A stretch of DNA of 47,618 nt, taken from contig JAZDJU010000043.1 in the NCBI GenBank assembly GCA_043803685.1, positions 1-47,618 on the forward strand. The letters are read 5' to 3'. Numbering within the stretch: position 1 is the first letter of the stretch; the number at the start of each line of letters is the position of its first letter. This document shows positions 1 through 47,618 of this stretch, one piece after another. This stretch comes from Candidatus Omnitrophota bacterium. Its GTDB lineage: Bacteria > Omnitrophota > Omnitrophia > Omnitrophales > Aquincolibacteriaceae. The notes below the pieces were generated by a model, which did no database searches, was not told where the DNA came from, and worked only from the letters and a program-made list of their open reading frames with translations. The translations under genes were made by a program, and so were the position numbers.

Positions 1-1766
1 CTCACGATCAGAGTCCTGGAAGGAGCCCCAAGCTCGATAAAGACGAGCTCGCCTTGAAGATGGGGATATTTTTCGAGAACTCGTTCGATGGCCCGGAAGC
101 GCTCCAAAAGACCTTTGGTGTAATCGATGCGGTCAACCCCAAGGCCGATCTTCTTGCCCTTCAGACCGTAATCCTCTCTTATTTTTTCAAGAGGATCTTT
201 CTTGGATTCCTGAACCGCAATATTTGGAGCTCCTGAGATACTGATCGGGAACGGACGCACCGAACTCGTTTTCCCTCCGCGAGTGGCTTCGAAATTCGCC
301 CAGTTGATCTTACATTCGAGGGCGTGATCAACAGTATCGAGAAAATTATTGCAATGGAATTGGGTGTGGAAACCGATAATGTCGCTCCCAAGCATCCCTT
401 CCAGGATCTCCTCCTGCCATGGACAGATCCCGAAAGCTTCCGCGTTGGGCCATGGAATATGCCAGAAGATCGCGATCTTCGCATCGGGTCTTCGTTCTTT
501 GATCATCTTGGGAAGAAGCGCGAAATGATAATCCTGAATAAGGATCATCGGAGGATCATCCCCCAGCTCTTCAAGAAGCGAATCAGCAAATTTCTGGTTT
601 ACTTCCTTATAACAATTCCAATCCTCGATACGGAAAATGGGCCGTACATGGCTAATATGGCAAAGCGGCCACAGACCTTCGTTGGAAAAACCGTAGTAAT
701 ACCCCTTCTCCTCTTCTGCCGTAAGCCACATGCGCTTCAGCGCAAAAGATGGCTTCCAGGGTGGCACCATGACTTTGTTCTCTTTGTCGACCACTTCCCG
801 GTCCGCATTGCCGGCCCCATGAGCTATCCAAAGACCTCCTGTTGCCTGCAAGACCGGATCTAAGGCCGTCACCACACCGCTCGCAGGCGTAATGCATTCG
901 ATCTCATTGCCCTTTTTACGATGGATATAAGGCTCACGGTTGGAAACCACGTAAAGCTGCTTACCACGCAGGCGAGTCTTCAGATAGTCTTTCAATCGTT
1001 CTTTGGTCCAGACCGTCCCCTCGGCATTCACCGTCCGGGATTGCTCCACAAGGTCAAACCGGGCCGCTTTGAGAGTGGCCGCCATGTGACTGACCCCTGA
1101 AAGAAGTTTTGCAATATCGTCTTGCTCCTTGGGTGCCGCTTTCGGGTCTACTCCAAGCGCTTTTTGAACCATGAGCCCAATGCGTGCGATCGGCCCTGTG
1201 ACGCTCCAACGGATCACGATAAGCGAAATGATCGAAAGGATCGCCGCCAGAATAGAGAAAGTGAGCGCAGAACTTTTCCAGAATTCTCTGATCTGCGTCA
1301 AAATAAAGCGGCGATCATGAATAAGGCCCAAGGCACCCACAACCTTATCATCCCTCATCAACGGAACGACATGATAATTGACCCTCTGCCCTCCCCACTT
1401 GCTGTTCACATCCACCGAAACATTCCCTTCCATCGCCTTAAGCGATTCCGCTTTGAACAATTCCTCCTTCGCCAACGCGGGCGGGAAAGCGATCCGCGGG
1501 CCTTCCTTCATATCCACAATAAGACCCAGCAGTCTTTTGTGCCCCTGGTACTTCTCAATAAATTTCTGAACCCGGTCAGGTTGATCGGTCCGCTCCAGGT
1601 AGGATTCCACAGCCTCTTTAAAGGTCTTGGCGAGCACTGTGGTGCGGAGGCGTAGCTCCTCATTCAGGCGCTTCTCTTCGTTCTTTGCCTGAAAATACGA
1701 GAAACCCACGACCACAAGGATCGTGGCGATTAAAAGCGAGATGATCAGTCTGAGCGTGATCTTCAT
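1..1766 (-). CDS. otsA: Trehalose-6-phosphate synthase (GT20) with N-terminal TM-periplasmic-TM-HAMP-like sensor region; 3' end runs off the window
   Basis: Not in the ORF track (no stop in window). Hand translation from ATG 1766 (ATGA overlap with the mscS stop): MKITLRLIISLLIATILVVVGFSYF... a second TM (TFSILAAILSIISLIVIRWSVTGPI), then QLYVVSNREPYIH, LIQDYHF and FWHIPWP, which are hallmark OtsA motifs. Confidence 0.92.
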   Translation of the reverse strand, partial: MKITLRLIISLLIATILVVVGFSYFQAKNEEKRLNEELRLRTTVLAKTFKEAVESYLERTDQPDRVQKFIEKYQGHKRLLGLIVDMKEGPRIAFPPALAKEELFKAESLKAMEGNVSVDVNSKWGGQRVNYHVVPLMRDDKVVGALGLIHDRRFILTQIREFWKSSALTFSILAAILSIISLIVIRWSVTGPIARIGLMVQKALGVDPKAAPKEQDDIAKLLSGVSHMAATLKAARFDLVEQSRTVNAEGTVWTKERLKDYLKTRLRGKQLYVVSNREPYIHRKKGNEIECITPASGVVTALDPVLQATGGLWIAHGAGNADREVVDKENKVMVPPWKPSFALKRMWLTAEEEKGYYYGFSNEGLWPLCHISHVRPIFRIEDWNCYKEVNQKFADSLLEELGDDPPMILIQDYHFALLPKMIKERRPDAKIAIFWHIPWPNAEAFGICPWQEEILEGMLGSDIIGFHTQFHCNNFLDTVDHALECKINWANFEATRGGKTSSVRPFPISISGAPNIAVQESKKDPLEKIREDYGLKGKKIGLGVDRIDYTKGLLERFRAIERVLEKYPHLQGELVFIELGAPSRTLIV

Positions 1767-2686
1767 ATGGCCCTTTCGCGTTCCTTACCCAACCCCTGAG
1801 AGAGCGCCTCTTTTACGTCTGGATTCATCTTCTGAGAATCCCCCCAATAAAGCGTCCTGTGCGGAAATGGGATCTCGATCCCGAGTTCGTCAAACTTGTT
1901 CTTAAGCCGCCGACGGTATTCCCTGGCGACTTCCCACTGTTTGATTGGCAAAGTCTTCATGCGACACTTAATAATCACGGCAGAATCCGTGAAAGCGTCG
2001 ACCCCCAGCATCTCCATATCCTCCTGGATCAATTTCCCGAAAGACGCATCTTCCCGCATTCCCTTCGCGATGTCCTTCATGACCGCCATCACATCATCCA
2101 CGTTTTCTTTGTAAGCAACCCCGATATCAAAAAGTGCCTGGGAATAGCCTTTGGTGAAATTGATCACTGCCTTGATCTCTCCGTTCGGGATATAGATCAC
2201 CCGCCCCTCGAGATCCCTCAGCATGGTATGCCTAAGATTGAGACCTTCCACCAGACCGCTGAACTCCCCGATCTTCACCACATCATTGATGCGATATTGC
2301 CCCTCCATCAAGATAAAAACCCCGTTGATCACATCTCGGATCAGGTATTGTCCTCCAAAACCGAACGCCAACCCGACGATCCCGGCACCCGCAAGCAGCG
2401 GCGCCACATTGATCCCGAAGTTTTCGAGCAGCATATAAAGACCAAACACGGCTATAGCGACTGTGCCGAGCCACTTCATGAGGTGGGAGAACGTTTTTAA
2501 TCTCAGTGTAGTTTCATCTTCCCGGATGGCCGCTTTTTGCGATAAATGATCCTCGAATTTTTTCAGCCCATATTTAAGGCCGCGAAATAGTAGCCAGGAT
2601 AAACCCAAAATGAGCAGCGTTTTGCCGATCGATCCCACCCAGGGCGTTTCAACAATGTTTTTCCAGTCAAATGTGTTCGGATCCAT
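1763..2686 (-). CDS. mscS: Small-conductance mechanosensitive channel (MscS/YbiO-like)
   Basis: TM helices, then LLAGAGIVGLAFGFGGQYLIRDVINGVFIL, G.VE.LNLRHT.LRD.EG...IPNGEI and GIEIPFP. Confidence 0.93.
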   Translation of the reverse strand: MDPNTFDWKNIVETPWVGSIGKTLLILGLSWLLFRGLKYGLKKFEDHLSQKAAIREDETTLRLKTFSHLMKWLGTVAIAVFGLYMLLENFGINVAPLLAGAGIVGLAFGFGGQYLIRDVINGVFILMEGQYRINDVVKIGEFSGLVEGLNLRHTMLRDLEGRVIYIPNGEIKAVINFTKGYSQALFDIGVAYKENVDDVMAVMKDIAKGMREDASFGKLIQEDMEMLGVDAFTDSAVIIKCRMKTLPIKQWEVAREYRRRLKNKFDELGIEIPFPHRTLYWGDSQKMNPDVKEALSQGLGKERERAI

Positions 2687-2758
2687 CTCTTCCCCCTGGT
2701 CAGATGCTTGTTCTTTCTTGATTGGAAAGAATGCAGATAACTACGAGTCCTAGCCCGA

Positions 2759-2872
2759 CTACGGATTAGATTTCTTCTTCTCGTCCATTCTAGACTTGAT
2801 GGCCACATAAACAAAAAAGCTAACCACCGCAACGATCATTATATAGACGATCAAATCCCCTAACCATCTCAT
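2759..2872 (-). CDS. Small single-pass membrane peptide, 37 aa (MRWLGDLIVYIMIVAVVSFFVYVAIKSRMDEKKKSNP)
   Basis: Hand translation; purine-rich SD (AAGGGGGAG) upstream of the ATG; hydrophobic helix with a charged tail; lies between the riboswitch terminator and mscS. Confidence 0.6.
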   Translation of the reverse strand: MRWLGDLIVYIMIVAVVSFFVYVAIKSRMDEKKKSNP

Positions 2873-2907
2873 ATCAGCTCCCCCTTTTTGCCAGGGGCCC
2901 ATAAATG

Positions 2908-2949
2908 AAAAGGGCCACTATCTGACGGTTCAATGTCAGATGGCGGCCC
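2908..2949 (-). terminator. Intrinsic terminator in the 5' leader (riboswitch expression platform)
   Basis: Minus strand: GGGCCGCCATCTGAC-attgaacc-GTCAGATAGTGGCCC followed by TTTTCATTT. Confidence 0.85.
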
Positions 2950-2990
2950 GACCATCTTTATCGCTCCTCTTGGAAAAAATTCCAAGACCC
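2942..2990 (-). ncRNA. Candidate alkali-cation (Na+/Li+) riboswitch aptamer, nhaA-I/DUF1646-like
   Basis: Minus strand GGGU-CUUGGAA-uuuu-UUCCAAG-AGGAGCG-AUAAAGAU-GGUCGGGCCGCC. The 5' GGGU + hairpin + 3' GGUCGGGCCGCC layout matches my recollection of these motifs. The 3' end overlaps the terminator, and the downstream genes are osmotic-stress genes. Confidence 0.7.
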
Positions 2991-3124
2991 ATTTATAGTT
3001 TCATTTTCCTTCGCAACTCTCCAAAAATCAAGCCCTATCTATCTCTCTAAAAATTGACTCGTAGAAATTCCACCCGCCTCCATCACGCCATCCAGGAATA
3101 AATAACCCTTTTCCTCCGAACTGT

Positions 3125-3403
3125 TGTATAATCCCCGCCGTCGCAATAGAGCTTGGCGATCCCCTAGGTGACACCAACACTGTCCTTGTCTCAGCTTTTT
3201 CTCTAAAGGGTGACAAGGACTGCCCCAATTTCCGCTTCACGGAAATTGACAAGAATTGGGACTGAAACAAGCCCGTCTTACTTGCACCGTGTCGATTAAG
3301 CGCACGCACTTGAATACACGGTAGAGTGCTGTGAACCCTTGTAATGACAGCACTGAGAACCTCTCGAATAAGTGATCTACCCAGAACCTTCACAAAGAGG
3401 CTT
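3125..3403 (+). promoter_or_regulatory. -10 box (TGTATAAT near 3125-3132) and a ~270-nt multi-hairpin 5' leader of the carD-like gene
   Basis: Inverted repeats GTCCTTGTC/GACAAGGAC (3182-3220), ACCGTGT/ACACGGT (3286-3322) and AGTGCTGT/ACAGCACT (3325-3354). Confidence 0.45.
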
Positions 3404-3937
3404 ATGAAAAAAGAAAAGATCGAGAACGGTCATTTGCTTTATCACACGATCCACGGCCTCTGCCGCGTCGAAAGAGTGACACGCCCCATCCCACCCAGTC
3501 AGGGAGGCTTGTCCTATTCCCTAGTGCCAAAAGTCGCGACAAAAATGAAAGCTCGCTTCGTCATTTCGGCGGCGGACCTGCAAGTCTCCGGTTTTCACGG
3601 CCTTGTTTCACCCAAGGAAGCCAACAAGATCCTGAACTATCTGAAAGCGGGGAATGTCAAAGAACGTCCCGAAACGGCTCTGTCCCCCGACCTTCAGGAC
3701 CAGGCTTGGGGTCTGGCCCGAACCCTGCAAACCTTTGCCTATGAAAAATTCGAGGCGAAAGACCAAAGAAAACGTCAGGCACTCGAACGTTCGGCCAAAG
3801 GCCTTGTGGGTGAACTTTCCTGCGTATTCAAAACGACCTTAAAGAAAACGGCGGACAAGGTCCTTAAGAACCTGGGACGCACGTCGCGGATCAACCCTTT
3901 GGTCCTTTCGGCTGTAGCACTCGCCGGAGAAGATTAA
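3404..3937 (+). CDS. CarD-like/TRCF-RID domain transcription factor (divergent)
   Basis: N-terminal LYHTIHGLCRVERV resembles the CarD VYPxHGvgxI motif; helical C-terminus (ALERSAKGLVGELSCV). Start moved to ATG 3404 behind AAGAGG. Confidence 0.65.
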   Translation: MKKEKIENGHLLYHTIHGLCRVERVTRPIPPSQGGLSYSLVPKVATKMKARFVISAADLQVSGFHGLVSPKEANKILNYLKAGNVKERPETALSPDLQDQAWGLARTLQTFAYEKFEAKDQRKRQALERSAKGLVGELSCVFKTTLKKTADKVLKNLGRTSRINPLVLSAVALAGED

Positions 3938-4088
3938 AGATCCACAGAGATTCGTCACTTTTTCCTTTCATCAACAACAAAATAACGGACGCACTGAACG
4001 ACTTATAAAACTTAGAGGAAGTTTAGTGCAGCCCTTGTTTTCAATTATTTTTTAACAACAACAAGGACGTAAAAGGAGCCACGGTAAC

Positions 4089-4568
4089 ATGAGCGAACAT
4101 TCAGAAGAAAATGAGGAGCTTTCCGTTCCCCCGCAAGCCGACACCGATGTCGTGTCTTTGATCAAGAAGATGCAGCAACAGCTGAATTTTCTTGAGAAGA
4201 AAATTGACATCTTGATTGGGCAATCCCCTGAAAGACCTTTCAGGGACAGGGAGAAACGTTTTTCGAAACCCTTCCGCCCTTCCTTCGGCGGTGGTGGGGC
4301 TAACCGAGGGAGTTTCAACCGTGGCCCTCGCAGAGAAGGCTTTTCCCATGACCGTCCCAGAGAAGGCGGATTTTCACAAGGAAGGCCTCCTCGGGAAGGC
4401 GGTTTTTCAAAGGACCGGCCGCCCCGCGAAGGTGGATTTTCGCAGGAACGCCCCAAGGAAGGCAACTTCAACAGGGAACGTTCTTTTGATCGAAAACCGG
4501 GTGGACCCTCCCGCGGATTCGGCCATGGCGACAAACCTTTTTTACGTCACAGGAAAGGTCCCCGGTAG
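4089..4568 (+). CDS. Hypothetical protein: N-terminal coiled coil plus Arg/Gly/Phe-rich disordered repeat tail (putative RNA-binding)
   Basis: SD AAGGAG; VVSLIKKMQQQLNFLEKKIDILI coil; about 5 degenerate PREGGFS repeats. Confidence 0.8.
   Translation: MSEHSEENEELSVPPQADTDVVSLIKKMQQQLNFLEKKIDILIGQSPERPFRDREKRFSKPFRPSFGGGGANRGSFNRGPRREGFSHDRPREGGFSQGRPPREGGFSKDRPPREGGFSQERPKEGNFNRERSFDRKPGGPSRGFGHGDKPFLRHRKGPR
4320..4470 (+). repeat. Coding tandem repeat, 30-33 bp period, encoding (R)PREGGFS units
   Basis: Repeated ...GAAGGCGG(A/T)TTTTC... units; translation RREGFSHDRPREGGFSQGRPPREGGFSKDRPPREGGFSQERPKEGNF. Confidence 0.75.
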
Positions 4569-4643
4569 TTTCATTCACAATGGTTTTTTTGGGAATTTTT
4601 TCCCACAACTGCACTGACAACAGTGCCAACAGGAGGAGATAAC

Positions 4644-4814
4644 ATGGGTTTTCAAGGCGAAGGACGTGGTTTCGGGGGCGCACCGCGCGAGATGCATAAG
4701 GCTACCTGCGGTGAATGCAAAAAGGAATGTGAAGTTCCTTTCAAGCCGAGAGAAGATCGTCCGGTCTATTGCAAGGATTGTTTCTCGAAGCGCAAGGATG
4801 CCAGCGGTCGTTAA
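4644..4814 (+). CDS. CxxC-x17-CxxC zinc-ribbon protein, 56 aa
   Basis: SD AGGAGG; MHKATCGEC-(17 aa, KKECEVPFKPREDRPVY)-CKDCF is the family signature. Confidence 0.92.
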   Translation: MGFQGEGRGFGGAPREMHKATCGECKKECEVPFKPREDRPVYCKDCFSKRKDASGR

Positions 4815-4822
4815 GTCATACC

Positions 4823-4889
4823 GAGCCACGGGACACGGCTCACGAGCCACGAAATCGTGGTGCGTGGGTCTTGGCCCGTGGCCCGTTTT
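4823..4889. terminator. Long hairpin built from inverted 7-nt repeats between convergent genes (probable terminator/REP-like)
   Basis: AGCCACG GGACACG GCTCACG AGCCACG aaat CGTGGTG CGTGGGT CTTGGCC CGTGGCC, followed by CGTTTT. Confidence 0.7.
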
Positions 4890-4894
4890 GGCGT

Positions 4895-5071
4895 TTACGC
4901 CAAAAGATATCCCATCCTCTTCACCGCCTTGGCCATGCGCGCCAGAGCGATCCCCACCGTGTTCCCCTCGGTAAGATTATTCATAAAGATCGCGGCGTAA
5001 CCCCGCCGATTGCGGATCTTGAAAGTCGTAATTCTGCTTACGCTGAGCTTCTTCAGGACTTTTTTGGCCAT
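4895..5071 (-). CDS. Small basic hypothetical protein, 58 aa (MAKKVLKKLSVSRITTFKIRNRRGYAAIFMNNLTEGNTVGIALARMAKAVKRMGYLLA)
   Basis: Below the ORF-track cutoff; strong SD AAGGGAGG; fills the gap between two terminator-like elements. Confidence 0.8.
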   Translation of the reverse strand: MAKKVLKKLSVSRITTFKIRNRRGYAAIFMNNLTEGNTVGIALARMAKAVKRMGYLLA

Positions 5072-5139
5072 ACTTCCTCCCTTGCGGTGGATGATCGCTT
5101 AGGCTAGATATCGGCATACTAGAGAGAACATATAGAGTC

Positions 5140-5205
5140 AAGAAACACAGACGCAAGAATCAAAGAGAGATCTATGCCTCTTTGCTTCTCTGTATCTTGC
5201 TTCTA
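5140..5205. repeat. 66-bp intergenic palindromic repeat, copy 1
   Basis: 56/66 identical by hand alignment to 6748-6813; imperfect inverted repeat. Confidence 0.85.
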
Positions 5206-5210
5206 CTCAG

Positions 5211-5768
5211 TTATACGCGGACGACTTCTTTAACTTCGGGGATACGTTCTTTAAGGTAGGCTTCGATGCCCATCTTGAGCGTCATGGTGGCGCTCGGGCA
5301 TCCGGAACAGGCGCCTTTCAACTGGAGTTTTACGATACCATTCTCAAATCCACAGAAAACCGCATCACCTCCGTCCTGGGCAAGCGCCGGACGGATCTGT
5401 TCGTTCATAAGCTCGATGATCTTCTGCTCGATCGCGGAGGTTGGGTTGGTCACATCAGCGCATTTTTCGCAAGCGGAGGGACTGGCCTTGCCACAGATCA
5501 GAAATTCACGGATCGTCTCGGTCACGCGCGGGATCAAAGCGCTCCACGACTGGACTTTTTCATCGCGCGTCACGGTCACAAGATCAGGACCGATCATGAC
5601 CTCTTTGACATGCTCGATCTCGAAAAGCTTCGCTGCCAAGGGAGACTTCCCCGCCTCGGCTTTCGACGCGAACTGGACCGTCCCGTGAGTGCAGATAGGC
5701 ACATTCACGTTAAATTTAAGGGAGTTCGGGTTCGGCGTAAACTCAGTCGTGATCGAAATGTTTTGCAT
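5211..5768 (-). CDS. Nfu/NifU-like Fe-S carrier protein (Nfu_N + NifU-C)
   Basis: TEFTPNPNSLKF and IRPALAQDGGD...LKGACSGCPSATMTLKMGIE. Confidence 0.93.
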   Translation of the reverse strand: MQNISITTEFTPNPNSLKFNVNVPICTHGTVQFASKAEAGKSPLAAKLFEIEHVKEVMIGPDLVTVTRDEKVQSWSALIPRVTETIREFLICGKASPSACEKCADVTNPTSAIEQKIIELMNEQIRPALAQDGGDAVFCGFENGIVKLQLKGACSGCPSATMTLKMGIEAYLKERIPEVKEVVRV

Positions 5769-5774
5769 GTGCGA

Positions 5775-5803
5775 AGTATAACTTAAACCCACCTAAGGCG
5801 CAA
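5775..5803 (-). promoter_or_regulatory. Sigma70-like promoter of the nfu-like gene (likely leaderless)
   Basis: TTGCGC-17 bp-TATACT, then 6 nt to ATG 5768 with no SD. Confidence 0.6.
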
Positions 5804-5942
5804 AGCTCAAAATTTTAGCCGCACGCGGCTTTCATCTTTAGACTTTTCGCATAAAAGAGAGGATGACCTTCGAGACCTCTCAGAGTATAATTCCACGAAT
5901 ATCAGCCCTGTAACCGAGCGCAATACTCACGGAGGTCTTATT

Positions 5943-6749
5943 ATGGATTTGGGAATGGAAAATCGCTTAATTCAACTCATGCCGAACGGCCGTTGTTTTT
6001 TCATGCCGATCGATCACGGCTACTTCCAGGGGCCGACCTCCGGCCTTGAAAAACCATGGGAGACAGTGAAGCCTCTCGTTCCCCATTTTGACGCGCTCTT
6101 TTGCACCCGCGGAACACTCCGCGCGGCAATCCCCACAAACTTCGGAAAGCCTGTTATCTTGAGGGTGTCGGGGGGCACCAGCATGGTCGGCAAAGACCTC
6201 GCGGATGAAACCGTCACAACTTCGATCGAAGAGATCGTACGCCTCGGCGTCGCGGCCGTCGGCGTGTCCGTCTTCATCGGAAGCGACTATGAAAAACAAA
6301 CCCTCTCCAATCTTTCAAAACTTGTGAACGAATGCGAGAACTACGGAATCCCGGTGATGGCGGTGACCGCCGTCGGTAAAGAAATGGAAAAACGCGAAGC
6401 CCGCTACCTCGGACTTTGCTGCCGTATCGCGGCCGAGCTCGGCGCTCGCGTGGTCAAGACTTACTGGTGCGAAAAGGATTTTGACAAGGTCGTCCGAGGC
6501 TGCCCGGTCCCGGTCGTGATGGCCGGCGGTCCCAAATGCGAGAACGATCTTGAGGTGCTCGAATTCGTCGCGGACGGGATGCAAAACGGCGCGGTCGGGA
6601 TCAATCTCGGACGGAACGTTTGGCAGAACCCCAATCCCATTCCGATGGCCAAGGCCCTGAACGCCATCGTTCACAAGAACGCGACAGCCAAGGAAGCTTT
6701 TAAGATCTTCTCCGAAGCCAAACACGAGGGCAAGACCAGAAAAAAATAA
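5943..6749 (+). CDS. lsrF: LsrF-like class I aldolase/thiolase (DeoC/FbaB family)
   Basis: MPIDHGYFQGPTSGLE, LRVSGGTS, CRIAAELGARVVKTY, VMAGGPK, GRNVWQ. Confidence 0.85.
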   Translation: MDLGMENRLIQLMPNGRCFFMPIDHGYFQGPTSGLEKPWETVKPLVPHFDALFCTRGTLRAAIPTNFGKPVILRVSGGTSMVGKDLADETVTTSIEEIVRLGVAAVGVSVFIGSDYEKQTLSNLSKLVNECENYGIPVMAVTAVGKEMEKREARYLGLCCRIAAELGARVVKTYWCEKDFDKVVRGCPVPVVMAGGPKCENDLEVLEFVADGMQNGAVGINLGRNVWQNPNPIPMAKALNAIVHKNATAKEAFKIFSEAKHEGKTRKK

Positions 6750-6813
6750 GAACCATAGACACAAGAAGCAAAGAAAAATCTATGTTTCTCCGCTTCTCTG
6801 TATCTTGCTTCTA
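6748..6813. repeat. 66-bp intergenic palindromic repeat, copy 2
   Basis: Shares ATCTATG...GCTTCTCTGTATCTTGCTTCTA with 5140-5205. Confidence 0.85.
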
Positions 6814-6858
6814 GCCCATTCACCATGAACGACAAGAAAGCGTTTCAATCCTAAAATC

Positions 6859-7836
6859 ATGAAAGTAGCTGTTTACTATAACAACCGCGACGTCCGGATC
6901 GAAGAACGTCCTATCCCCAAGACCGGTGAGGGCGAGATCTTGGTCAAGATCAAGGCGAGTGGCATTTGCGGCACCGACGTCATGGAATGGTACCGGATCA
7001 AAAAAGCGCCCCGGATCCTGGGCCACGAGATCGCGGGCGAAATAGTCGAATCCAATTCTCCGAAATACAAAGTGGGCCAGCGGGTTTTTGTCAGCCATCA
7101 CGTCCCATGCTACGACTGCAAATATTGCAACGAAGGACACCACACGGCCTGCGAAACGCTTCACACCGGAAATTTTGATCCGGGCGGTTACTCGGAATTC
7201 GTAAGAGTCCCGAAGATCAATGTCGATCACGGGGTTTATGTCCTTCCGGAGAATATGTCCTACGAAGAAGGCACGATGATCGAACCCTTGGCTTGCGCGC
7301 TCAGGGGACAGGAGGCCATCGGCGTCAAGAAAGGACAAACGGTTCTGATCCTGGGCTGCGGAATCTCGGGCCTGCTGAATATCCGTGTCGCGAAATGGAT
7401 CGGGGCCAAAGTGATCGCTACCGACATGGAAGAATGCCGCAGGGAAAAAGCCAAGGCGTGCGGTGCCGACGAAGTTTACAGCCCGAAAGATCTTCCTCCC
7501 GTAAAAGCGGATAAAGTCATTCTTTGCGCCGGAGCCCTGGCTGCGGTGAAACAGGCCTTCCAGTCCCTTGACCGGAAAGGCACGCTCCTGCTCTTCGCGA
7601 TCCCGGAAACAGACATTCAGCTCCCGACGGTGGACCTGTGGAGAAATGAGATGACGGTAACTTCTTCTTACGGTGCGGCGCCGGAGGATCTGAAAAATTC
7701 ACTGCACTTGATCGCCGAAGGAAAGATCCCCGTCAAGGACATGATTACTTGCCAGTTACCCCTCGACAGAATCCAGGAAGGTTTCCGCCTCGTCACCGAA
7801 GCCAAGCAGACCTTGAAGGTTGTTTTACTTCCTTAA
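6859..7836 (+). CDS. Zn-dependent MDR alcohol/polyol dehydrogenase (iditol/threonine dehydrogenase-like)
   Basis: GICGTD, LGHEIAG, CYDCKYC...C structural Zn site, EPLAC, GCGISG. Confidence 0.92.
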   Translation: MKVAVYYNNRDVRIEERPIPKTGEGEILVKIKASGICGTDVMEWYRIKKAPRILGHEIAGEIVESNSPKYKVGQRVFVSHHVPCYDCKYCNEGHHTACETLHTGNFDPGGYSEFVRVPKINVDHGVYVLPENMSYEEGTMIEPLACALRGQEAIGVKKGQTVLILGCGISGLLNIRVAKWIGAKVIATDMEECRREKAKACGADEVYSPKDLPPVKADKVILCAGALAAVKQAFQSLDRKGTLLLFAIPETDIQLPTVDLWRNEMTVTSSYGAAPEDLKNSLHLIAEGKIPVKDMITCQLPLDRIQEGFRLVTEAKQTLKVVLLP

Positions 7837-7850
7837 AAGAAGAAAACGCC

Positions 7851-9296
7851 TCAGTTCCCGGTCTTCCCCTTCAGTAGCGCCTTTCCACTTCGCGTTTTTT
7901 CCAGCAAGGCAACGCGTTCAAAGACCTTGGGAACTTTGTATTTTGACAGACGCCGATAGCAGAACTTCCGCAAGTCGGACTCATCAAATAGGTCACTCCC
8001 TTTCCTCAACAAAATCTTCGCGACAGGTAGTTGCCCGTAAGAAGGATGATCGACCCCATAGACTTGAACCTCCTCAATCGAGGGATATTGCTGCAGAACA
8101 TTTTCCACTTCCGCTGGGAATATTTTCATCCCCATAAAATTGATCATCTGTTTCTCTCTTCCCATAAGGAAAAGGAACCCCTCAGAATCCAAACGGCCCA
8201 GATCCCCTGTGTTGAACCACCCGTCCGGTTGTAACTCGTGACGTGTTTTCCAAGGAGTGAAGTAGGCATCAAACATGCCGGGGCCTTTTACCTGGATCAC
8301 CCCAATGCCGTCCCCATCCGCCCGATCAATCCTCATCTCAAAACCGGGGAGGATCTTACCGACAGAACCTCGCTTGGTCATTTCACCTGAACTGTTAAGA
8401 CATGGCAGACCGACTTCAATAATCCCGTAAGCTTGCGATAGCTCCACATTAAATTTCTCATAGAACGCACGCGCGATCACTTCGGAAAGACGCGTGGCGG
8501 TAGACACCGCCCGACGGACCCCTGCCAGCATTTCGCGAGTAAAAGCATCTGAGGTTGTCATGGCCTGGTAATGGAAAGGGGTCGCATACATCCATGTGGC
8601 TCTGTGGTCTTTCAGGCCTTTCCACAAAGCCTCCGGGAAATCACGATTGCAAAGAACGATCGTTGCGGATCTTCTTAAAAAAAGAAGGATCGTTACAACG
8701 AAGTGGTAAGCCATCGACAGAACCCAAATAATGATATCGCCCGCCTTCACATCCAATCCGGCTGCGGCAGCATCCGTCCTGGCTAAAATAGCCTCATGCG
8801 AGAGAACCACCCCCTTACTGGAACCGGTCGTCCCGGAGGTGAAACGAATAAAGGCCGGATTTAAAGCAAAATAAGCATCCGGATCGAAGGCTTGCTCCTT
8901 CAAAAAAAATACTGATAAATTCCGATCAAAAAAGGTTCCCGCCAAAACCGGATCCTTTGCCGCTTGCCGATAGATCGTTCTATCATAAATAAGAATATGA
9001 ACACGCATTTCCTTCAACAGGGTTTCGATCTCGAAATCCGAGGAGGGATAAGGCACCGGAACCATCACCGCACCCACTGCCAGCACCGCTAACGTCACGA
9101 CGATATAATCCGTTCCTTCATGACATAAAAGCGCGACCCTCTGTCCCTTTTCAATGCGTTGGCTTCTTAATTCACAAGCCATGCGGTCAACTCCGGCAAA
9201 GAGCTCACGATATGATATGCTCCCGGACACATCTTTCACCGCGGTGGCATGGCCGAAAAGCTCCGTTTCCCGTCTTATAACATCAACAATATTCAT
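7851..9296 (-). CDS. Adenylate-forming acyl-CoA/acyl-ACP ligase (ANL superfamily)
   Basis: FTSGTTGSSKG, AYGIIE, WFNTGDLG, YKVPK, TRSGK. Confidence 0.92.
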   Translation of the reverse strand: MNIVDVIRRETELFGHATAVKDVSGSISYRELFAGVDRMACELRSQRIEKGQRVALLCHEGTDYIVVTLAVLAVGAVMVPVPYPSSDFEIETLLKEMRVHILIYDRTIYRQAAKDPVLAGTFFDRNLSVFFLKEQAFDPDAYFALNPAFIRFTSGTTGSSKGVVLSHEAILARTDAAAAGLDVKAGDIIIWVLSMAYHFVVTILLFLRRSATIVLCNRDFPEALWKGLKDHRATWMYATPFHYQAMTTSDAFTREMLAGVRRAVSTATRLSEVIARAFYEKFNVELSQAYGIIEVGLPCLNSSGEMTKRGSVGKILPGFEMRIDRADGDGIGVIQVKGPGMFDAYFTPWKTRHELQPDGWFNTGDLGRLDSEGFLFLMGREKQMINFMGMKIFPAEVENVLQQYPSIEEVQVYGVDHPSYGQLPVAKILLRKGSDLFDESDLRKFCYRRLSKYKVPKVFERVALLEKTRSGKALLKGKTGN

Positions 9297-10498
9297 TTAT
9301 TTCTTCTTTGGAAAGAATCGCCCGTTCTCAAATATGAAACCGCCGCACAAGCACTTGCCTCCCCAAGAGACATACACGGCCCCATCACACGCGTAGAGGC
9401 TAGTGCGCGGCTCGTAGCAGAAATACACCGTCCCGCCGCAAAAAGATTTGAAACATCCCGCGAACAAAGGCACCCAAGCGGGATATCATAATGATCTCCT
9501 GGTTTGAGATATTGATAGCACGGTCCCTTCTCGCGATCCCAAAATTCGATCGGCCATGCATTTTTCACAACCCCGCCCTTGAATTTCCGCGCCTGCAAAA
9601 CATCTTCTTCCGTCAGAGTATATTCGCCCACCATCCGCAACCCCTCGCGTTCCACAATACTCGTTCCCATCTCCTGGATAGTCGAACTTCGCAACTCCGG
9701 GAGTTTCTCAGACAAATACTGATGCAGCATCACAGCTTTTCCTCTGACGTCTGCGAGATCCTCATCCGGAAGAACACTTATTTGGCAAACCCCCTCCCAC
9801 TCGCGTCCGCTCGGTGTGAATGTCGCAAATCTGTAATAAAGAGCCCAATTCTTTTCTTTCACCGCTTGGGCTATCCAATAGGGCACTTGAACATTAAGCA
9901 TCGCGTTCGAGCCCTGAAGATGTCCCAGATGAAAACTGTATCCTGCAAGCTGACGGTCCTCAAGCGGTGCTATTTCACAGGCGGCGCCACTCAACCGGAT
10001 GGCAGCACCCTCTCCGCTACAATCGATCACCGCGCCAGGGCGGACAACAGACTCACCCTCAGACCCGCGCAGTGTCACTTGGGAGATCTTATCGCCATCC
10101 CTCCGGACCGAAATAACCTGGTTCTTTCGGAGAAGTGTCACGGCGTCCTCAGCGGCCAGCATCAACTCAAAAACATCGCAGAGATCTTTGGGAGAAAACG
10201 GCAAGACATAGACCCGGCCCATTTTGACGATCCCCCTCCCGGGTTCTCTCGTCGTCAAGTGCTCGGAGACCTCCCGAGCGATACCCTCATTGAGCGTCGC
10301 GGAGGGAGTTTCAGCCCCATTCGCGTAAAAACCACAGACATAACGGTGCATACCCACAACAGCTGAACCGCCCAAAAAGTCATTTTTTTCGACAAGGATC
10401 GTTCTCGCTCCGCCACGCGCGGCCGCGATCGCCGCCGCCACCCCGGCCACCCCAGCACCCACCACAAGAACGTCACACCCTTTTGTTTCCGGTCTCAC
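9293..10498 (-). CDS. FAD-dependent oxidoreductase (FAD_oxidored-type family)
   Basis: DVLVVGAGVAG, IDCSGEG, NLFAAGRCISA...STRVMGPCMSLGEA. Confidence 0.88.
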   Translation of the reverse strand: MRPETKGCDVLVVGAGVAGVAAAIAAARGGARTILVEKNDFLGGSAVVGMHRYVCGFYANGAETPSATLNEGIAREVSEHLTTREPGRGIVKMGRVYVLPFSPKDLCDVFELMLAAEDAVTLLRKNQVISVRRDGDKISQVTLRGSEGESVVRPGAVIDCSGEGAAIRLSGAACEIAPLEDRQLAGYSFHLGHLQGSNAMLNVQVPYWIAQAVKEKNWALYYRFATFTPSGREWEGVCQISVLPDEDLADVRGKAVMLHQYLSEKLPELRSSTIQEMGTSIVEREGLRMVGEYTLTEEDVLQARKFKGGVVKNAWPIEFWDREKGPCYQYLKPGDHYDIPLGCLCSRDVSNLFAAGRCISATSRALASTRVMGPCMSLGEASACAAVSYLRTGDSFQRRNK

Positions 10499-11796
10499 AT
10501 TCGCCTCAGCTCCGTGACGATGAGGTTCGCCTCTTCGTCACTCAGCATCCCCTCTAAATAGGACAGCACGACATTTAACTTTCCTTGAAATTGCGTAAAA
10601 AAAACGCCCACACCAGGAGGATTGGGAATTCTTGGCAAGTGACGGATGTTTAATATCTTTTTATCCATAAAACGATCGGCCTTAAAGACCGTTTCCCCCA
10701 TGGACGAAAAAGAAAATGAGGGCGGCAGTTTCCGCAGAAAACTTTGAAGCATACGCTCAAAAAGGGGTAAAGGCAGTATCCTCATCAGCATACTGGCCTG
10801 CTGCAAAAGCCACGGCGTTTTATGCTTCATCTGTTCATAGAGCTGCGCTTTAATGGAGATTATCAACTTGGGCAGATCTTCAAATTCCCCGGCTCGGATC
10901 CTGAAAAAGAAAAAAGACAACTGGTTGAAAAAGATCTTGGCTGGCCCCGCCTCCGATGCGCGCATATCAATGCTGACAGGTATCACCCAATCAGAAGCTC
11001 CGGACTTGCCACTTGAAAGGACACGACTCATGGCCCTTACCGTCACGGCCAAAGCATAAGGCAGGAACATCAAATAACCGGCTTGCGCCGTCGCACGCTC
11101 GATGATCGAGGACGTTTGATCTCGATCGAAAGAGAAGGCCAGAAACCGGTTTGCGAATGCTTTCCCTGATATCTTGGGCGACGTACCGATCGGAAGGTTT
11201 TCCGTCAACTTTATAAAATGGCGATTGATCTTTTTACCCGCATCAAACTTTTCTGCCCACGGGTCCAGATAAGCGGGTTCCAAGGCGACCGGAATTCCCG
11301 CCGCGCATCCTTCGAAAGATGACTGAAACTTTTCCAGAAATAATTCAGCCCCTTGGCCATCAAATAAGCGATGATCGAACGTAAACCCTAAAAAACTTCT
11401 CCCCGCGCATGCCACATGCAACACCTTGAAATATTCGCGGGTCTTCTGAAAAGGCAGGTTCACATCCGACTCTAAGGCTCGATGAGCCTCTTGCTCATCG
11501 ACAACCTGTACGGTGCGAAGATGTAAGGGGATATTCGGTGCCGACGAGGCTATCTTCCAAAAAGGGGCCGGATTAAAATCCCGGGAAGGAGCGCCGCCCA
11601 GATAGGGACAACGCGTCAGAAAGGCTGACAACTGTTCTTTCAGGACTGATGTATGTACAAGACCTTCCAGTTCAAAAACCACCTGGAATTGATTGCCGCA
11701 GCCTGAAGCGCGCCGGGTCATACGATGGAGGACTTGGATCGCCCAATCGATCCCGGTAAGGTAGTGTTTCTTTGAGGAATACGGGATCGAGGCCAT
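10495..11796 (-). CDS. Stand-alone condensation-domain / CoA-dependent acyltransferase-fold protein
   Basis: FDHRLFDGQG (HxxxDG catalytic motif); IPVSIDMR second-lobe motif; 433 aa. Confidence 0.75.
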   Translation of the reverse strand: MASIPYSSKKHYLTGIDWAIQVLHRMTRRASGCGNQFQVVFELEGLVHTSVLKEQLSAFLTRCPYLGGAPSRDFNPAPFWKIASSAPNIPLHLRTVQVVDEQEAHRALESDVNLPFQKTREYFKVLHVACAGRSFLGFTFDHRLFDGQGAELFLEKFQSSFEGCAAGIPVALEPAYLDPWAEKFDAGKKINRHFIKLTENLPIGTSPKISGKAFANRFLAFSFDRDQTSSIIERATAQAGYLMFLPYALAVTVRAMSRVLSSGKSGASDWVIPVSIDMRASEAGPAKIFFNQLSFFFFRIRAGEFEDLPKLIISIKAQLYEQMKHKTPWLLQQASMLMRILPLPLFERMLQSFLRKLPPSFSFSSMGETVFKADRFMDKKILNIRHLPRIPNPPGVGVFFTQFQGKLNVVLSYLEGMLSDEEANLIVTELRRM

Positions 11797-12048
11797 TCAA
11801 CCCATCGCGCTGATTCGCCGGGCCAAAGAGCCCAATGTTTTCACATCCTTAGGGCCAATGCCCGACTCCATCAGCTTCAGGTCAAAGTTCTTCTCGATCA
11901 CTACAAAAAGCTCCACGAGACTCATGGAGTTAAAACCCAAAAGATGCAGAGGTTCGTCGGGAGAGATCTGAGACGATTCGAGAGACAGGATGATCCCTGT
12001 CTCTCGAATCAACGTTTTCAACACTTCTTCCACGCTTCTCAGAGCCAT
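11797..12048 (-). CDS. Acyl/peptidyl carrier protein 3 (atypical GFNSM motif)
   Basis: 83 aa from ATG 12048: PDEPLHLLGFNSMSLVELFVVIEKNFDL...TLGSLA. Confidence 0.82.
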   Translation of the reverse strand: MALRSVEEVLKTLIRETGIILSLESSQISPDEPLHLLGFNSMSLVELFVVIEKNFDLKLMESGIGPKDVKTLGSLARRISAMG

Positions 12049-12055
12049 CGCAATC

Positions 12056-12625
12056 CTATTTCTGGATAAACGCAACCAGCCCTTTATCATCGAATTGAAT
12101 TTCAAAATTGACGAATTTGCTTTTCCAATACGTCCATGTGGAATCCGCCAAAGATTTGGTCCGATGCGTCGGAGGGTAGCCATACGCCATGAGAACGGCA
12201 TCCTTGCTCATCCCCACCGCAAGCGTCCCTGCCTTGATATTTTCCTTTTCCATCGGAGAAAACTTCGCGTAGTCAGCGCCGTCGAGCACGGGACCCGTGG
12301 AAAAATACCGCTCGAACAACTCGTCGCCTGCAACATCCATGAATTTCGGGATGCGGATCAATTTACATTTGATCCCCGTACGGATATCCTTAAATTGAAT
12401 TTCGTTTTTCTTTCGTTTCAGGATCTCCACTTGCGACCCCACCGGCACCATTTCCCCCTTGTGGTAGTTGGTGGTAAAAATCTTATCCGGGAACTCATAC
12501 CAGATATTGACCTTCGTATAACATTTCTCCCCTGGCGCCTTCGCCGCAGAACCTGCGGGAATAAACAGCAAACCGGACAAGACAAAAAACGCGATCCCCA
12601 AAGCCATCTTGCTTAGCGTCTTCAT
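12056..12625 (-). CDS. Secreted hypothetical protein with a BamE/SmpA-like C-terminal motif
   Basis: Signal peptide ending in SAA; GMSKDAVLMAYGYPP...WTYW; SD AAGGAG. Confidence 0.75.
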   Translation of the reverse strand: MKTLSKMALGIAFFVLSGLLFIPAGSAAKAPGEKCYTKVNIWYEFPDKIFTTNYHKGEMVPVGSQVEILKRKKNEIQFKDIRTGIKCKLIRIPKFMDVAGDELFERYFSTGPVLDGADYAKFSPMEKENIKAGTLAVGMSKDAVLMAYGYPPTHRTKSLADSTWTYWKSKFVNFEIQFDDKGLVAFIQK

Positions 12626-12662
12626 GGTTTCTCCTTTATTGTTTTCGTTCGTTACTTCAACA

Positions 12663-13625
12663 CTACTTCTTCAATTTCACACAGCACTTCTGTTGATTAC
12701 AGTCATACTTGATGCAATGGATCTCCCGAATTTCCATCGGGTTTGTTTCCGCAATGGCGCCCGAAGCATAGGCCCTCTGATTTCGCAGCATCAATGCTGC
12801 CGCCACGCATTGGGAACCGCTTCCCGTCATCATACTTCCAAAAATCGGAGAAAAATCAGCAACAGGAATCCCGGGAGCAACGGTCACATCATTCTCGATA
12901 ATGCGCATATCCGGGCATTCCTCAACGCCATCTTCTGCATTAAATGAAACGTCTGAAATAACGCCGTACTTCCTATGGGCGGGATCCGATGTTACCAGAA
13001 AAAAAACACCTCCTTCACCGGGTCCCACCGAGGTCTTACTGCCACAAGCCGAAGCCTGAGAACTTTGACTATAAATAGATTCGAACACTTGGCCGCATTC
13101 TTCCACGCATCCGACAAGAACGCGCTCGCACCGGCCTTCTGCCATCCAAGCCCCCGCAAGGAGAAGAGCTTCCTGAAAAGCAAAATCGAACTGAGTCACC
13201 GTAAGCGTCGGGCCCGTGCATTTTAAGACTTTCGCGATGTAGGACGCCGCGGCATTATGGATCGAATGAGAAAATGTGGTCGGGGAAACACTTGAGTCCC
13301 CGTAATCAAGAATGTCATCCAAAAAACGGAACGTTGTCGCGTGAGGTCCTAGCCCCGTGCAAAGAATGACCCCCATCGCGCCGTTCGAAGCACCACCGTC
13401 TCGGATCGCATCATGGGCCGCCAGTACGGCGATTTTACTGAACCGATCGGCCCGCCGGATATCCCACAAAACTTCCCGGTCCTCGAGAGCTTCCGGAGGA
13501 ATACGATGACAGGATCCGGATACTTTCGGAGGGATGCCACTTCCATTCAGCGCCTGTTCAAACCGCGCGAGACCCCTCCCCTGCGAACACAAAACTCCGA
13601 TCCCGGCAATGTTCATCGGGCCCAT
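12663..13625 (-). CDS. Ketosynthase-like chain-length-factor subunit (non-catalytic)
   Basis: RRADRFSKIAVLAA, SPTTFSHSIHNAAA; the catalytic Cys region reads TVTQFDFAF; no HGTxT. Confidence 0.85.
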   Translation of the reverse strand: MGPMNIAGIGVLCSQGRGLARFEQALNGSGIPPKVSGSCHRIPPEALEDREVLWDIRRADRFSKIAVLAAHDAIRDGGASNGAMGVILCTGLGPHATTFRFLDDILDYGDSSVSPTTFSHSIHNAAASYIAKVLKCTGPTLTVTQFDFAFQEALLLAGAWMAEGRCERVLVGCVEECGQVFESIYSQSSQASACGSKTSVGPGEGGVFFLVTSDPAHRKYGVISDVSFNAEDGVEECPDMRIIENDVTVAPGIPVADFSPIFGSMMTGSGSQCVAAALMLRNQRAYASGAIAETNPMEIREIHCIKYDCNQQKCCVKLKK

Positions 13626-14806
13626 GGAGCTTCTCCGTCAGACTTCGCGCATTCGATCACAAGAGCCGCATTATTCCCGCCGAAACCTAAAGACGTTGAG
13701 ACAGCATAATGCCCCGTCACGGCTGTTTTCGTACGTGTCGGCGCCATAGCGATTCCATCATCAAGCGTTTGAAAACCCGCGCACGGAGGGATCCATCCTT
13801 CATAAAGTGCCGCGGCACTGAACGCGGCCTCCAGGCCTCCTGCCGCGCCAAGCGTGTGTCCCGTAAATCCTTTGGTGGAATAGAACGGAACCTCTTTTCC
13901 AAAAACCCTGGAAAGAACTGCCCCCTCCACGCGATCATTGTCTTGCGTCGCGGTCCCATGAGCATTCACAAAAGAAACATCTTGAGCGCGTATCCCCGCT
14001 TCTGATAAAGCCCCGCGAATGGCTTTTTCCAAGCCCTCGCCTTGCGGAGCAGGAGCCGTCAAATGATGAGCGTCATTGGCCGAGCCGTATCCGCAAAGCC
14101 ACAGGGAAACTTTTTTCCTTCGCGCGTGAGCGCTTTTTCCTGTCTCAAGCACCAAAATCCCTACCCCCTCTCCTAAATTCAGGCCACTCCGGTCTTTATC
14201 GAAAGGCGCGCACAAAGAATCGCTAAGGATCCCCAGCGATCCGAACCCGCACAAAGGCACACGATTCAATTCATCAGCACCGCCTGCAATGGCGACATCG
14301 CACAAGCCCGCTCGCAACCATGACAAAGCAACGCCGATCGCATCAGCACCCGAAGTGCATGCGTTCACCACAGTCAGCGACGGGCCTTGCGTTTTCAGAG
14401 CCGAGGCGACAGCCCCGGAAAGATTGCCGTTCAAATAGCGGGTAACCGGATCCATGGAAACCTTCCCGGATTCACGATAAGTCCTGTAAAATTCAATATC
14501 ATTAAGCTGACTTGCGACCGTCGTCCCAAGACAAACTCCAACACGCCGGGTCGCCAGATCACTCCCCAAGCCGGCTGACCGCAACGCCTCTCCCACGGCA
14601 GACAAACAAAGACCCAACGATCTCATTTGAGATTGATCTTTTCCCTGAAGAAAAGACTTGGCTTCGAAAACAGGATAGCGGAGAGGGGTCGGGAACAAAG
14701 TGACAGGTCCCGCATTTCGTTTCCCCTGCTGAAACGTCTCGAGTGTTTCATGGATATTGCGGCCGGCCGCAGAAAGAACGCCGAGCCCCGTGATCCCGAC
14801 CTTCAT
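13613..14806 (-). CDS. Beta-ketoacyl-ACP synthase (KS3)
   Basis: VNACTSG, NAHGTAT, GHTLGAAG catalytic triad; alternative start 14830. Confidence 0.93.
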   Translation of the reverse strand: MKVGITGLGVLSAAGRNIHETLETFQQGKRNAGPVTLFPTPLRYPVFEAKSFLQGKDQSQMRSLGLCLSAVGEALRSAGLGSDLATRRVGVCLGTTVASQLNDIEFYRTYRESGKVSMDPVTRYLNGNLSGAVASALKTQGPSLTVVNACTSGADAIGVALSWLRAGLCDVAIAGGADELNRVPLCGFGSLGILSDSLCAPFDKDRSGLNLGEGVGILVLETGKSAHARRKKVSLWLCGYGSANDAHHLTAPAPQGEGLEKAIRGALSEAGIRAQDVSFVNAHGTATQDNDRVEGAVLSRVFGKEVPFYSTKGFTGHTLGAAGGLEAAFSAAALYEGWIPPCAGFQTLDDGIAMAPTRTKTAVTGHYAVSTSLGFGGNNAALVIECAKSDGEAPWAR

Positions 14807-14810
14807 CGGT

Positions 14811-15095
14811 TTATTTCCTGGTACTTTCATAGATAAAACGCGAAAGGGTATCTATGGAATAGAATATCTCCCGCCCCCGTTTCATGTCCCGGACATCTAG
14901 CCCGAAATTCCGTTGGAGCAAAACAACGATCTCCACAGCATCGAGCGAATCCAGTCCCAACCCGTCGCCAAAAAGGATCTCATCATCTTTGATCTTGAGG
15001 GGATCCAGCTCATTCAAAAAAGCCAGATTGCTGACAAGCAATTCTTTCAGCTTTTTGCGTATCGTTTCGAGATCCTCACCTTTACTGATCGTCAT
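14811..15095 (-). CDS. Acyl carrier protein 2 (aryl-polyene-type)
   Basis: LFGDGLGLDSLDAVE; SD AAGGAG before ATG 15095. Confidence 0.92.
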   Translation of the reverse strand: MTISKGEDLETIRKKLKELLVSNLAFLNELDPLKIKDDEILFGDGLGLDSLDAVEIVVLLQRNFGLDVRDMKRGREIFYSIDTLSRFIYESTRK

Positions 15096-16023
15096 CCACA
15101 GTCTCCTTTTGCTTGGACCATACATTATGGAACATGAAACACTGATAAGGGAACTTGTTCACAAAGGTCTCCAGCATCGATGCGTAGGCTCCGGCCCATC
15201 GCTGAAGCTGACTTTTTTTATCCTCACCTTTCGCATAAGATGGATATAGGACATTCGACATATCTACGACATACTTACGATCCGACTCCTTTTGGGTCAA
15301 GAGCACCACCACAGGACATCCTGCCGCTGCCGCAATACTAAAAGCCCCGTAGGGGAAATAGGCCTCCGCCCCCAAAAAAGGAACGCCGACGGTATCAAAC
15401 GTATAACTACGGTCCCCCATAATGGAGACCCCATGTCCCTCTTCAAGCGCCTTCATGATCTCAAGCACACCTCCGAGATATTGCTCCGGAGAAATAATTT
15501 CAAGGTGATCGTCCGCATCTCCGACCTTCAAGGTGTCACGAACGGCCCTATTATCCTCTGGCCTCATCACAAGATAAACCTTTTTCCCAAGACACCTTAA
15601 AGCGGTCAGCCCCACCTGCCAATTGCCCACGTGAGCCGTGAGAAGAATAATGCCATGAGACGCATTTTGAACCAACGATTTAAACTGCTCGTAACCACGC
15701 ACCTGGATATCGAACAGCTCCGGCTTCCGCGCTACCACATACCGGTCGATCAGATGCCGCCCCTGGTTCAAAAATAATCGATAAACGTGAAGGTATTGCC
15801 TGATCTTGTTTTCGCCCCTAAATCGCTTTTCGACATAGGCCAAAGCGGCCTGGACAGCCTTTTGATCGAATAACAAATAATGAAGGCATACAAAATATAA
15901 AAAACTGTAAGCTCCACGCAGGCCAAAAATCCGAAATGTTATTTCAAAGAAACCTATCCCGAAAGCATTGCCTCTTCGCTTAACGTGGATCTTGCGGCCC
16001 GCCTCAGCCTGAAGCTCATCCAT
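15082..16023 (-). CDS. LpxL-like lipid acyltransferase
   Basis: LLTAHVGNWQ, IMGDR, FPYGAF, PYQCFMF; start uncertain (16023/16035). Confidence 0.85.
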   Translation of the reverse strand: MDELQAEAGRKIHVKRRGNAFGIGFFEITFRIFGLRGAYSFLYFVCLHYLLFDQKAVQAALAYVEKRFRGENKIRQYLHVYRLFLNQGRHLIDRYVVARKPELFDIQVRGYEQFKSLVQNASHGIILLTAHVGNWQVGLTALRCLGKKVYLVMRPEDNRAVRDTLKVGDADDHLEIISPEQYLGGVLEIMKALEEGHGVSIMGDRSYTFDTVGVPFLGAEAYFPYGAFSIAAAAGCPVVVLLTQKESDRKYVVDMSNVLYPSYAKGEDKKSQLQRWAGAYASMLETFVNKFPYQCFMFHNVWSKQKETVDDDQ

Positions 16024-17242
16024 GAGGGCTCTCATTCGCAAGGGCTTCGCTGCTCAAAATAGTCCGAGCCTTTTTTTCCTGGACAGCCCGCGCAATAAAA
16101 AAAACGCCCATACCCACAGCGACCGCCAGCACGGGCCCAACGATCAGCGAGCCCAACAACCAGTCTGCCAACCAGCCAGGGATATGCCCCAAAACGGCTT
16201 CCCGTGGGACCTCCGTAAGCCAACGCCCATATTTCATATAGTGTCCCACCTCGATGCAGGCGATTGGCACCAACGGTGGATTACACAGATTCTGAATGCT
16301 CACAGCCATGACCTTATTGAGATGCAATCTTGCGGTCACGTAGAGGATCACGATCGTATGAACGAACAAGAGTGGAAGGGTGGCAAGCAGGATCCCGACT
16401 CCCGCTGCCGCAGCCAACCCCTCAGGCGTTGCGTTTTCTTTCAGCAATGTTCTGATGAGTGCCACGGGATGACGAAACACATCGAAGCTGAACTGCTTGG
16501 ACGGATCGTGAACAAGTTTCCGGTGAGGCCACGGAAGAAGACATCGCGCGACCAGAGAGGCATGCATGCAGGAGATACGGAAATTATCCAAAAACGGCTT
16601 AAAATGCGATACGCGCTTCCCTTCTTTAGGATACCAGACATCGATCGCGACCGTCTTGACCATTAAGCCGGCCCACAAAGCCTTGGCCAACACTTCTGTT
16701 TCAAAATCATAATGGGCTCCGGTGAACTTCAAGGCATTCAGATGTCGAACGGGATAAGCGCGGAAGCCACTCTGGCAATCATCCACGGATACCCCCGTTT
16801 CTACACGCAGCCAGAAATTAGCGAAGGTCCTTCCAAATCGACTCCCGGACGGGATATGGGAATAGGAGAAATTACGGCATCCGACAACGAGCGCCGTCTC
16901 ATCGTCTTGTAAAAGAGGAATGAACTTTTCAAGATCCTTCGGGTCATGCTGACCATCTCCATCCACGGTGATCATGAAGCGGCCGCCTTGTTTCGTCACA
17001 TACTTCAAAGCCGTAAGGATCGCCCTTCCTTTCCCCTGGTTGACCTCATGCTTCAGAACGGTAATATCACTTCCTTCTAACAAGGCGGCGACATCCCCAT
17101 CTGTGCTTCCATCATCGACAACGATCACATGATCCAGATGTTGCCGGCAGGCAAGCGCCACATCACGGACCGTCTTCCCGTTGTTATACACGGGGATCAC
17201 GCACCAAATGGATCCCGAAGAACGATCGTTAGGCTGCGGCAT
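16016..17242 (-). CDS. GT2 glycosyltransferase fused to a DUF2062-like membrane domain
   Basis: IPVYNN, VVDDGSTD, NQGKG, DGDGQH, DCQSGFRAYP, then a hydrophobic C-terminal domain (TPEGLAAAAGVG...NPPLVP). Confidence 0.9.
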   Translation of the reverse strand: MPQPNDRSSGSIWCVIPVYNNGKTVRDVALACRQHLDHVIVVDDGSTDGDVAALLEGSDITVLKHEVNQGKGRAILTALKYVTKQGGRFMITVDGDGQHDPKDLEKFIPLLQDDETALVVGCRNFSYSHIPSGSRFGRTFANFWLRVETGVSVDDCQSGFRAYPVRHLNALKFTGAHYDFETEVLAKALWAGLMVKTVAIDVWYPKEGKRVSHFKPFLDNFRISCMHASLVARCLLPWPHRKLVHDPSKQFSFDVFRHPVALIRTLLKENATPEGLAAAAGVGILLATLPLLFVHTIVILYVTARLHLNKVMAVSIQNLCNPPLVPIACIEVGHYMKYGRWLTEVPREAVLGHIPGWLADWLLGSLIVGPVLAVAVGMGVFFIARAVQEKKARTILSSEALANESPHG

Positions 17243-18602
17243 GGAGATCCGGTCCCTTTCTTTTCCGGCCTTTCCGGCTCATCATTTCCCACAGCATGCC
17301 CGAATGCCCCATGCTGTGTAAAAATTGAAGGCTACTGTCCATCGCGTCCGGAGGAAACACACAACGGCGAATCCCCGCAAACGCATCCGTGAGTGTTCGC
17401 TCCAGCCACTTTCGGTCGATGCCGGGAGCAAGGTAATAAGCGGGCTCCAAAAGATCCTGCCCTTCCACGACAAGGCCTTCTTTTTGTGCGATGCTGTACA
17501 AGGGCGTTCCGGGAAGGATCCGTATTCCCATAAAAATAAAAGAAATGGCATTTTCCAGGCTCAGAATGTTTTTGATCCCTTCGCGCACGGTTTCCTCAGT
17601 TTCCCCAGGCCCGCCGAACATATAATAATAAATGGCAGAGATCTCGTGCTTTTGAAGCAGCTGGTGGCAGCGGATAACATCCTCAATTGAAAACGTTTTC
17701 CCGAGCCCCCTCAAAGTCGTATCCGTAGTCGCATCAGAACCCATTTCAGCAGCGCTGAGACCTGTTTCCTTCATCACGGCCAAATTCTCATCCGTGAGAC
17801 CTTCCGGTTTGAAAAAAGCTGTCCAGGGCACTTTCACTCCCTGCCGTTTCATCTCGCGGACCACTTCCATGAAGTGACCTTCATCATCGTTGAAAAGAGA
17901 ATCCGTAAAAAAGATATATTGGGCTCCATGGGTATTCACTAACGCCTGAATATCCGCCACAACAGCTTTCGGATCACGGCACCGGATCTCCCGCCCTTCC
18001 AGGAAGGGGTACGAACAATAAACACAACGGTGCGCACAACCTCTCTTGGTCTGCACGCCAGCGATATGGCCTCGTTTTAAATAAAATTCCATCAGTTCCG
18101 GTTCATAAGAAGCCGACGGAATGCCAAGCCCTCGCAACTGGGGAGTCGTACGCCAACATCGCTCTTGGGGATAAATTCCCCGGGCAGCGGCCTCTGCGAA
18201 CTCCACCATCGCGGCCTCGGCTTCACCGGCGATCCCGTAATCGGCGCCCAAAAACTTCAGGATCGCTTCAGGCATCATCGAAAACCCCGAACCTCCAAGC
18301 ACCACCGGCGTTTCCGTCCGCTGCTTGATCCTCTGAACCAACGACCGGACAACATCCAAATAACGTTGTTCGCTCAGCAAATTCACGTTATCGATATTGC
18401 GTATCGAGATCCCGATAAGACCCGGACCATATTGCTCCACGGTTGCGGCGAGTTCCTCCAGAGATGATCCCTTGTAAAGAAAGTCATACTGACGAACTTC
18501 GTGACCGGCCGTGCGAAGAGCCTGGGCGACCATGCTCAACCCTAACGGATAGACAGGATAAGGCGTTGTGGCAACGTTGGCAGAAATGAGCAAGATCTTC
18601 AT
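17229..18602 (-). CDS. B12-binding radical SAM protein, lipid-biosynthesis ('ladderane island') type
   Basis: MKILLISANVATTPYPVYPLGL, ISIRNIDNV, QTKRGCAHRCVYC. Resemblance to the lipid-biosynthesis B12/rSAM family is from memory. Confidence 0.88.
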   Translation of the reverse strand: MKILLISANVATTPYPVYPLGLSMVAQALRTAGHEVRQYDFLYKGSSLEELAATVEQYGPGLIGISIRNIDNVNLLSEQRYLDVVRSLVQRIKQRTETPVVLGGSGFSMMPEAILKFLGADYGIAGEAEAAMVEFAEAAARGIYPQERCWRTTPQLRGLGIPSASYEPELMEFYLKRGHIAGVQTKRGCAHRCVYCSYPFLEGREIRCRDPKAVVADIQALVNTHGAQYIFFTDSLFNDDEGHFMEVVREMKRQGVKVPWTAFFKPEGLTDENLAVMKETGLSAAEMGSDATTDTTLRGLGKTFSIEDVIRCHQLLQKHEISAIYYYMFGGPGETEETVREGIKNILSLENAISFIFMGIRILPGTPLYSIAQKEGLVVEGQDLLEPAYYLAPGIDRKWLERTLTDAFAGIRRCVFPPDAMDSSLQFLHSMGHSGMLWEMMSRKGRKRKGPDLHAAA

Positions 18603-19873
18603 GATCGAAGCCCCGGACCTTTAGCAAGTCCCCACCCGTGGTGACGATCCAACTTCACAGGCTGATAGGAACCATCCGCGACTTCCTTCTTGATCACATC
18701 GAGATACAACTTCCCCATACGAAGTTCCTTGCTGCTATCAGCATAAAAAGCCTTCCAGGCATATTCATACATTTTCTCAAGGGAATCGACGCTCATCTTT
18801 TTCGGCTTAAAAACCACCTCGCCCCCGGTGTAATGTCGCCAATCGTTATGAAGGATCCTCTTTTCATTTTCCAACTTTGTCCTGATCGGCGAGTGCATGA
18901 AGGGGGTCAAAATAGTGAACTCCGCGAGATCGAGATCGATCTCCAACAAAAAGTCGACCAGTCGCTTGATCGCATCCTCGTCCTGATCATCGGTCCCGAG
19001 AATGATCGTCCCCTCCACCCCGATCCCCCTTTCTTTCAAACGCTGCACGCGGCGGCGGATATGGTCGGAGGTGTCGATGATCGCCTGGTACACATACCAA
19101 CAGCCCGCTTTCGCCGCCAGATCCAGGATCTCATCATGATCCTTGATCGGATGCGAAACCCACTTTTTCTTGAGAGGCGCGATCGCCCTAAACAGTTCCT
19201 TTTCCCATGCGTCATCCTGGGCCAACGAGTTATCCACAAAAAAAAGACGGTTGTTCTCCAGGGCGGAAAGCTCTTCCACCACACGTTGGATGGGCCGCGG
19301 CCGGAACTTTTTCCCTCCTAAATATCCGACACAACACGGGAAACAATCGAAACGGCACCCTCGTGACGCATGAACCAGATCCACCATCTGCACTCCGCGG
19401 AAATTGTACAACTCTCGTTTAAGGATATCGCGGCGAGCGGGGCCCACCAAATTCAGATCCGGATAATCAAACCGGTAGTCGTAGATCTTTTTCAATTCCC
19501 CACGTTCAAGATCCGAAAGAACCTGACCGATCCGTCCCTCAGCTTCTCCGAGAAATACGGAATCCGCATGCGGCATCGTCTCTTCCGCATGCAGAACCGT
19601 TGCGATCCCCCCAAAAAGAACCTTTTTCCCTTGAGCCCTGAAAATATCCGCGATCTCCCAAGCCCTGGGCATTTGACAGGTCAGCATGACGGACAATGCG
19701 ATCAGGTCCGCTTCTTCATCAAAACGAACCTCCTCGACATGCTCATCACAAAAAGAGACCTCAACGTCTTCGGGCAACGCCGCCGCAAACACAACCGGAC
19801 CATGAGGCGGGAGATTGAACTCCGGCTGGTTTTTGAGTTTGGGCCACTTCGGATAGATGAGTTTGATCTTCAT
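18599..19873 (-). CDS. B12-binding radical SAM protein
   Basis: N-terminal cobalamin-binding-like region (GGIAT...VFLGEAE); ASRGCRFDCFPC. Confidence 0.88.
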   Translation of the reverse strand: MKIKLIYPKWPKLKNQPEFNLPPHGPVVFAAALPEDVEVSFCDEHVEEVRFDEEADLIALSVMLTCQMPRAWEIADIFRAQGKKVLFGGIATVLHAEETMPHADSVFLGEAEGRIGQVLSDLERGELKKIYDYRFDYPDLNLVGPARRDILKRELYNFRGVQMVDLVHASRGCRFDCFPCCVGYLGGKKFRPRPIQRVVEELSALENNRLFFVDNSLAQDDAWEKELFRAIAPLKKKWVSHPIKDHDEILDLAAKAGCWYVYQAIIDTSDHIRRRVQRLKERGIGVEGTIILGTDDQDEDAIKRLVDFLLEIDLDLAEFTILTPFMHSPIRTKLENEKRILHNDWRHYTGGEVVFKPKKMSVDSLEKMYEYAWKAFYADSSKELRMGKLYLDVIKKEVADGSYQPVKLDRHHGWGLAKGPGLRS

Positions 19874-20454
19874 AAACGATTTCCCGATATCACCTGACAG
19901 GTGGCCGTTTTTCCGTCATGAACGACCGCGAGCAGCGTATGCGCTTCCTTGTTTTGGATCATTTGTTGGGCATGCGCCAACAATGACGCTTCAGGCATTT
20001 CTGGATCCCGCAAATACAGAAGCAGCCCCTGCAATCCAAAATGGATGGCTGCCTCCGAGAGAGGGCTCGTGGGCAAGGTGTAAATGAAGAGATTCCCGCG
20101 GGCAAGCTTTCTGCCATGTTCTGCATAATCCCGGAAGTAAGCCAGATTCGAAACTAAGGCGCCCTCCGGATTCGTCCCCAACAGGCCGATATCCTGCTTT
20201 TTCCCTTCAGCATAAGTAATGCCCGCGTCATGCAAGGCGAGAGCGACCGAAAGAGTCACCCGACGCGAAGCCTCGTCAAATCTGGCGAAGTTCTTAACCG
20301 GATACGCGAAGACGGCGTCCTTCAGCAACTGCGCGTAGAGTGACCGCAAGTCATCATACTGCCATTGAAGACTTTTCTGGTCGCAGCCACACTGAGTTTC
20401 CTGGACCCAACCGCGTCCTTTGATCCTCGAGATCATAGTTTTACTCTCTTGCAT
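19870..20454 (-). CDS. Short KS-N-terminal-only chain-length-factor-like protein
   Basis: NFARFDEASR, GNLFIYTLPTSPLSEAAIHFGLQG; 194 aa with no catalytic triad. Confidence 0.78.
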   Translation of the reverse strand: MQESKTMISRIKGRGWVQETQCGCDQKSLQWQYDDLRSLYAQLLKDAVFAYPVKNFARFDEASRRVTLSVALALHDAGITYAEGKKQDIGLLGTNPEGALVSNLAYFRDYAEHGRKLARGNLFIYTLPTSPLSEAAIHFGLQGLLLYLRDPEMPEASLLAHAQQMIQNKEAHTLLAVVHDGKTATCQVISGNRL

Positions 20455-20464
20455 AGAGGGACCG

Positions 20465-20878
20465 CTATTTTAGAATTTTATCCAAAGTCTCCCGGACCAT
20501 CACCTCGGGTTCCGCGCGCTGCATCGACGGACGATAGGATCTTCCGGAGGCGATCAAGGACTTGTCGCTGTTCTTTCTGAGCTCGATGTCAAGACTCAGC
20601 ATGTAATTGGTGATATCCCACATCCAATGATCCACGTAAGTGACCAGCGTATTCGTTCCCTGAGGAACATCCTGTTCTTCTCCCGAAGTGACCTTGTAAC
20701 CCCGGCTTGCCAGATCGCTCGCAATAACGGTCTCAAGATGCCGTTTGTCCGGCGCGAAGTGAACGGCGTACACAGAGCCAAGATTTTTCACATCCTGATT
20801 CGGCGCCACCTTCGAAGACACACTTGCGCATCCAAAAAACATCGTCAAACACAGCACCATCAACAAATGTTTCTTCAT
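20465..20878 (-). CDS. Lipoprotein, unknown function
   Basis: Lipobox FFGC; TYVDHWMWDITNYM; SD AAGGAG. Confidence 0.82.
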   Translation of the reverse strand: MKKHLLMVLCLTMFFGCASVSSKVAPNQDVKNLGSVYAVHFAPDKRHLETVIASDLASRGYKVTSGEEQDVPQGTNTLVTYVDHWMWDITNYMLSLDIELRKNSDKSLIASGRSYRPSMQRAEPEVMVRETLDKILK

Positions 20879-20895
20879 GATCGATCTCCTCTTTT

Positions 20896-21594
20896 TTAAT
20901 TTCCCGTTTTGTTATCAGTACTGACATCGTGGCTCAGCTCAAGCCCCTGCAACTTAGTCTTCGCCTCCGCTGTAAAATCATCGACTGCCAACCTCAACAC
21001 TTTTTTCCAATTAGCGTCACTGGCAACCTGAAAGTTCTCCTCTGCTGTGGCCATAATAACCACAGGGTTATCCTTTCCGGGCACGCTGATAGTGTTTGTT
21101 GTGGTGATCTCGCTCTTAAGCGAAATCGCCCAAAAGCCAGGCGCAAAATAACTCCAGAATTTATCGATGGCGATATCCATTGTGATCGCGTCAGGCTTTG
21201 TCTCTTCCCGCTTATCCGTCACATCATAACCCAAGGAGTTCAAAGCATTTCTTGTTGCCGCACGGACGATCATTTCCACGTTCTGTCCCTCATCAAGCAT
21301 AATGTCCCCCAGGGCTTTCCCAAAACAATTACGCTTTCGTCCTATGGCTCTGCTTTTGAGCGCCGGTGTGGCATTTTTAAGTTCGTCAAAACCTAAAGAC
21401 GGGATATCGGGAGTCGAAGGTTGATCCTGGAATTGACGGTTGTCGATGATTGAGCGTATATATACTTGCTTGCCATTGGGCTTGATTAAACTCTCAGATG
21501 GCACCGGGACCTCAATAAAAGAACGGTTCAAAGTACAACCGGCAGAAGCAACCACAAGTCCGACCCATAAACAGACCTTTACGAACTTAGCCAT
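20896..21594 (-). CDS. Lipoprotein (YajG-like), unknown function
   Basis: Lipobox SAGC; VYIRSIIDNRQF, AIGRKRN.FGKALGD; SD AAGGAG before ATG 21594. Confidence 0.8.
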   Translation of the reverse strand: MAKFVKVCLWVGLVVASAGCTLNRSFIEVPVPSESLIKPNGKQVYIRSIIDNRQFQDQPSTPDIPSLGFDELKNATPALKSRAIGRKRNCFGKALGDIMLDEGQNVEMIVRAATRNALNSLGYDVTDKREETKPDAITMDIAIDKFWSYFAPGFWAISLKSEITTTNTISVPGKDNPVVIMATAEENFQVASDANWKKVLRLAVDDFTAEAKTKLQGLELSHDVSTDNKTGN

Positions 21595-21722
21595 AAATGT
21601 CTCCTTCACTGAGCGTTCTTCAAAACTAATGTTGCGTTATCCCTCGACCGAATCAGCGGTGTTTCCCAAAGTAATGTTTTTTTCAACGCTCTTTTCCCAA
21701 ATAAAGACTATCCCGTGTTTTC

Positions 21723-22172
21723 TCATTCTCCTTTATAGTTTTTCAACAATTCGTCAATGACCGGATCCATCTTGGTCTTTGTTCCCTGCCACTTCATTAA
21801 TGAGAAGCCCCCCTTAAGCCTTAAATGGTATTCCGCAGAAGCAACAGTGAGTCCATTTCTAAATAAGTTCAATTCGGCGACAGACAAATAGGGCGCAAAA
21901 TCCCAGGACCGCAAAGCGGTGTAGGTTAGGGTATATTCACATTTGTCAGGTTTTGTTCCCGAATAAACTTCGGTGGAAATTCCATGCCTGTTGAACCCCG
22001 CCTCCACAACCCTTACAAAATCAGTCAGGGTCACTTTTGGATTTTTTTCAATGCATACATGCTGCAGACGCGGCGTGGCATCCACGGGCCGAACTTTGAT
22101 CGAAGTGCATCCGCTTATCACGGACATCAGCACAAGCATCATACTCAGAGTCGAATTCCATTTCCCGATCAT
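21723..22172 (-). CDS. Lipoprotein (Sbal_3080-like family)
   Basis: Lipobox ISGC; VCIEKNPKV, TYTALRSWDFAPYLS, KWQGTKTKMDPVID; SD AGGGAGG before ATG 22172. Family call is from memory. Confidence 0.8.
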   Translation of the reverse strand: MIGKWNSTLSMMLVLMSVISGCTSIKVRPVDATPRLQHVCIEKNPKVTLTDFVRVVEAGFNRHGISTEVYSGTKPDKCEYTLTYTALRSWDFAPYLSVAELNLFRNGLTVASAEYHLRLKGGFSLMKWQGTKTKMDPVIDELLKNYKGE

Positions 22173-22194
22173 CGCTATTTCCTCCCTTGGTTGT

Positions 22195-23337
22195 TCATTC
22201 TTCACAGCTCCTTAAAATGAGCGCCGCGTTAATTCCACCGAAACCAGAGTTGTTAACCAGAACAACGTTTTTTTTCAACGCCCTTTTTTCTAATGAAACC
22301 CATCCCTCTGCCTCAGGATCAACATTTCGCGTCCCTACCGTGGGAGGGATCATTCGTTCCCGTAAAACTTGAAGCGCCACAATTGTCTCGATCAAGCCGG
22401 CAGCTCCCATCGTGTGTCCCACCGCCCCTTTGATCGAATAAAGCGGGACAGAATGATCTGTAAAAACACTTTGGTAAGCCTTCATCTCCATAGAATCGTT
22501 GTAGAGAGTCCCTGTCCCGTGACCGGAGATACATCCCACCTCAGTACGTGACACGCCCGCCACCGCCAAAGCTTCCTGGATGGCACGCCTTAAGCCACTC
22601 CCATCGCGCACGGGCCCCGTCATATGATTGGCATCGCCCGCTACCGCCCAACCGACGATCTCTCCAAGAATGGTGCGGCCTTCCTTTTCAGCTCTTCTCT
22701 GGCTCATGAGCAAAATAAAACCCGCGCCTTCTCCCAAGCTTAAACCTTCCCTGCTTGTATCAAAAGGTCTGGCCGATTCAGGATCGAGCGCCATAAGAGA
22801 GGAAAAACCGGCAAAGACAAATTCGCTGACACAGTCACAGGCAACGATCAGAACACATTCCTCTTTGCCGGAACGTATCCTTGCCGCGCCTTGAGCGATC
22901 GCGACACTTGCGGAGGAGCAAGCCGCCGAAACGATCATTCCCTCTCCCGTCGCGCCGATCAAATTTCTGACCTTCTCTAGCAAAAACTCTGGCTGGCTAC
23001 GCTCCGCGCCACTGCTATTTTCCAACACAGCGGTTTCTAAATGATCGATCTCTCCGGTCGTTGTCGCCAGGAACAGAGCCGCATCTTTTGGGATCTGCGC
23101 TAGAGAGTCGCCCAGGAGCGGCTTTAACATCTGCCACACAAGGGATTCTCCCTGTTTTACTTCAAGCCCCGGGATCAAGGCGGCATTCTGACTTTGAAAT
23201 GCTCCTCCGGCTTGAAAGCGGTGGCATTCCCGGATCGATGAACGGTTCGAGAGAAGCCCCTGCCAACACACATCCACTCCCCGACCGTAGGAAGTCACGA
23301 TATCGGACGCGACAACACAAACTTTGTTCTCCGTCAC
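22195..23337 (-). CDS. Beta-ketoacyl-ACP synthase (KS2)
   Basis: SAACSSA, SGHGTGT, GHTMGAAG; GTG start overlaps the thioesterase stop. Confidence 0.92.
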   Translation of the reverse strand: MTENKVCVVASDIVTSYGRGVDVCWQGLLSNRSSIRECHRFQAGGAFQSQNAALIPGLEVKQGESLVWQMLKPLLGDSLAQIPKDAALFLATTTGEIDHLETAVLENSSGAERSQPEFLLEKVRNLIGATGEGMIVSAACSSASVAIAQGAARIRSGKEECVLIVACDCVSEFVFAGFSSLMALDPESARPFDTSREGLSLGEGAGFILLMSQRRAEKEGRTILGEIVGWAVAGDANHMTGPVRDGSGLRRAIQEALAVAGVSRTEVGCISGHGTGTLYNDSMEMKAYQSVFTDHSVPLYSIKGAVGHTMGAAGLIETIVALQVLRERMIPPTVGTRNVDPEAEGWVSLEKRALKKNVVLVNNSGFGGINAALILRSCEE

Positions 23338-23810
23338 AACAAATCTCCTGACATCCAACGGTTGCGACAACGTTCCAGAAGATCCGGAACCGTCAAGAGG
23401 ACCTCCCCGGATATAGCATCAATAAACATTTGAACCGAATAACCCGTCGCAGCCACGGTGCCATCTTCTTTCAGCACGGCATATTCCGTATGCAGCCGGG
23501 CTCCTTCAGACCACACAAAGGCCGCTTTAATTTTGACCTTCTCGGCCAGCATCAACGGCAGATGATAATCCACATGGAACTGAACAATCGGCGCCTGGAT
23601 CCTTGCATCGCGAAACTCCTTATAAGAAAGCCCGCATTTCCTGCCCAGTTCTCCAGAGGCTTCTTCAAAATACCGGGCGTAGTGTCCATGCCAAACCACC
23701 CCCATGACATCCGCGTCACTGAACTGGACGCGTTTTTCGACGCAGATCTCAATGGGCGCCGGAGCACCCTTTTCCGTCTGAAAATATCCGCCTTTTTGCC
23801 TTCTCCTCAT
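23334..23810 (-). CDS. Acyl-CoA/ACP thioesterase (4HBT/YbgC hotdog fold)
   Basis: VQFSDADVMGVVWHGHYARYFE. Confidence 0.9.
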   Translation of the reverse strand: MRRRQKGGYFQTEKGAPAPIEICVEKRVQFSDADVMGVVWHGHYARYFEEASGELGRKCGLSYKEFRDARIQAPIVQFHVDYHLPLMLAEKVKIKAAFVWSEGARLHTEYAVLKEDGTVAATGYSVQMFIDAISGEVLLTVPDLLERCRNRWMSGDLL

Positions 23811-23827
23811 GGAATCCCCCTTCTTGC

Positions 23828-24205
23828 TTACGATACGATTTGGATCACCGCTTCAAGCATCGCGATCTTCTTAGAGTCCTTCATGCACGAAGTCCTGATC
23901 ACTATTTTCCCGTCTTGTTTCGACAGCTCCTGACATTCCATCAGAAGGTCTTCCTCCGGAAACACAGGCGCGATCAATTTTGCCGCCGTTAATTCCACTA
24001 ATCGAATGGATCTTTTATGATAGGCCTTATACAACTCCAACATCGCCTGAACCAAACACACCCCGGGCAAGATCGGTTTCCCCGGAAAGTGTCCCTGAAA
24101 ACCCACGAAGGATGATGGGAACGAAAAGTGGGCGCTGAAGACACCTTCCGTATTCATCTCATAATGTTTCATGCTGTCATGGATCTCACGCTGGATCTGA
24201 CTCAC
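23828..24205 (-). CDS. FabZ/ApeI-like 3-hydroxyacyl-ACP dehydratase
   Basis: FQGHFPGKPILPGV. Confidence 0.88.
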   Translation of the reverse strand: MSQIQREIHDSMKHYEMNTEGVFSAHFSFPSSFVGFQGHFPGKPILPGVCLVQAMLELYKAYHKRSIRLVELTAAKLIAPVFPEEDLLMECQELSKQDGKIVIRTSCMKDSKKIAMLEAVIQIVS

Positions 24206-24876
24206 GACCGGATCTCCTTTAACCGCAACGTCAGCTTATAGTGGTAAGGATAGTGTTCGAAATATACGCCTCCGGGAAACACCTTCCCCTTCTGAGAACG
24301 ATATTCGTAATACCGTACGCGCCACTCGACATGTTCCGCTTTCGTAAATCTCTTTTCGACGAGGATCGCTTCCGGGCCCGCAAAAACATAGTCCAGCACT
24401 CCGTCTTCATGCTTCTCTGAAAAAATGACGCTCTTCTTTTCCTTCCGGCTTGAAGCCTCGGGAGAAGGCGTTCGATCCCAATAGATCCTGCGCACATCCT
24501 CCGTAACAGCCCGGCACACATCTCCTTTTTGGGCTAATTCCGGAACCAGGACTTCACATTTCAAGTTTTTGGAATCACCCGAGATCTCGATCATTTTCAT
24601 ACCCGCGGGATTGAGTCCGACCATTGAGAATTGATCCTTCAAGCGGTCGATCTGGGTGACGCCAAGGCCCAACAGATCATGTCCACGGTAGGAAAAGATC
24701 ATCGACTCGGTCATTTGCCAGGTTTGGGGCAACCTCGATTCAAATGCTTCCTTCACCCTTTGCGGATCCCAACCTGTCACAGGAACATATTCCGTACGCT
24801 TAAAAGGACTCCCCGCGCAGGCCGACAGCCCCAAAACCATTCCCGTCATCGCTATCGCCATCAAGAAAGGCCTCAT
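24202..24876 (-). CDS. Lipoprotein, DUF3261-like (as in aryl polyene clusters)
   Basis: True start ATG 24876: MRPFLMAIAMTGMVLGLSAC (lipobox); the longer ORF-track version overlaps MMPL. Confidence 0.75.
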   Translation of the reverse strand: MRPFLMAIAMTGMVLGLSACAGSPFKRTEYVPVTGWDPQRVKEAFESRLPQTWQMTESMIFSYRGHDLLGLGVTQIDRLKDQFSMVGLNPAGMKMIEISGDSKNLKCEVLVPELAQKGDVCRAVTEDVRRIYWDRTPSPEASSRKEKKSVIFSEKHEDGVLDYVFAGPEAILVEKRFTKAEHVEWRVRYYEYRSQKGKVFPGGVYFEHYPYHYKLTLRLKEIRS

Positions 24877-27278
24877 CAGGATCGCTCCTTTATGGCCGAT
24901 CGTCCGTGCCCCATCCAATACTGATAAAGCGGCGGAATGACAAACAAGGACGAAAGATACCCGGTAAAAACACCCATAGTGAGGGTCAACCCTATGGAAA
25001 AGAGAACCGGATGCCGCGCGAAAATAAGCGCCCCAGCACCGAAAATAGTCGTCCAGGCGGACAACGATACTGCATAATCGGTCCGTGTTTTTAATTGATA
25101 GCGACACTGATAGACCATAAAGATCCCGTAATCGATCGCCAACCCCGCCAAAACCAGCAAGGCGATAAGCACGGGAACATTCACGGGCATTTTCAAAAAA
25201 GAGAGCGACGCGAAAACGCTTAGCATCGATGTCAAAACAGGAACGAGCGCCAGCAGCACCAAACGAATGTCCCTGAGGAAAACAAAGGTGATCAGGGGGA
25301 TAAAAAGGATCACCAGGAATGCCCATTGAAAAGCTTCTGAGGAAACGGCATGCGACAGGGTCAGCGTGAACATCTTCCGGGAAACCACAAAAACATTGGG
25401 CCCTTGCTCAAGCGGACGCAGGAGTTGAACATTCGCTTCCGTGTCCGGAAAGAACATGAGCATCTGATAGCCCTGAGGTTGCTTCATCACATACTTTTTC
25501 AAAACCAGATCAAGGATCGCGGGACGATCGCGACCCGCGAGGACCGCTGGGGACGGATAAAGATCTTCAAAAAAAGGCGCGAATGCGTCTTTTGAAAAAC
25601 CATAGCGGCTGCCCGACGCGGCCAACATTGTTTTTAAATGTTCTTCGCGACCTTTTTTCCAGAAATCTTCCCATCGCTTCGCATTTTCAAGACGCATCTT
25701 CCTGGAAGGCCATATTTTTACAAAACTCAAAACTTGATCTTTGCCAAGGAGAAGCGCCGCTTTCCGGGCTATTTCCTCATAACGTTCCTGGGCACTTTCA
25801 AAATCCTTCCCTTGGACCACCAGGATCCCAGGGTGCGAACCATCGCCCCACACTTTCTGAAAAGATTCTTCGGCCCGGAGAATATCCCTGCTTGTTCCAT
25901 CCAATTGAGAAACATCATTACGGAAGACAACCTGCGGCAACAGCAAAGCTGCTCCGGTTAAGCAAACGGCCCACACCGCCACTCGGAAAGAAGGTGACAA
26001 CGGTTTAAGACCCAAGACTTGCTTCTTTCCGGACAAGGATCCTCGCGCACCCTCATACTTCAAGAAAGACGGCAGTACAAACAACGAATATCCGAGACAA
26101 AACAGAATGTTCAGGATCGCAAAAACAGCCAGTTGATGATACCCCTCCACGCTGGACAAAAAGACGGTCGCAAAGGCCGCGATCGTGGTAAGGGCACACC
26201 CCGCCAACGGGACCATGATCTCACGAAGAGCCGCCTTGGGATCCCGGGCCGAACGCAAGGCAACATAAACATGGATCCCATAATCGACGGCGATCCCCGC
26301 GACCACCGCGCCGACTCCGATGACGACGTAAGACAGTTTCCTGAACCAAACGCCACAAAGAGGGACCGTCACCAGCATGGAAAGGAACGGGATGAGGAAA
26401 ATGAGGATCGCGCGGATGTCCTTCACAAAAAAAAGAAATAACAGGACGAAAGCGATCGAGACGAGGGTTAAAGTCACCCGGATATCGCGCTTGATGACAT
26501 CTTCATTACTCACCGTGTGAAGATGCCCTCCGATGATGTCCGCGGAAACGAAATCCGGAAGGGCCTTAAGATGCTCTTGAAGATATCCGGTCAGTTGACG
26601 CGCTCCAAATCCATCCGTCATCGCCACCGAAGTTTCAAGGACCATCATGGCGTGAGTTCCGTCACGACTGATAAGATGACCCTCTTTCATCTGGACCTGA
26701 TACCCCGATTCGCGTCCCTCCTGCTCCAGTTTTTTCAACATCCCGGTCTTGAGCCCTAACGGATCCGAACGGATCCATGGCGACACGAACATGCCCGCAG
26801 GAGAAAGAAGCGCCTGATACTGCCCCCGCAAACGATCTTCCATATTCTTAGGTTCCATCTGCGTCACCGCCAAGGCCTGCGCCTCCTCATCAAAAAGAAG
26901 CGGGGCATACTCCAGAAAATCCTGCGCTTGACTCATCGGATCGGCATGCCCCTCCAGACCGGTCACGGCTTTTCGGATCAAGGGAGACTTCAGATCTCCG
27001 GCAAACTGATCGACCACGCGGATCAGATCATCCGTGGAATGAGCCGTGTCGGTGAGACGAAAGGAAAGCACCACTTTATCGGAAAGATTGGACTCCCTCA
27101 GGAACTTCATGCTCCGCCGGATCTCTTCCTGATGAGGAAGCATTTGTTCGATGTTATTATCGAATGAAACAAAGCGGAGGCCATAAAGAGCCCCAAGTAC
27201 GATGACCAAGGTTCCCAAAGCCATGATCACCGTACGCTTCGGGAAACTCGTCGAAAGCTTCTTCAGCCACTCACTCAC
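24876..27278 (-). CDS. MMPL/RND-family lipid exporter
   Basis: Two repeats with GIAVDYGIH and GLAIDYGIF; many TM helices; GTG start overlapping the lolA-like stop. Confidence 0.9.
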   Translation of the reverse strand: MSEWLKKLSTSFPKRTVIMALGTLVIVLGALYGLRFVSFDNNIEQMLPHQEEIRRSMKFLRESNLSDKVVLSFRLTDTAHSTDDLIRVVDQFAGDLKSPLIRKAVTGLEGHADPMSQAQDFLEYAPLLFDEEAQALAVTQMEPKNMEDRLRGQYQALLSPAGMFVSPWIRSDPLGLKTGMLKKLEQEGRESGYQVQMKEGHLISRDGTHAMMVLETSVAMTDGFGARQLTGYLQEHLKALPDFVSADIIGGHLHTVSNEDVIKRDIRVTLTLVSIAFVLLFLFFVKDIRAILIFLIPFLSMLVTVPLCGVWFRKLSYVVIGVGAVVAGIAVDYGIHVYVALRSARDPKAALREIMVPLAGCALTTIAAFATVFLSSVEGYHQLAVFAILNILFCLGYSLFVLPSFLKYEGARGSLSGKKQVLGLKPLSPSFRVAVWAVCLTGAALLLPQVVFRNDVSQLDGTSRDILRAEESFQKVWGDGSHPGILVVQGKDFESAQERYEEIARKAALLLGKDQVLSFVKIWPSRKMRLENAKRWEDFWKKGREEHLKTMLAASGSRYGFSKDAFAPFFEDLYPSPAVLAGRDRPAILDLVLKKYVMKQPQGYQMLMFFPDTEANVQLLRPLEQGPNVFVVSRKMFTLTLSHAVSSEAFQWAFLVILFIPLITFVFLRDIRLVLLALVPVLTSMLSVFASLSFLKMPVNVPVLIALLVLAGLAIDYGIFMVYQCRYQLKTRTDYAVSLSAWTTIFGAGALIFARHPVLFSIGLTLTMGVFTGYLSSLFVIPPLYQYWMGHGRSAIKERS

Positions 27279-27948
27279 GGGGCTTCGCCTCCCAGGTCTT
27301 ATCCTCCAGGGCCGCATCCAGAACCGTATCCTTGAACATGAGCAGAGTCCTGTCCCCGGATTTTTCATCCATCTGGATCTGTTCGATGTATCTTAGATCC
27401 TTCTGAAAGGTCACCGTGATCTTCGTCATGACTCGGGATACGATCGTGGACTCGCGAGGCACAAACTCTAGAGAAACCGGGTCTTGGGAAAGGATCCGGA
27501 TCTGATATTCCGCCAACATCTGCAGGTAGGGTCCATAAAACCATTTCTGGATCTGTTCCACAATGATATCCACCGCGTTACTTCCAAACACTGACAACTC
27601 CCGGACTTTGTCCGTATCCTCATCCCATTGAAAAATCTTCTTTCCCCGCATCACGATCGCGTAATGCATCGGGGCCTCCACGCGCCAGGCAAAGCGCATC
27701 GGAGTCTTTTGTATCGCAACGGTCCCTTTCAGCATGATTTTATTCTGAAAGATCTTCAGTTCTTTTTCCTGGACGAATTGAGCCGTCAGCGTACGTATCG
27801 CCCCCATCTTTTGGTCCAGCTCCGTCAAGATCGACCGCACGGATACTTGAGGGTCCTTTGCTTCATCAGCCCAAGACTGCGGCTGCGCACCTCCAGCGAA
27901 AAGCATGCCCAGCAAAAGAAATGTCCCCCATCGAATCGGGAACTTCAT
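27271..27948 (-). CDS. LolA-like periplasmic lipid/lipoprotein carrier
   Basis: Signal peptide; LTAQFVQEK...G...FAWRVEAP; EKSGDRTLLMF. Confidence 0.85.
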   Translation of the reverse strand: MKFPIRWGTFLLLGMLFAGGAQPQSWADEAKDPQVSVRSILTELDQKMGAIRTLTAQFVQEKELKIFQNKIMLKGTVAIQKTPMRFAWRVEAPMHYAIVMRGKKIFQWDEDTDKVRELSVFGSNAVDIIVEQIQKWFYGPYLQMLAEYQIRILSQDPVSLEFVPRESTIVSRVMTKITVTFQKDLRYIEQIQMDEKSGDRTLLMFKDTVLDAALEDKTWEAKPRE

Positions 27949-29450
27949 AAACGCTCCTCGGTTTTGGTCGCCTTGTCCTCAACGGAATGCCAAACCTTGA
28001 TCTCCCCCCGCGCAACGATCTTTCCGCCGCAGGACACAGAACCTTCCACAATGCCAAACTCACCATACTGCGCGCTCTTGAAAACAGAGACTTCCAAAAC
28101 GTCGCCCACCCGCACGCTTCCGAGAACCTCGATCTTTTTAGCGCCTATTAAAAAACCGGTTTGGCGCCGGCATTCCTCATCGGACAGCCTGAAACCATTC
28201 CCCGCGGCGATCGCCTGAGCGATCAACTCCAGATAAACAGATTCCTCAAGCGTGCCATCCTCCCTTACAAAAAGATTGTCGGCTGTAATAGTCACCTTCA
28301 CTTTCGCGGCCCTCTCGCCGATCCACACGAGCTCGTCCACCATCTTCATGGGTTTAGCCTGCGGGATCAAACGGTCTACCGCCACCGGCAGCCGGACGAT
28401 CTCATCCTGCTTCTCTTGATTTTTCCAACACAAAGGATCCGAAGCCAAATAATCCCCTGTCAGCTGATAAGCGGCACCCCGGCACCCATAACAAAAATCC
28501 GCTTTTTCGCAGGAGCCGCAAGGCCCTTTGATCTTCTTGCCGTGATCTTTGAGATCTTCCAGAACCTCGCTATCTTGCAGGATCATCTTGAGTTTGTTTT
28601 CCCGGATGTCCCCCAAGGGGATATTGACTCCGACACAAGGCATCACTTTTCCGTAGGCGTTGATGAAACAGGAGTACAAATGCCGGAGGCATCGATGCCC
28701 CACAAGAGGCGGCTGGGGTTCCCACTTCACCCCATACTTTTCCCGGTCGATCTCGGAGATCTTGAAAAAAAGATCTCGGATCTCCTCCGAGCTCACGTTC
28801 AGCCATTCATTATCATTGGCTCTCCCCTGAGGCGTGATCATCTCGAAATAAGGCGTGATCTTCTGGTCACGAAGCCAGCGCCAGAACTCAGCCAACTCAT
28901 CAATGTTTTGACGGCAAATGATCGTCCCTACACCGAGGAACTGTTTCTCCGTCGGATAGCCCGCTTCTTTAGCATTTTTCAATGCTGCTTGCACAACCTG
29001 AAAAGCGCCCTTTTGTCCCGCAAGCAAATTCTGTTTTTTCTCATCGAGCGTGTTCATCTTGAGAACAAGGCTGACCCCTAGTTCCAGAAGCCTTCTCGCG
29101 TTCTCAGGCGTGACATTGGAGCCGTTAGAGAAAATATGGCTCTCCATCCCTTCTTTTTGAATGAATTCCAGGATCTCGAAAAGATGAGGATAGATCATGG
29201 GTTCCCCGCCCAAGATAATGATGCGTCGCGCGCCCAGCTCCTTGGCTTGCAAAACCGCGTCGAAGATCTCTATTTTTGTCAGTTCCTTGATCGCTATTTC
29301 ATCGCCTGGGGCATAACAGTAGGGACAGCGGAAGTTACACGCACGGCTGAATTCGATCTCCATCGAAAGCAAGCGACCGTTTTGGACAGCCTCCCGGATC
29401 TCCGTGTCAGAAAATTCGACTTTGAAAATACCCCCAAAACAACCCGACAT
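27945..29450 (-). CDS. Radical SAM/SPASM protein fused to a C-terminal FabA/ApeP-like hotdog domain
   Basis: CNFRCPYC, LGGEP; SPASM cysteines (CLRHLYSC, MPC, CGSC..FCYGCRG..DPLC); C-terminal LIPQAKPMKMVD...ELIAQAIAA...GFLIG. Confidence 0.9.
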   Translation of the reverse strand: MSGCFGGIFKVEFSDTEIREAVQNGRLLSMEIEFSRACNFRCPYCYAPGDEIAIKELTKIEIFDAVLQAKELGARRIIILGGEPMIYPHLFEILEFIQKEGMESHIFSNGSNVTPENARRLLELGVSLVLKMNTLDEKKQNLLAGQKGAFQVVQAALKNAKEAGYPTEKQFLGVGTIICRQNIDELAEFWRWLRDQKITPYFEMITPQGRANDNEWLNVSSEEIRDLFFKISEIDREKYGVKWEPQPPLVGHRCLRHLYSCFINAYGKVMPCVGVNIPLGDIRENKLKMILQDSEVLEDLKDHGKKIKGPCGSCEKADFCYGCRGAAYQLTGDYLASDPLCWKNQEKQDEIVRLPVAVDRLIPQAKPMKMVDELVWIGERAAKVKVTITADNLFVREDGTLEESVYLELIAQAIAAGNGFRLSDEECRRQTGFLIGAKKIEVLGSVRVGDVLEVSVFKSAQYGEFGIVEGSVSCGGKIVARGEIKVWHSVEDKATKTEERL

Positions 29451-30751
29451 TAACTCCTCCTGTCAAAAAACCGCACGGGCTTTCTCGAATGCGATAAAAA
29501 AACTTTTTCTCTTATCTCTTTCGGGTCTTCGATCACCACCCGGGGCCTGACCCTCAGCCGTGCTGCCATCTGCTCTTCCAGCCATGCCGCCGTGACGCTA
29601 GGCTCTTTAACCGCCACATGGACCGTCAACTGATCCGACAGGTCCGCTTCACGAAAAACCACCACGCAATAATCAAGCACCTGCTCGATCCCGTCTAACA
29701 CGGCATATACAGACTGCGGATAGAGAGACGTTCCTTTGACTTTCATGAGCTGATTTTTCCGTCCTAAGATCGGCCCCAGACGCGGAGAGAATCGGCCGCA
29801 CTTGCAAGGCTTGTCGATCAAAAAGCTGATGTCTCCCGTTTTGTAACGGATCAAAGGCATTCCTTCCACCGCCATAGGGGTCATCACCACTTCGCCCACA
29901 TCGCCTGCCGGCAAAACATGCCCCTCCTCGTCAACGATCTCCACAAGGGCCAATTCCGGAAGCAAATGCCCGCCTTCCTGAGCCGTACATTCACAAAAAG
30001 TTGTGACCGTCTCCGAGGAAGCATAAGTCGAAAAAACGCGAGCTCTCCATATCTCCTGCAACTCTTTTCCGGTTCCCGTTAATGCAAGGTTTTGATCGCG
30101 CACGGGTTCTCCGATGCAGATCAGCCTGGCGATGCCCGCTTTGTCAGGGGCGATCCCCGTCTCTTTCAGATGCAGTCCCAGTTTCTTTAAAAAGGTCGGA
30201 ACTCCGACAATCACCGTCGGCTTCATCTTCTTGATGATGGCGGCATGACTTTCGAGACTCCCATGTCCGTTCCGGATCGAGGCCGCGCCAAGACGTCGCA
30301 TCCCCAGAAAATAGGCCAATCCTGCCACAAAGCACCGGTCGAGCGTGCAGGTCAAAAGGGCGATATCCCCCGCTTTCACCCCGCAAGCGGCGAAAGATTG
30401 CGCTTCGTTGTACGCCAGACGCTTCAAATCATTTTCCGTATAGACTATCTTGAGAGGTTCCCCTGTCGTTCCAGAGGACAACACCATATCCGCGATCGCG
30501 GATGGAGAGACCGCACAGAAACTTTCCGGATCTTTTTCGATATCGATCTTTTCGGTAAAGGGGAGCTGCTGCAACTGGCTGAGCTCTATGAGGCTTACAT
30601 CTAAGGGGAATTTTCCCAACTTTGTCCGATAGGCCGGTGAATGCTTTTTGCAATAGATAAGATGCTCGCGAAGACGCGCTGTCTGAGCCGCCACGATCGC
30701 TTCTTTCCCTTGAAAGGACACGCCCTGGTAGAGTTCCTGATCGATCAGCAC
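29450..30751 (-). CDS. Phenylacetate-CoA ligase (PaaK)-family aryl/acyl-activating enzyme
   Basis: LPFTEK, SSGTTGEP, TYASSE, PLIRYKTGD; start moved to GTG 30751 behind GGAGG. Confidence 0.9.
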   Translation of the reverse strand: MLIDQELYQGVSFQGKEAIVAAQTARLREHLIYCKKHSPAYRTKLGKFPLDVSLIELSQLQQLPFTEKIDIEKDPESFCAVSPSAIADMVLSSGTTGEPLKIVYTENDLKRLAYNEAQSFAACGVKAGDIALLTCTLDRCFVAGLAYFLGMRRLGAASIRNGHGSLESHAAIIKKMKPTVIVGVPTFLKKLGLHLKETGIAPDKAGIARLICIGEPVRDQNLALTGTGKELQEIWRARVFSTYASSETVTTFCECTAQEGGHLLPELALVEIVDEEGHVLPAGDVGEVVMTPMAVEGMPLIRYKTGDISFLIDKPCKCGRFSPRLGPILGRKNQLMKVKGTSLYPQSVYAVLDGIEQVLDYCVVVFREADLSDQLTVHVAVKEPSVTAAWLEEQMAARLRVRPRVVIEDPKEIREKVFLSHSRKPVRFFDRRS

Positions 30752-31497
30752 GCCGCCTCCATCACTTCGATTTCCTTCTGGATCATATCCCGGACCTTGT
30801 TTTTCAAATGAAAAGGCGTCAAGGATCCATAGTCTTCCCACTTGAGCGCTGGCAACTTATGGATCTTCACCGTTCCAGGATTCAGGAGGCACGATCCGCG
30901 AGGCGGAATATTTTCATTCCCGGTAATACAAACCGGAACAATAGGACACCGCGCCGCCAATGCCACCCGGAAAATCGCCCCATGGAACGGCTTCAGAGTC
31001 CGGTTCCCCGATCGCGATCCTTCCGGAAATGCCACGATCGAAACTCCCTGCCCCAGAAGTTCGCAGGCTTTCCTTGAAAAATCCTCGAAAGACAGGGTGT
31101 TAATACTCAAATACCCGGCCAATCGCGCCATGATGCCAATGATCGGGATCCGGAACGGCCAGATATTAACCACCTGAACACCTTCCACCTTTAAATGCGC
31201 CACCAAAAATCCATCGGAAAAAGACCGGTGATTGCTAACATAAACACACGGGCCCATTTTCTTCCCCTCTTCATCGTCCCGGTATTCGATACGAACAAAG
31301 GGGAACGTAAAACAGCGCACCACCCCATACCCATACCCCAACATGATGGATCTGAGCCATTTTTGAGTCATCCGCTTTCCCGCCAGCAACCGGACTAAAA
31401 CAACGGGCACCGTCAGGACCAGCAAACATGCCAAGGTGAAAACAAGAAGAAGGGCATAGAACGTGATATTGAGTACGATCTTCTTCAGCAAAAACAC
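30745..31497 (-). CDS. PlsC-like lysophospholipid acyltransferase
   Basis: SNHRSFSD, FPEGSRS, PIVPVCI. Confidence 0.9.
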   Translation of the reverse strand: MFLLKKIVLNITFYALLLVFTLACLLVLTVPVVLVRLLAGKRMTQKWLRSIMLGYGYGVVRCFTFPFVRIEYRDDEEGKKMGPCVYVSNHRSFSDGFLVAHLKVEGVQVVNIWPFRIPIIGIMARLAGYLSINTLSFEDFSRKACELLGQGVSIVAFPEGSRSGNRTLKPFHGAIFRVALAARCPIVPVCITGNENIPPRGSCLLNPGTVKIHKLPALKWEDYGSLTPFHLKNKVRDMIQKEIEVMEAAC

Positions 31498-31498
31498 C

Positions 31499-31777
31499 TT
31501 ACCCCTGCTTCCCGACATCCGGCACAAGACCTTCCGCTTTCAGAGTCAGCACGAAATGGTGCACATCCCCCAGGGTCCGGATCTGGCGAACCCTTTCATC
31601 ATCCCGGATCCGGACTTTAAACTGCTTCTGCAACGCCACGATCAGATCCACAATGTCGAGGCTATCGAGACCCAGATCCTCAAAGATCTTCATGTCGGGC
31701 TTCAGCTTGGCCCGCTCAATTTCAAAAGAATCCGCGAAAACAGAATTGACCCGGTCTACCACATCCTGATCGTTCAT
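31499..31777 (-). CDS. Acyl carrier protein 1
   Basis: EDLGLDSLDIVDL. Confidence 0.93.
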   Translation of the reverse strand: MNDQDVVDRVNSVFADSFEIERAKLKPDMKIFEDLGLDSLDIVDLIVALQKQFKVRIRDDERVRQIRTLGDVHHFVLTLKAEGLVPDVGKQG

Positions 31778-31795
31778 TGACTCCCCCGATGATCT

Positions 31796-33019
31796 TTAGC
31801 CCCACTTCTTACAAATAAGTGACGCGTTAATTCCGCCAAATGCAAAACAGTTCTTAAGGACAACATCGATCTTTTTCTTCAGAGGTTCCATCACGTGTTG
31901 GATCCCCTCACACTCCTTCGCCACGGTTTTAAGATTCAACGTAGGATAGATGCGCTCCTTTTGCATCATCACAAGCGATGCGATCAATTCCAACGCCCCC
32001 GAGGCTCCAAGGGTGTGTCCCATATACCCTTTCAAGGAACTCACGGGGATACCGCTTCCAAAAACATCCTTGATCGCTTCCGCTTCCGCCTGGTCCCCTT
32101 GAACGGTCGCGGTCGCATGCGCGTTAATGTAATCCACTTCTTTGGCGGGGATCCCTGCATCCTGCAAAGTCCGCTCCATGCAGTTTAAAATGCCTTGTCG
32201 ATTTGATTCACTGACATGTTCCCCGCTCCCGCAAGTCGAATAACCGACCACCTCCGCGAAGATCTTTGCGCCCCGCTGCAGCGCGTGCTCACTTTCTTCA
32301 AGCACCAACACACCGGCTCCCTCCCCGCAGACAAGCCCGTCGCGTTTTTCATCAAATGGCCGCGGTGAAAGTTGCGGTTTATCGTTGTAATGGGTGGAAG
32401 TCGCAAAAAGGATATCGAAAGTTGCGGCCACGATCGGATGAAGCTCCTCCGCGCCGCCGCATAAAAGAACCTCCTGCCTGCCGGAACGGATCAATTCAAA
32501 TCCCGTCCCCAGCGCCTGGAGAGCGGAAGCGCACGCCGCCGAGGTCGCCAAAACATACCCCGTAATTCCAAAACGCTGCGCGACATTCATCGCGGCCGTA
32601 TGCGACATGCACTGAAAAAATCTCATGGAAGAAAGTTGGGCCAGATCCTTATCCGGCAGCAATAGCTCAAAAGTGTCATTCATCGCCTCGACGCCGCCCA
32701 TCGTGGAACCAAGAATGCATCCCGTACGGCCTGAGGTCACATCCGCCGGGCTCAGTCCCGCTTCTTGAATTGCCTGTTCTGCGGCCTGCACCGCGAAAAT
32801 ACTCAGTCGTCCCATGGAACGCCTGTTTTTGCGCGGGATCGCCATTTCATTTTTGAGTTCCGCGGGAGCCCCGATCAGACAATGGAGCCCTTTGTACCGG
32901 TCCCATCCTTCCATGAATCGCACCGCGGTCTTCCCGAGTTCCATCCCGTTGACCATTGCGGCCACGTTTTCGCCCAGAGGAGAAACCGCCCCCATCCCCG
33001 TGATCACAACACGTTTCAT
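31796..33019 (-). CDS. Beta-ketoacyl-ACP synthase (KS1, FabB/F-like)
   Basis: RVVITGMG, SAACAS, NAHATAT, GHTLGASG, FAFGGIN. Confidence 0.95.
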   Translation of the reverse strand: MKRVVITGMGAVSPLGENVAAMVNGMELGKTAVRFMEGWDRYKGLHCLIGAPAELKNEMAIPRKNRRSMGRLSIFAVQAAEQAIQEAGLSPADVTSGRTGCILGSTMGGVEAMNDTFELLLPDKDLAQLSSMRFFQCMSHTAAMNVAQRFGITGYVLATSAACASALQALGTGFELIRSGRQEVLLCGGAEELHPIVAATFDILFATSTHYNDKPQLSPRPFDEKRDGLVCGEGAGVLVLEESEHALQRGAKIFAEVVGYSTCGSGEHVSESNRQGILNCMERTLQDAGIPAKEVDYINAHATATVQGDQAEAEAIKDVFGSGIPVSSLKGYMGHTLGASGALELIASLVMMQKERIYPTLNLKTVAKECEGIQHVMEPLKKKIDVVLKNCFAFGGINASLICKKWG

Positions 33020-34512
33020 ACGCGACTCCTCGTATCCATAAATTGTTCGTACACTTCTTTCCCGAGGATCGAGCGAGCAACGATAAAAGCGGACATCATG
33101 GCTCCCAACAACCCCGGAAGCAGCGCGCTCTGCCCTGCCACATAAATATTCCGGTAGGGTAATTTCCCGAAAAGATTGTATTGTCCCATTTTCTGTTTCA
33201 CGCCATAGGCCGTTCCATCATAGGAGTGAAGATAATCCCGGAATGTCAGCATGGAGGCCGTATCAAGGATCTTTAAACGATCACGATACTGGGGATAAAA
33301 ATCCAGGATCCGCCGAACGATATCTTCCTCGCGTTCCTGTTTATAGGCGCGGTAGGAATCCGGCCGCTGCCCGACCGAGGAAGATTTCCACTCTTCCATC
33401 TGCTCGACAGAGGCAAGTTCCATGGCCGTCAATAATTTGCAGGATTTCCCTTTGAACATCTCTTCGCTCGTAAGAACCACCAATGCCGTCGGCCCACCGT
33501 TGGCAGGATCCATCATTCGATCCACATCGGGAACTGGAAATAGCGAGGTAATGCCCGGCTGAAAGGCTTCGGCCGAATCCTCGATCACCCCATACACCGA
33601 AAAAAAGCCGGACGAAGGCTCAAAACTATCCACGCGATCCAGAAACGCTTTACTCAGATGAGACTTCGGCAAAAGGCTCACCACCTCTTTGGGATGGATG
33701 GTAAAAGTACATTGATCGAAACTCACTTCCTCTCCCGTATTCAAGATGAACCGGCCCACCTGGTTTTCACTCACATCTTCGCAACTTGAAATATAACTAT
33801 TGAGCCGGAGATCAATATCCGAATACGCTTTCTGGTTTTGAAACGCCTTGATCACCGCATCGCCGCCATCCTTGATCCGCGAAACCCCTTCATAGAGGCC
33901 GTAAGCGACGCGACAATGGTTGGCAAAGGACACTTCCGACGGACGAACCCCATAGCACATCGCGTAGGTGGAAAGAATGCCCTTCAAATGCGGATGTTTG
34001 AACAAAGAATCCAATACCTGGCTCAGGCTTACAAAATCCTCGTCGGTAAAACCGGGCGCCTGCAGGTTTTTCCGGAAATCCAGCGAACGGTTCTGTTCAT
34101 AAACTTTTCTCGCCCTGTCAAAATACTGGTCGATCGCGTTATTTTCATCAGGGAAATACGACTTCAACTTATCCGTAAAATTCTTCACGCCCGGCGGCAG
34201 ATCATACGCCGCGTGGTCCCCCTCAAAAACATACCGGTTCGATCTTTCGTCCGCCAGATAAACAGGTTCGATCTCATCCCGGATCCCAAGCGCTTTGAAC
34301 ATTTCGGACAAAAGCCCGTCGCCGCAAAGCCCGCCTGTAAAATGGAACCCTGTATCAAAAGCCACGCCGTTCTTTTGAAAACGCGCGAGCCCCCCTCCCA
34401 CATGAGGCGCTTTTTCCACAAGAAGAACGGATCGTCCGTTCAAGGCGAGCAGGTACGCGAGCGTCAAACCGCTCGCTCCGGCACCCACCACGATATCGTT
34501 ATAGTGTTTCAC
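33016..34512 (-). CDS. Phytoene desaturase / retinol saturase-family FAD oxidoreductase
   Basis: VVGAGASG, FDTGFHFTG, GTAYG, AGQSALLPG. Confidence 0.88.
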   Translation of the reverse strand: MKHYNDIVVGAGASGLTLAYLLALNGRSVLLVEKAPHVGGGLARFQKNGVAFDTGFHFTGGLCGDGLLSEMFKALGIRDEIEPVYLADERSNRYVFEGDHAAYDLPPGVKNFTDKLKSYFPDENNAIDQYFDRARKVYEQNRSLDFRKNLQAPGFTDEDFVSLSQVLDSLFKHPHLKGILSTYAMCYGVRPSEVSFANHCRVAYGLYEGVSRIKDGGDAVIKAFQNQKAYSDIDLRLNSYISSCEDVSENQVGRFILNTGEEVSFDQCTFTIHPKEVVSLLPKSHLSKAFLDRVDSFEPSSGFFSVYGVIEDSAEAFQPGITSLFPVPDVDRMMDPANGGPTALVVLTSEEMFKGKSCKLLTAMELASVEQMEEWKSSSVGQRPDSYRAYKQEREEDIVRRILDFYPQYRDRLKILDTASMLTFRDYLHSYDGTAYGVKQKMGQYNLFGKLPYRNIYVAGQSALLPGLLGAMMSAFIVARSILGKEVYEQFMDTRSRV

Positions 34513-34526
34513 AGACCCATCACCCT

Positions 34527-35255
34527 TTATATGGCCAGACCGCCGTTAATTCCAATGACTTGTCCGTGGATATACATGTTCTTTTCGGTGCACAGGAAAT
34601 CGATCACAGAAGCGACATCCTCCGGAGTCCCGAACCGATGCAAAGGGATCAGAGGCATGATCTGATCTTTCGGCAGATCCTGGGTCATATCCGTTTCAAT
34701 GACGCCAGGCGCCACCACATTGACCAGGATATTCTTCTTTCCCACTTCCCGGGCCAACGCCTTCGCCGCTCCGATCAACCCCGCTTTTGCCGCGGAATAG
34801 TTGACTTGACCCGCCTGCCCGATCTCGCCAGAGGTCGAGGACACGATCACGATCCGTCCCTTTTTTTCGCGCAACATCGGAAACATAACCACACGCATCA
34901 CATTGTAAAAGCCGTTCAGATTTGTGGAGATCACGTCGTGCCATTCGCCGGGAGTCATAAATACCAAAACGTTATCCCGGGCGATCCCTGAGTTATAGAC
35001 GACCACATCGGGAGCCTGGGCTTCTGTTCGTTCTTTCAACGCCCGCTCTGTTTCCTCTTGGTTGGCGACATCGAACGCGAGGGCGTCACAAGCCCGCCCT
35101 ATTTTTTTCACCTCTTGGCAGACTTCCTTGGCCGCGTCATGATTGGAATGGTAGGTTAAACAAATATCGAACCCGGAGCGGGCAAGACGAAGCACGGTCG
35201 CTCTCCCAATCCCCCGGCTTCCCCCGATCACCAAAGCGGTTTTTTGTTTTTCCAT
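34527..35255 (-). CDS. fabG: 3-oxoacyl-ACP reductase (cluster-specific SDR)
   Basis: GGSRGIG, NSGIARD, NYSAAKAG, NVVAPGVIETDM. Confidence 0.93.
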   Translation of the reverse strand: MEKQKTALVIGGSRGIGRATVLRLARSGFDICLTYHSNHDAAKEVCQEVKKIGRACDALAFDVANQEETERALKERTEAQAPDVVVYNSGIARDNVLVFMTPGEWHDVISTNLNGFYNVMRVVMFPMLREKKGRIVIVSSTSGEIGQAGQVNYSAAKAGLIGAAKALAREVGKKNILVNVVAPGVIETDMTQDLPKDQIMPLIPLHRFGTPEDVASVIDFLCTEKNMYIHGQVIGINGGLAI

Positions 35256-35258
35256 TTT

Positions 35259-35498
35259 TTATCTCCTCACCATGGCTTCTTCCGTTTCAAACGATGATGT
35301 CACGACAGCAGACGAGTCGGACTCGATCGACCCTAGCACCTTCAAAAGGTCTTCTTTCTTGTAAAGACGATACCCATTGATCGGATTTCTGTGAGGCTTC
35401 AACTTATCCTGCTTGTCCCAATTCCGCAATGTCATGGGACTCACGCCCAATAGGATCGAAGCCTCTTTGATCCTCAGATACCCTTTTAAATTAGTCAT
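35259..35498 (-). CDS. Small MerR/excisionase-type (BldC-like) HTH DNA-binding protein
   Basis: YLRIKEASILLGVSPMTLRNWD...HRNPINGYRLY; no effector domain. Confidence 0.88.
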   Translation of the reverse strand: MTNLKGYLRIKEASILLGVSPMTLRNWDKQDKLKPHRNPINGYRLYKKEDLLKVLGSIESDSSAVVTSSFETEEAMVRR

Positions 35499-35509
35499 GG
35501 CAAATTCCC

Positions 35510-35573
35510 CCTTAGAAAGCCTATCAAACCTTATAAAGCCCTGCGATTATAAAAGAACCCGTTTTTCCTGCAA
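35510..35573 (-). promoter_or_regulatory. Promoter of the lipid cluster with downstream direct repeats (putative operator)
   Basis: TTGCAG-16 bp-TATAAT (35573-35546), then GGCTTTATAAGG / TTTGATAGG / GGCTTTCTAAGG at ~9-10 bp period (35540-35510). Confidence 0.6.
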
Positions 35574-35680
35574 GCGCTATTTCCCTGATTTTCCATCATG
35601 GGATCCATGGAATAGAGGTCACTCTAGCGACAATAAGAAATGCTCCCGGGAATCAAAAGAGAAGACATGCACCCTAAAAC

Positions 35681-35716
35681 AAAAAGGACTTACAGGGCTG
35701 AGTTCCCCATAAGTCC
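35681..35716 (-). terminator. Intrinsic terminator insulating the lipid cluster promoter
   Basis: Minus strand GGACTTATGGGG-aactcag-CCCTGTAAGTCC followed by TTTTTGTTTT. Confidence 0.8.
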
Positions 35717-35743
35717 AGGATGACTGCCAGACGCAACTGATCA

Positions 35744-35801
35744 TCTCCCTCGGGGTTGCCATCCTGGCTCAGCCGAATGGCTGAGCCAGGACCCAGGGAG
35801 A
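35744..35801. repeat. Strong hairpin in the 3' UTR (perfect 13-bp inner stem)
   Basis: TCCTGGCTCAGCC-gaat-GGCTGAGCCAGGA (35762-35791) within TCTCCCT/AGGGAGA. Confidence 0.7.
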
Positions 35802-35822
35802 AGTATCCCCCCATGCTCGGGG

Positions 35823-36164
35823 CTATTTTTTTTCTTCTTTTTTCGCTGTGCCCTTCTCAAGTTCCGTGAAACCATCTTTACCGAGGGCTACCACGGGATG
35901 CACCACAGCGCGCGTCCCTTCCACAACAGCTTTGCCAATACCAACTACGGCCGTTCCAGTACCGACAACCGTCTTGCCGATCGCTTTACCTGTAGCGATC
36001 GTTCCTTTCCCGACCCCTTCACCCGCATCCTTTAAAGTGGTTCCGACATCCTTGCCCGATTGTTCAACGGATTCTTTGATGTTTTCATCCGCCGCCATCG
36101 CCACACCGCCCGCAAAGCCAAAAACCATGGCTACCGCCAACATCAGACTCAAAAACTTAACCAT
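35823..36164 (-). CDS. Secreted small Gly/Val/Lys-rich hypothetical protein
   Basis: Signal peptide ending in AMA; periodic G-x-x-x-G amphipathic repeats; SD GGAGG. Confidence 0.8.
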   Translation of the reverse strand: MVKFLSLMLAVAMVFGFAGGVAMAADENIKESVEQSGKDVGTTLKDAGEGVGKGTIATGKAIGKTVVGTGTAVVGIGKAVVEGTRAVVHPVVALGKDGFTELEKGTAKKEEKK

Positions 36165-36300
36165 TTGTGTTTCCTCCCTGGGTTCTCACTACGTCTACTT
36201 TTGTTGGTTCTAAAGAAAGCTCCCTGCTAGACACTCCTACGATTATCGGCAATTCGCAAGAATCCCTCCTGCTAAATACACCGGTGGTGGGTACGATGGA

Positions 36301-37089
36301 TCAAAACGATATTTTGTATTTGGCCTGAGCGGCGGTCGCATCATCGACCGACTTTCCCCAGGCCGCGGCGTCTTGCGAGTCGTGGATCCCCTGACTTGCC
36401 TCCACACCCACCGTGGAATTTTCAGACACCTTGTAATCCACGCCTATTTTCGCGTTCGAAGCGCGCACATCCCCTCGCCCTGTGACATCTTCAAGCCCAA
36501 GCTTATAACCCAGTTTTTTTCGATCTTCTTCTTTCGCTTCACGCCACAAGCCTCTTTTCTGCTCTAAGGCTTCTTTCTCCAATTTCACGAATAGCTCCAG
36601 ATACTTCACATTAGACGAAAGAGTCACGACTTGGGCGTAACCCGCTTTGGCGAGCGTCGCGTTCAAGAAAATATAAATAACGCCTTCCATCTTTGTGATC
36701 TCATACTCCGCCGGCGCCTCATAATTCCCCTGCGGCCCTCCCATCTGAATAAATGCGTAAGCGAGCGTCCTCCCATACTTATCCTTCCGCTCCACATCAT
36801 ATTCAAACCTGATCGGCCTGCCCTCGACCAGTTTCCAGGTGAACTCTGCCGCCTCTTGGCCTTTGGCAAGGATCTCCTTGGTATCCTGGCCTGTGTTCCT
36901 GGCATCGCGCCATAGTTTGAAGTTATTAGAGGATTCCGGGGTATCCACGCCGATAAGCGAAACCTTTTCACCATTGGAAAGCTCGAGGATGTCCCCTTCG
37001 ACAACACGGGAAACGGAAAGAGGTTCTTCAGAAAAAGCAACATGCGGCAGTATGAAGAATATCGCGAAAGCAAGAGAGAAACTTCTCAT
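36301..37089 (-). CDS. Thermonuclease (SNase)-family protein with signal peptide and a beta-strand C-terminal extension
   Basis: VVEGDIL, LIGVDTPE, DKYGRTLAY, NATLAKAGYA, KRGLW; tail ends in KYKISF. Start ATG 37089. Confidence 0.85.
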   Translation of the reverse strand: MRSFSLAFAIFFILPHVAFSEEPLSVSRVVEGDILELSNGEKVSLIGVDTPESSNNFKLWRDARNTGQDTKEILAKGQEAAEFTWKLVEGRPIRFEYDVERKDKYGRTLAYAFIQMGGPQGNYEAPAEYEITKMEGVIYIFLNATLAKAGYAQVVTLSSNVKYLELFVKLEKEALEQKRGLWREAKEEDRKKLGYKLGLEDVTGRGDVRASNAKIGVDYKVSENSTVGVEASQGIHDSQDAAAWGKSVDDATAAQAKYKISF

Positions 37090-37095
37090 GCGAGG

Positions 37096-37125
37096 ATTAT
37101 AGCTTGGGAAGAAGACGCGTTGCAC
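37096..37125 (-). promoter_or_regulatory. Promoter of the nuclease gene (likely leaderless)
   Basis: GTGCAA-18 bp-TATAAT, then 6 nt to ATG 37089. Confidence 0.55.
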
Positions 37126-37192
37126 GAACTTTATGATCGACAAACAATAACGTTTACATTTCGCTTTTTGATCTTGGCTATCAATTCTTTTT

Positions 37193-37555
37193 TTAGCCAA
37201 TATGCTTCTTGACCATGGCGACCAGCTCCTCGGGGTCGAACGGCTTTGAAAAACCACCGACGGCGCCGCACTCCCTGACCCTCGCTTCAAGGGTCTGGGT
37301 GGTCGCCGAGATCAGAATGACCGGAATGTGCTTTATTTTTTCATCTTTTTTGAGTAGCTTGGTGACCTCATCGCCGTCGATCTCCGGAAGATAGATATCC
37401 AGAATGATCAGATCCGGTGTTTTTTGACGGGCCCGATCCAGAGCCTCCCGGCCGTCCGCAGCCCCGGAGACCTCATAACCCGTCTTTTTAAGAAGCATCA
37501 CTGTCAGTTCGAGCAGCTCGGGTTCGTCATCAGCCACCAGGATCTTCTTTTTCAT
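37193..37555 (-). CDS. Single-domain response regulator (REC)
   Basis: ILVADDE, DLIILDIYLPEIDG, SKPF. Confidence 0.93.
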   Translation of the reverse strand: MKKKILVADDEPELLELTVMLLKKTGYEVSGAADGREALDRARQKTPDLIILDIYLPEIDGDEVTKLLKKDEKIKHIPVILISATTQTLEARVRECGAVGGFSKPFDPEELVAMVKKHIG

Positions 37556-40242
37556 GCCGGCCGCCTGTGTTCCTGGACAGGCAGGGTAAAGTGAAAAACG
37601 CTCCCCTTCCCGATCTCTGACTCGGCCCAGATCCTTCCTCCATGGGCAAGCACGATCTCTTTGGAAATCGCTAACCCTAGCCCCGTTCCGCCCTTGGCTC
37701 TGCTTCTTCCATGGTCGAGCTGCTCAAAAGGCTGAAAAAGCCTCGGGATATCCTCGGCCCTGATCCCCGGCCCGGTATCCCGGATCTCTACGTGGATCTC
37801 GTTATTTTCCTGTTGAACACTGATCGTGACGCTTCCTTGGGAGATGAATTTTATAGAATTGCTCACCAAGTTCGTAAGCACCTGGATGATGCCATCCTTG
37901 TCAAATTTAATCACCGGCAGAAGTTCCCCGAGCTTCACCCGGAGATCCAGGCCCTTGGGTTCCGATAGGAACCGCAAGCTTTGACAGGCCTCTTCGACCG
38001 TTGCCTTGATATCATGATCACACATGTCGTACTCCCTTTTCCCGGACTCGATCTTCTGGAAGTCCAGGACATTATTGATCAAGCGCCCCAATCGCTCGAC
38101 GCCCTTGAGCCCCGTCTCCAGAACCTTTTTCTGCTCCTGATTGACCGGCCCTGACAAACCATCATGAATGAGGGAGATACTCGCATGGATAATGGACAGT
38201 GGGCTCCGGAGTTCATGGGAAACCATCGAAGCAAACTTGGATTTGATCTCCGCATGCGTCTTGAGAAGATCGACCCGCCGGCTCTCCGCCTCGGCCACCT
38301 TCCGCTCGGAGAGGTCTCTGCCCGTTCCAGAAAAACCAATGATATGGCCCTTGCCGTCCTTCAGGATAGAACCGGTAAACTCGAAGGGAATTTGCTTTCC
38401 ATTTTTTATAACAAAATTAGCCTCGACCTTCGCAGAGCCTTCTTTAAATATTCTCTCCACAGCCTCGACAACACGTTGAATATCCTCGCCTAAAAAGAAA
38501 TCCTTCAGCTTCTTCGAAGACAACTCTTGATCGCTATAGCCGCAAATTCTTCCGAAAGTTTCATTCCAGATCAAGAATTTACCGCGCAGATCAAATGCGT
38601 AGAAGATATCCGTAATGGAATTTAATGTGCTTTCGATAAGCGCCCTTGATTCCTTTAAGGAATCCTCCGTCCGCTTGCGCTCGGTAATATCCCGCCACAA
38701 ACAATGGAGAATGGTCTTGCCCTTGATCGATATAGGCGTCAGAGAAACCTCGACGGGAAAATCCTCTCCGTTCGCTTTCCGGTGGATCCACTCGAACCGG
38801 TGGAACCCACGCTCCAAAGCAAGCTTCATCATTTCGTTGGCCTTCTCGAGGGACTTCCTTCCGTCAGGCTGGATCAAAGGCGAGAGCTCGGAGGGATGCT
38901 TCATCAGAAATTCCTTACGGGTAGCATACCCGAGCATGCGGGCAGTGGCCTCGTTGCAGTCCACAAAAGTCTCGCCATCGATCAGCAAAATGGCATCGCG
39001 GGCGGCATAGAGAACATCCATACAACGCTGCTCGCTCTCCAGCAACGCCTTCGCCGCCCTCTTGCGCTCCGAGATGTCGCGGCACAGGGATATCACCTGC
39101 AGAGACTCGCCTGTCCCAACGACGGTCGCATTGATCTCCACGGGGATAATCCTGCCTTCCCCGTCCACATAGTCGATCGTGAGATCCCTTATAAACCCGT
39201 CGCGAAGACATTGGACGATGGCCGCCGCATTCTTCTCCTTATCAAGCTCCGAAGTCCATTCGACAACGGATCTCCCGAGAATATCGCCAAGATCCCGGCA
39301 GCCGGTAAGACGCACGTACTCCGGATTGGCATCCAAAACCTTTCCCTCCGCGTTCAGGATCAGGTACCCCGTCTTGGTCGTCTCGACGAGCGCCCGGTAT
39401 TTGGCTTCACTGGCCCTCAGGATCTTCTCTGCCTCTTTACGCCCAGTGATGTCCCAGAAAAATCCGAGGACCCCGGTCACGTTTCCGGCATCGTCCCGGA
39501 TAGGGACTCTGACCGTATTTATAAAACTCGTTTGAGCGTTCCCAAGATAATCGCCGACGGTCGAGTACTCTTCTTCCTCATTCTTGACCTCGCCCGATTC
39601 CATGACATGCTTATCCTCCGCCCTGAATTTTTCAGCCAGATGTGTGGGGAAAAAAACGTAATCCACCTTTCCCTCGATCTCTTCCGGCCTGATCCCAAGA
39701 TCCTGGGCGTAGCTTGCGTTGCAGCAGATATAAACCGAATTCCTGTCTTTAAGGAATACTTTTCCGGGAAGGCTTTCGATAAGCGTCCTGAATTGGATCT
39801 CTTTTAAGCGCGCTAATTCCTCCTCCGCCCGCTTGAGCTTGCGGTGTTCCTGCGCTTCTTTCAGCGCGCGCTTGATGGCCGGGACAAGCCTCGAGAGCCT
39901 GTCTTTCATGACGTAGTCCACGGCGCCACTTTTCATCATCTCGACGGCGACGTCCTCACCCATGATCCCCGAGACAACGATCAATGGGGTTTCCGGAGAG
40001 AGATCTCTCACGGTCTTCAGAGCCACGGGAGCACCAAACCCCGGCATCTTATAGTCACAGAGGATGAGGTCGGGGGCATATTCGCCAAGAGCCTGGATAA
40101 ATTCCTCCCGGGACTTCACCCATTTCGCTGCGGGGGCGAAGTCTCCTTTGCCGAGCTCTCTTGTGACAAGCTCCGCATCGATCTCCGAATCTTCCGCGAT
40201 CAGAATACGTATCTTTTGATCCACAGGATCCGTCCTCGGCAT
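37552..40242 (-). CDS. Cytoplasmic REC-PAS(x4)-histidine kinase
   Basis: N-terminal REC (DLILCDYKMP), four PAS/PAC units ending in DITGRK/DISERK/DITERK/DLSERK, VSHELRSPL, NSIKF, DTGPG, GTGLGL. Confidence 0.93.
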   Translation of the reverse strand: MPRTDPVDQKIRILIAEDSEIDAELVTRELGKGDFAPAAKWVKSREEFIQALGEYAPDLILCDYKMPGFGAPVALKTVRDLSPETPLIVVSGIMGEDVAVEMMKSGAVDYVMKDRLSRLVPAIKRALKEAQEHRKLKRAEEELARLKEIQFRTLIESLPGKVFLKDRNSVYICCNASYAQDLGIRPEEIEGKVDYVFFPTHLAEKFRAEDKHVMESGEVKNEEEEYSTVGDYLGNAQTSFINTVRVPIRDDAGNVTGVLGFFWDITGRKEAEKILRASEAKYRALVETTKTGYLILNAEGKVLDANPEYVRLTGCRDLGDILGRSVVEWTSELDKEKNAAAIVQCLRDGFIRDLTIDYVDGEGRIIPVEINATVVGTGESLQVISLCRDISERKRAAKALLESEQRCMDVLYAARDAILLIDGETFVDCNEATARMLGYATRKEFLMKHPSELSPLIQPDGRKSLEKANEMMKLALERGFHRFEWIHRKANGEDFPVEVSLTPISIKGKTILHCLWRDITERKRTEDSLKESRALIESTLNSITDIFYAFDLRGKFLIWNETFGRICGYSDQELSSKKLKDFFLGEDIQRVVEAVERIFKEGSAKVEANFVIKNGKQIPFEFTGSILKDGKGHIIGFSGTGRDLSERKVAEAESRRVDLLKTHAEIKSKFASMVSHELRSPLSIIHASISLIHDGLSGPVNQEQKKVLETGLKGVERLGRLINNVLDFQKIESGKREYDMCDHDIKATVEEACQSLRFLSEPKGLDLRVKLGELLPVIKFDKDGIIQVLTNLVSNSIKFISQGSVTISVQQENNEIHVEIRDTGPGIRAEDIPRLFQPFEQLDHGRSRAKGGTGLGLAISKEIVLAHGGRIWAESEIGKGSVFHFTLPVQEHRRPA

Positions 40243-40253
40243 TTCTTGATTTT

Positions 40254-40670
40254 TTAAAGTTCGCCCACGGACCCTTTAGGATCGTGACGTTCTATCTGAG
40301 GAAGATATTTTTCCAGGATCGTTCGAAGCGTTCGCGAGGAAAGGGGCTTCTCAAAATATTCATCCACCCCGAGTTGCTTGCAAAAATGAGCGTCCAGATC
40401 CGAATAGCCGGTCAGGATGAACACTTTCTCCTTTCGGTGATTTTCTTTGATAAAACGGAGGATCTCGATCCCTGTCGGCCCCGGCATACTCATGTCCAGA
40501 AAAAGAAGATCGTAATTTTTCTCTTTGAGCGATCGCATGGCTTCGTCTCCGTCCAGAACATAATCCACCAACACCGCATTTCCTTTCAGGAACGGACGGA
40601 TCGCCCTTTGAAAAAGCTCGGCATCCGCTCTTGAATCTTCAGCGACCAGAATGCGATTTTTTCCTTCCAT
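40254..40670 (-). CDS. Single-domain response regulator (REC)
   Basis: ILVAEDS, DLLFLDMSMPGPTG, EKPL; SD AAGGAGG before ATG 40670. Confidence 0.9.
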   Translation of the reverse strand: MEGKNRILVAEDSRADAELFQRAIRPFLKGNAVLVDYVLDGDEAMRSLKEKNYDLLFLDMSMPGPTGIEILRFIKENHRKEKVFILTGYSDLDAHFCKQLGVDEYFEKPLSSRTLRTILEKYLPQIERHDPKGSVGEL

Positions 40671-40686
40671 GTAACCGGCCTCCTTT

Positions 40687-41133
40687 CTAATGAACCGGCG
40701 CTTTATTGATGGCGACCCAGTACCAGCCAAGTTCCGAGACCATCTGGCTGAATTTTTCGAAATCGACCGGTTTTACGATATAGCTGTTCACTCCGAGGTC
40801 ATAACTGGCGATCACGTCGCTTTCTTCATGGGAAGACGTCAGGACCACGACGGGCAAGTCCTTGGTCCTCGGATCCGCCCGGACGGCCTTCAGCACCTCT
40901 TTTCCGTCCACCAGGGGAAGCTTCAGATCGAGGATCACGACCTTGGGCGGGACCGTAAAACTCCTGCCGGAATAGATCCCTCTGCAAAATATAAAGTCGA
41001 GCGCCTTCTCTCCGTCCGTGACCACATGGACCTTATTGTTGAGATTTTTCCTTTTGAACGCCCGGAGCGTAAGCTCGACATCGTTCGGATTATCCTCTAC
41101 CAGCAGGATCTCGATCTGTTCACCGTTTTCCAT
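40687..41133 (-). CDS. Rcp1-like single-domain response regulator
   Basis: ILLVEDNPND, ILDLKLPLVDG, LTSS.EESD...SYDLGVNSYIVKPV. Confidence 0.93.
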   Translation of the reverse strand: MENGEQIEILLVEDNPNDVELTLRAFKRKNLNNKVHVVTDGEKALDFIFCRGIYSGRSFTVPPKVVILDLKLPLVDGKEVLKAVRADPRTKDLPVVVLTSSHEESDVIASYDLGVNSYIVKPVDFEKFSQMVSELGWYWVAINKAPVH

Positions 41134-41134
41134 A

Positions 41135-44044
41135 CTATCCCCCCTTCAGTAATGTGAAATAGAACGTTGCCCCCTGACCGACCTCACCTTCCGCCCACAC
41201 CCTGCCTCCGTGGCGCTGGACGGCGCTCTTGACGATCGCGAGCCCTATGCCTGAGCCTTCGAATATGTCCCTTGAATGCAGCCTCTGAAAAACACCAAAA
41301 AGCTTATTCCCGTACTTCATGTCAAATCCCGCGCCGTTATCCCTGACGTAATAAACACACTCGCCGTCCTTCTCGTAACTCCCGATCTCGATCACCGATT
41401 TGTCTTTACGCGAGGTGAATTTCATCGCGTTCGAAATGAGGTTCTGGAATATCTGCTTCGCAAGCACAAGGTCGGCCCGGGCGGGCGGCATCGGTTTGAT
41501 AGATACTTCGATATCCCTGTCGCGATAAAGCTCCTCTTTGACCTCACGAAATACGGACTGCGCAAACTTCTCCATATCGACATCAACAACGTCCACAACT
41601 CTTTTCCCAAAATGAGCTAACCTGAGAAGATCTTCAATGAGCCGCCCCATTTTTTCAACGTTCTCAGTAATAACACCGATCACCCTCCGGCCATTCTCGT
41701 CAAGTTTGGGGGCATAGTCTTCCGCGAGAATGTTCGCGAACCCTCCCATGGCCCTGAGCGGGGCCTTCAGATCATGAGAGACCGAATAGCTAAAGGCTTC
41801 CTGATCCTTCAGAGCTTGAGCGAGTTCCTCCGTGCGCCGCTTGACGCGCTCTTCGAGCTCGGCATTCAGCTTCTTGATCTCCTCCTCCGCCTTCTTGAAC
41901 TCGGTGACATCGCGGCCAAAACTGATCACCTGAACGACCTCGCCGGAATCACTGAAAGACAGATTGATATTCCACAGAATGTCGAAGACTTGGCCGTTCT
42001 TGTGGACCTGGCGGTTCTCGAAAGTGACTCGCTTTTCCTTATGCCGCACCCAACCTTCAAAAGCCGTCTTTGTTCTTTCACGGTCATCCGGATGAATAAA
42101 GTCGAACGCCAGACGGCCCAGGCAATCCTCGGATTTTATGCCAAAAAATTTCTCCGCGCTGTGGTTCACAAAAATAAAACGGCCTTGCGTGTCCGTAAGG
42201 GTAACCATGTCGTCCGTCCCCTCCACCAACTCGCCATAGCGTGCTTCGGCGCGCCGCCGCGCCTCATTTGTCTTCGCAATCTCGGTCATGTCGAAGATGA
42301 TCGCCACAAAGTTCTTCTCCTCATGCGTCTCCACAAGTTGAAGATGGACCTCGACCGGATAAAGGGTCCCGTCCTTGCGCTTATGCGCCGTTTCAAAGAT
42401 CAGCACATCCTTTTCATGGTCGATCAGCTCCCGGATCTTCCGGCGAAAGGCTGTCTCGGTGAATTCTGGTTTTAGATCGAGGGGGGTCAGGGAGAGCATC
42501 TCCTCCATGGAATATCCGAGATTTTTGAGCGCCCCCGAATTCACAAAATTGAATTTGAGCGTGTTCAGATCGAACATGTAGATCTCGTTAAGGCTCCAAT
42601 CCATGATCTTCCAAAGGCGATACCGTTCGTCCTCGCGTTTCTTACGCTCGGTGATGTCGATGAAGATACAATGCGTCCTTTGAAAAAAACCATCCCGGTC
42701 AAACCCGACTTTCCCATCAAAAGAAGCCCGCAAGATACCGCCATCCTTACGCACCATATCGAACTCAACTTCGTGAACCTCCTTAGCGGCATGAAAACAA
42801 AGAAAGCGCTCACTGAACAGTTCAGCATATTCAGGCGTCAAAAAATCCCCAAACCAGCGCCCGATCACTTCCTCGCGGGAATACCCCATCGTTTCAAGCC
42901 ACGTCGCATTGACCTCGATAAAATGCCCTTCCTTATCCAGGGATTGGTACGGAAGCGGCGCGCGTTCATAGAGCAACCGGAAACGCTCCTCGCTCGCCTG
43001 AAGCAAAGCGATCGATTTTTTTCTTTCTTCCAGATGCTTGTTTTTTTGGAATATAACTGCCACCCCCACAGCGAACAAGATCAGCATGGTTGTGATCAAA
43101 GCAACAACGCCGGCCCGATAGCGGACTTCCTCCAGGATCTCGTCCGCATCCACCTTACTGACCAGAGACCAGGACGTCCCCGGAACCGGGCGTATATCGG
43201 ACAACACCTCCACCCTGCGATAATCCTTTCCCAAGAACGATCCTGTTTTCCCAAGCACCGCCGCACTGGCCGGCAGATCTTTCCGGGAAATGGGGAGACG
43301 CAGGTTCAGTGCCGTTCCTTTCTGGTGCCTCAGATCATTCAAAAATAAAACCTGATCCCCCTCGCGACGGACAAGCAGCGTTTCCGCGCTAAGGCTGGGG
43401 GTCGGCCAAGTCTGGATCAGCGGGAAAAGGAATTCGCGAGCATCGGTGGTGAGCACCAGCACTGCCAAAGCATGGCCTTTGCCATCCCGTACCGCCGTAA
43501 CAATATCCATGTGGATCGTCCCGTCCGAAGTCCGATGGAAGTCACTGAAGACCGGATGGCTTCCCCTGAAAGCTTTCTCGATCACACCCCCGATCTCGCT
43601 TCTCGATAATTCGATCGGTTCAGACGATGCGGAGACTAAGACCTCACCTTTCTCGTTCATAAAAAAAGCGCGACAATAAACTCCGCTATCAAGTTCGAGC
43701 TTCAAGCGAGTCATCAGCTCATTTTTATAACCATTGTTATTGGGATCGCCCATCCATTGGCCGAGGACGTGTTGGATGAGCGGGGAAGCTACGATCCTCT
43801 TGGAGTCGTCACTCCGCTCCTTGCGCCACCGCAGGATCTGGTCAACCTTCATTTTCCCGATAGTAGCAAGTTCAGTAGATTTTTCTTTTTGGATCCGGCG
43901 TGCTTCCGACCCATAGTAAACGAATCCCCCAAGAACGATGGCCGCCGTGATGAAGGAAAACCACAATATCATCATGAGTGTCATTCTCCCGGAAATCGCC
44001 GACTCATGCCCATGGATCTTTTTTTCCGGCTGATCCAACGTCAT
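41135..44044 (-). CDS. Membrane sensor histidine kinase: TM-Cache-like-TM-PAS(x3)-HisKA-HATPase (Cph1-like kinase core)
   Basis: Two TMs, three PAS units, FSYSVSHDLKAPLR, NAMKF, DNGAGF, GSGIGL; start ATG 44044. Confidence 0.93.
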   Translation of the reverse strand: MTLDQPEKKIHGHESAISGRMTLMMILWFSFITAAIVLGGFVYYGSEARRIQKEKSTELATIGKMKVDQILRWRKERSDDSKRIVASPLIQHVLGQWMGDPNNNGYKNELMTRLKLELDSGVYCRAFFMNEKGEVLVSASSEPIELSRSEIGGVIEKAFRGSHPVFSDFHRTSDGTIHMDIVTAVRDGKGHALAVLVLTTDAREFLFPLIQTWPTPSLSAETLLVRREGDQVLFLNDLRHQKGTALNLRLPISRKDLPASAAVLGKTGSFLGKDYRRVEVLSDIRPVPGTSWSLVSKVDADEILEEVRYRAGVVALITTMLILFAVGVAVIFQKNKHLEERKKSIALLQASEERFRLLYERAPLPYQSLDKEGHFIEVNATWLETMGYSREEVIGRWFGDFLTPEYAELFSERFLCFHAAKEVHEVEFDMVRKDGGILRASFDGKVGFDRDGFFQRTHCIFIDITERKKREDERYRLWKIMDWSLNEIYMFDLNTLKFNFVNSGALKNLGYSMEEMLSLTPLDLKPEFTETAFRRKIRELIDHEKDVLIFETAHKRKDGTLYPVEVHLQLVETHEEKNFVAIIFDMTEIAKTNEARRRAEARYGELVEGTDDMVTLTDTQGRFIFVNHSAEKFFGIKSEDCLGRLAFDFIHPDDRERTKTAFEGWVRHKEKRVTFENRQVHKNGQVFDILWNINLSFSDSGEVVQVISFGRDVTEFKKAEEEIKKLNAELEERVKRRTEELAQALKDQEAFSYSVSHDLKAPLRAMGGFANILAEDYAPKLDENGRRVIGVITENVEKMGRLIEDLLRLAHFGKRVVDVVDVDMEKFAQSVFREVKEELYRDRDIEVSIKPMPPARADLVLAKQIFQNLISNAMKFTSRKDKSVIEIGSYEKDGECVYYVRDNGAGFDMKYGNKLFGVFQRLHSRDIFEGSGIGLAIVKSAVQRHGGRVWAEGEVGQGATFYFTLLKGG

Positions 44045-44151
44045 ATTCCCCCCCAAAAAATAAAAAAACCCGGGATCTGCATTGCTGCAGCACCCCGGGC
44101 TTGAACATAACCAACATGAAAACATTTACTCCGGAACCGACACTTCACCAT
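44041..44151 (-). CDS. Putative leader peptide/uORF, 36 aa (MVKCRFRSKCFHVGYVQARGAAAMQIPGFFIFWGGI)
   Basis: SD GAGGAG upstream; reads through the terminator hairpin; its TGA overlaps the kinase ATG (ATGA). Confidence 0.4.
   Translation of the reverse strand: MVKCRFRSKCFHVGYVQARGAAAMQIPGFFIFWGGI
44055..44099 (-). terminator. Intrinsic terminator/attenuator immediately upstream of the kinase start
   Basis: CCCGGGGT-g-CTGCA-GCAA-TGCAG-ATCCCGGG followed by T7-A-T6, ending about 10 nt before the ATG. Confidence 0.75.
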
Positions 44152-44320
44152 CTCACCCCTCCTCAGAGGACATCCTTCGTGAGCTGTCACCGATCATTGA
44201 CTATAGAATTCTAGCCTTTTCGCCTCCTGAATGCACGTTTTAAAACTTCCCGACCCAAAGAATGCGTTTGCCCAAGCCTCCCGCCGTTCTTCCACGCATG
44301 CCATTCACCGTGCGCAAACA

Positions 44321-44359
44321 ACAAAAGGGGTTACGGCGATCTGCCGTAACCCCTTTTGT
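44321..44359 (-). terminator. Intrinsic terminator of the SWIB gene (bidirectional-looking)
   Basis: ACAAAAGGGGTTACGGC-gatct-GCCGTAACCCCTTTTGT, a perfect 17-bp inverted repeat. Confidence 0.9.
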
Positions 44360-44418
44360 GACCCGTGATCCCTACCCGCCGTTTTTTCCGGCGAATAGCG
44401 CTATAAAGCGAAGCGACC

Positions 44419-44679
44419 TTAAGAAAGGTGCTTGCTGACGAGCTTGGTCATCTCGAACATGTTGACGACCTTCTTGCCGCCAAATACGACCTTCAGCTCG
44501 GCATCCGCGTTGATGTTGCGCTTGTTCTTCTGGTCCTGGAGCTTGTTCTTCTTGATGTAAACCCAGAGTTTCTTGACGACTTCACTGCGGGGCATCGGCC
44601 CTTTGCCGACCACTGCCGCGAGCGCTTCGCTGATCTTCATCGGTTTCATGAACGCTGAATTAGCTTTGGCCTTCGCCAT
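44419..44679 (-). CDS. Stand-alone SWIB/MDM2-domain protein
   Basis: AFMKP...LAAVVG..PMPRSEVVKKLWVYIKKNKLQD..NKRNINAD...MFEMTKLVSKHL; SD AAGGAG. Confidence 0.95.
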   Translation of the reverse strand: MAKAKANSAFMKPMKISEALAAVVGKGPMPRSEVVKKLWVYIKKNKLQDQKNKRNINADAELKVVFGGKKVVNMFEMTKLVSKHLS

Positions 44680-44886
44680 GGGTGTTTCTCCTTTTTGTTT
44701 AAACCGAGTTTCCGCGTCCGGACTTCCGAACCCGCTACCACGGCTTTTATGAAGGTAGCATCATACAACACAGATGCGAAAACGACCAAAAAGATTTTTA
44801 TTTTTTTTGGCCTGCGGGCGCCCCCCTCCCCGCGGTCTCCGAGGGGGATTCCACGCTCCGCGCTCCATGCCGCTCCATAATATCCC

Positions 44887-44916
44887 TTGCATGGTATATT
44901 CCATTTGAGGTATATT
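44887..44916 (+). promoter_or_regulatory. Promoter of the arsR-like gene with an overlapping imperfect palindrome (putative operator)
   Basis: TTGCAT-18 bp-TATATT, 5 nt before ATG 44922; ATATTCC-atttga-GGTATAT in the spacer/-10. Confidence 0.6.
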
Positions 44917-44921
44917 GATAC

Positions 44922-45239
44922 ATGAAAAAACCCTGGATCGACCCGAAGACCCTTCACCGCGCCGCGAACACCTTGCGCGTCATCGCCCATCCGGACCGCC
45001 TGAGGATCATCGAAAAGCTCAAGGTCCGGAAATGCTCCGTGGGGGAGCTCGTCGTGGCCCTCGGCCTCCCGCAAGCGGTGGTCTCGAAGCACCTAGCCCT
45101 TTTGAAGAACGCGGGATTGCTCAGTAGCGAAGCCGACGCCAATTTCCGTCATTACTCTTTAACCAACACTCACGTCCTGGATGTCCTGAACTGTATTAAA
45201 AAAAGCTGTCCCAATACTTATCAATTTCAACACAGATGA
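44922..45239 (+). CDS. ArsR/SmtB-family repressor (probable persulfide/redox sensor)
   Basis: IAHPDRLRII, SVGEL, QAVVSKHLALLK.AGL; Cys38, Cys91 and Cys96. Confidence 0.92.
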   Translation: MKKPWIDPKTLHRAANTLRVIAHPDRLRIIEKLKVRKCSVGELVVALGLPQAVVSKHLALLKNAGLLSSEADANFRHYSLTNTHVLDVLNCIKKSCPNTYQFQHR

Positions 45240-45306
45240 AATTGGGGCTCTCTCCAAGCTACCTTACGAGAGAAAAAAGCTTCGACTGTCCAAAGGAGGT
45301 TTGACC

Positions 45307-47618
45307 ATGCGTATTCTTATCGTTGGAGGAGTCGCGGGCGGGGCGTCCGCGGCAACCCGGGCAAGACGTTTATCGGAAGATGCGGAGATCGTTCTCTTCG
45401 AACGGGGCGAATATGTTTCTTTTGCCAACTGCGGCCTTCCTTATCACATCGGAGGAGCGATCCCCGACCGGAACCGGCTGATCGTCGAAAACCCGGAGTC
45501 CCTGCGTAAAAATTTCCAGATCGACGTCCGCACCCAAACCGAGGTCGTCAAGATCGACCGTTCCAAAAAACTGATCGTCACGCAAAAGGTGCCCAACGGA
45601 ACGAAGCACAAGGAGCACTACGATTTTCTCATTCTAAGTCCCGGCGCGGAGCCTGTTCGGCCTTCCCTGCCCGGCGTCGAATCGAAAAAGGTGCTCACGC
45701 TCCGGAACATACACGACATGGACGCGATCAAGAAGGTCGTCGACGAACAACATCCCGAACGCGCCGTGATCGTCGGAGGAGGCTACATCGGCCTCGAAAT
45801 GGCCGAAGCCCTCCGGGAACGCAAGATCGCCGTCACGCTCGTGGAACTGTCCGACCAGGTCATGGGCCCGATCGATCCCGAGATGGCATCCCCCCTCCAC
45901 CAGGAGCTCACACTTCACGGGGTCGACCTTCGCCTCGGCACCTCGATCAAGGGGTTTCATGAAGATAAGGAAGTTTTTTACGCGGACCTCAGCACGGGAG
46001 AATCCGTCGCTTGCGGCCTCGTGATCCTGGCAATCGGCGTGAAACCCGAGATCCAGCTCGCCCGGGAAGCGGGACTTGAGATCGGCCCCCGCGGCGGGAT
46101 CCTCACCAATGAACAAATGCAAAGTAGTGATCCGGCCATTTTTGCCGTGGGCGACGCGGTCGAGGTCAAGGACCTCGTGACAGGCACCGCTTCCCTCATT
46201 CCCCTCGCCGGGCCCGCGAACCGCCAGGGACGCATCGCCGCGGATAATATTTTCAACCGAGGGTCGATCTATAAGAACACCCAGGGCACCGCGATCTGCA
46301 AGGTCTTCGGCCTCGCGGTCGGCATGACGGGAAGCAACGAAAAAAATTTGAAGCGGCTGAAGGTCCCTTATGAAAAGATCTACATCCATGCCGCTTCGCA
46401 CGCCAGTTATTATCCCGGGGCCTCCCCCATCAGCCTGAAACTGATCTTTGATCCCGCGAAAGGGACGATCCTCGGCGCCCAGGCGGTCGGACACGACGGC
46501 GTGGACAAGCGGATCGACGTTCTCGCGACCGCCCTTCGCGCAAAACTCACGGTCTATGACCTGGAGGACATGGAACTTTCTTACGCGCCGCCCTACGGCT
46601 CGGCGAAAGACCCCATCAATTACGCGGGCTTCGTGGCCGCAAACGTCCTTCGAAAAGATGTCATGATCTGCCACACCGCTGACATGCTTCATCCCAAACA
46701 AGACCAAGAAATACTGGACGTCCGGGCGCCGGAAGAAACCGTCGCGGGCATGATCCCGGGAGCCCTCACGATCCCCATCGATGCGTTAAGGGACCGTCTG
46801 GCCGAACTCTCCAAAGATAAAGAATACCTCGCCTATTGCAAGGTAGGCCGGCGCGGCTATCTGGCTTGCCGCATCCTTTCTCAAAATGGCTTCAAGTGCA
46901 GGAACATGACCGGAGGCTACGAGACCTATCAGGCCAGCACAGGGATCGTCGCTCCTTCTCCGGTCCGCAAGGAGATGACGGACGATGCCGGCGCCCATGC
47001 GCCCATAGCGGAAGAAAAAGCCCCTAGCTCGCACCTCGTCAAGGAAGTGGACGCGTGCGGTCTGCAATGCCCCGGTCCGATCATGCGGGTCAAAAAAGAA
47101 CTCGAACAGCTCCAATCGGGAGAGGCTCTTCGCATTTCCGCGACCGACCCCGGATTTGTAAGCGACATCCAGGCCTGGTGCAAAAGCACGGGGAACGAAT
47201 TGCAGTCCCTGGAACCCCTTGCCGGAACCTATCAGGCCACGATCGTGAAACGGGTCGCGGCAGCCGCTCAAAACACGCCCACGAACCTTTCCAAAAAGAA
47301 AACGATCGTCGTTTTCAGCTCGGATTTTGACAAGGTCATGGCCGCGTTCGTGATCGCGAATGGGGCGCTCGCGATGGGGAGCGAGGTCACGCTCTTCTTC
47401 ACCTTTTGGGGCCTCAACGCATTAAGAAAGAAAAACGCTATACCGGTCCAGAAGAACATCATCGAATCCATGTTCGGGTTCATGATGCCGCGGGGCGCTG
47501 AGAAACTTTCCCTCTCAAAAATGAACATGGGCGGCATGGGACTCCGGATGATCAAGGGGATCATGAAAAAGAAGAACGTCGCTTCCCTCTCCGAACTCAT
47601 CGTCAGCGCCCAGGCATC
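45307..47618 (+). CDS. CoA-disulfide/persulfide reductase-rhodanese-TusA-DsrE fusion; 3' end runs off the window
   Basis: Not in the ORF track. SD AAAGGAGGT; MRILIVGGVAGGASAA, SFANCGLPY, GGGYIG, YAPPY; rhodanese LDVR...YCKVGRRG; TusA DACGLQCPGP; DsrE-like VVFSSDFDKVMAAF...FFTFWGL. Spot-checked in one frame. Confidence 0.93.
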   Translation, partial: MRILIVGGVAGGASAATRARRLSEDAEIVLFERGEYVSFANCGLPYHIGGAIPDRNRLIVENPESLRKNFQIDVRTQTEVVKIDRSKKLIVTQKVPNGTKHKEHYDFLILSPGAEPVRPSLPGVESKKVLTLRNIHDMDAIKKVVDEQHPERAVIVGGGYIGLEMAEALRERKIAVTLVELSDQVMGPIDPEMASPLHQELTLHGVDLRLGTSIKGFHEDKEVFYADLSTGESVACGLVILAIGVKPEIQLAREAGLEIGPRGGILTNEQMQSSDPAIFAVGDAVEVKDLVTGTASLIPLAGPANRQGRIAADNIFNRGSIYKNTQGTAICKVFGLAVGMTGSNEKNLKRLKVPYEKIYIHAASHASYYPGASPISLKLIFDPAKGTILGAQAVGHDGVDKRIDVLATALRAKLTVYDLEDMELSYAPPYGSAKDPINYAGFVAANVLRKDVMICHTADMLHPKQDQEILDVRAPEETVAGMIPGALTIPIDALRDRLAELSKDKEYLAYCKVGRRGYLACRILSQNGFKCRNMTGGYETYQASTGIVAPSPVRKEMTDDAGAHAPIAEEKAPSSHLVKEVDACGLQCPGPIMRVKKELEQLQSGEALRISATDPGFVSDIQAWCKSTGNELQSLEPLAGTYQATIVKRVAAAAQNTPTNLSKKKTIVVFSSDFDKVMAAFVIANGALAMGSEVTLFFTFWGLNALRKKNAIPVQKNIIESMFGFMMPRGAEKLSLSKMNMGGMGLRMIKGIMKKKNVASLSELIVSAQA

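Follow-up and report, generated by a model that had tools for sequence, protein, structure and literature searches.

An nhaA-I family RNA with an overlapping predicted terminator as a putative Na+-responsive ON switch of an osmoprotection operon in an uncultured Omnitrophota bacterium

The RNAs closest to the one described here belong to the nhaA-I motif (RF03057; PMC5737381; PMC9646797), whose members from three proteobacteria prefer Li+ (Li+-I riboswitches) and for most of which ribosome-site control was supposed by the authors (PMC9646797). A terminator-bearing variant from Desulfobulbus propionicus, named Na+-II, is activated by Na+ and was called rare and limited to Deltaproteobacteria, and its C54U mutant, M4, responds to Li+, Na+ and NH4+ (PMC9646797). 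K+ was rejected by both family RNAs probed, the assays being run in 100 mM KCl, which did not switch them on (PMC9646797). The D. propionicus RNA opens its P1 stem with a C-G pair and the three tested Li+-I constructs with G-C (PMC9646797 supplement), which is also the first P1 pair of the Rfam nhaA-I consensus; treating G-C as a Li+-I feature is our own reading and not a determinant stated in the portions of the PMC9646797 text considered here. The Na+-I riboswitch (DUF1646 motif, RF03071), told apart from the nhaA-I class by the P1 base and the P2 loop (PMC9646797), has the osmoprotectant genes dapB and ablA under its control (PMC9337991).

Both the nhaA-I family and its link to otsA and mscS are already published: Supplementary Table I of PMC9646797 counts otsA 16, glycosyl transferase 5 and mscS 3 times among 944 nhaA-I RNAs, and the authors left open whether the otsA/trehalose-linked RNAs answer to Li+ or to Na+. 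Literature searches, which covered subscription journals thinly and may have missed later structural or specificity work, returned by title no relevant paper on Omnitrophota riboswitches, no crystal structure of a sodium riboswitch, and only unrelated papers for riboswitches in connection with otsA and Na+ (by title) and in a search limited to 2023 onwards.

The window, that is the whole stretch of 47,618 nt analysed here, carries on its minus strand a genuine member of this family. The original prediction of a candidate riboswitch at this place was borne out by the Rfam scan, in which RF03057 matched at 2990-2938 over model positions 1-55 with 45.7 bits against a gathering score of 37 (E 5.5e-6 over the whole window), the sole gathering-level Rfam match in the whole window; a degenerate aptamer pattern hit the window a single time and none of 100 shuffles. 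The RNA begins with GGGU at 2990, has AGG at 2968-2966 after P1 and a P2 with GGUCGGGCCGCC, and sits in the 5' leader of a peptide gene, mscS and otsA, all on the same strand (Table 1). The DUF1646 motif, offered as an alternative family, was rejected, as RF03071 gave no match at the site and was absent among the matches up to E 10 in 2500-3400 of a laxer Rfam scan; a search of the genome with this model, in which 150 of 580 candidates were scored, returned three weak matches, all away from the site. Two further Rfam matches in 2500-3400, with E values of 2-5, were taken as chance.

Table 1. Features of the riboswitch locus in the window.
Feature	Position	Strand	Basis
Predicted promoter: -35 TTGATT (3031-3026), 17 nt, -10 GAAAAT (3008-3003)	3003..3031	-	read from sequence
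nhaA-I motif aptamer (Li+-I / Na+-II riboswitch family)	2938..2990	-	RF03057 45.7 bits, cut-off 37
P1 stem, 7 bp: C2986-A2980/U2975-G2969	2969..2986	-	Rfam alignment and sequence comparison
J1/2 linker, 3' of conserved AGG	2958..2965	-	5-14 nt, variable across 30 loci
P2 hairpin, loop CGGGCC; U2951 = 'position 54' base	2938..2957	-	WT/M4 template comparison
Predicted intrinsic terminator hairpin, 8-nt loop	2912..2949	-	folding energy, conservation
Terminator U-tract UUUUCAUUU	2903..2911	-	sequence
37-aa single-pass membrane peptide	2759..2872	-	homologous ORFs behind related riboswitches
mscS-family mechanosensitive channel, 307 aa	1763..2686	-	PF00924, PF21082, PF21088 above cut-off
otsA, trehalose-6-phosphate synthase (GT20), cut by contig end	3..1766	-	PF00982 E 1.8e-65

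The first P1 pair of the window RNA is C2986-G2969 and not the G-C of the Li+-I RNAs, while its position 54, mapped as the base 5' of CGGGCC by comparison of the wild-type and M4 templates (PMC9646797 supplement), is the U of Li+-I and not the C of Na+-II. What is informative in this RNA is the first P1 pair, together with the U.G pair that closes P2, and not the linker, which had been suggested as a possible mark of a variant: over 30 loci it ranged from 5 to 14 nt and was different in almost all, it varied in both P1 types in metagenomes, and the outer letters assigned to it belong to the conserved AGG and to P2.

The stem of the predicted terminator consists of 14 pairs (one G-U) and one C.A mismatch (2942/2919), and the hairpin alone was calculated at -25.7 kcal/mol (z -6.1), with 0 of 200 shuffles equally stable. 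An element ending at 2908 had been proposed, with a 15-bp terminator, a U-tract and GGGCCGCC as the 5' arm; hairpin and U-tract exist and GGGCCGCC lies within the arm, but the pairs number 14 with the mismatch, GGGCCGCC is only the first 8 nt of a 15-nt arm (2949-2935) and the U-tract runs past that end to 2903. A simple terminator scan did not list the 2949-2912 hairpin, probably because of the C.A mismatch. The claim that aptamer and terminator are mutually exclusive was supported, since 12 nt of the 5' arm lie inside the Rfam aptamer, in the P2 loop and the P2 3' strand; a bound aptamer would thus block termination, as in an ON switch. Folding agrees with the exclusion: the free leader adopts the terminator form at -40.3 kcal/mol as against -30.3 kcal/mol with P2 enforced, and when the leader is folded step by step, P2 prevails until the transcript end is at about 2923 and the terminator once it has come to about 2920. 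An intrinsic terminator overlapping the aptamer, as predicted here, is also a feature of Na+-II. A hairpin over the ribosome site of the peptide (2910-2865) was rejected as not significant (z -1.4). Upstream, we infer a promoter that ends 12 nt before the aptamer; the spacing TTGACC-17-GAAAAT was seen again in 9 of the other 29 loci, and the putative promoter was absent from the output of a consensus promoter scan.

Compared with the Na+-II RNA of D. propionicus (the 'hypo' RNA, PMC9646797), the window RNA has in common the GGGUC...GAGG base of P1, the CGGGCC loop, the terminator layout, with the P2 loop and 3' strand drawn into the 5' arm, and the predicted ON logic; it differs in carrying U54 instead of C54, which makes it the natural equivalent of M4, in its host, most likely Omnitrophota rather than deltaproteobacterial, and in preceding peptide-mscS-otsA rather than a hypothetical gene. 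With Li+-I RNAs and the nhaA-I motif it shares the whole-model Rfam match, U54 and the otsA/mscS context, whereas it opens with C-G, has a terminator in place of ribosome-site control and lacks the typical association with nhaA, which is not downstream and was not found in the genome (91% complete). Na+-I riboswitches show a similar two-hairpin layout, antitermination and osmoprotectant gene control (PMC9337991), but the window site has no match to their covariance model. Judged by its sequence, then, the window RNA is a natural hybrid of the Na+-II P1 base and terminator with the U54 of Li+-I and M4. As it fails C54, the sole stated sequence test of Na+-II, and is atypical for Li+-I, we file it as an nhaA-I member that is likely Na+-II-like.

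The peptide gene is preceded by a purine-rich ribosome-binding site at 2884-2878, and a longer 47-aa version starting at 2902 was set aside because the homologs begin at the 2872 Met. Homologs of the peptide were found behind 10 related riboswitches and once in another phylum, with a near-invariant SR following the hydrophobic stretch; no member of the 12 had a Pfam match better than E 0.03, and none had a significant one in NCBIfam. Unrelated small hydrophobic ORFs (30-55 aa) stand directly behind these riboswitches at L034, L049, L074, L109 and others, so that a leading membrane peptide appears as a recurring theme. A divergent 177-aa ORF (3404-3937, plus strand), whose start may be CarD-like, matched nothing in Pfam or NCBIfam.

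The operon probably continues beyond the window, through two contig joins. On contig C78 are found the end of otsA, otsB, a treS in two parts and the beginning of a cyclic-glucan-synthase-like gene (GH94) that extends into C80. The start of the window's contig (C43) overlaps the end of C78 over 380 nt at only 90.6% identity, an imperfect overlap that leaves this join probable and not proven, and the start of C78 equals the end of C80 over 45 nt. The arrangement suggests one cluster of a first riboswitch, the peptide, mscS, otsA, otsB, treS, a GH94 gene of about 2900 aa and a second riboswitch; it also suggests that sequence from two strains is mixed in the bin (6.6% contamination). In C78, treS is split into two overlapping frames (L153:5722-4045, minus strand), by a frameshift or an assembly error; it is whole in L155, L156, L157 and L160, and peptide/mscS-otsA-otsB-treS are contiguous in three relatives (L155-L157). 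The second nhaA-I RNA of the genome (C80:34149-34098, minus strand; L002/L154) scored 44.7 bits, has a terminator as well and precedes genes for a 117-aa DUF2007-like protein, hflK, hflC, a CNNM-like protein and a type II P-type cation ATPase. An hflK gene also lies behind the nhaA-I RNAs of L018, L022, L032, L231 and L292, and is not named in the nhaA-I gene table of the PMC9646797 supplement.

The catalytic part of OtsA aligns over its full length with solved trehalose-6-phosphate synthases and is preceded by an N-terminal membrane/extracytoplasmic sensor-like region of about 260 aa, laid out as a helix, an extracytoplasmic Cache/PAS-like domain, a helix and a HAMP-like region (window 1766-981, minus strand; L155:3370-5595). 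An AlphaFold model of this region, built from 12 sequences (pLDDT 71.5), best matched the extracellular sensor domain of WalK (E 1.6e-7) and Cache-type chemoreceptor ligand-binding domains, and the sCache_3_2 and HAMP scores of its homologs were weak. All 81 of 81 proteins matched by the region (407-1297 aa) carry PF00982. The NCBI names given to close homologs of an OtsA from the same genus make Omnitrophota the most likely host. The 260 aa are predicted from the model to form a membrane-anchored sensor; a literature search, sparse in subscription journals, found no paper on a receptor-type (Cache-fused) trehalose-6-phosphate synthase.

The original prediction had also counted on conservation upstream of homologous operons, and both the element and its association with the operon were found in relatives. 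RF03057 matched in 24 of 61 related genomes, the own genome included (32 matches, 30 loci analysed); across the phylum it was found in 43 of 150 genomes. None of the 30 loci has a break in the first five P1 pairs, and pairs 2-5 show compensatory changes: pair 2 is C-G in 14, U-A in 15 and U-G in 1, pair 3 is G-C in 8, A-U in 13 and U-A in 9, and the first pair is C-G in 28, U-G in 2 and G-C in none. Position 54 is U in 29 of the 30. Terminators passed a strict test at 28 of 30 loci as against 11 of 150 shuffled controls, this test being used for the counts quoted here after a looser one had passed 72 of 300 shuffled controls, and compensatory pairs occur in the distal part of the terminator stem. 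Within 1.5 kb, osmolyte or mscS genes were found at 24 of the 30 loci and the hflK module at 4, with no reference match at 2 and nhaA at none. Seventeen further loci of the phylum gave a similar picture (G-C first pair 0, U54 16, terminator 15, otsA or mscS 9, nhaA 0), so that nhaA is behind none of the 47 phylum loci considered. Of the riboswitch-bearing relatives, 22 of 23 have a GT20 gene above cut-off, as do 15 of 37 without the riboswitch, counts in which kin are not independent. In one relative the nhaA-I RNA precedes dapB (L158), and in one the riboswitch operon ends in a K+/H+ antiporter (L157).

Outside the relatives, a scan of GTDB genomes with a pattern restricted to the C-G P1 type found at least 119 stretches, some of them the same DNA as loci in the set of relatives. 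The matches listed number 130, or 127 after removal of a duplicate locus (L091, two matches) and a chance match without P1 (L075), and include records from Omnitrophota, Elusimicrobia, Verrucomicrobiota, Desulfobacterota/Deltaproteobacteria, Nitrospirae, Acidobacteriota, Planctomycetes and others. Position 54 is U in 115 and C in 12 of these 127 listed matches, and strict terminators were found in 68 of 113 with U54 and 10 of 12 with C54 (two lacked downstream DNA). Candidate RNAs with the Na+-II-type P1 base and a terminator, combined with U54, are thus common across many phyla, against the description of the form as rare and deltaproteobacterial, and such members may already be contained in the taxa/gene supplement of PMC5737381. 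Among the 74 listed GTDB loci with at least 700 nt downstream, osmolyte/mscS genes were assigned at 41, other cation transporters at 8, nhaA at 1 and no match at 24, with a gene reference set that was built largely from these same loci and missed two nhaD genes found later. Other, Na+-linked genes behind the C-G type are nqrE, NhaD, a Na/Ca exchanger and DUF1646.

A metagenome control with a pattern open to both P1 types yielded at least 120 stretches, and 110 of 124 matches listed passed the P1/P2 filter (63 C-G, 47 G-C). Terminators were found, among the matches listed, in 47 of 62 C-G-type RNAs versus 2 of 46 of the G-C type (shuffles 8 of 186 and 10 of 138), a contrast confounded by host composition, since the downstream G+C of the listed loci was 0.45 and 0.61, respectively. 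Among the same listed matches nhaA followed 1 of 32 C-G-type versus 7 of 25 G-C-type RNAs (Fisher p 0.016, without kinship correction), and osmolyte/mscS genes showed no enrichment with the C-G type (6 of 32 versus 3 of 25, p 0.72), leaving P1 type unsupported as a predictor of osmolyte genes in this sample. Behind G-C-type RNAs, too, there are otsA, gpgS-like, Na/alanine symporter and oadG genes; this, together with the lack of osmolyte enrichment, suggests that the P1 pair may track lineage and not ligand. Position 54 was likewise not supported as a predictor of gene class, as C54 stands before nhaA (L103, L237), nhaD (L101), mscS (L069, L290) and otsA (L024), and a triple with U54 (L058) precedes nhaD. 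That the sole two nhaA-linked C-G-type RNAs listed (L103, L237) carry C54 makes gene context a loose guide to the ligand.

Several arrays and further contexts were observed in these sets. Tandem C54 (Na+-II-type) aptamer pairs, each aptamer with a terminator, occur at L101:3001-3168, before nhaD, and at L165:822-1042; Table 3 of PMC9481103 places Na+-II among the classes never seen in tandem. U54 aptamer-terminator units form triple arrays at L058:501-793, L126 and L077; L058 closely resembles the D. propionicus Na+-II RNA, and arrays of its type are probably the triple mentioned by White et al. (PMC9646797). The same RNA type is present in Verrucomicrobiota and Acidobacteriota loci (L046, L052, L057, L106), mostly without a terminator, where it precedes genes for a GpgS-like glycosyltransferase-phosphatase and sucrose-phosphorylase-like genes (a glucosylglycerate-type osmolyte pathway).

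It is directly established that the RNA belongs to the family, that P2 overlaps the terminator arm, that both are conserved, and which genes lie downstream. On these grounds, and by analogy with the D. propionicus RNA, we consider it probable that the nhaA-I riboswitch is a transcriptional ON switch, mainly Na+-responsive in the cell, for a salt-protection operon. P1 and P2 would fold first during transcription. Without the ion, the more stable terminator would take the P2 loop and 3' strand, and RNA polymerase would stop near 2905, in the U-tract; ion binding would hold P2 long enough for readthrough into the peptide gene, mscS, otsA and probably otsB and treS. Trehalose offsets osmotic load and MscS serves as a release valve once salt falls, which would be the output of the switch. 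Na+ is most likely the natural ligand, given a layout that matches a Na+-activated RNA, a regulon made up of genes for osmolytes and genes linked to Na+, and a genome (91% complete) in which no nhaA was found. Strict Na+ selectivity is opposed by U54 and by the mixed result of the metagenome control; with U54, relaxed selectivity is expected in vitro (Na+, Li+ and NH4+, like M4), Na+ being the relevant ion in nature.

The same U54 leaves room for readings with another ligand. The RNA might sense the overall ionic or osmotic load (K+, NH4+ or all small monovalent ions together) and not Na+ as such, since the downstream genes respond to osmotic stress whatever its cause, cells usually meet an osmotic upshift first by taking up K+, and a K+/H+ antiporter closes the operon of L157. 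The broadened response to Li+, Na+ and NH4+ that U54 brought about in the D. propionicus background points the same way (PMC9646797), but the rejection of K+ by both probed RNAs, with 100 mM KCl leaving the assays off, and Na+-specific genes such as nqrE among the downstream genes make this reading unlikely. Still less probable is a true Li+-I riboswitch, in which Li+ would be the natural inducer and the trehalose genes would be raised against Li+ stress. U54 and the Rfam family are those of Li+-I RNAs, and White et al. raised this reading for otsA (PMC9646797); nhaA, however, is behind 0 of 47 phylum loci and was not found in the own genome (91% complete), the regulon comprises osmolyte synthesis, MscS, NhaD and Na+-NQR, the P1 base and terminator match a Na+-responsive RNA, and the Na+ response persists even in M4 (PMC9646797).

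The advantage of about 10 kcal/mol for the terminator form in the folding model would also suit a relic aptamer, or merely a constitutive terminator, with no ion-dependent control. This we regard as very improbable: none of the conserved aptamer bases has been lost, P1 covaries, 28 of 30 loci keep the overlap, and a conserved operon would be silenced by a constitutive stop lying 12-90 nt past the promoter. As to the preferred reading, a mainly Na+-responsive ON switch, it may form part of a broader scheme, which taken as a whole we put forward only tentatively. In it, the form with a pyrimidine-purine P1 pair, U54 and a terminator would be the main body of a large Na+-sensing subclass inside the 'Li+-I' alignment, running salt-stress regulons (trehalose, glucosylglycerate, MscS, NhaD, Na+-NQR, HflKC) in Omnitrophota, Elusimicrobiota, Verrucomicrobiota, Desulfobacterota, Nitrospirota and others; the choice between Na+ and Li+ would lie with the first P1 pair and not with position 54; and the riboswitch would here supply the first of two tiers of control. 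As the second tier, a trehalose-6-phosphate synthase of the receptor type would be tuned to an outside signal through its extracytoplasmic Cache-like domain and HAMP linker.

Taken alone, the window RNA is one more member of a validated riboswitch family whose gene context was tabulated by its discoverers. As a natural version of the M4 mutant it is a test case for the Li+ versus Na+ question in otsA-linked nhaA-I RNAs, and its terminator provides a simple in vitro readout. The ion it chooses bears on whether many 'Li+-I' RNAs are Na+ sensors and on which base decides. Follow-up would be most worthwhile for the sensor-fused OtsA and for the wide spread of the U54/terminator form, and the locus shows how uncultured Omnitrophota likely regulate osmoprotection.

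Follow-up and report, generated by a model that had tools for sequence, protein, structure and literature searches.

What does an uncultured, anaerobic bacterium of the Omnitrophota build with an aryl polyene-like type II polyketide synthase, three radical SAM enzymes, and a carrier/condensation unit encoded side by side? The question is raised by the window analyzed here, the whole stretch of 47,618 nucleotides of contig JAZDJU010000043.1 (Candidatus Omnitrophota bacterium), in which 30 open reading frames (g1 to g30) lie tightly packed over 27.6 kb, all on the minus strand, from 35498 to 7851. We consider it fairly probable that this 30-gene cluster builds, radical-tailors, and exports a polyene-type outer membrane glycolipid, within the ladderane-type (TIGR04072) family. 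Domain content, conserved gene order, family memberships, and fusions were computed directly, while the pathway steps were derived by analogy with the ape pathway (PMC8253772; bioRxiv 2020.12.19.423268). Coordinates below refer to the minus strand.

Organization of the gene cluster

A sequence-only reading of the same DNA had described 30 co-oriented, mostly overlapping genes behind one promoter. The ORF layout agrees with the first part, since 20 of 29 junctions overlap and the widest gap is 113 nt, as counted from the starts of the longest ORFs (g11 and g27 likely start further in). The single promoter was not recovered: a search of 35200-36400 gave no sigma-70-like match (0 versus 0.9 expected), including between g1 and a terminator-like hairpin (35686..35716, 12-bp stem and T-run) that ends the upstream gene. 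This hairpin marks the 5' border of the cluster transcription unit. The first gene, g1 (35259..35498), encodes a 79-aa MerR-type HTH protein (PF00376, 44 bits) that is a likely regulator; its orthologue occurs in one related locus only, G090. Domain content was checked with Pfam and NCBIfam profiles, which confirmed the domains listed in the earlier reading, and folds of g18 and g28 were assigned with AF2 and Foldseek.

Ketosynthases, chain-length factors, and carriers

Three active ketosynthases (KS), two chain-length-factor (CLF)-like subunits, and three acyl carrier proteins had been counted from the sequence, and all are present. Cys/His/His residues identify g4, g14, and g24 as predicted active KS. 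The g4 product (31796..33019; PRK09116, 457 bits) scores 361 bits to Acinetobacter baumannii ApeR (7f27; identified as AbApeR in PMC8358021), 343 to 4ewg, and about 263 to FabF. The PRK09185-type g24 (13613..14830; Pfam/NCBIfam) adjoins the CLF-like g25 and counts against an ape reading, as it is no closer to 6qsp_A, which we take to be ApeO (167 bits), than to Bacillus subtilis FabF (207 bits); it also matches 9s5h_B (190 bits) and the ishigamide KS 6kxd (187 bits). The g25 subunit (12663..13625; PF13723, 42 bits) lacks the active-site Cys and scores 25.5 bits to the ApeC chain 7f28_A in the PDB search.

The third KS, g14 (22195..23370; PF02801 and PF00109), has a divergent N-terminus, and its C151/H284/H319 are invariant in 13 orthologues. 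Its predicted partner is g18 (19870..20454), a 194-aa half-ketosynthase resembling a mini chain-length factor without the conserved Cys. No Pfam family matched g18; its AF2 model (pLDDT 84) matched FabF and KS-CLF structures in Foldseek (E = 4e-6, TMq about 0.55). A modeled g14-g18 complex reached an ipSAE of 0.94, against 0.00 for the best of three controls, with at least 97% of contacts agreeing between runs and a partner pLDDT of at least 90. Solved complexes attained the ipSAE mark used in 116 of 157 cases, mismatched pairs in 2 of 215. Because KS/CLF complexes have already been solved, this result may reflect likeness to them. The carriers are g5 (31499..31777; PF00550, DSL motif), g23 (14811..15125; PF00550, 31 bits), which is of PRK09184 type (NF006617, 56 bits, below the cut-off of 70), and g27 of the tail.

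Chain processing, head group, and export

The earlier list also held FabG, a thioesterase, two adenylating ligases, PlsC- and LpxL-like acyltransferases, GT2-DUF2062, MMPL, and a LolA-like carrier, all found again with Pfam and NCBIfam. The ketoreductase g2 (34527..35255; adh_short_C2, 174 bits) is of FabG type (NF004200, 292 bits, cut-off 273) and ApeQ/FlxB-like (FlxB, 294 bits, cut-off 340). FlxB, FlxY, and LolA2 are the top NCBIfam matches of g2, g7, and g9, all below cut-off. Both hotdog dehydratase domains noted before exist, the second as the C-terminal domain of the radical SAM-SPASM protein g8. The other, g12 (23828..24205; PF07977, 32 bits), is FabZ/FabA-like and no closer to the anammox amxFabZ (8ayb/7qv0, 23.5 bits) than to ordinary FabZ (5bux, 30.7 bits). 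Neither an enoyl reductase nor a class I methyltransferase turned up in the Pfam search of the 30 proteins.

The adenylating ligase g7 (29450..30841), PaaK/FlxY-like and ApeH-like, is predicted to load the starter (FlxY NF053551, 438 bits, cut-off 520; PaaK, 155-172 bits). An aryl starter is unsupported, as g7 falls below the FlxY cut-off and searches of the 91%-complete genome for chorismate lyase UbiC (PF04345) and for aromatic ammonia-lyase (PF00221) returned neither. Lipid assembly genes comprise the ApeK-like 4HBT thioesterase g13 (23334..23810; PF13279, 63 bits), the ApeD-like PlsC-type acyltransferase g6 (30745..31527; PF01553, 71 bits), and counterparts of the acyl and glycosyl parts of ApeJ. 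These are the LpxL-type acyltransferase g22 (15082..16041; PF03279, 50 bits) and the GT2 protein g21 (16016..17242) with its DUF2062 membrane domain (PF00535, 85 bits; PF09835, 42 bits; PpgS, 92 bits, below cut-off).

Export genes include the ApeL-like periplasmic carrier g9 (27271..27948; PF03548, 54 bits; LolA2_flexi, 83 bits, below cut-off), the ApeM-like MMPL/RND transporter g10 (24876..27368; PF03176, 25 bits, cut-off 20.5; HpnN-like, 101 bits, below cut-off), and the ApeN/LolB-like DUF3261 lipoprotein g11 (24202..24876; PF11659, 30 bits). The longest ORF of g11 begins at 25326; a likely start at 24876 yields 224 aa with the lipobox LGLSAC. Lipoprotein-type signal sequences were judged by eye in g15, g16, and g17. 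The Sbal_3080-family g15 (21723..22205; NF040519, 124 bits, cut-off 80) had no orthologue in 16 related loci, and the small, weakly Sbal_3080-like g17 (20465..20878; NF040519, 40 bits, below cut-off) was likewise found only here among the loci compared. The g16 lipoprotein (20896..21609; signal peptide and Cys) matches no known family and has orthologues in G366, G255, G090, and L010. Orthologues of the secreted protein g26 (12056..12625), whose C-terminus is faintly BamE-like (PF04355, E = 0.0036, below cut-off), occur in eight related loci.

Radical SAM enzymes and a CrtI-like flavoenzyme

The three radical SAM proteins and the phytoene-desaturase-like enzyme reported earlier were found as three proteins with CxxxCxxC motifs, g8 (C38), g19 (C173), and g20 (C189), and a CrtI-like protein, g3. 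In g8 (27945..29450), a radical SAM-SPASM part (residues 1-345; PF04055, 95 bits; PF13186, 35 bits) is fused to an ApeP-like hotdog dehydratase (about 350-500). Its top NCBIfam matches, AhbD/NirJ2, reach about 133 bits, below cut-off. The C-terminal 150 aa are ApeP-like in the Atlas (TM 0.85-0.89; Pfam E = 0.11), where the same fusion occurs in 100% of the 82 members of whole clusters.

The divergent B12-binding radical SAM protein g19 (18599..19873; PF02310, 34 bits) shows the strongest conservation in the cluster (13 orthologues, mean identity 73%), and the 119 closest public homologues among the matches listed, spread over several phyla, share 70-88% identity with it. Its best solved relative, at 23 bits, is AprD4, a non-methylating dehydratase. 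Two relatives lack g19 and both also lack the radical SAM-SPASM part of g8, while in all nine relatives that have g19 and whose g8 can be assessed, g8 is full length; the fetched L010 locus begins inside g8, which places its N-terminal radical SAM part outside this count.

The g20 product (17229..18602) belongs to TIGR04072, "lipid biosynthesis B12-binding/radical SAM protein" (613 bits, cut-off 360). Its nearest characterized relatives are BzaD (212 bits) and TsrM (6wte, 128 bits in the PDB), cobalamin-dependent methylases of aromatic sp2 carbon, with the Trp 2-C-methyltransferase family at 154 bits in NCBIfam; these scores of 128-212 bits are well below the cut-offs of those families. The CrtI/amine-oxidase-like flavoenzyme g3 (33016..34512; PF01593, 51 bits) matches crtI_fam at 75 bits, below cut-off, and the gamma-carotene desaturase 4rep at 37 bits.

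The tail is part of the cluster

The T-C-Ox-A tail comprises four genes whose successive reading frames touch or overlap at their start and stop codons. The carrier g27 (11797..12048; PF00550, 32 bits in the 83-aa form) has a longest ORF from 12201 and a likely start at 12048, which yields 83 aa. No Pfam family matched g28 (10495..11796), a free-standing condensation-domain-fold acyltransferase recognized by its HxxxDxxG motif, in which H142 and G149 are invariant and D146 near-invariant in 11 sequences, and by its fold. Its AF2 model (pLDDT 83.5, pTM 0.87) matched AzeD (8s6l, E = 1.7e-21, TMq 0.73), the SrfA-C C domain, and PapA5 (1q9j) in Foldseek, and PP-binding was found in 98% of the 92 members of its Atlas structural-neighbor cluster, i.e., a T-C fusion. 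The FAD-dependent oxidoreductase g29 (9293..10498; PF12831, 259 bits) and the FadD/MenE-like adenylating enzyme g30 (7851..9296; PF00501, 184 bits; PF13193, 60 bits) have orthologues fused in frame in one relative (859 aa, L011:17976-20555). Like the T-C fusion and the two-domain g8, this points to a functional link between the joined parts.

This unit had been called an appended module, and a close relative, L010, in which no tail follows g25, would fit two or more unrelated operons, an ape-like cluster and an NRPS-like unit, adjoining by chance. We regard that as very improbable. Of the 11 related loci that extend far enough downstream, 10, from several families, carry the tail behind the cluster; the codons across g27-g30 are joined as described; and in five relatives B12-radical SAM paralogues lie within the tail. 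Rather than an add-on, the tail is a constant component of the family.

A widespread ladderane-type family

Of 401 genomes of the phylum that were searched, 17 have a protein that passes the TIGR04072 cut-off. The order g2 to g30 is kept in 15 of the 16 other TIGR04072-bearing genomes as far as contigs reach, and this repetition in 15 other genomes makes the cluster more than chance. The "hybrid" singled out earlier is the way in which this widespread family is normally built. Both likenesses drawn in that reading held: an aryl polyene/flexirubin-like scaffold, by the g4 scores, the ApeC match of g25, the ApeP-like domain of g8, and the FlxB, FlxY, and LolA2 best matches, and a "ladderane candidate" set, by g20, the CrtI-like g3, and the PaaK-like g7. 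As in ape/flexirubin clusters, an ApeR-like KS, KS/CLF pairs, a ketoreductase, dehydratases, an ApeH/FlxY-like ligase, and LolA/MMPL/DUF3261 proteins are all present. The CrtI-like flavoenzyme, the radical SAM-SPASM protein, two B12-radical SAM proteins, and the T-C-Ox-A tail are additions to the ape scheme. Its ApeB-type SAM methyltransferase is absent here. The cluster is an additional member of the widespread ladderane-type (TIGR04072) aryl-polyene-like type II PKS family, which antiSMASH flags as "ladderane-type." Rattray et al. (2009; PMC2649909) describe this ladderane-type orphan cluster family, and the same unusual genes are common to Kuenenia and Desulfotalea (also PMC4790861). We found no product or characterization of any family member in the literature.

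Proposed pathway and alternatives

Following the ape scheme, synthesis would begin with g7 loading a carboxylic-acid starter, maybe aromatic, onto a carrier protein, and the ApeR-like g4 with the KS/CLF pairs g24-g25 and g14-g18 would extend it with malonyl units. Processing by g2, g12, and the g8 C-terminal domain would then, as no enoyl reductase is present, result in conjugated polyenes. A glycosylated lipid may be assembled by g13, g6, g22, and g21 and carried to the outer membrane by g10, g9, g11, and the lipoproteins. The additions to the ape scheme may tailor carrier-bound intermediates. Because its fusion partner is a chain-processing dehydratase, the radical SAM-SPASM part of g8 probably acts during chain elongation. 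For g20, the TsrM and BzaD relatives and the missing ApeB-type methyltransferase make C-methylation of the head group or polyene the most likely role. In the tail, a second acid would be activated by g30 on the unit's own carrier g27, modified by g29, and passed by g28, with PapA5-like logic, to a hydroxyl or amine group. The exported, methylated or cyclised polyene glycolipid named in the earlier reading stays a putative product.

The polyene inference would be undone if g3 or g29 acted as a reductase, as either could. Methylation of sp3 carbon is common among class B radical SAM enzymes. If the B12-radical SAM proteins methylated unactivated carbons and g3 or g29 acted as enoyl reductase, the product would be a mostly saturated, methyl-branched acyl glycolipid. 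Neither flavoenzyme has an assigned role, and the genome search returned no aryl-starter source. This product is nevertheless unlikely, given an ApeR-like KS, ApeP-like dehydratase, and FlxY-like ligase that are specific to polyene pathways, and neither g3 nor g29 resembles known enoyl-ACP reductases in the Pfam, NCBIfam, and further searches.

Rattray et al. (PMC2649909) proposed instead that such a cluster makes polyunsaturated fatty acids or hydrocarbons anaerobically. Desaturase-like flavoenzymes (here g3 and the FAD enzyme g29) and radical SAM proteins would then desaturate ordinary fatty acyl chains. The same authors report polyunsaturated hydrocarbons and no ladderanes in Desulfotalea psychrophila, which has a related syntenic cluster; those hydrocarbons do not fit an APE-lipid either and count against our proposed product. 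We doubt this route, because ketoreductase and dehydratases without enoyl reductase, with KS/CLF pairs, yield polyenes without desaturases, and export and head-group genes suggest an anchored lipid rather than a hydrocarbon. Moreover, according to PMC4790861, Kuenenia CrtI homologues in Escherichia coli gave no phytoene desaturation and no new fatty acids. It is still less probable that g8, g19, and g20 cyclize or cross-link a carrier-bound polyene into ladderane-like or other carbocyclic lipids in this non-anammox bacterium. TIGR04072, CrtI-like, KS/CLF, PaaK-like ligase, and GT genes are common with anammox candidate clusters (PMC2649909 and PMC4790861), the g8 fusion fits a model in which "rings form as the chain grows" (reviewed in PMC13459092), and g19 is extremely conserved without a known reaction. 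Against this, g12 is not amxFabZ-like, the nearest characterized relatives of g20 are methylases, and ladderanes are reported from anammox bacteria only, with none in D. psychrophila, which has a syntenic cluster (PMC2649909). The cluster family is also far more widespread than ladderanes, as judged from g19 homologues and PMC9902471.

Organization and gene content of the cluster

The cluster comprises 30 ORFs on the minus strand of the window, from 35498 to 7851, designated g1 to g30 in the direction of transcription. Twenty of the 29 junctions are overlapping, and the largest gap is 113 nt when the longest-ORF starts are used. The gene upstream is closed by a terminator-like hairpin (35716-35686), and a convergent alcohol dehydrogenase gene abuts g30. 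A promoter scan found no sigma-70-like site between this hairpin and g1, and no terminator-like site was found 3' of g30 by a scan. It is plausible that g1 to g30 form a single unit; its control by one promoter is a claim of the sequence-only reading only. A look-up of sequencing data listed neither an RNA run nor any other run for window positions 16016-22205. The window is the entire contig C43 of a 2.89-Mb genome bin (133 contigs, 91% complete, 6.6% contamination). Mis-binning of this contig was rejected on composition, as its tetranucleotide distance from the bin mean ranks 15th of 64; the GC content is 0.517 for the contig and 0.522 for the bin.

The first gene, g1, encodes a regulator-like protein with a MerR-type HTH. 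It is followed by genes for a FabG-type ketoreductase (KR, g2), a CrtI-like flavoenzyme (g3), a ketosynthase (KS, g4), an acyl carrier protein (ACP, g5), a PlsC-type acyltransferase (g6), a PaaK/FlxY-like ligase (g7), and a radical SAM-SPASM protein with a C-terminal hotdog dehydratase (g8). Three proteins scoring above their Pfam cut-offs come next, namely, the LolA-like g9 (PF03548), the MMPL/RND protein g10 (PF03176), and the DUF3261 lipoprotein g11 (PF11659), and then a FabZ-like dehydratase (g12, PF07977), a 4HBT thioesterase (g13), a KS (g14), lipoproteins (g15 to g17), and a 194-aa protein without a known family (g18). The B12-binding radical SAM enzymes g19 and g20 precede a GT2-DUF2062 protein (g21), an LpxL-like acyltransferase (g22), an ACP (g23), a KS (g24), a chain length factor (CLF)-like protein without the active-site Cys (g25), and a secreted protein (g26). 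The last four genes encode a carrier protein (g27), a 433-aa protein without a known family (g28), a PF12831 FAD oxidoreductase (g29), and a FadD/MenE-like adenylating enzyme (g30).

The Cys/His/His residues are present in all three KS (g4, g14, and g24), as is CxxxCxxC in all three radical SAM enzymes (g8, g19, and g20). Because of these motifs and the Pfam/NCBIfam content, the gene list of the sequence-only reading is confirmed in its domain content, including three active KS and three radical SAM enzymes, with the exception of g1, the regulator-like protein. Two Sbal_3080-family lipoprotein genes, g15 (21723-22205) and g17 (20465-20878), interrupt the succession of the KS gene g14 and its predicted partner g18; they are missing from all 16 related loci compared and were found in the window only.

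Aryl-polyene-type scaffold and predicted ketosynthase pairs

The scaffold of the cluster matches, at the level of sequence likeness, the functions of aryl-polyene (ape) genes as described in PMC8253772 and bioRxiv 2020.12.19.423268. The ape core genes in the Fig. 1 legend of the latter are KS apeO/R, ACP apeE/F, CLF apeC, dehydratase apeI/P, KR apeQ, and transporter apeM, with ApeB absent from that list, and the product is described as a polyene-acylated GalNAc-phosphoglycerol lipid (PMC8253772, bioRxiv 2020.12.19.423268). Shared by the cluster with apeA-R of Escherichia coli CFT073, Xenorhabdus doucetiae, and Acinetobacter baumannii and with the flexirubin (flx) genes are an ApeR-like KS, a candidate KS/CLF pair, two ACPs, a KR, two dehydratases, an ApeH/FlxY-like ligase, a thioesterase, PlsC- and LpxL-type acyltransferases with a GT2, and LolA-like/MMPL/DUF3261 export genes. 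The ApeR-type KS is g4, which scores 361 bits against A. baumannii ApeR (7f27, PMC8358021) and 343 bits against a Paraburkholderia homolog (4ewg) versus ∼263 bits for FabF-type enzymes. The ACPs are g5 and g23 (and g27), the KR is g2, and the two hotdog dehydratases are g12 and the C-terminal domain of g8. The ApeM-type RND/MMPL transporter is g10, with g9 and g11 as its LolA-like and DUF3261 partners. The best NCBIfam families of g2, g7, and g9 are FlxB, FlxY, and LolA2, respectively, all with scores under their cut-offs.

The cluster differs from ape in lacking an ApeB-type SAM methyltransferase, none of the 30 proteins having a methyltransferase-family Pfam match at an E value of ≤0.001, and a detected COG4648 membrane protein. 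It contains in addition a second predicted KS/CLF pair (g14-g18), the CrtI-like g3, the two B12-binding radical SAM enzymes g19 and g20, and the unit g27 to g30, here called T-C-Ox-A for carrier, condensation fold, flavoenzyme, and adenylating enzyme. A further difference is the radical SAM-SPASM domain set before the ApeI/ApeP-like dehydratase in g8. The C-terminal 150 residues of g8 resemble ApeP-like hotdog dehydratases in the Atlas (TM 0.85 to 0.89) and have a Pfam E value of 0.11, and a free-standing ortholog of this part reaches 0.0011.

Two KS/CLF pairs, g24 with g25 and g14 with g18, are predicted in the cluster. The CLF-like g25 belongs to PF13723 and matches ApeC (7f28_A) weakly, at 25.5 bits. 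Its neighbor g24 is not nearer 6qsp, which we take to be ApeO, than FabF (167 versus 207 bits). The predicted fold of g18 (pLDDT 84) is that of half a ketosynthase, with matches to FabF and KS/CLF chains at E values of ∼4e−6 and a TMq of ∼0.55. It has no conserved Cys, and its gene lies directly 3' of g14 in most relatives. Complex modeling covered this one pair, g14 with g18, and gave 0.94 versus 0.00 for the best of three controls. Of 157 solved complexes, 116 attained this mark, as did 2 of 215 mismatched pairs. Contacts agreed by at least 97% between model runs, and the partner pLDDT was at least 90. Since KS/CLF heterodimers have already been solved, this result may mirror likeness to solved complexes.

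Relationship to ladderane-type clusters

TIGR04072, the NCBIfam “lipid biosynthesis B12-binding/radical SAM protein” family, marks “ladderane-type” clusters, and g20 is assigned to it by a score of 613.3 bits (cut-off, 360). It is the sole gene of its genome over the cut-off; 49 further matches are weaker and are mostly B12-radical SAM paralogs. The nearest characterized relatives of g20 are TsrM, a tryptophan 2-C-methyltransferase, and BzaD, both cobalamin-dependent radical SAM enzymes that methylate aromatic carbon and have in common with g20 a B12-binding domain and a radical SAM core. g20 scores 128 bits against TsrM (6wte), 212 bits against TIGR04385 (BzaD), and 154 bits against TIGR04428, the latter two far under the cut-offs of 450 and 500. 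In genome G000, the TIGR04072 model is matched 50 times at an E value of ≤0.001. One co-oriented array on its contig C119 (9000-28999, L069) comprises 10 genes for B12-binding radical SAM enzymes and one for another radical SAM enzyme, along with two class I methyltransferase genes and a GT2 gene, and more arrays lie on C72, C37, C5, and C100.

Rattray et al. (2009) described FASII clusters of Kuenenia, which are syntenic with Desulfotalea, Geobacter, and Pelobacter and encode SAM-radical enzymes, phytoene-dehydrogenase-like enzymes, a phenylacetyl-CoA ligase, an oxidoreductase, and a glycosyltransferase; the same account reports that no ladderanes were found in Desulfotalea psychrophila (PMC2649909). 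Javidpour et al. (2016) list the same Kuenenia genes and report no product from their expression in E. coli (PMC4790861). The antiSMASH “ladderane” class rests on Rattray et al. (PMC4489286), and “ladderane” clusters have been reported without function in Desulfobacterota, Omnitrophota, and other phyla (PMC9902471). The pathway is still termed unknown in statements of a 2026 review (PMC13459092) and a 2026 preprint (10.64898/2026.05.19.726425). Our literature search found no paper identifying the product of the non-anammox clusters.

Likeness to the Kuenenia/Desulfotalea clusters was judged by published gene lists (PMC2649909, PMC4790861). By these lists, Kuenenia stuttgartiensis kuste3335-3352 and kuste3603-3608 and the clusters of D. 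psychrophila, Geobacter, and Pelobacter have in common with the window a TIGR04072-type B12-binding radical SAM enzyme (here g20), a second radical SAM enzyme, a phytoene-desaturase-like flavoenzyme (g3), a phenylacetyl-CoA-ligase-like protein (g7), a glycosyltransferase (g21), several FabF paralogs (g4, g14, and g24) with an inactive one (g25 and g18), FabZ, FabG, and ACPs. The Kuenenia lists include SAM methylases, which are absent from the window cluster; MMPL/LolA export genes and a condensation-like tail do not appear in them. The amxFabZ/amxACP types of anammox ladderane biosynthesis were not recognized, as judged by the scores of g12. We rejected g12 as an amxFabZ-type dehydratase, with 23.5 bits for the Scalindua brodae entries 8ayb/7qv0 and 17.4 bits for the K. 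stuttgartiensis entry 8ayd (PMC10139942) versus 30.7 bits for ordinary FabZ.

In its main lines, the sequence-only reading of a 27.6-kb aryl-polyene-like PKS joined to three radical SAM enzymes in a hybrid lipid pathway was a real finding and correctly read. The cluster belongs to a widespread orphan family that has been in print since 2009 and adds one copy to it. The window copy represents no new kind of system, and comparison with its relatives sharpens the hypotheses. Among the biosynthetic gene clusters of anaerobes that lack a known product, those of the TIGR04072 family rank with the most widespread. Their unusual enzymes are shared with the anammox ladderane candidate genes, the chemistry of which has stayed open for more than 20 years.

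Conservation in related genomes

We searched 401 genomes of the same phylum for TIGR04072 and compared ∼30 kb around each match with the 30 cluster proteins. Matches over the cut-off occur in 17 genomes. Within the genus, all 19 other genomes lack such a match, and within the family, 2 of 65 have one. The order g2 to g14, g18, (g19), g20 to g25, (g26), g27 to g30 is kept gene for gene, as far as contigs reach, in 15 of the 16 other genomes. The exception, G233, has a divergent arrangement. Its locus (G233:C39:1-24569; L047, L066) encodes a g20 ortholog with 35% identity and a free-standing 345-aa radical SAM-SPASM protein without a dehydratase domain, in another gene order. Genome G310 has a second, isolated TIGR04072 gene outside any such cluster (C2:404512-405798, L030; 550 bits) with one in-frame TGA, which could be a pseudogene or contain a selenocysteine codon.

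Judged by sequence identity, the most constrained protein is g19 rather than the TIGR04072 enzyme g20. The mean identity of g19 over 13 orthologs is 73%; the KR reaches 69%, g20 58%, and g28 37%. In a public protein collection, the best 119 g19 homologs listed (own protein excluded) are 70 to 88% identical, carry only the names “radical SAM,” “cobalamin-dependent,” or “hypothetical,” and have among their named organisms Omnitrophota, Desulfobacterota, Brevinematales, Lentisphaerota, and a Pontiellaceae strain. These names and the Atlas taxa tentatively point to an Omnitrophota bacterium as the source of the window. Because cultured carriers of close g19 homologs exist in public data, lipidomics is feasible in other organisms. 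Searches of g19 against solved structures gave no functional lead, AprD4 matching at 23 bits only.

The presence of g19 is coupled to the architecture of g8. Both same-family genomes without g19 have a g8 ortholog consisting of the dehydratase alone (157 aa), and the full radical SAM-SPASM-dehydratase occurs in 9/9 loci having g19 and an assessable g8; L010, where the fetched stretch begins within g8, was left out of this count. The joint presence or absence of g19 and the radical SAM-SPASM domain may reflect a single evolutionary event. The architecture of a radical SAM-SPASM and an ApeP-like domain marks whole Atlas clusters (e.g., 100% of the 82 members of one), and the fusion of the radical SAM-SPASM domain to an ApeP-like dehydratase suggests that the radical chemistry probably takes place on carrier-bound intermediates.

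The T-C-Ox-A unit

The tail g27 to g30 is present in 10 of the 11 loci with enough downstream sequence (L011, a duplicate of another locus, being counted once) and is missing in L010, a relative of ∼79% nucleotide identity whose record carries the submitter label Syntrophales. One or two extra B12-radical SAM paralogs lie between g29 and g30 in five loci.

No Pfam condensation family was reached by the g28 sequence. Its AlphaFold model (pLDDT 83.5, pTM 0.87) predicts a two-lobed CAT-like condensation fold. By Foldseek, the model matches AzeD (8s6l; E value, 1.7e−21; TMq, 0.73) as well as the SrfA-C condensation domain and PapA5, over a range of E values from 1.7e−21 to 1.9e−17, and its structural neighbors in the Atlas are PapA5/condensation clusters. 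Eleven g28 orthologs have the pattern F-x-H-[RK]-x-x-D-x-x-G, with H142 and G149 invariant and D146 near-invariant, and of the HH pair in the catalytic HHxxxDG-type motif, the g28 sequence FDHRLFDG contains one His only. g28 is like PapA5 and free-standing NRPS condensation acyltransferases in its two-lobed fold and conserved HxxxD. Its neighbors include a carrier protein and the adenylating enzyme g30, which is FadD/MenE-like, unlike an amino acid adenylation domain. The g29 flavoenzyme matched solved structures by its FAD-binding N terminus alone, which gave no functional lead.

In one Atlas neighbor cluster of g28, 98% of the 92 members have a PP-binding domain too, and in one relative (L011:17976-20555) g29 and g30 are fused into a single protein of 859 aa. 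These two independent gene fusions back T-C-Ox-A as a fixed module.

Proposed pathway and product

By analogy with ape, g7 would load a starter acid, and with g5 and g23 as carriers, g4, g24-g25, and g14-g18 would elongate one or two chains. Processing by g2, g12, and the C-terminal domain of g8 without enoyl reduction would yield polyenes, from which g13, g6, g21, and g22 would build a glycolipid to be exported by g9 to g11 and the lipoproteins. The radical SAM-SPASM domain and g19 would act on carrier-bound intermediates, and the most likely role of g20 is that of a cobalamin-dependent C-methylase, as suggested by TsrM and BzaD, its nearest characterized relatives, and by the absence of ApeB. 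The tail g27 to g30 may activate, modify, and transfer a second acyl group.

Several points speak against this scheme. A source of the aryl starter, which in the ape family is 4-hydroxybenzoyl or coumaroyl, was not found in searches of the 91%-complete genome for a UbiC-type chorismate lyase (PF04345) and an aromatic ammonia-lyase (PF00221), and g7 scores 438 bits against FlxY, under the cut-off of 520. The flavoenzymes could be reductases, and our literature search found no product for any family member. A different outcome would follow if the radical SAM-SPASM domain of g8, together with g19, formed carbon-carbon bonds in the polyene while it grows on its carrier, giving carbocyclic, ladderane-related lipids outside the anammox bacteria. 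We consider this very unlikely; if true, such clusters would be a tractable sister system showing how ladderanes are built.

Genes adjacent to the cluster

Upstream of the cluster, the minus strand of the window encodes two PAS-rich histidine kinases and three single-domain response regulators (37193-44125). In L010, a kinase/regulator pair directly 3' of the cluster (19800-21000) is ∼51% identical to window positions 37196-38265, and these genes may constitute a cluster-linked two-component system. On the plus strand, one ORF that runs off the end of the window (45301-47616) contains CoA-disulfide-reductase-like Pyr_redox_2, rhodanese, TusA, and DsrE-like domains and looks like a sulfur-transfer multidomain protein.

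Follow-up and report, generated by a model that had tools for sequence, protein, structure and literature searches.

In a 47,618-nucleotide stretch of DNA from a Candidatus Omnitrophota bacterium (GCA_043803685.1, JAZDJU010000043.1:1-47618), analyzed over its whole length and referred to here as the window, four adjacent genes form a real, widely conserved and unnamed unit. They encode a carrier protein (ACP3), a standalone condensation-fold protein (CLK), an FAD-dependent oxidoreductase (the flavoprotein) and an adenylate-forming (ANL) acid ligase. We give about an even chance to the reading that they make up a self-contained cassette for acyl activation, modification and transfer, which works on its own carrier and extends a lipid cluster of the "ladderane-type", aryl-polyene-like kind. 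Its likely task is to charge the carrier with an extra acyl group, to modify that group and to pass it on.

Gene layout and operon context

A first-pass annotation of this DNA had proposed four coupled genes at the end of the cluster, and their coordinates, strand and tight junctions agree with our analysis (Table 1). All four cassette genes lie on the minus strand and are translationally coupled, with overlaps of 4 nt at both the ligase/flavoprotein and the flavoprotein/CLK junctions and with the ATG of CLK abutting the stop codon of ACP3. The ligase gene is the last of the operon; an ADH gene on the plus strand runs toward it and stops at position 7836. The ketosynthase (KS) and chain-length factor (CLF) pair is the usual upstream neighbor of the cassette and is treated here as context, outside the four-gene set. 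The 189-aa protein encoded between CLF and ACP3 has a hydrophobic N terminus and represents a variable insert, with a homologue in only 16 of 67 loci from other genomes.

TABLE 1 Coordinates of the cassette genes, their upstream neighbors and the carrier proteins in the window
Feature	Position	Strand	Size, match or remark
Ligase (ANL, adenylate-forming acid ligase)	7851..9296	-	481 aa; PF00501, PF13193
Flavoprotein (FAD-dependent oxidoreductase)	9293..10498	-	401 aa; PF12831
CLK (standalone condensation-fold protein)	10495..11796	-	433 aa; fold model, motif
ACP3 (carrier protein)	11797..12048	-	83 aa; PF00550
189-aa protein, weak BamE-domain match	12056..12625	-	PF04355, E 0.0036
CLF-like partner of KS (chain-length factor)	12663..13625	-	Pfam and NCBIfam
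Ketosynthase (KS)	13613..14830	-	Pfam and NCBIfam
ACP2	14811..15125		directly in front of KS
ACP1	31499..31777		motif LGLDSL

Besides the three carrier proteins (ACP1, ACP2 and ACP3), the surrounding operon encodes a B12 radical-SAM enzyme that scores 613 bits on TIGR04072 (cut-off, 360; E 2e-184), a CrtI-like desaturase, a PaaK/FlxY-type ligase and KS paralogues, together with LolA, an MMPL transporter, DUF3261 and GT2 proteins recognized by Pfam and NCBIfam; LpxL-, PlsC- and 4HBT-type enzymes are also encoded in the cluster (Pfam). In the available portions of the respective papers, hallmark genes of this operon are shared with "ladderane-type"/Desulfotalea-type clusters (Rattray 2009, PMC2649909) and with aryl-polyene (APE) clusters (PMC8253772). 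The APE cluster of E. coli CFT073 comprises the genes ApeA-R (Table 1 of PMC8253772), and many functions in the rest of our operon are Ape-like, although radical-SAM and CrtI-like genes are added here. The four cassette genes have no counterpart among ApeA-R: Table 1 of PMC8253772 contains neither a C-like protein nor a PF12831 flavoprotein nor a second ligase, in keeping with the earlier statement that canonical APE clusters lack such a set. The available text of the ladderane paper (PMC2649909) likewise never speaks of "condensation" with a C-like protein in mind. Relative to ladderane-/APE-type clusters, the four genes are an added cassette.

Conservation of the cassette in other genomes

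A CLK relative is encoded in 178 species genomes, and we examined the neighborhoods of 80 CLK loci from genomes other than this one, taking for each count the loci with room for the gene in question. Co-occurrence elsewhere had been set beforehand as one point on which the idea of a unit could fail, and the idea survives it. Immediately 5' of the CLK gene, 76 of 77 loci carry an ACP3 homologue (median gap of 27 nt); the flavoprotein lies downstream in 61 of 67 and the ligase at most 7 kb downstream in 50 of 53. Gene order, namely ACP3-CLK-flavoprotein-(rSAM)-ligase, is conserved across Nitrospirota, Desulfobacterota, Omnitrophota, Verrucomicrobiota/PVC and Planctomycetota lineages (names as recorded), and its recurrence in 80 loci of other genomes puts the four-gene set far beyond chance. 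Most of the host genomes bear the names of lineages that we take to be mainly anaerobes. Flavoprotein and ligase are fused in two of the 56 loci that have both genes (L012 and L030, encoding proteins of 876 and 869 aa).

A KS/CLF pair, traced by its CLF homologue, precedes the cassette in 52 of the 61 loci that have room for it. The flavoprotein is missing in 6 of 67 loci and the KS/CLF neighbors in 9 of 61, and therefore both the redox step and the link to a large cluster are optional. The cassette is free-standing among unrelated genes in Verrucomicrobiota/PVC loci, so its description as a tailoring module of the cluster fits the usual arrangement but not these loci. A minimal ACP3-CLK-ligase trio is found amid housekeeping genes (recJ, secDF, tgt) in locus L010 and again in L025 and L052, with no other release enzyme nearby. 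In that setting, the ligase is the only visible way to charge ACP3.

A frequent fifth member, overlooked in the first-pass annotation, is an HpnR-like B12 radical-SAM enzyme, whose gene accompanies the cassette in 41 of 56 loci and is absent from this window. Its nearest match is the hopanoid C-3 methylase HpnR, with an E value of 4.7e-69 but a score below the cut-off, and this resemblance in sequence points to lipid-type substrates.

CLK, a discrete protein with a predicted condensation-domain fold

CLK is a discrete ORF of 433 aa with 66 relatives of up to 45% identity, all unnamed or hypothetical; their lengths range from 408 to 472 aa when fragment-length entries of 174 to 389 aa are set aside, and a look among proteins of 759 to 2165 aa gave no longer forms, which is weak evidence. 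A profile search recovered 1271 representative proteins at an E value of ≤1e-3 and 423 at ≤1e-30. By sequence, CLK of the window matched no Pfam or NCBIfam family at an E value of ≤0.001 and no curated acyltransferase or condensation family, and PF00668 (Condensation) gave no match even at ≤10. Within the family, PF00668 was touched by 17 of 48 members at an E value of ≤1 (best, 8.1e-6), and a precomputed PF00668 label was present on 2 of the 66 relatives.

The motif FDHRLFDGQG (F-D-H142-R-L-F-D146-G) can be aligned, at an E value of 0.015, with the active-site stretch DHRxxDG of E2 acyltransferases. His142 and Asp146 are invariant in 48 sequences, and an equally invariant Asp (D141) takes the place of the first His of HHxxxDG. 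The Gly that follows the motif Asp is present in CLK of the window, whereas the family consensus has Ala (DHRLFDA). The AF2 model (pLDDT, 90.7; pTM, 0.92) has the predicted two-lobed, V-shaped, chloramphenicol-acetyltransferase-like fold of C domains, and Foldseek returned 319 PDB matches at an E value of ≤0.001. Nearly all of the best 48 of these were C, E, Cy or C-like chains (TM, 0.54 to 0.76), headed by the standalone dehydratase AzeD (TM, 0.76/0.76; E 4.5e-21) and then by C, E and Cy domains of nonribosomal peptide synthetases (NRPS). The condensation/acyltransferase fold that had been ascribed to the 433-aa protein is thus borne out by the model, by Foldseek and by the His-x3-Asp pair. 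The suggested likeness to C domains held, while PapA_C and WS/DGAT appeared only among the Atlas structural neighbors, as clusters bearing these domains (TM, 0.78 to 0.83) that we regard as leads only; among the 48 family members, PapA_C matched none and WS_DGAT_C matched one (E 0.029). We infer that CLK transfers an acyl group.

ACP3 and its predicted docking on CLK

ACP3 matches the four-helix carrier family PF00550 (E 1.1e-7; 32.4 bits, cut-off 20.8), and the Ser of its G-x-(D/N)-S-(L/M) motif is conserved. Its predicted phosphopantetheine site, Ser41, lies within LGFNSM. Gly38 and Ser41 are invariant among 28 aligned orthologues, the consensus of which is LGxDSLGFVELLV. Hence, GFNSM is a local variant of the normal GxDSL carrier motif and no trait of the carrier family, and the label "atypical carrier" does not stand. 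The top NCBIfam match of ACP3 was the cispentacin carrier AmcB (E 2.2e-6, below the cut-off).

Co-folding of CLK with ACP3, using alignments that we built ourselves, gave a score of 0.79, with 0.00 for the best of three controls; the mark applied is reached by 116 of 157 solved complexes and by 2 of 215 mismatched pairs. At least 92% of the contacts were common to the three runs, and the pLDDT of the partner was at least 83. In the predicted complex, Ser41 of ACP3 is placed against CLK residues 242 to 246 and 319, and the Ser41 region would rest on the near-invariant CLK residues 240 to 246 and 316 to 324. The model supports docking of ACP3 on CLK, although the pass may reflect likeness only, because PCP-C complexes have already been solved.

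The ligase and the flavoprotein

The ligase belongs to the ANL adenylate-forming superfamily, with both AMP-binding domains, the N-terminal (PF00501, E 4.2e-54; 184 bits against a cut-off of 29.9) and the C-terminal (PF13193, E 5.6e-16; 59.7 bits against 24.5). Its translation contains FTSGTTGSSKG, TGD and SGK, which we take to be the ANL core motifs. The best 25 of 108 NCBIfam matches were all acyl- or aryl-CoA ligases, with scores far below the cut-offs (e.g., 253 versus 476). In the PDB, the best matches were the malonyl-CoA synthetase structures 4gxq/4fuq (about 2.5e-43), and solved enzymes whose names refer to malonate, o-succinylbenzoate and oxalate are among its closest relatives. The first-pass annotation had called this protein an NRPS-like A domain, an assignment that these searches do not support; the A domain of LgrA scored 1.1e-27 versus 2.4e-43 for malonyl-CoA synthetase. 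Judged by these similarities, the ligase resembles acyl-CoA synthetases of the FadD/MatB/MenE type.

The flavoprotein matched PF12831 over residues 9 to 397 of 401 (E 1.1e-76; 259.2 bits against a cut-off of 27), and its AF2 model had a pLDDT of 94.5. The best PDB fold match was the geranylgeranyl-reductase (GGR)-like structure 3oz2, at a TM of only 0.52, and the fold search of the PDB found no close solved relative; reductases, monooxygenases, halogenases and fumarate reductases were equally poor (TM, 0.38 to 0.52). The geranylgeranyl reductase family TIGR02032 was discarded, since only residues 9 to 43 matched (25.1 bits versus 158.8). Reduction or dehydrogenation is as likely as oxidation because the host lineages are presumably mainly anaerobes, and the "oxidation" of the first-pass annotation was overstated.

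Comparison with known systems

VibE-VibB-VibH of vibriobactin biosynthesis is a set of discrete ligase, carrier and free-standing C enzyme, and SgcC1-SgcC2-SgcC5 of the C-1027 pathway is a similar discrete set with carrier-level flavoenzymes. The cassette shares with both a stand-alone adenylating enzyme, a carrier and a C-fold enzyme, and with the SgcC set also a flavoenzyme; the C-domain fold of CLK and its predicted docking on the carrier would fit the same logic. However, the cassette ligase is of the acyl-CoA synthetase type and no amino- or aryl-acid NRPS A domain, CLK has DHxxxD(G/A) instead of HHxxxDG and falls outside PF00668 at curated thresholds, the flavoprotein belongs to PF12831, and the context is a lipid cluster, whose host lineages we assume to be mainly anaerobic. 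A second parallel is found in mycobacteria, where a FadD enzyme, a carrier domain and a PapA5-type C-fold acyltransferase act in turn to esterify an acyl chain onto a lipid. The cassette has the same adenylating enzyme, carrier-bound acyl group and C-fold enzyme but no PapA_C match and no type I PKS.

AzeD (PDB 8S6L) is described, in the available part of the preprint, as the founding member of a "C_standalone" clade; its substrate is a free bicyclic carbamate of an NRPS pathway, which it dehydrates without a dedicated carrier (bioRxiv 10.64898/2026.07.17.738954). Like CLK, it is a standalone C-family protein of 433 aa with an altered first motif His (PHxxxDG versus DHxxxDG in CLK of the window), but the identity is 15% and AzeD was not among the phmmer and profile matches of CLK in PDB sequences at an E value of ≤10. 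Membership of CLK in the AzeD clade is unsupported, as the relationship is undetectable by sequence and consists of a fold match only.

Proposed function and alternatives

In the mechanism that we favor, the ligase would adenylate a free carboxylic acid and load it as a thioester onto holo-ACP3. The PF12831 flavoprotein, working with the ligase, would alter the redox state of the acyl group, either on the free acid or on acyl-ACP3; C=C reduction or dehydrogenation seems likelier than O2-dependent oxidation because of the lineages involved. In most other genomes, the HpnR-like B12 radical-SAM enzyme would also act, probably as a C-methylase. CLK would then dock ACP3 and, through the invariant His142 and Asp146, acylate a hydroxyl or amine; this acceptor probably sits on the lipid that the remaining cluster genes produce. 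In this scheme the gene set, the folds, the conserved residues, the synteny and the fusion are observed and the ACP3-CLK contact comes from a model, while the direction of loading, the substrate, the flavin chemistry, the acyl transfer and the acceptor are proposals. The earlier interpretation is partly supported: the coupled genes, their co-occurrence and the fold of CLK hold, and a unit that is loaded, modified on its carrier and ligated to the lipid is a proposal.

The KS and CLF genes directly upstream in 52 of 61 loci also suit a rather unlikely arrangement, in which the cassette serves a second type II PKS-like line for priming and release: the ligase would charge ACP3 with an unusual starter acid, much as ApeH or the cispentacin enzyme AmcH charges its own carrier, the adjacent KS/CLF would extend it, the flavoprotein would adjust it and CLK would release the finished chain. 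Direct ACP loading of the ApeH type is described in the available part of PMC8253772, the solved relatives of the ligase include the malonate, o-succinylbenzoate and oxalate enzymes, and ACP3 has AmcB as its top NCBIfam match while KS/CLF match AmcF/AmcG. These Amc matches are nevertheless all far below the family cut-offs (27.8 versus 80 and 236.9 versus 325), ACP2, directly before KS, is the more obvious KS carrier, and in 9 of 61 loci, free-standing operons among them, the cassette has no KS/CLF. Improbable, in our view, is that an ordinary acyl-CoA synthetase and a flavoprotein acting at the CoA or free-acid level feed or recycle precursors, sharing an operon with ACP3 but no chain of substrates, with ACP3 charged otherwise, e.g., by malonyl transfer. 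The ligase could form a CoA thioester instead of charging ACP3, being most similar to CoA ligases in both the best 25 of 108 NCBIfam matches and the PDB, and the fusion partner of the flavoprotein is the ligase, not ACP3 or CLK. Yet no NCBIfam CoA-ligase score comes near its cut-off (e.g., 253 versus 476), the strict ACP3-CLK-ligase trio persists in unrelated neighborhoods, and gene order is conserved from Nitrospirota to Planctomycetota.

Against the role of CLK as a transferase stands its nearest solved structure, AzeD, a dehydratase whose substrate is a free molecule. With a small probability, CLK would instead dehydrate, isomerize or cyclize an ACP3-tethered chain, like noncanonical C-family proteins, and the product would exit via the thioesterase of the cluster or its LpxL/PlsC-type acyltransferases. 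The Asp in place of the first motif His and the consensus Ala after the motif Asp (DHRLFDA) would agree with such a modifier, as would the presence in the cluster of LpxL-, PlsC- and 4HBT-type enzymes for transfer or release; about a third of the AzeD clade varies the first motif His, according to the available text (bioRxiv 10.64898/2026.07.17.738954). Against this, AzeD works on a free molecule without a dedicated carrier, whereas CLK has a carrier in 76 of 77 loci; at 15% identity, AzeD was missed by both sequence and profile searches of the PDB, and the ACP3-CLK-ligase trios have no other release enzyme nearby. On the reading that we favor, of acyl activation, modification and transfer, the cassette extends the discrete ligase/carrier/C-type logic to "ladderane-type" APE-like clusters of what are presumably anaerobes.

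Gene organization of the cluster and its terminal cassette

Between about 35255 and 7851, the minus strand carries a co-oriented run of genes that was recognized by Pfam and NCBIfam matches as an aryl-polyene/flexirubin-like lipid cluster. It encodes a FabG-type reductase, a PaaK/FlxY-type ligase, three ketosynthase (KS) paralogues and a protein resembling a chain-length factor (CLF), together with a FabZ-like dehydratase, a 4HBT thioesterase, PlsC- and LpxL-type acyltransferases, a GT2-DUF2062 protein, LolA, an MMPL/RND transporter and DUF3261. The run also holds the extras that define "ladderane-type" or Desulfotalea-type clusters: a SPASM radical-SAM enzyme, a CrtI-like flavoprotein and a pair of B12-binding radical-SAM enzymes. 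One member of the pair matches TIGR04072 ("lipid biosynthesis B12-binding/radical SAM protein") with an E value of 2e-184 (613 bits; cut-off, 360). The run ends with four genes (here called the cassette), coding for the carrier protein ACP3, a condensation-fold protein (CLK), a PF12831 flavoprotein and an ANL ligase. The CLK start codon abuts the ACP3 stop, each of the next two junctions is a 4-nt overlap, and beyond the ligase lies a convergent alcohol dehydrogenase gene on the plus strand. The first-pass annotation, which took the four genes for an NRPS-like T-C-Ox-A tailoring module, had their coordinates and order exactly right. The cluster does contain three carriers.

Features of the cluster and of its surroundings
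Feature	Coordinates	Strand	Remarks
ANL ligase	7851-9296	minus	481 aa; final gene of the run
PF12831 flavoprotein	9293-10498	minus	401 aa
CLK	10495-11796	minus	433 aa
ACP3	11797-12048	minus	83 aa
BamE-like protein	12056-12625	minus	189 aa; E 0.0036
ACP2	14811-15125		
Family-less protein	19870-20454		very weak KS N-terminal match, E 0.083
Sbal_3080-family lipoprotein	20465-20878	minus	E 4.4e-36; 124 bits (cut-off, 80)
Family-less protein	20896-21609		
Sbal_3080-family lipoprotein	21723-22205	minus	E 6e-10; 39.6 bits (below cut-off)
DUF3261 ORF	24202-25326	minus	
MMPL/RND ORF	24876-27368	minus	
ACP1	31499-31777		
Histidine kinases and response regulators	37193-44125	minus	kinases of 896 and 996 aa
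Multidomain sulfur-related protein	45301-47616	plus	runs off the window end

The DUF3261 and MMPL/RND ORFs overlap by ca. 450 nt in different frames, and the DUF3261 gene probably begins at a point downstream of its first start codon. Two genes of the Sbal_3080 lipoprotein family, flanked by two family-less proteins, are found inside the cluster, and between CLF and ACP3 lies a gene whose product is hydrophobic at its N-terminus and matches the BamE domain weakly. Upstream of the cluster there are two large multi-PAS histidine kinases, the smaller with a receiver domain in addition, along with three response regulators of a single domain each; all of them may regulate the cluster. At the end of the window, a single protein combining pyridine-nucleotide disulphide oxidoreductase, rhodanese, TusA and DsrE-like domains resembles sulfur-carrier fusions of the CoA-disulfide-reductase type.

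Family, fold and carrier of CLK

CLK matched no Pfam or NCBIfam family at an E value of ≤0.001. At E values of ≤10, its sole match was a 27-residue active-site stretch of the 2-oxoacid dehydrogenase E2 acyltransferases, and the search of PDB sequences likewise gave nothing beyond this segment of ca. 30 residues. Within a set of 5.8 billion proteins, 66 (query included) were related at an E value of ≤0.001; the other 65 had identities of at most 45% and were unnamed or "hypothetical protein," a precomputed PF00668 label being attached to 2 of them. A profile built from 48 family members recovered 1,271 representative proteins at E values of ≤1e-3, 836 at ≤1e-10 and 423 at ≤1e-30. Among these 48 members, 17 matched PF00668 (Condensation) at an E value of ≤1 (best, 8.1e-6), 8 touched the BAHD Transferase family and 6 touched the E2 family. 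The invariant columns include D141, H142 and D146, forming a DHxxxD motif that reads FDHRLFDGQG in the window versus a family consensus of FDHRLFDA-G.

When the AlphaFold2 model of CLK (pLDDT, 90.7; pTM, 0.92) was compared with the PDB by Foldseek, the matches belonged to the condensation superfamily throughout. The best was AzeD of Pseudomonas aeruginosa (8S6L; E value, 4.5e-21; TM, 0.76 over both lengths; identity, 15%), followed by C/E/Cy domains of SrfA-C, TycA, PvdL, HMWP2, LgrA and CDA synthetase (TM, 0.54 to 0.70) and then by the fungal acetyltransferase Tri3 (TM, 0.69). The condensation/acyltransferase fold attributed earlier to this protein is borne out by the model, which places CLK in the C-domain fold superfamily. 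However, the nearest characterised structure is not a transferase: in a 2026 preprint, AzeD is described as the founder of a "C_standalone" clade, with a PHxxxDG motif, and as a dehydratase of a free intermediate (bioRxiv 10.64898/2026.07.17.738954). CLK falls below the curated PF00668 threshold, has no sequence link to AzeD and lacks PapA_C and WS/DGAT domains. A search for longer, fused relatives among proteins of 759 to 2,165 aa found none, which is weak evidence, and the 519-aa CLK ORF of one locus (L051) has an N-terminal extension with no Pfam match. The Atlas contains a 575-aa cluster with a TM of 0.90 to CLK and PP-binding in 98% of its members, which would be a candidate ACP-C fusion. 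CLK thus stands for a large, unnamed family whose members are standalone C-fold proteins served by a carrier of their own.

As for that carrier, Gly38 and Ser41 of ACP3 are invariant in 28 orthologues, with the consensus LGxDSLGFVELLV. The GFNSM sequence for which ACP3 had been considered atypical is a local D-to-N and L-to-M variant and not a family trait; ACP3 is an ordinary carrier. Co-folding of CLK with ACP3 on alignments that we built ourselves gave a score of 0.79 (best of three controls, 0.00), which, given that PCP-C complexes have already been solved, measures likeness to such complexes and not binding; of 157 solved complexes, 116 attain the co-fold mark, against 2 of 215 mismatched pairs. 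At least 92% of the contacts were common to the three runs (partner pLDDT, ≥83). The Ser41 region of ACP3 was placed on CLK residues 240 to 246 and 316 to 324, a predicted contact area that includes the invariant or near-invariant G240, P246, Q318, Y320 and Q322. The model supports docking of ACP3 on CLK.

Recurrence of the cassette in other genomes

Scanning of a single genome for each GTDB species with a peptide pattern derived from the CLK alignment, FDH[RL][LI][FL]DAx[GN], yielded 178 loci encoding a CLK relative, a sample lying outside the window's closest relatives and any "DG" subgroup because the pattern leaves out the window's own DGQG variant. The best 80 of the 178 (designated by L numbers) were kept for comparison. 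By their record titles, 29 belong to Nitrospirota/Thermodesulfovibrionia, 16 are of Desulfobacterota type, 10 are from Verrucomicrobiota/PVC/Kiritimatiellales/Victivallales, 9 from Omnitrophota and 2 from Planctomycetota; Spirochaetales, Acidobacteriota and Methanosarcinales are each the label of 1, 3 are titled "Proteobacteria" or "Pseudomonadota bacterium," and 8 are unclassified. Two of the loci come from cultivable organisms, Desulfonema limicola (L018) and Desulfobacterium sp. N47 (L015). The locus labelled Methanosarcinales (L024; CAZSRD010000011.1) is from an archaeal MAG, where a complete cluster of bacterial type extends from the B12 radical-SAM genes to the cassette by way of GT2, LpxL, ACP2, KS and CLF; mis-binning and gene transfer are both possible.

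Synteny was assessed by tblastn of 30 window proteins against the 80 loci, counting only those with sufficient flanking DNA. An ACP3 homologue was found directly upstream of CLK on the same strand in 76 of 77 loci (median gap, 27 nt), the exception being L051. The flavoprotein was downstream of CLK in 61 of 67 (exceptions, L010, L025, L051, L052, L070 and L075), and the ligase was within 7 kb downstream in 50 of 53 (exceptions, L051, L060 and L070). The first-pass annotation would have fallen had the genes failed to co-occur elsewhere; they do co-occur. The BamE-like gene was present in 16 of 67 loci with room. In many Nitrospirota-type loci (e.g., L064:6387-7443), at least ca. 1 kb of extra sequence, absent from the window and from Desulfobacterota loci, separates ACP2 from KS.

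The cassette is not tied to the large lipid cluster. Beside recJ and other housekeeping genes, L010 has an ACP3-CLK-ligase trio, as do L025 and L052; in L001 and L005, the cassette and the other half of the cluster are divergently oriented. Three loci (L013, L019 and L029) have the four genes plus a class I methyltransferase amid glycoside hydrolase and transporter genes, and two of them (L019 and L029) have two divergent B12 radical-SAM genes close by. In these Verrucomicrobiota-type loci, the SAM methyltransferase gene comes after the ligase (L013:13915-14640, L019:9371-10105 and L029:4175-4909); its product has generic UbiE/ArsM-like and weak CMAS matches, and homologues were detected in five loci and none in the window.

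Ligase, flavoprotein and B12 radical-SAM enzyme

The ligase contains TSGTTGSSKG, TGD and SGK, which we take to be the ANL core motifs. Its best NCBIfam matches were long-chain, malonyl, o-succinylbenzoate and FadD-type CoA ligases, all far under the equivalog cut-offs. In the PDB, malonyl-CoA synthetase came first (2.4e-43), with feruloyl-CoA synthetase, FadD5, FadD13, MenE and oxalate-CoA ligase also matched, versus far weaker matches to NRPS A domains (LgrA, 1.1e-27). Hence, the NRPS-like "A" assignment was not retained, and the sequence points to an acid ligase and not to an amino-acid A domain. For ACP3 and the KS/CLF pair, membership in the cispentacin (Amc) families, suggested by NCBIfam matches, was dropped since all scores were far below cut-offs.

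The flavoprotein belongs to PF12831 over its full length, a family for which we know of no established chemistry. Its PDB sequence matches were confined to the N-terminal FAD/dinucleotide-binding motif. The model (pLDDT, 94.5) had as its best fold match a geranylgeranyl-reductase-like protein, with a TM of only 0.52, and values against group A monooxygenases, flavin halogenases and fumarate reductases were 0.38 to 0.51. The Atlas yielded only generic PF12831 clusters, and a literature search on PF12831 gave nothing pertinent to the protein. The "Ox" label therefore stands for a flavin redox enzyme and for nothing more specific. Single ORFs joining flavoprotein and ligase (PF12831, PF00501 and PF13193) were found in 2 of the 56 loci holding both genes (L012:3431-6061, 876 aa; L030:11278-13887, 869 aa), and such fusion favours either the substrate or the product of the ligase as the target of the flavoprotein.

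A distance of at least 1 kb separates the two genes in 32 of those 56 loci, and this space holds a B12-binding radical-SAM gene (Pfam). Among 56 loci offering 4.5 kb of room or more, 41 have an orthologue of this gene (41 to 100% identity to the reference copy L015:12508-13941) no further than 8 kb downstream of CLK, where it lies between flavoprotein and ligase, after the ligase or divergently. No such cassette-specific orthologue was found in the window, whose cassette is a reduced version lacking it. The closest NCBIfam model is HpnR, the hopanoid C-3 methylase (E value, 4.7e-69), but the score of 233 bits is below the cut-off of 650, so the enzyme is not HpnR itself.

Proposed function and alternatives

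Discrete sets of a ligase, a carrier and a C enzyme are represented by VibE/VibB/VibH, by SgcC1/C2/C5 with its carrier-level flavoenzymes and by lipid acylation of the FadD/PapA5 type. The cassette would share the logic of these systems. This logic is familiar, while the CLK family is large and uncharacterised. We propose that the ligase would load a free acid onto ACP3, the flavoprotein would change its redox state (in other genomes, the B12 radical-SAM enzyme would act as well) and CLK would hand the acyl group from ACP3 to an acceptor hydroxyl or amine that probably belongs to the lipid of the cluster. Where the minimal trio stands among unrelated genes, no other loading or release enzyme is in sight, which argues that the ligase charges ACP3 and CLK empties it. 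Our confidence in the complete scheme is about evenly balanced. What stood of the earlier interpretation was the four-gene set, the C fold and the co-occurrence; the NRPS-type A domain, the atypical carrier and a defined "Ox" step did not.

Given that a CLF gene lies upstream in 52 of 61 loci with room and a KS gene in 45 of 54, the cassette could also serve for priming and release of a second KS/CLF line, which we regard as unlikely; the trio beside recJ has to be set against it. That CLK alters the tethered chain in an AzeD-like manner, instead of transferring it, seems quite unlikely: the two share a fold and an altered first His of the motif, but CLK has ACP3 as its partner, unlike AzeD with its free intermediate. 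It is very unlikely that the ligase and flavoprotein act at the CoA level, unconnected to ACP3; CoA ligases are the closest matches of the former, but the ACP3 and ligase genes accompany CLK in nearly all loci with sufficient flanking DNA. Another quite improbable idea is that the CLK family is a functional class of its own, new among C-fold enzymes and dependent on a carrier, which, with the flavoprotein and the HpnR-like B12 radical-SAM enzyme, would build and install an unusual acyl unit (methyl-branched, partly reduced or cyclised) on the "ladderane-type" product, or else would perform AzeD-like, non-transfer chemistry on an ACP-tethered polyene.

Host lineages of these lipid clusters are known mainly as anaerobes. 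Table 1 of the paper on the Escherichia coli APE cluster (ApeA-R) includes no C-like protein, no flavoprotein and a single acyl-ACP synthetase (PMC8253772), and the passages searched in the comparative ladderane paper apply the word "condensation" to the KS reaction alone (PMC2649909). Many phyla other than those of anammox bacteria have annotated "ladderane-type" clusters, whose products are described as unknown (PMC9902471, PMC2649909), and a metagenomic survey lists "ladderane" BGCs that are expressed but have no known function, among other groups in Desulfobacterota, Verrucomicrobiota, Planctomycetota and Omnitrophota (PMC9902471). Our literature search on TIGR04072, PF12831 and standalone condensation/ACP/acyl-AMP ligase lipid sets found no account of the cassette, which is no proof of absence.

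With CLK, the cassette brings in an unnamed C-fold family that is widely conserved and carrier-dependent, and that is coupled to both a PF12831 flavoprotein and an acyl ligase, usually with a B12 radical-SAM enzyme as well. The CLK family extends the range of the condensation superfamily past NRPS and mycobacterial lipid pathways. Should CLK simply transfer an ordinary fatty acid to form an ester or amide, this would be a useful annotation and no surprise; were either version of the new-class idea true, the cassette would be a handle on what the widespread "ladderane-type" clusters make outside anammox bacteria. As a conserved add-on to these clusters, and one that looks tractable (its four proteins look soluble and have 83 to 481 aa), it offers a practical biochemical entry to clusters with unknown products.
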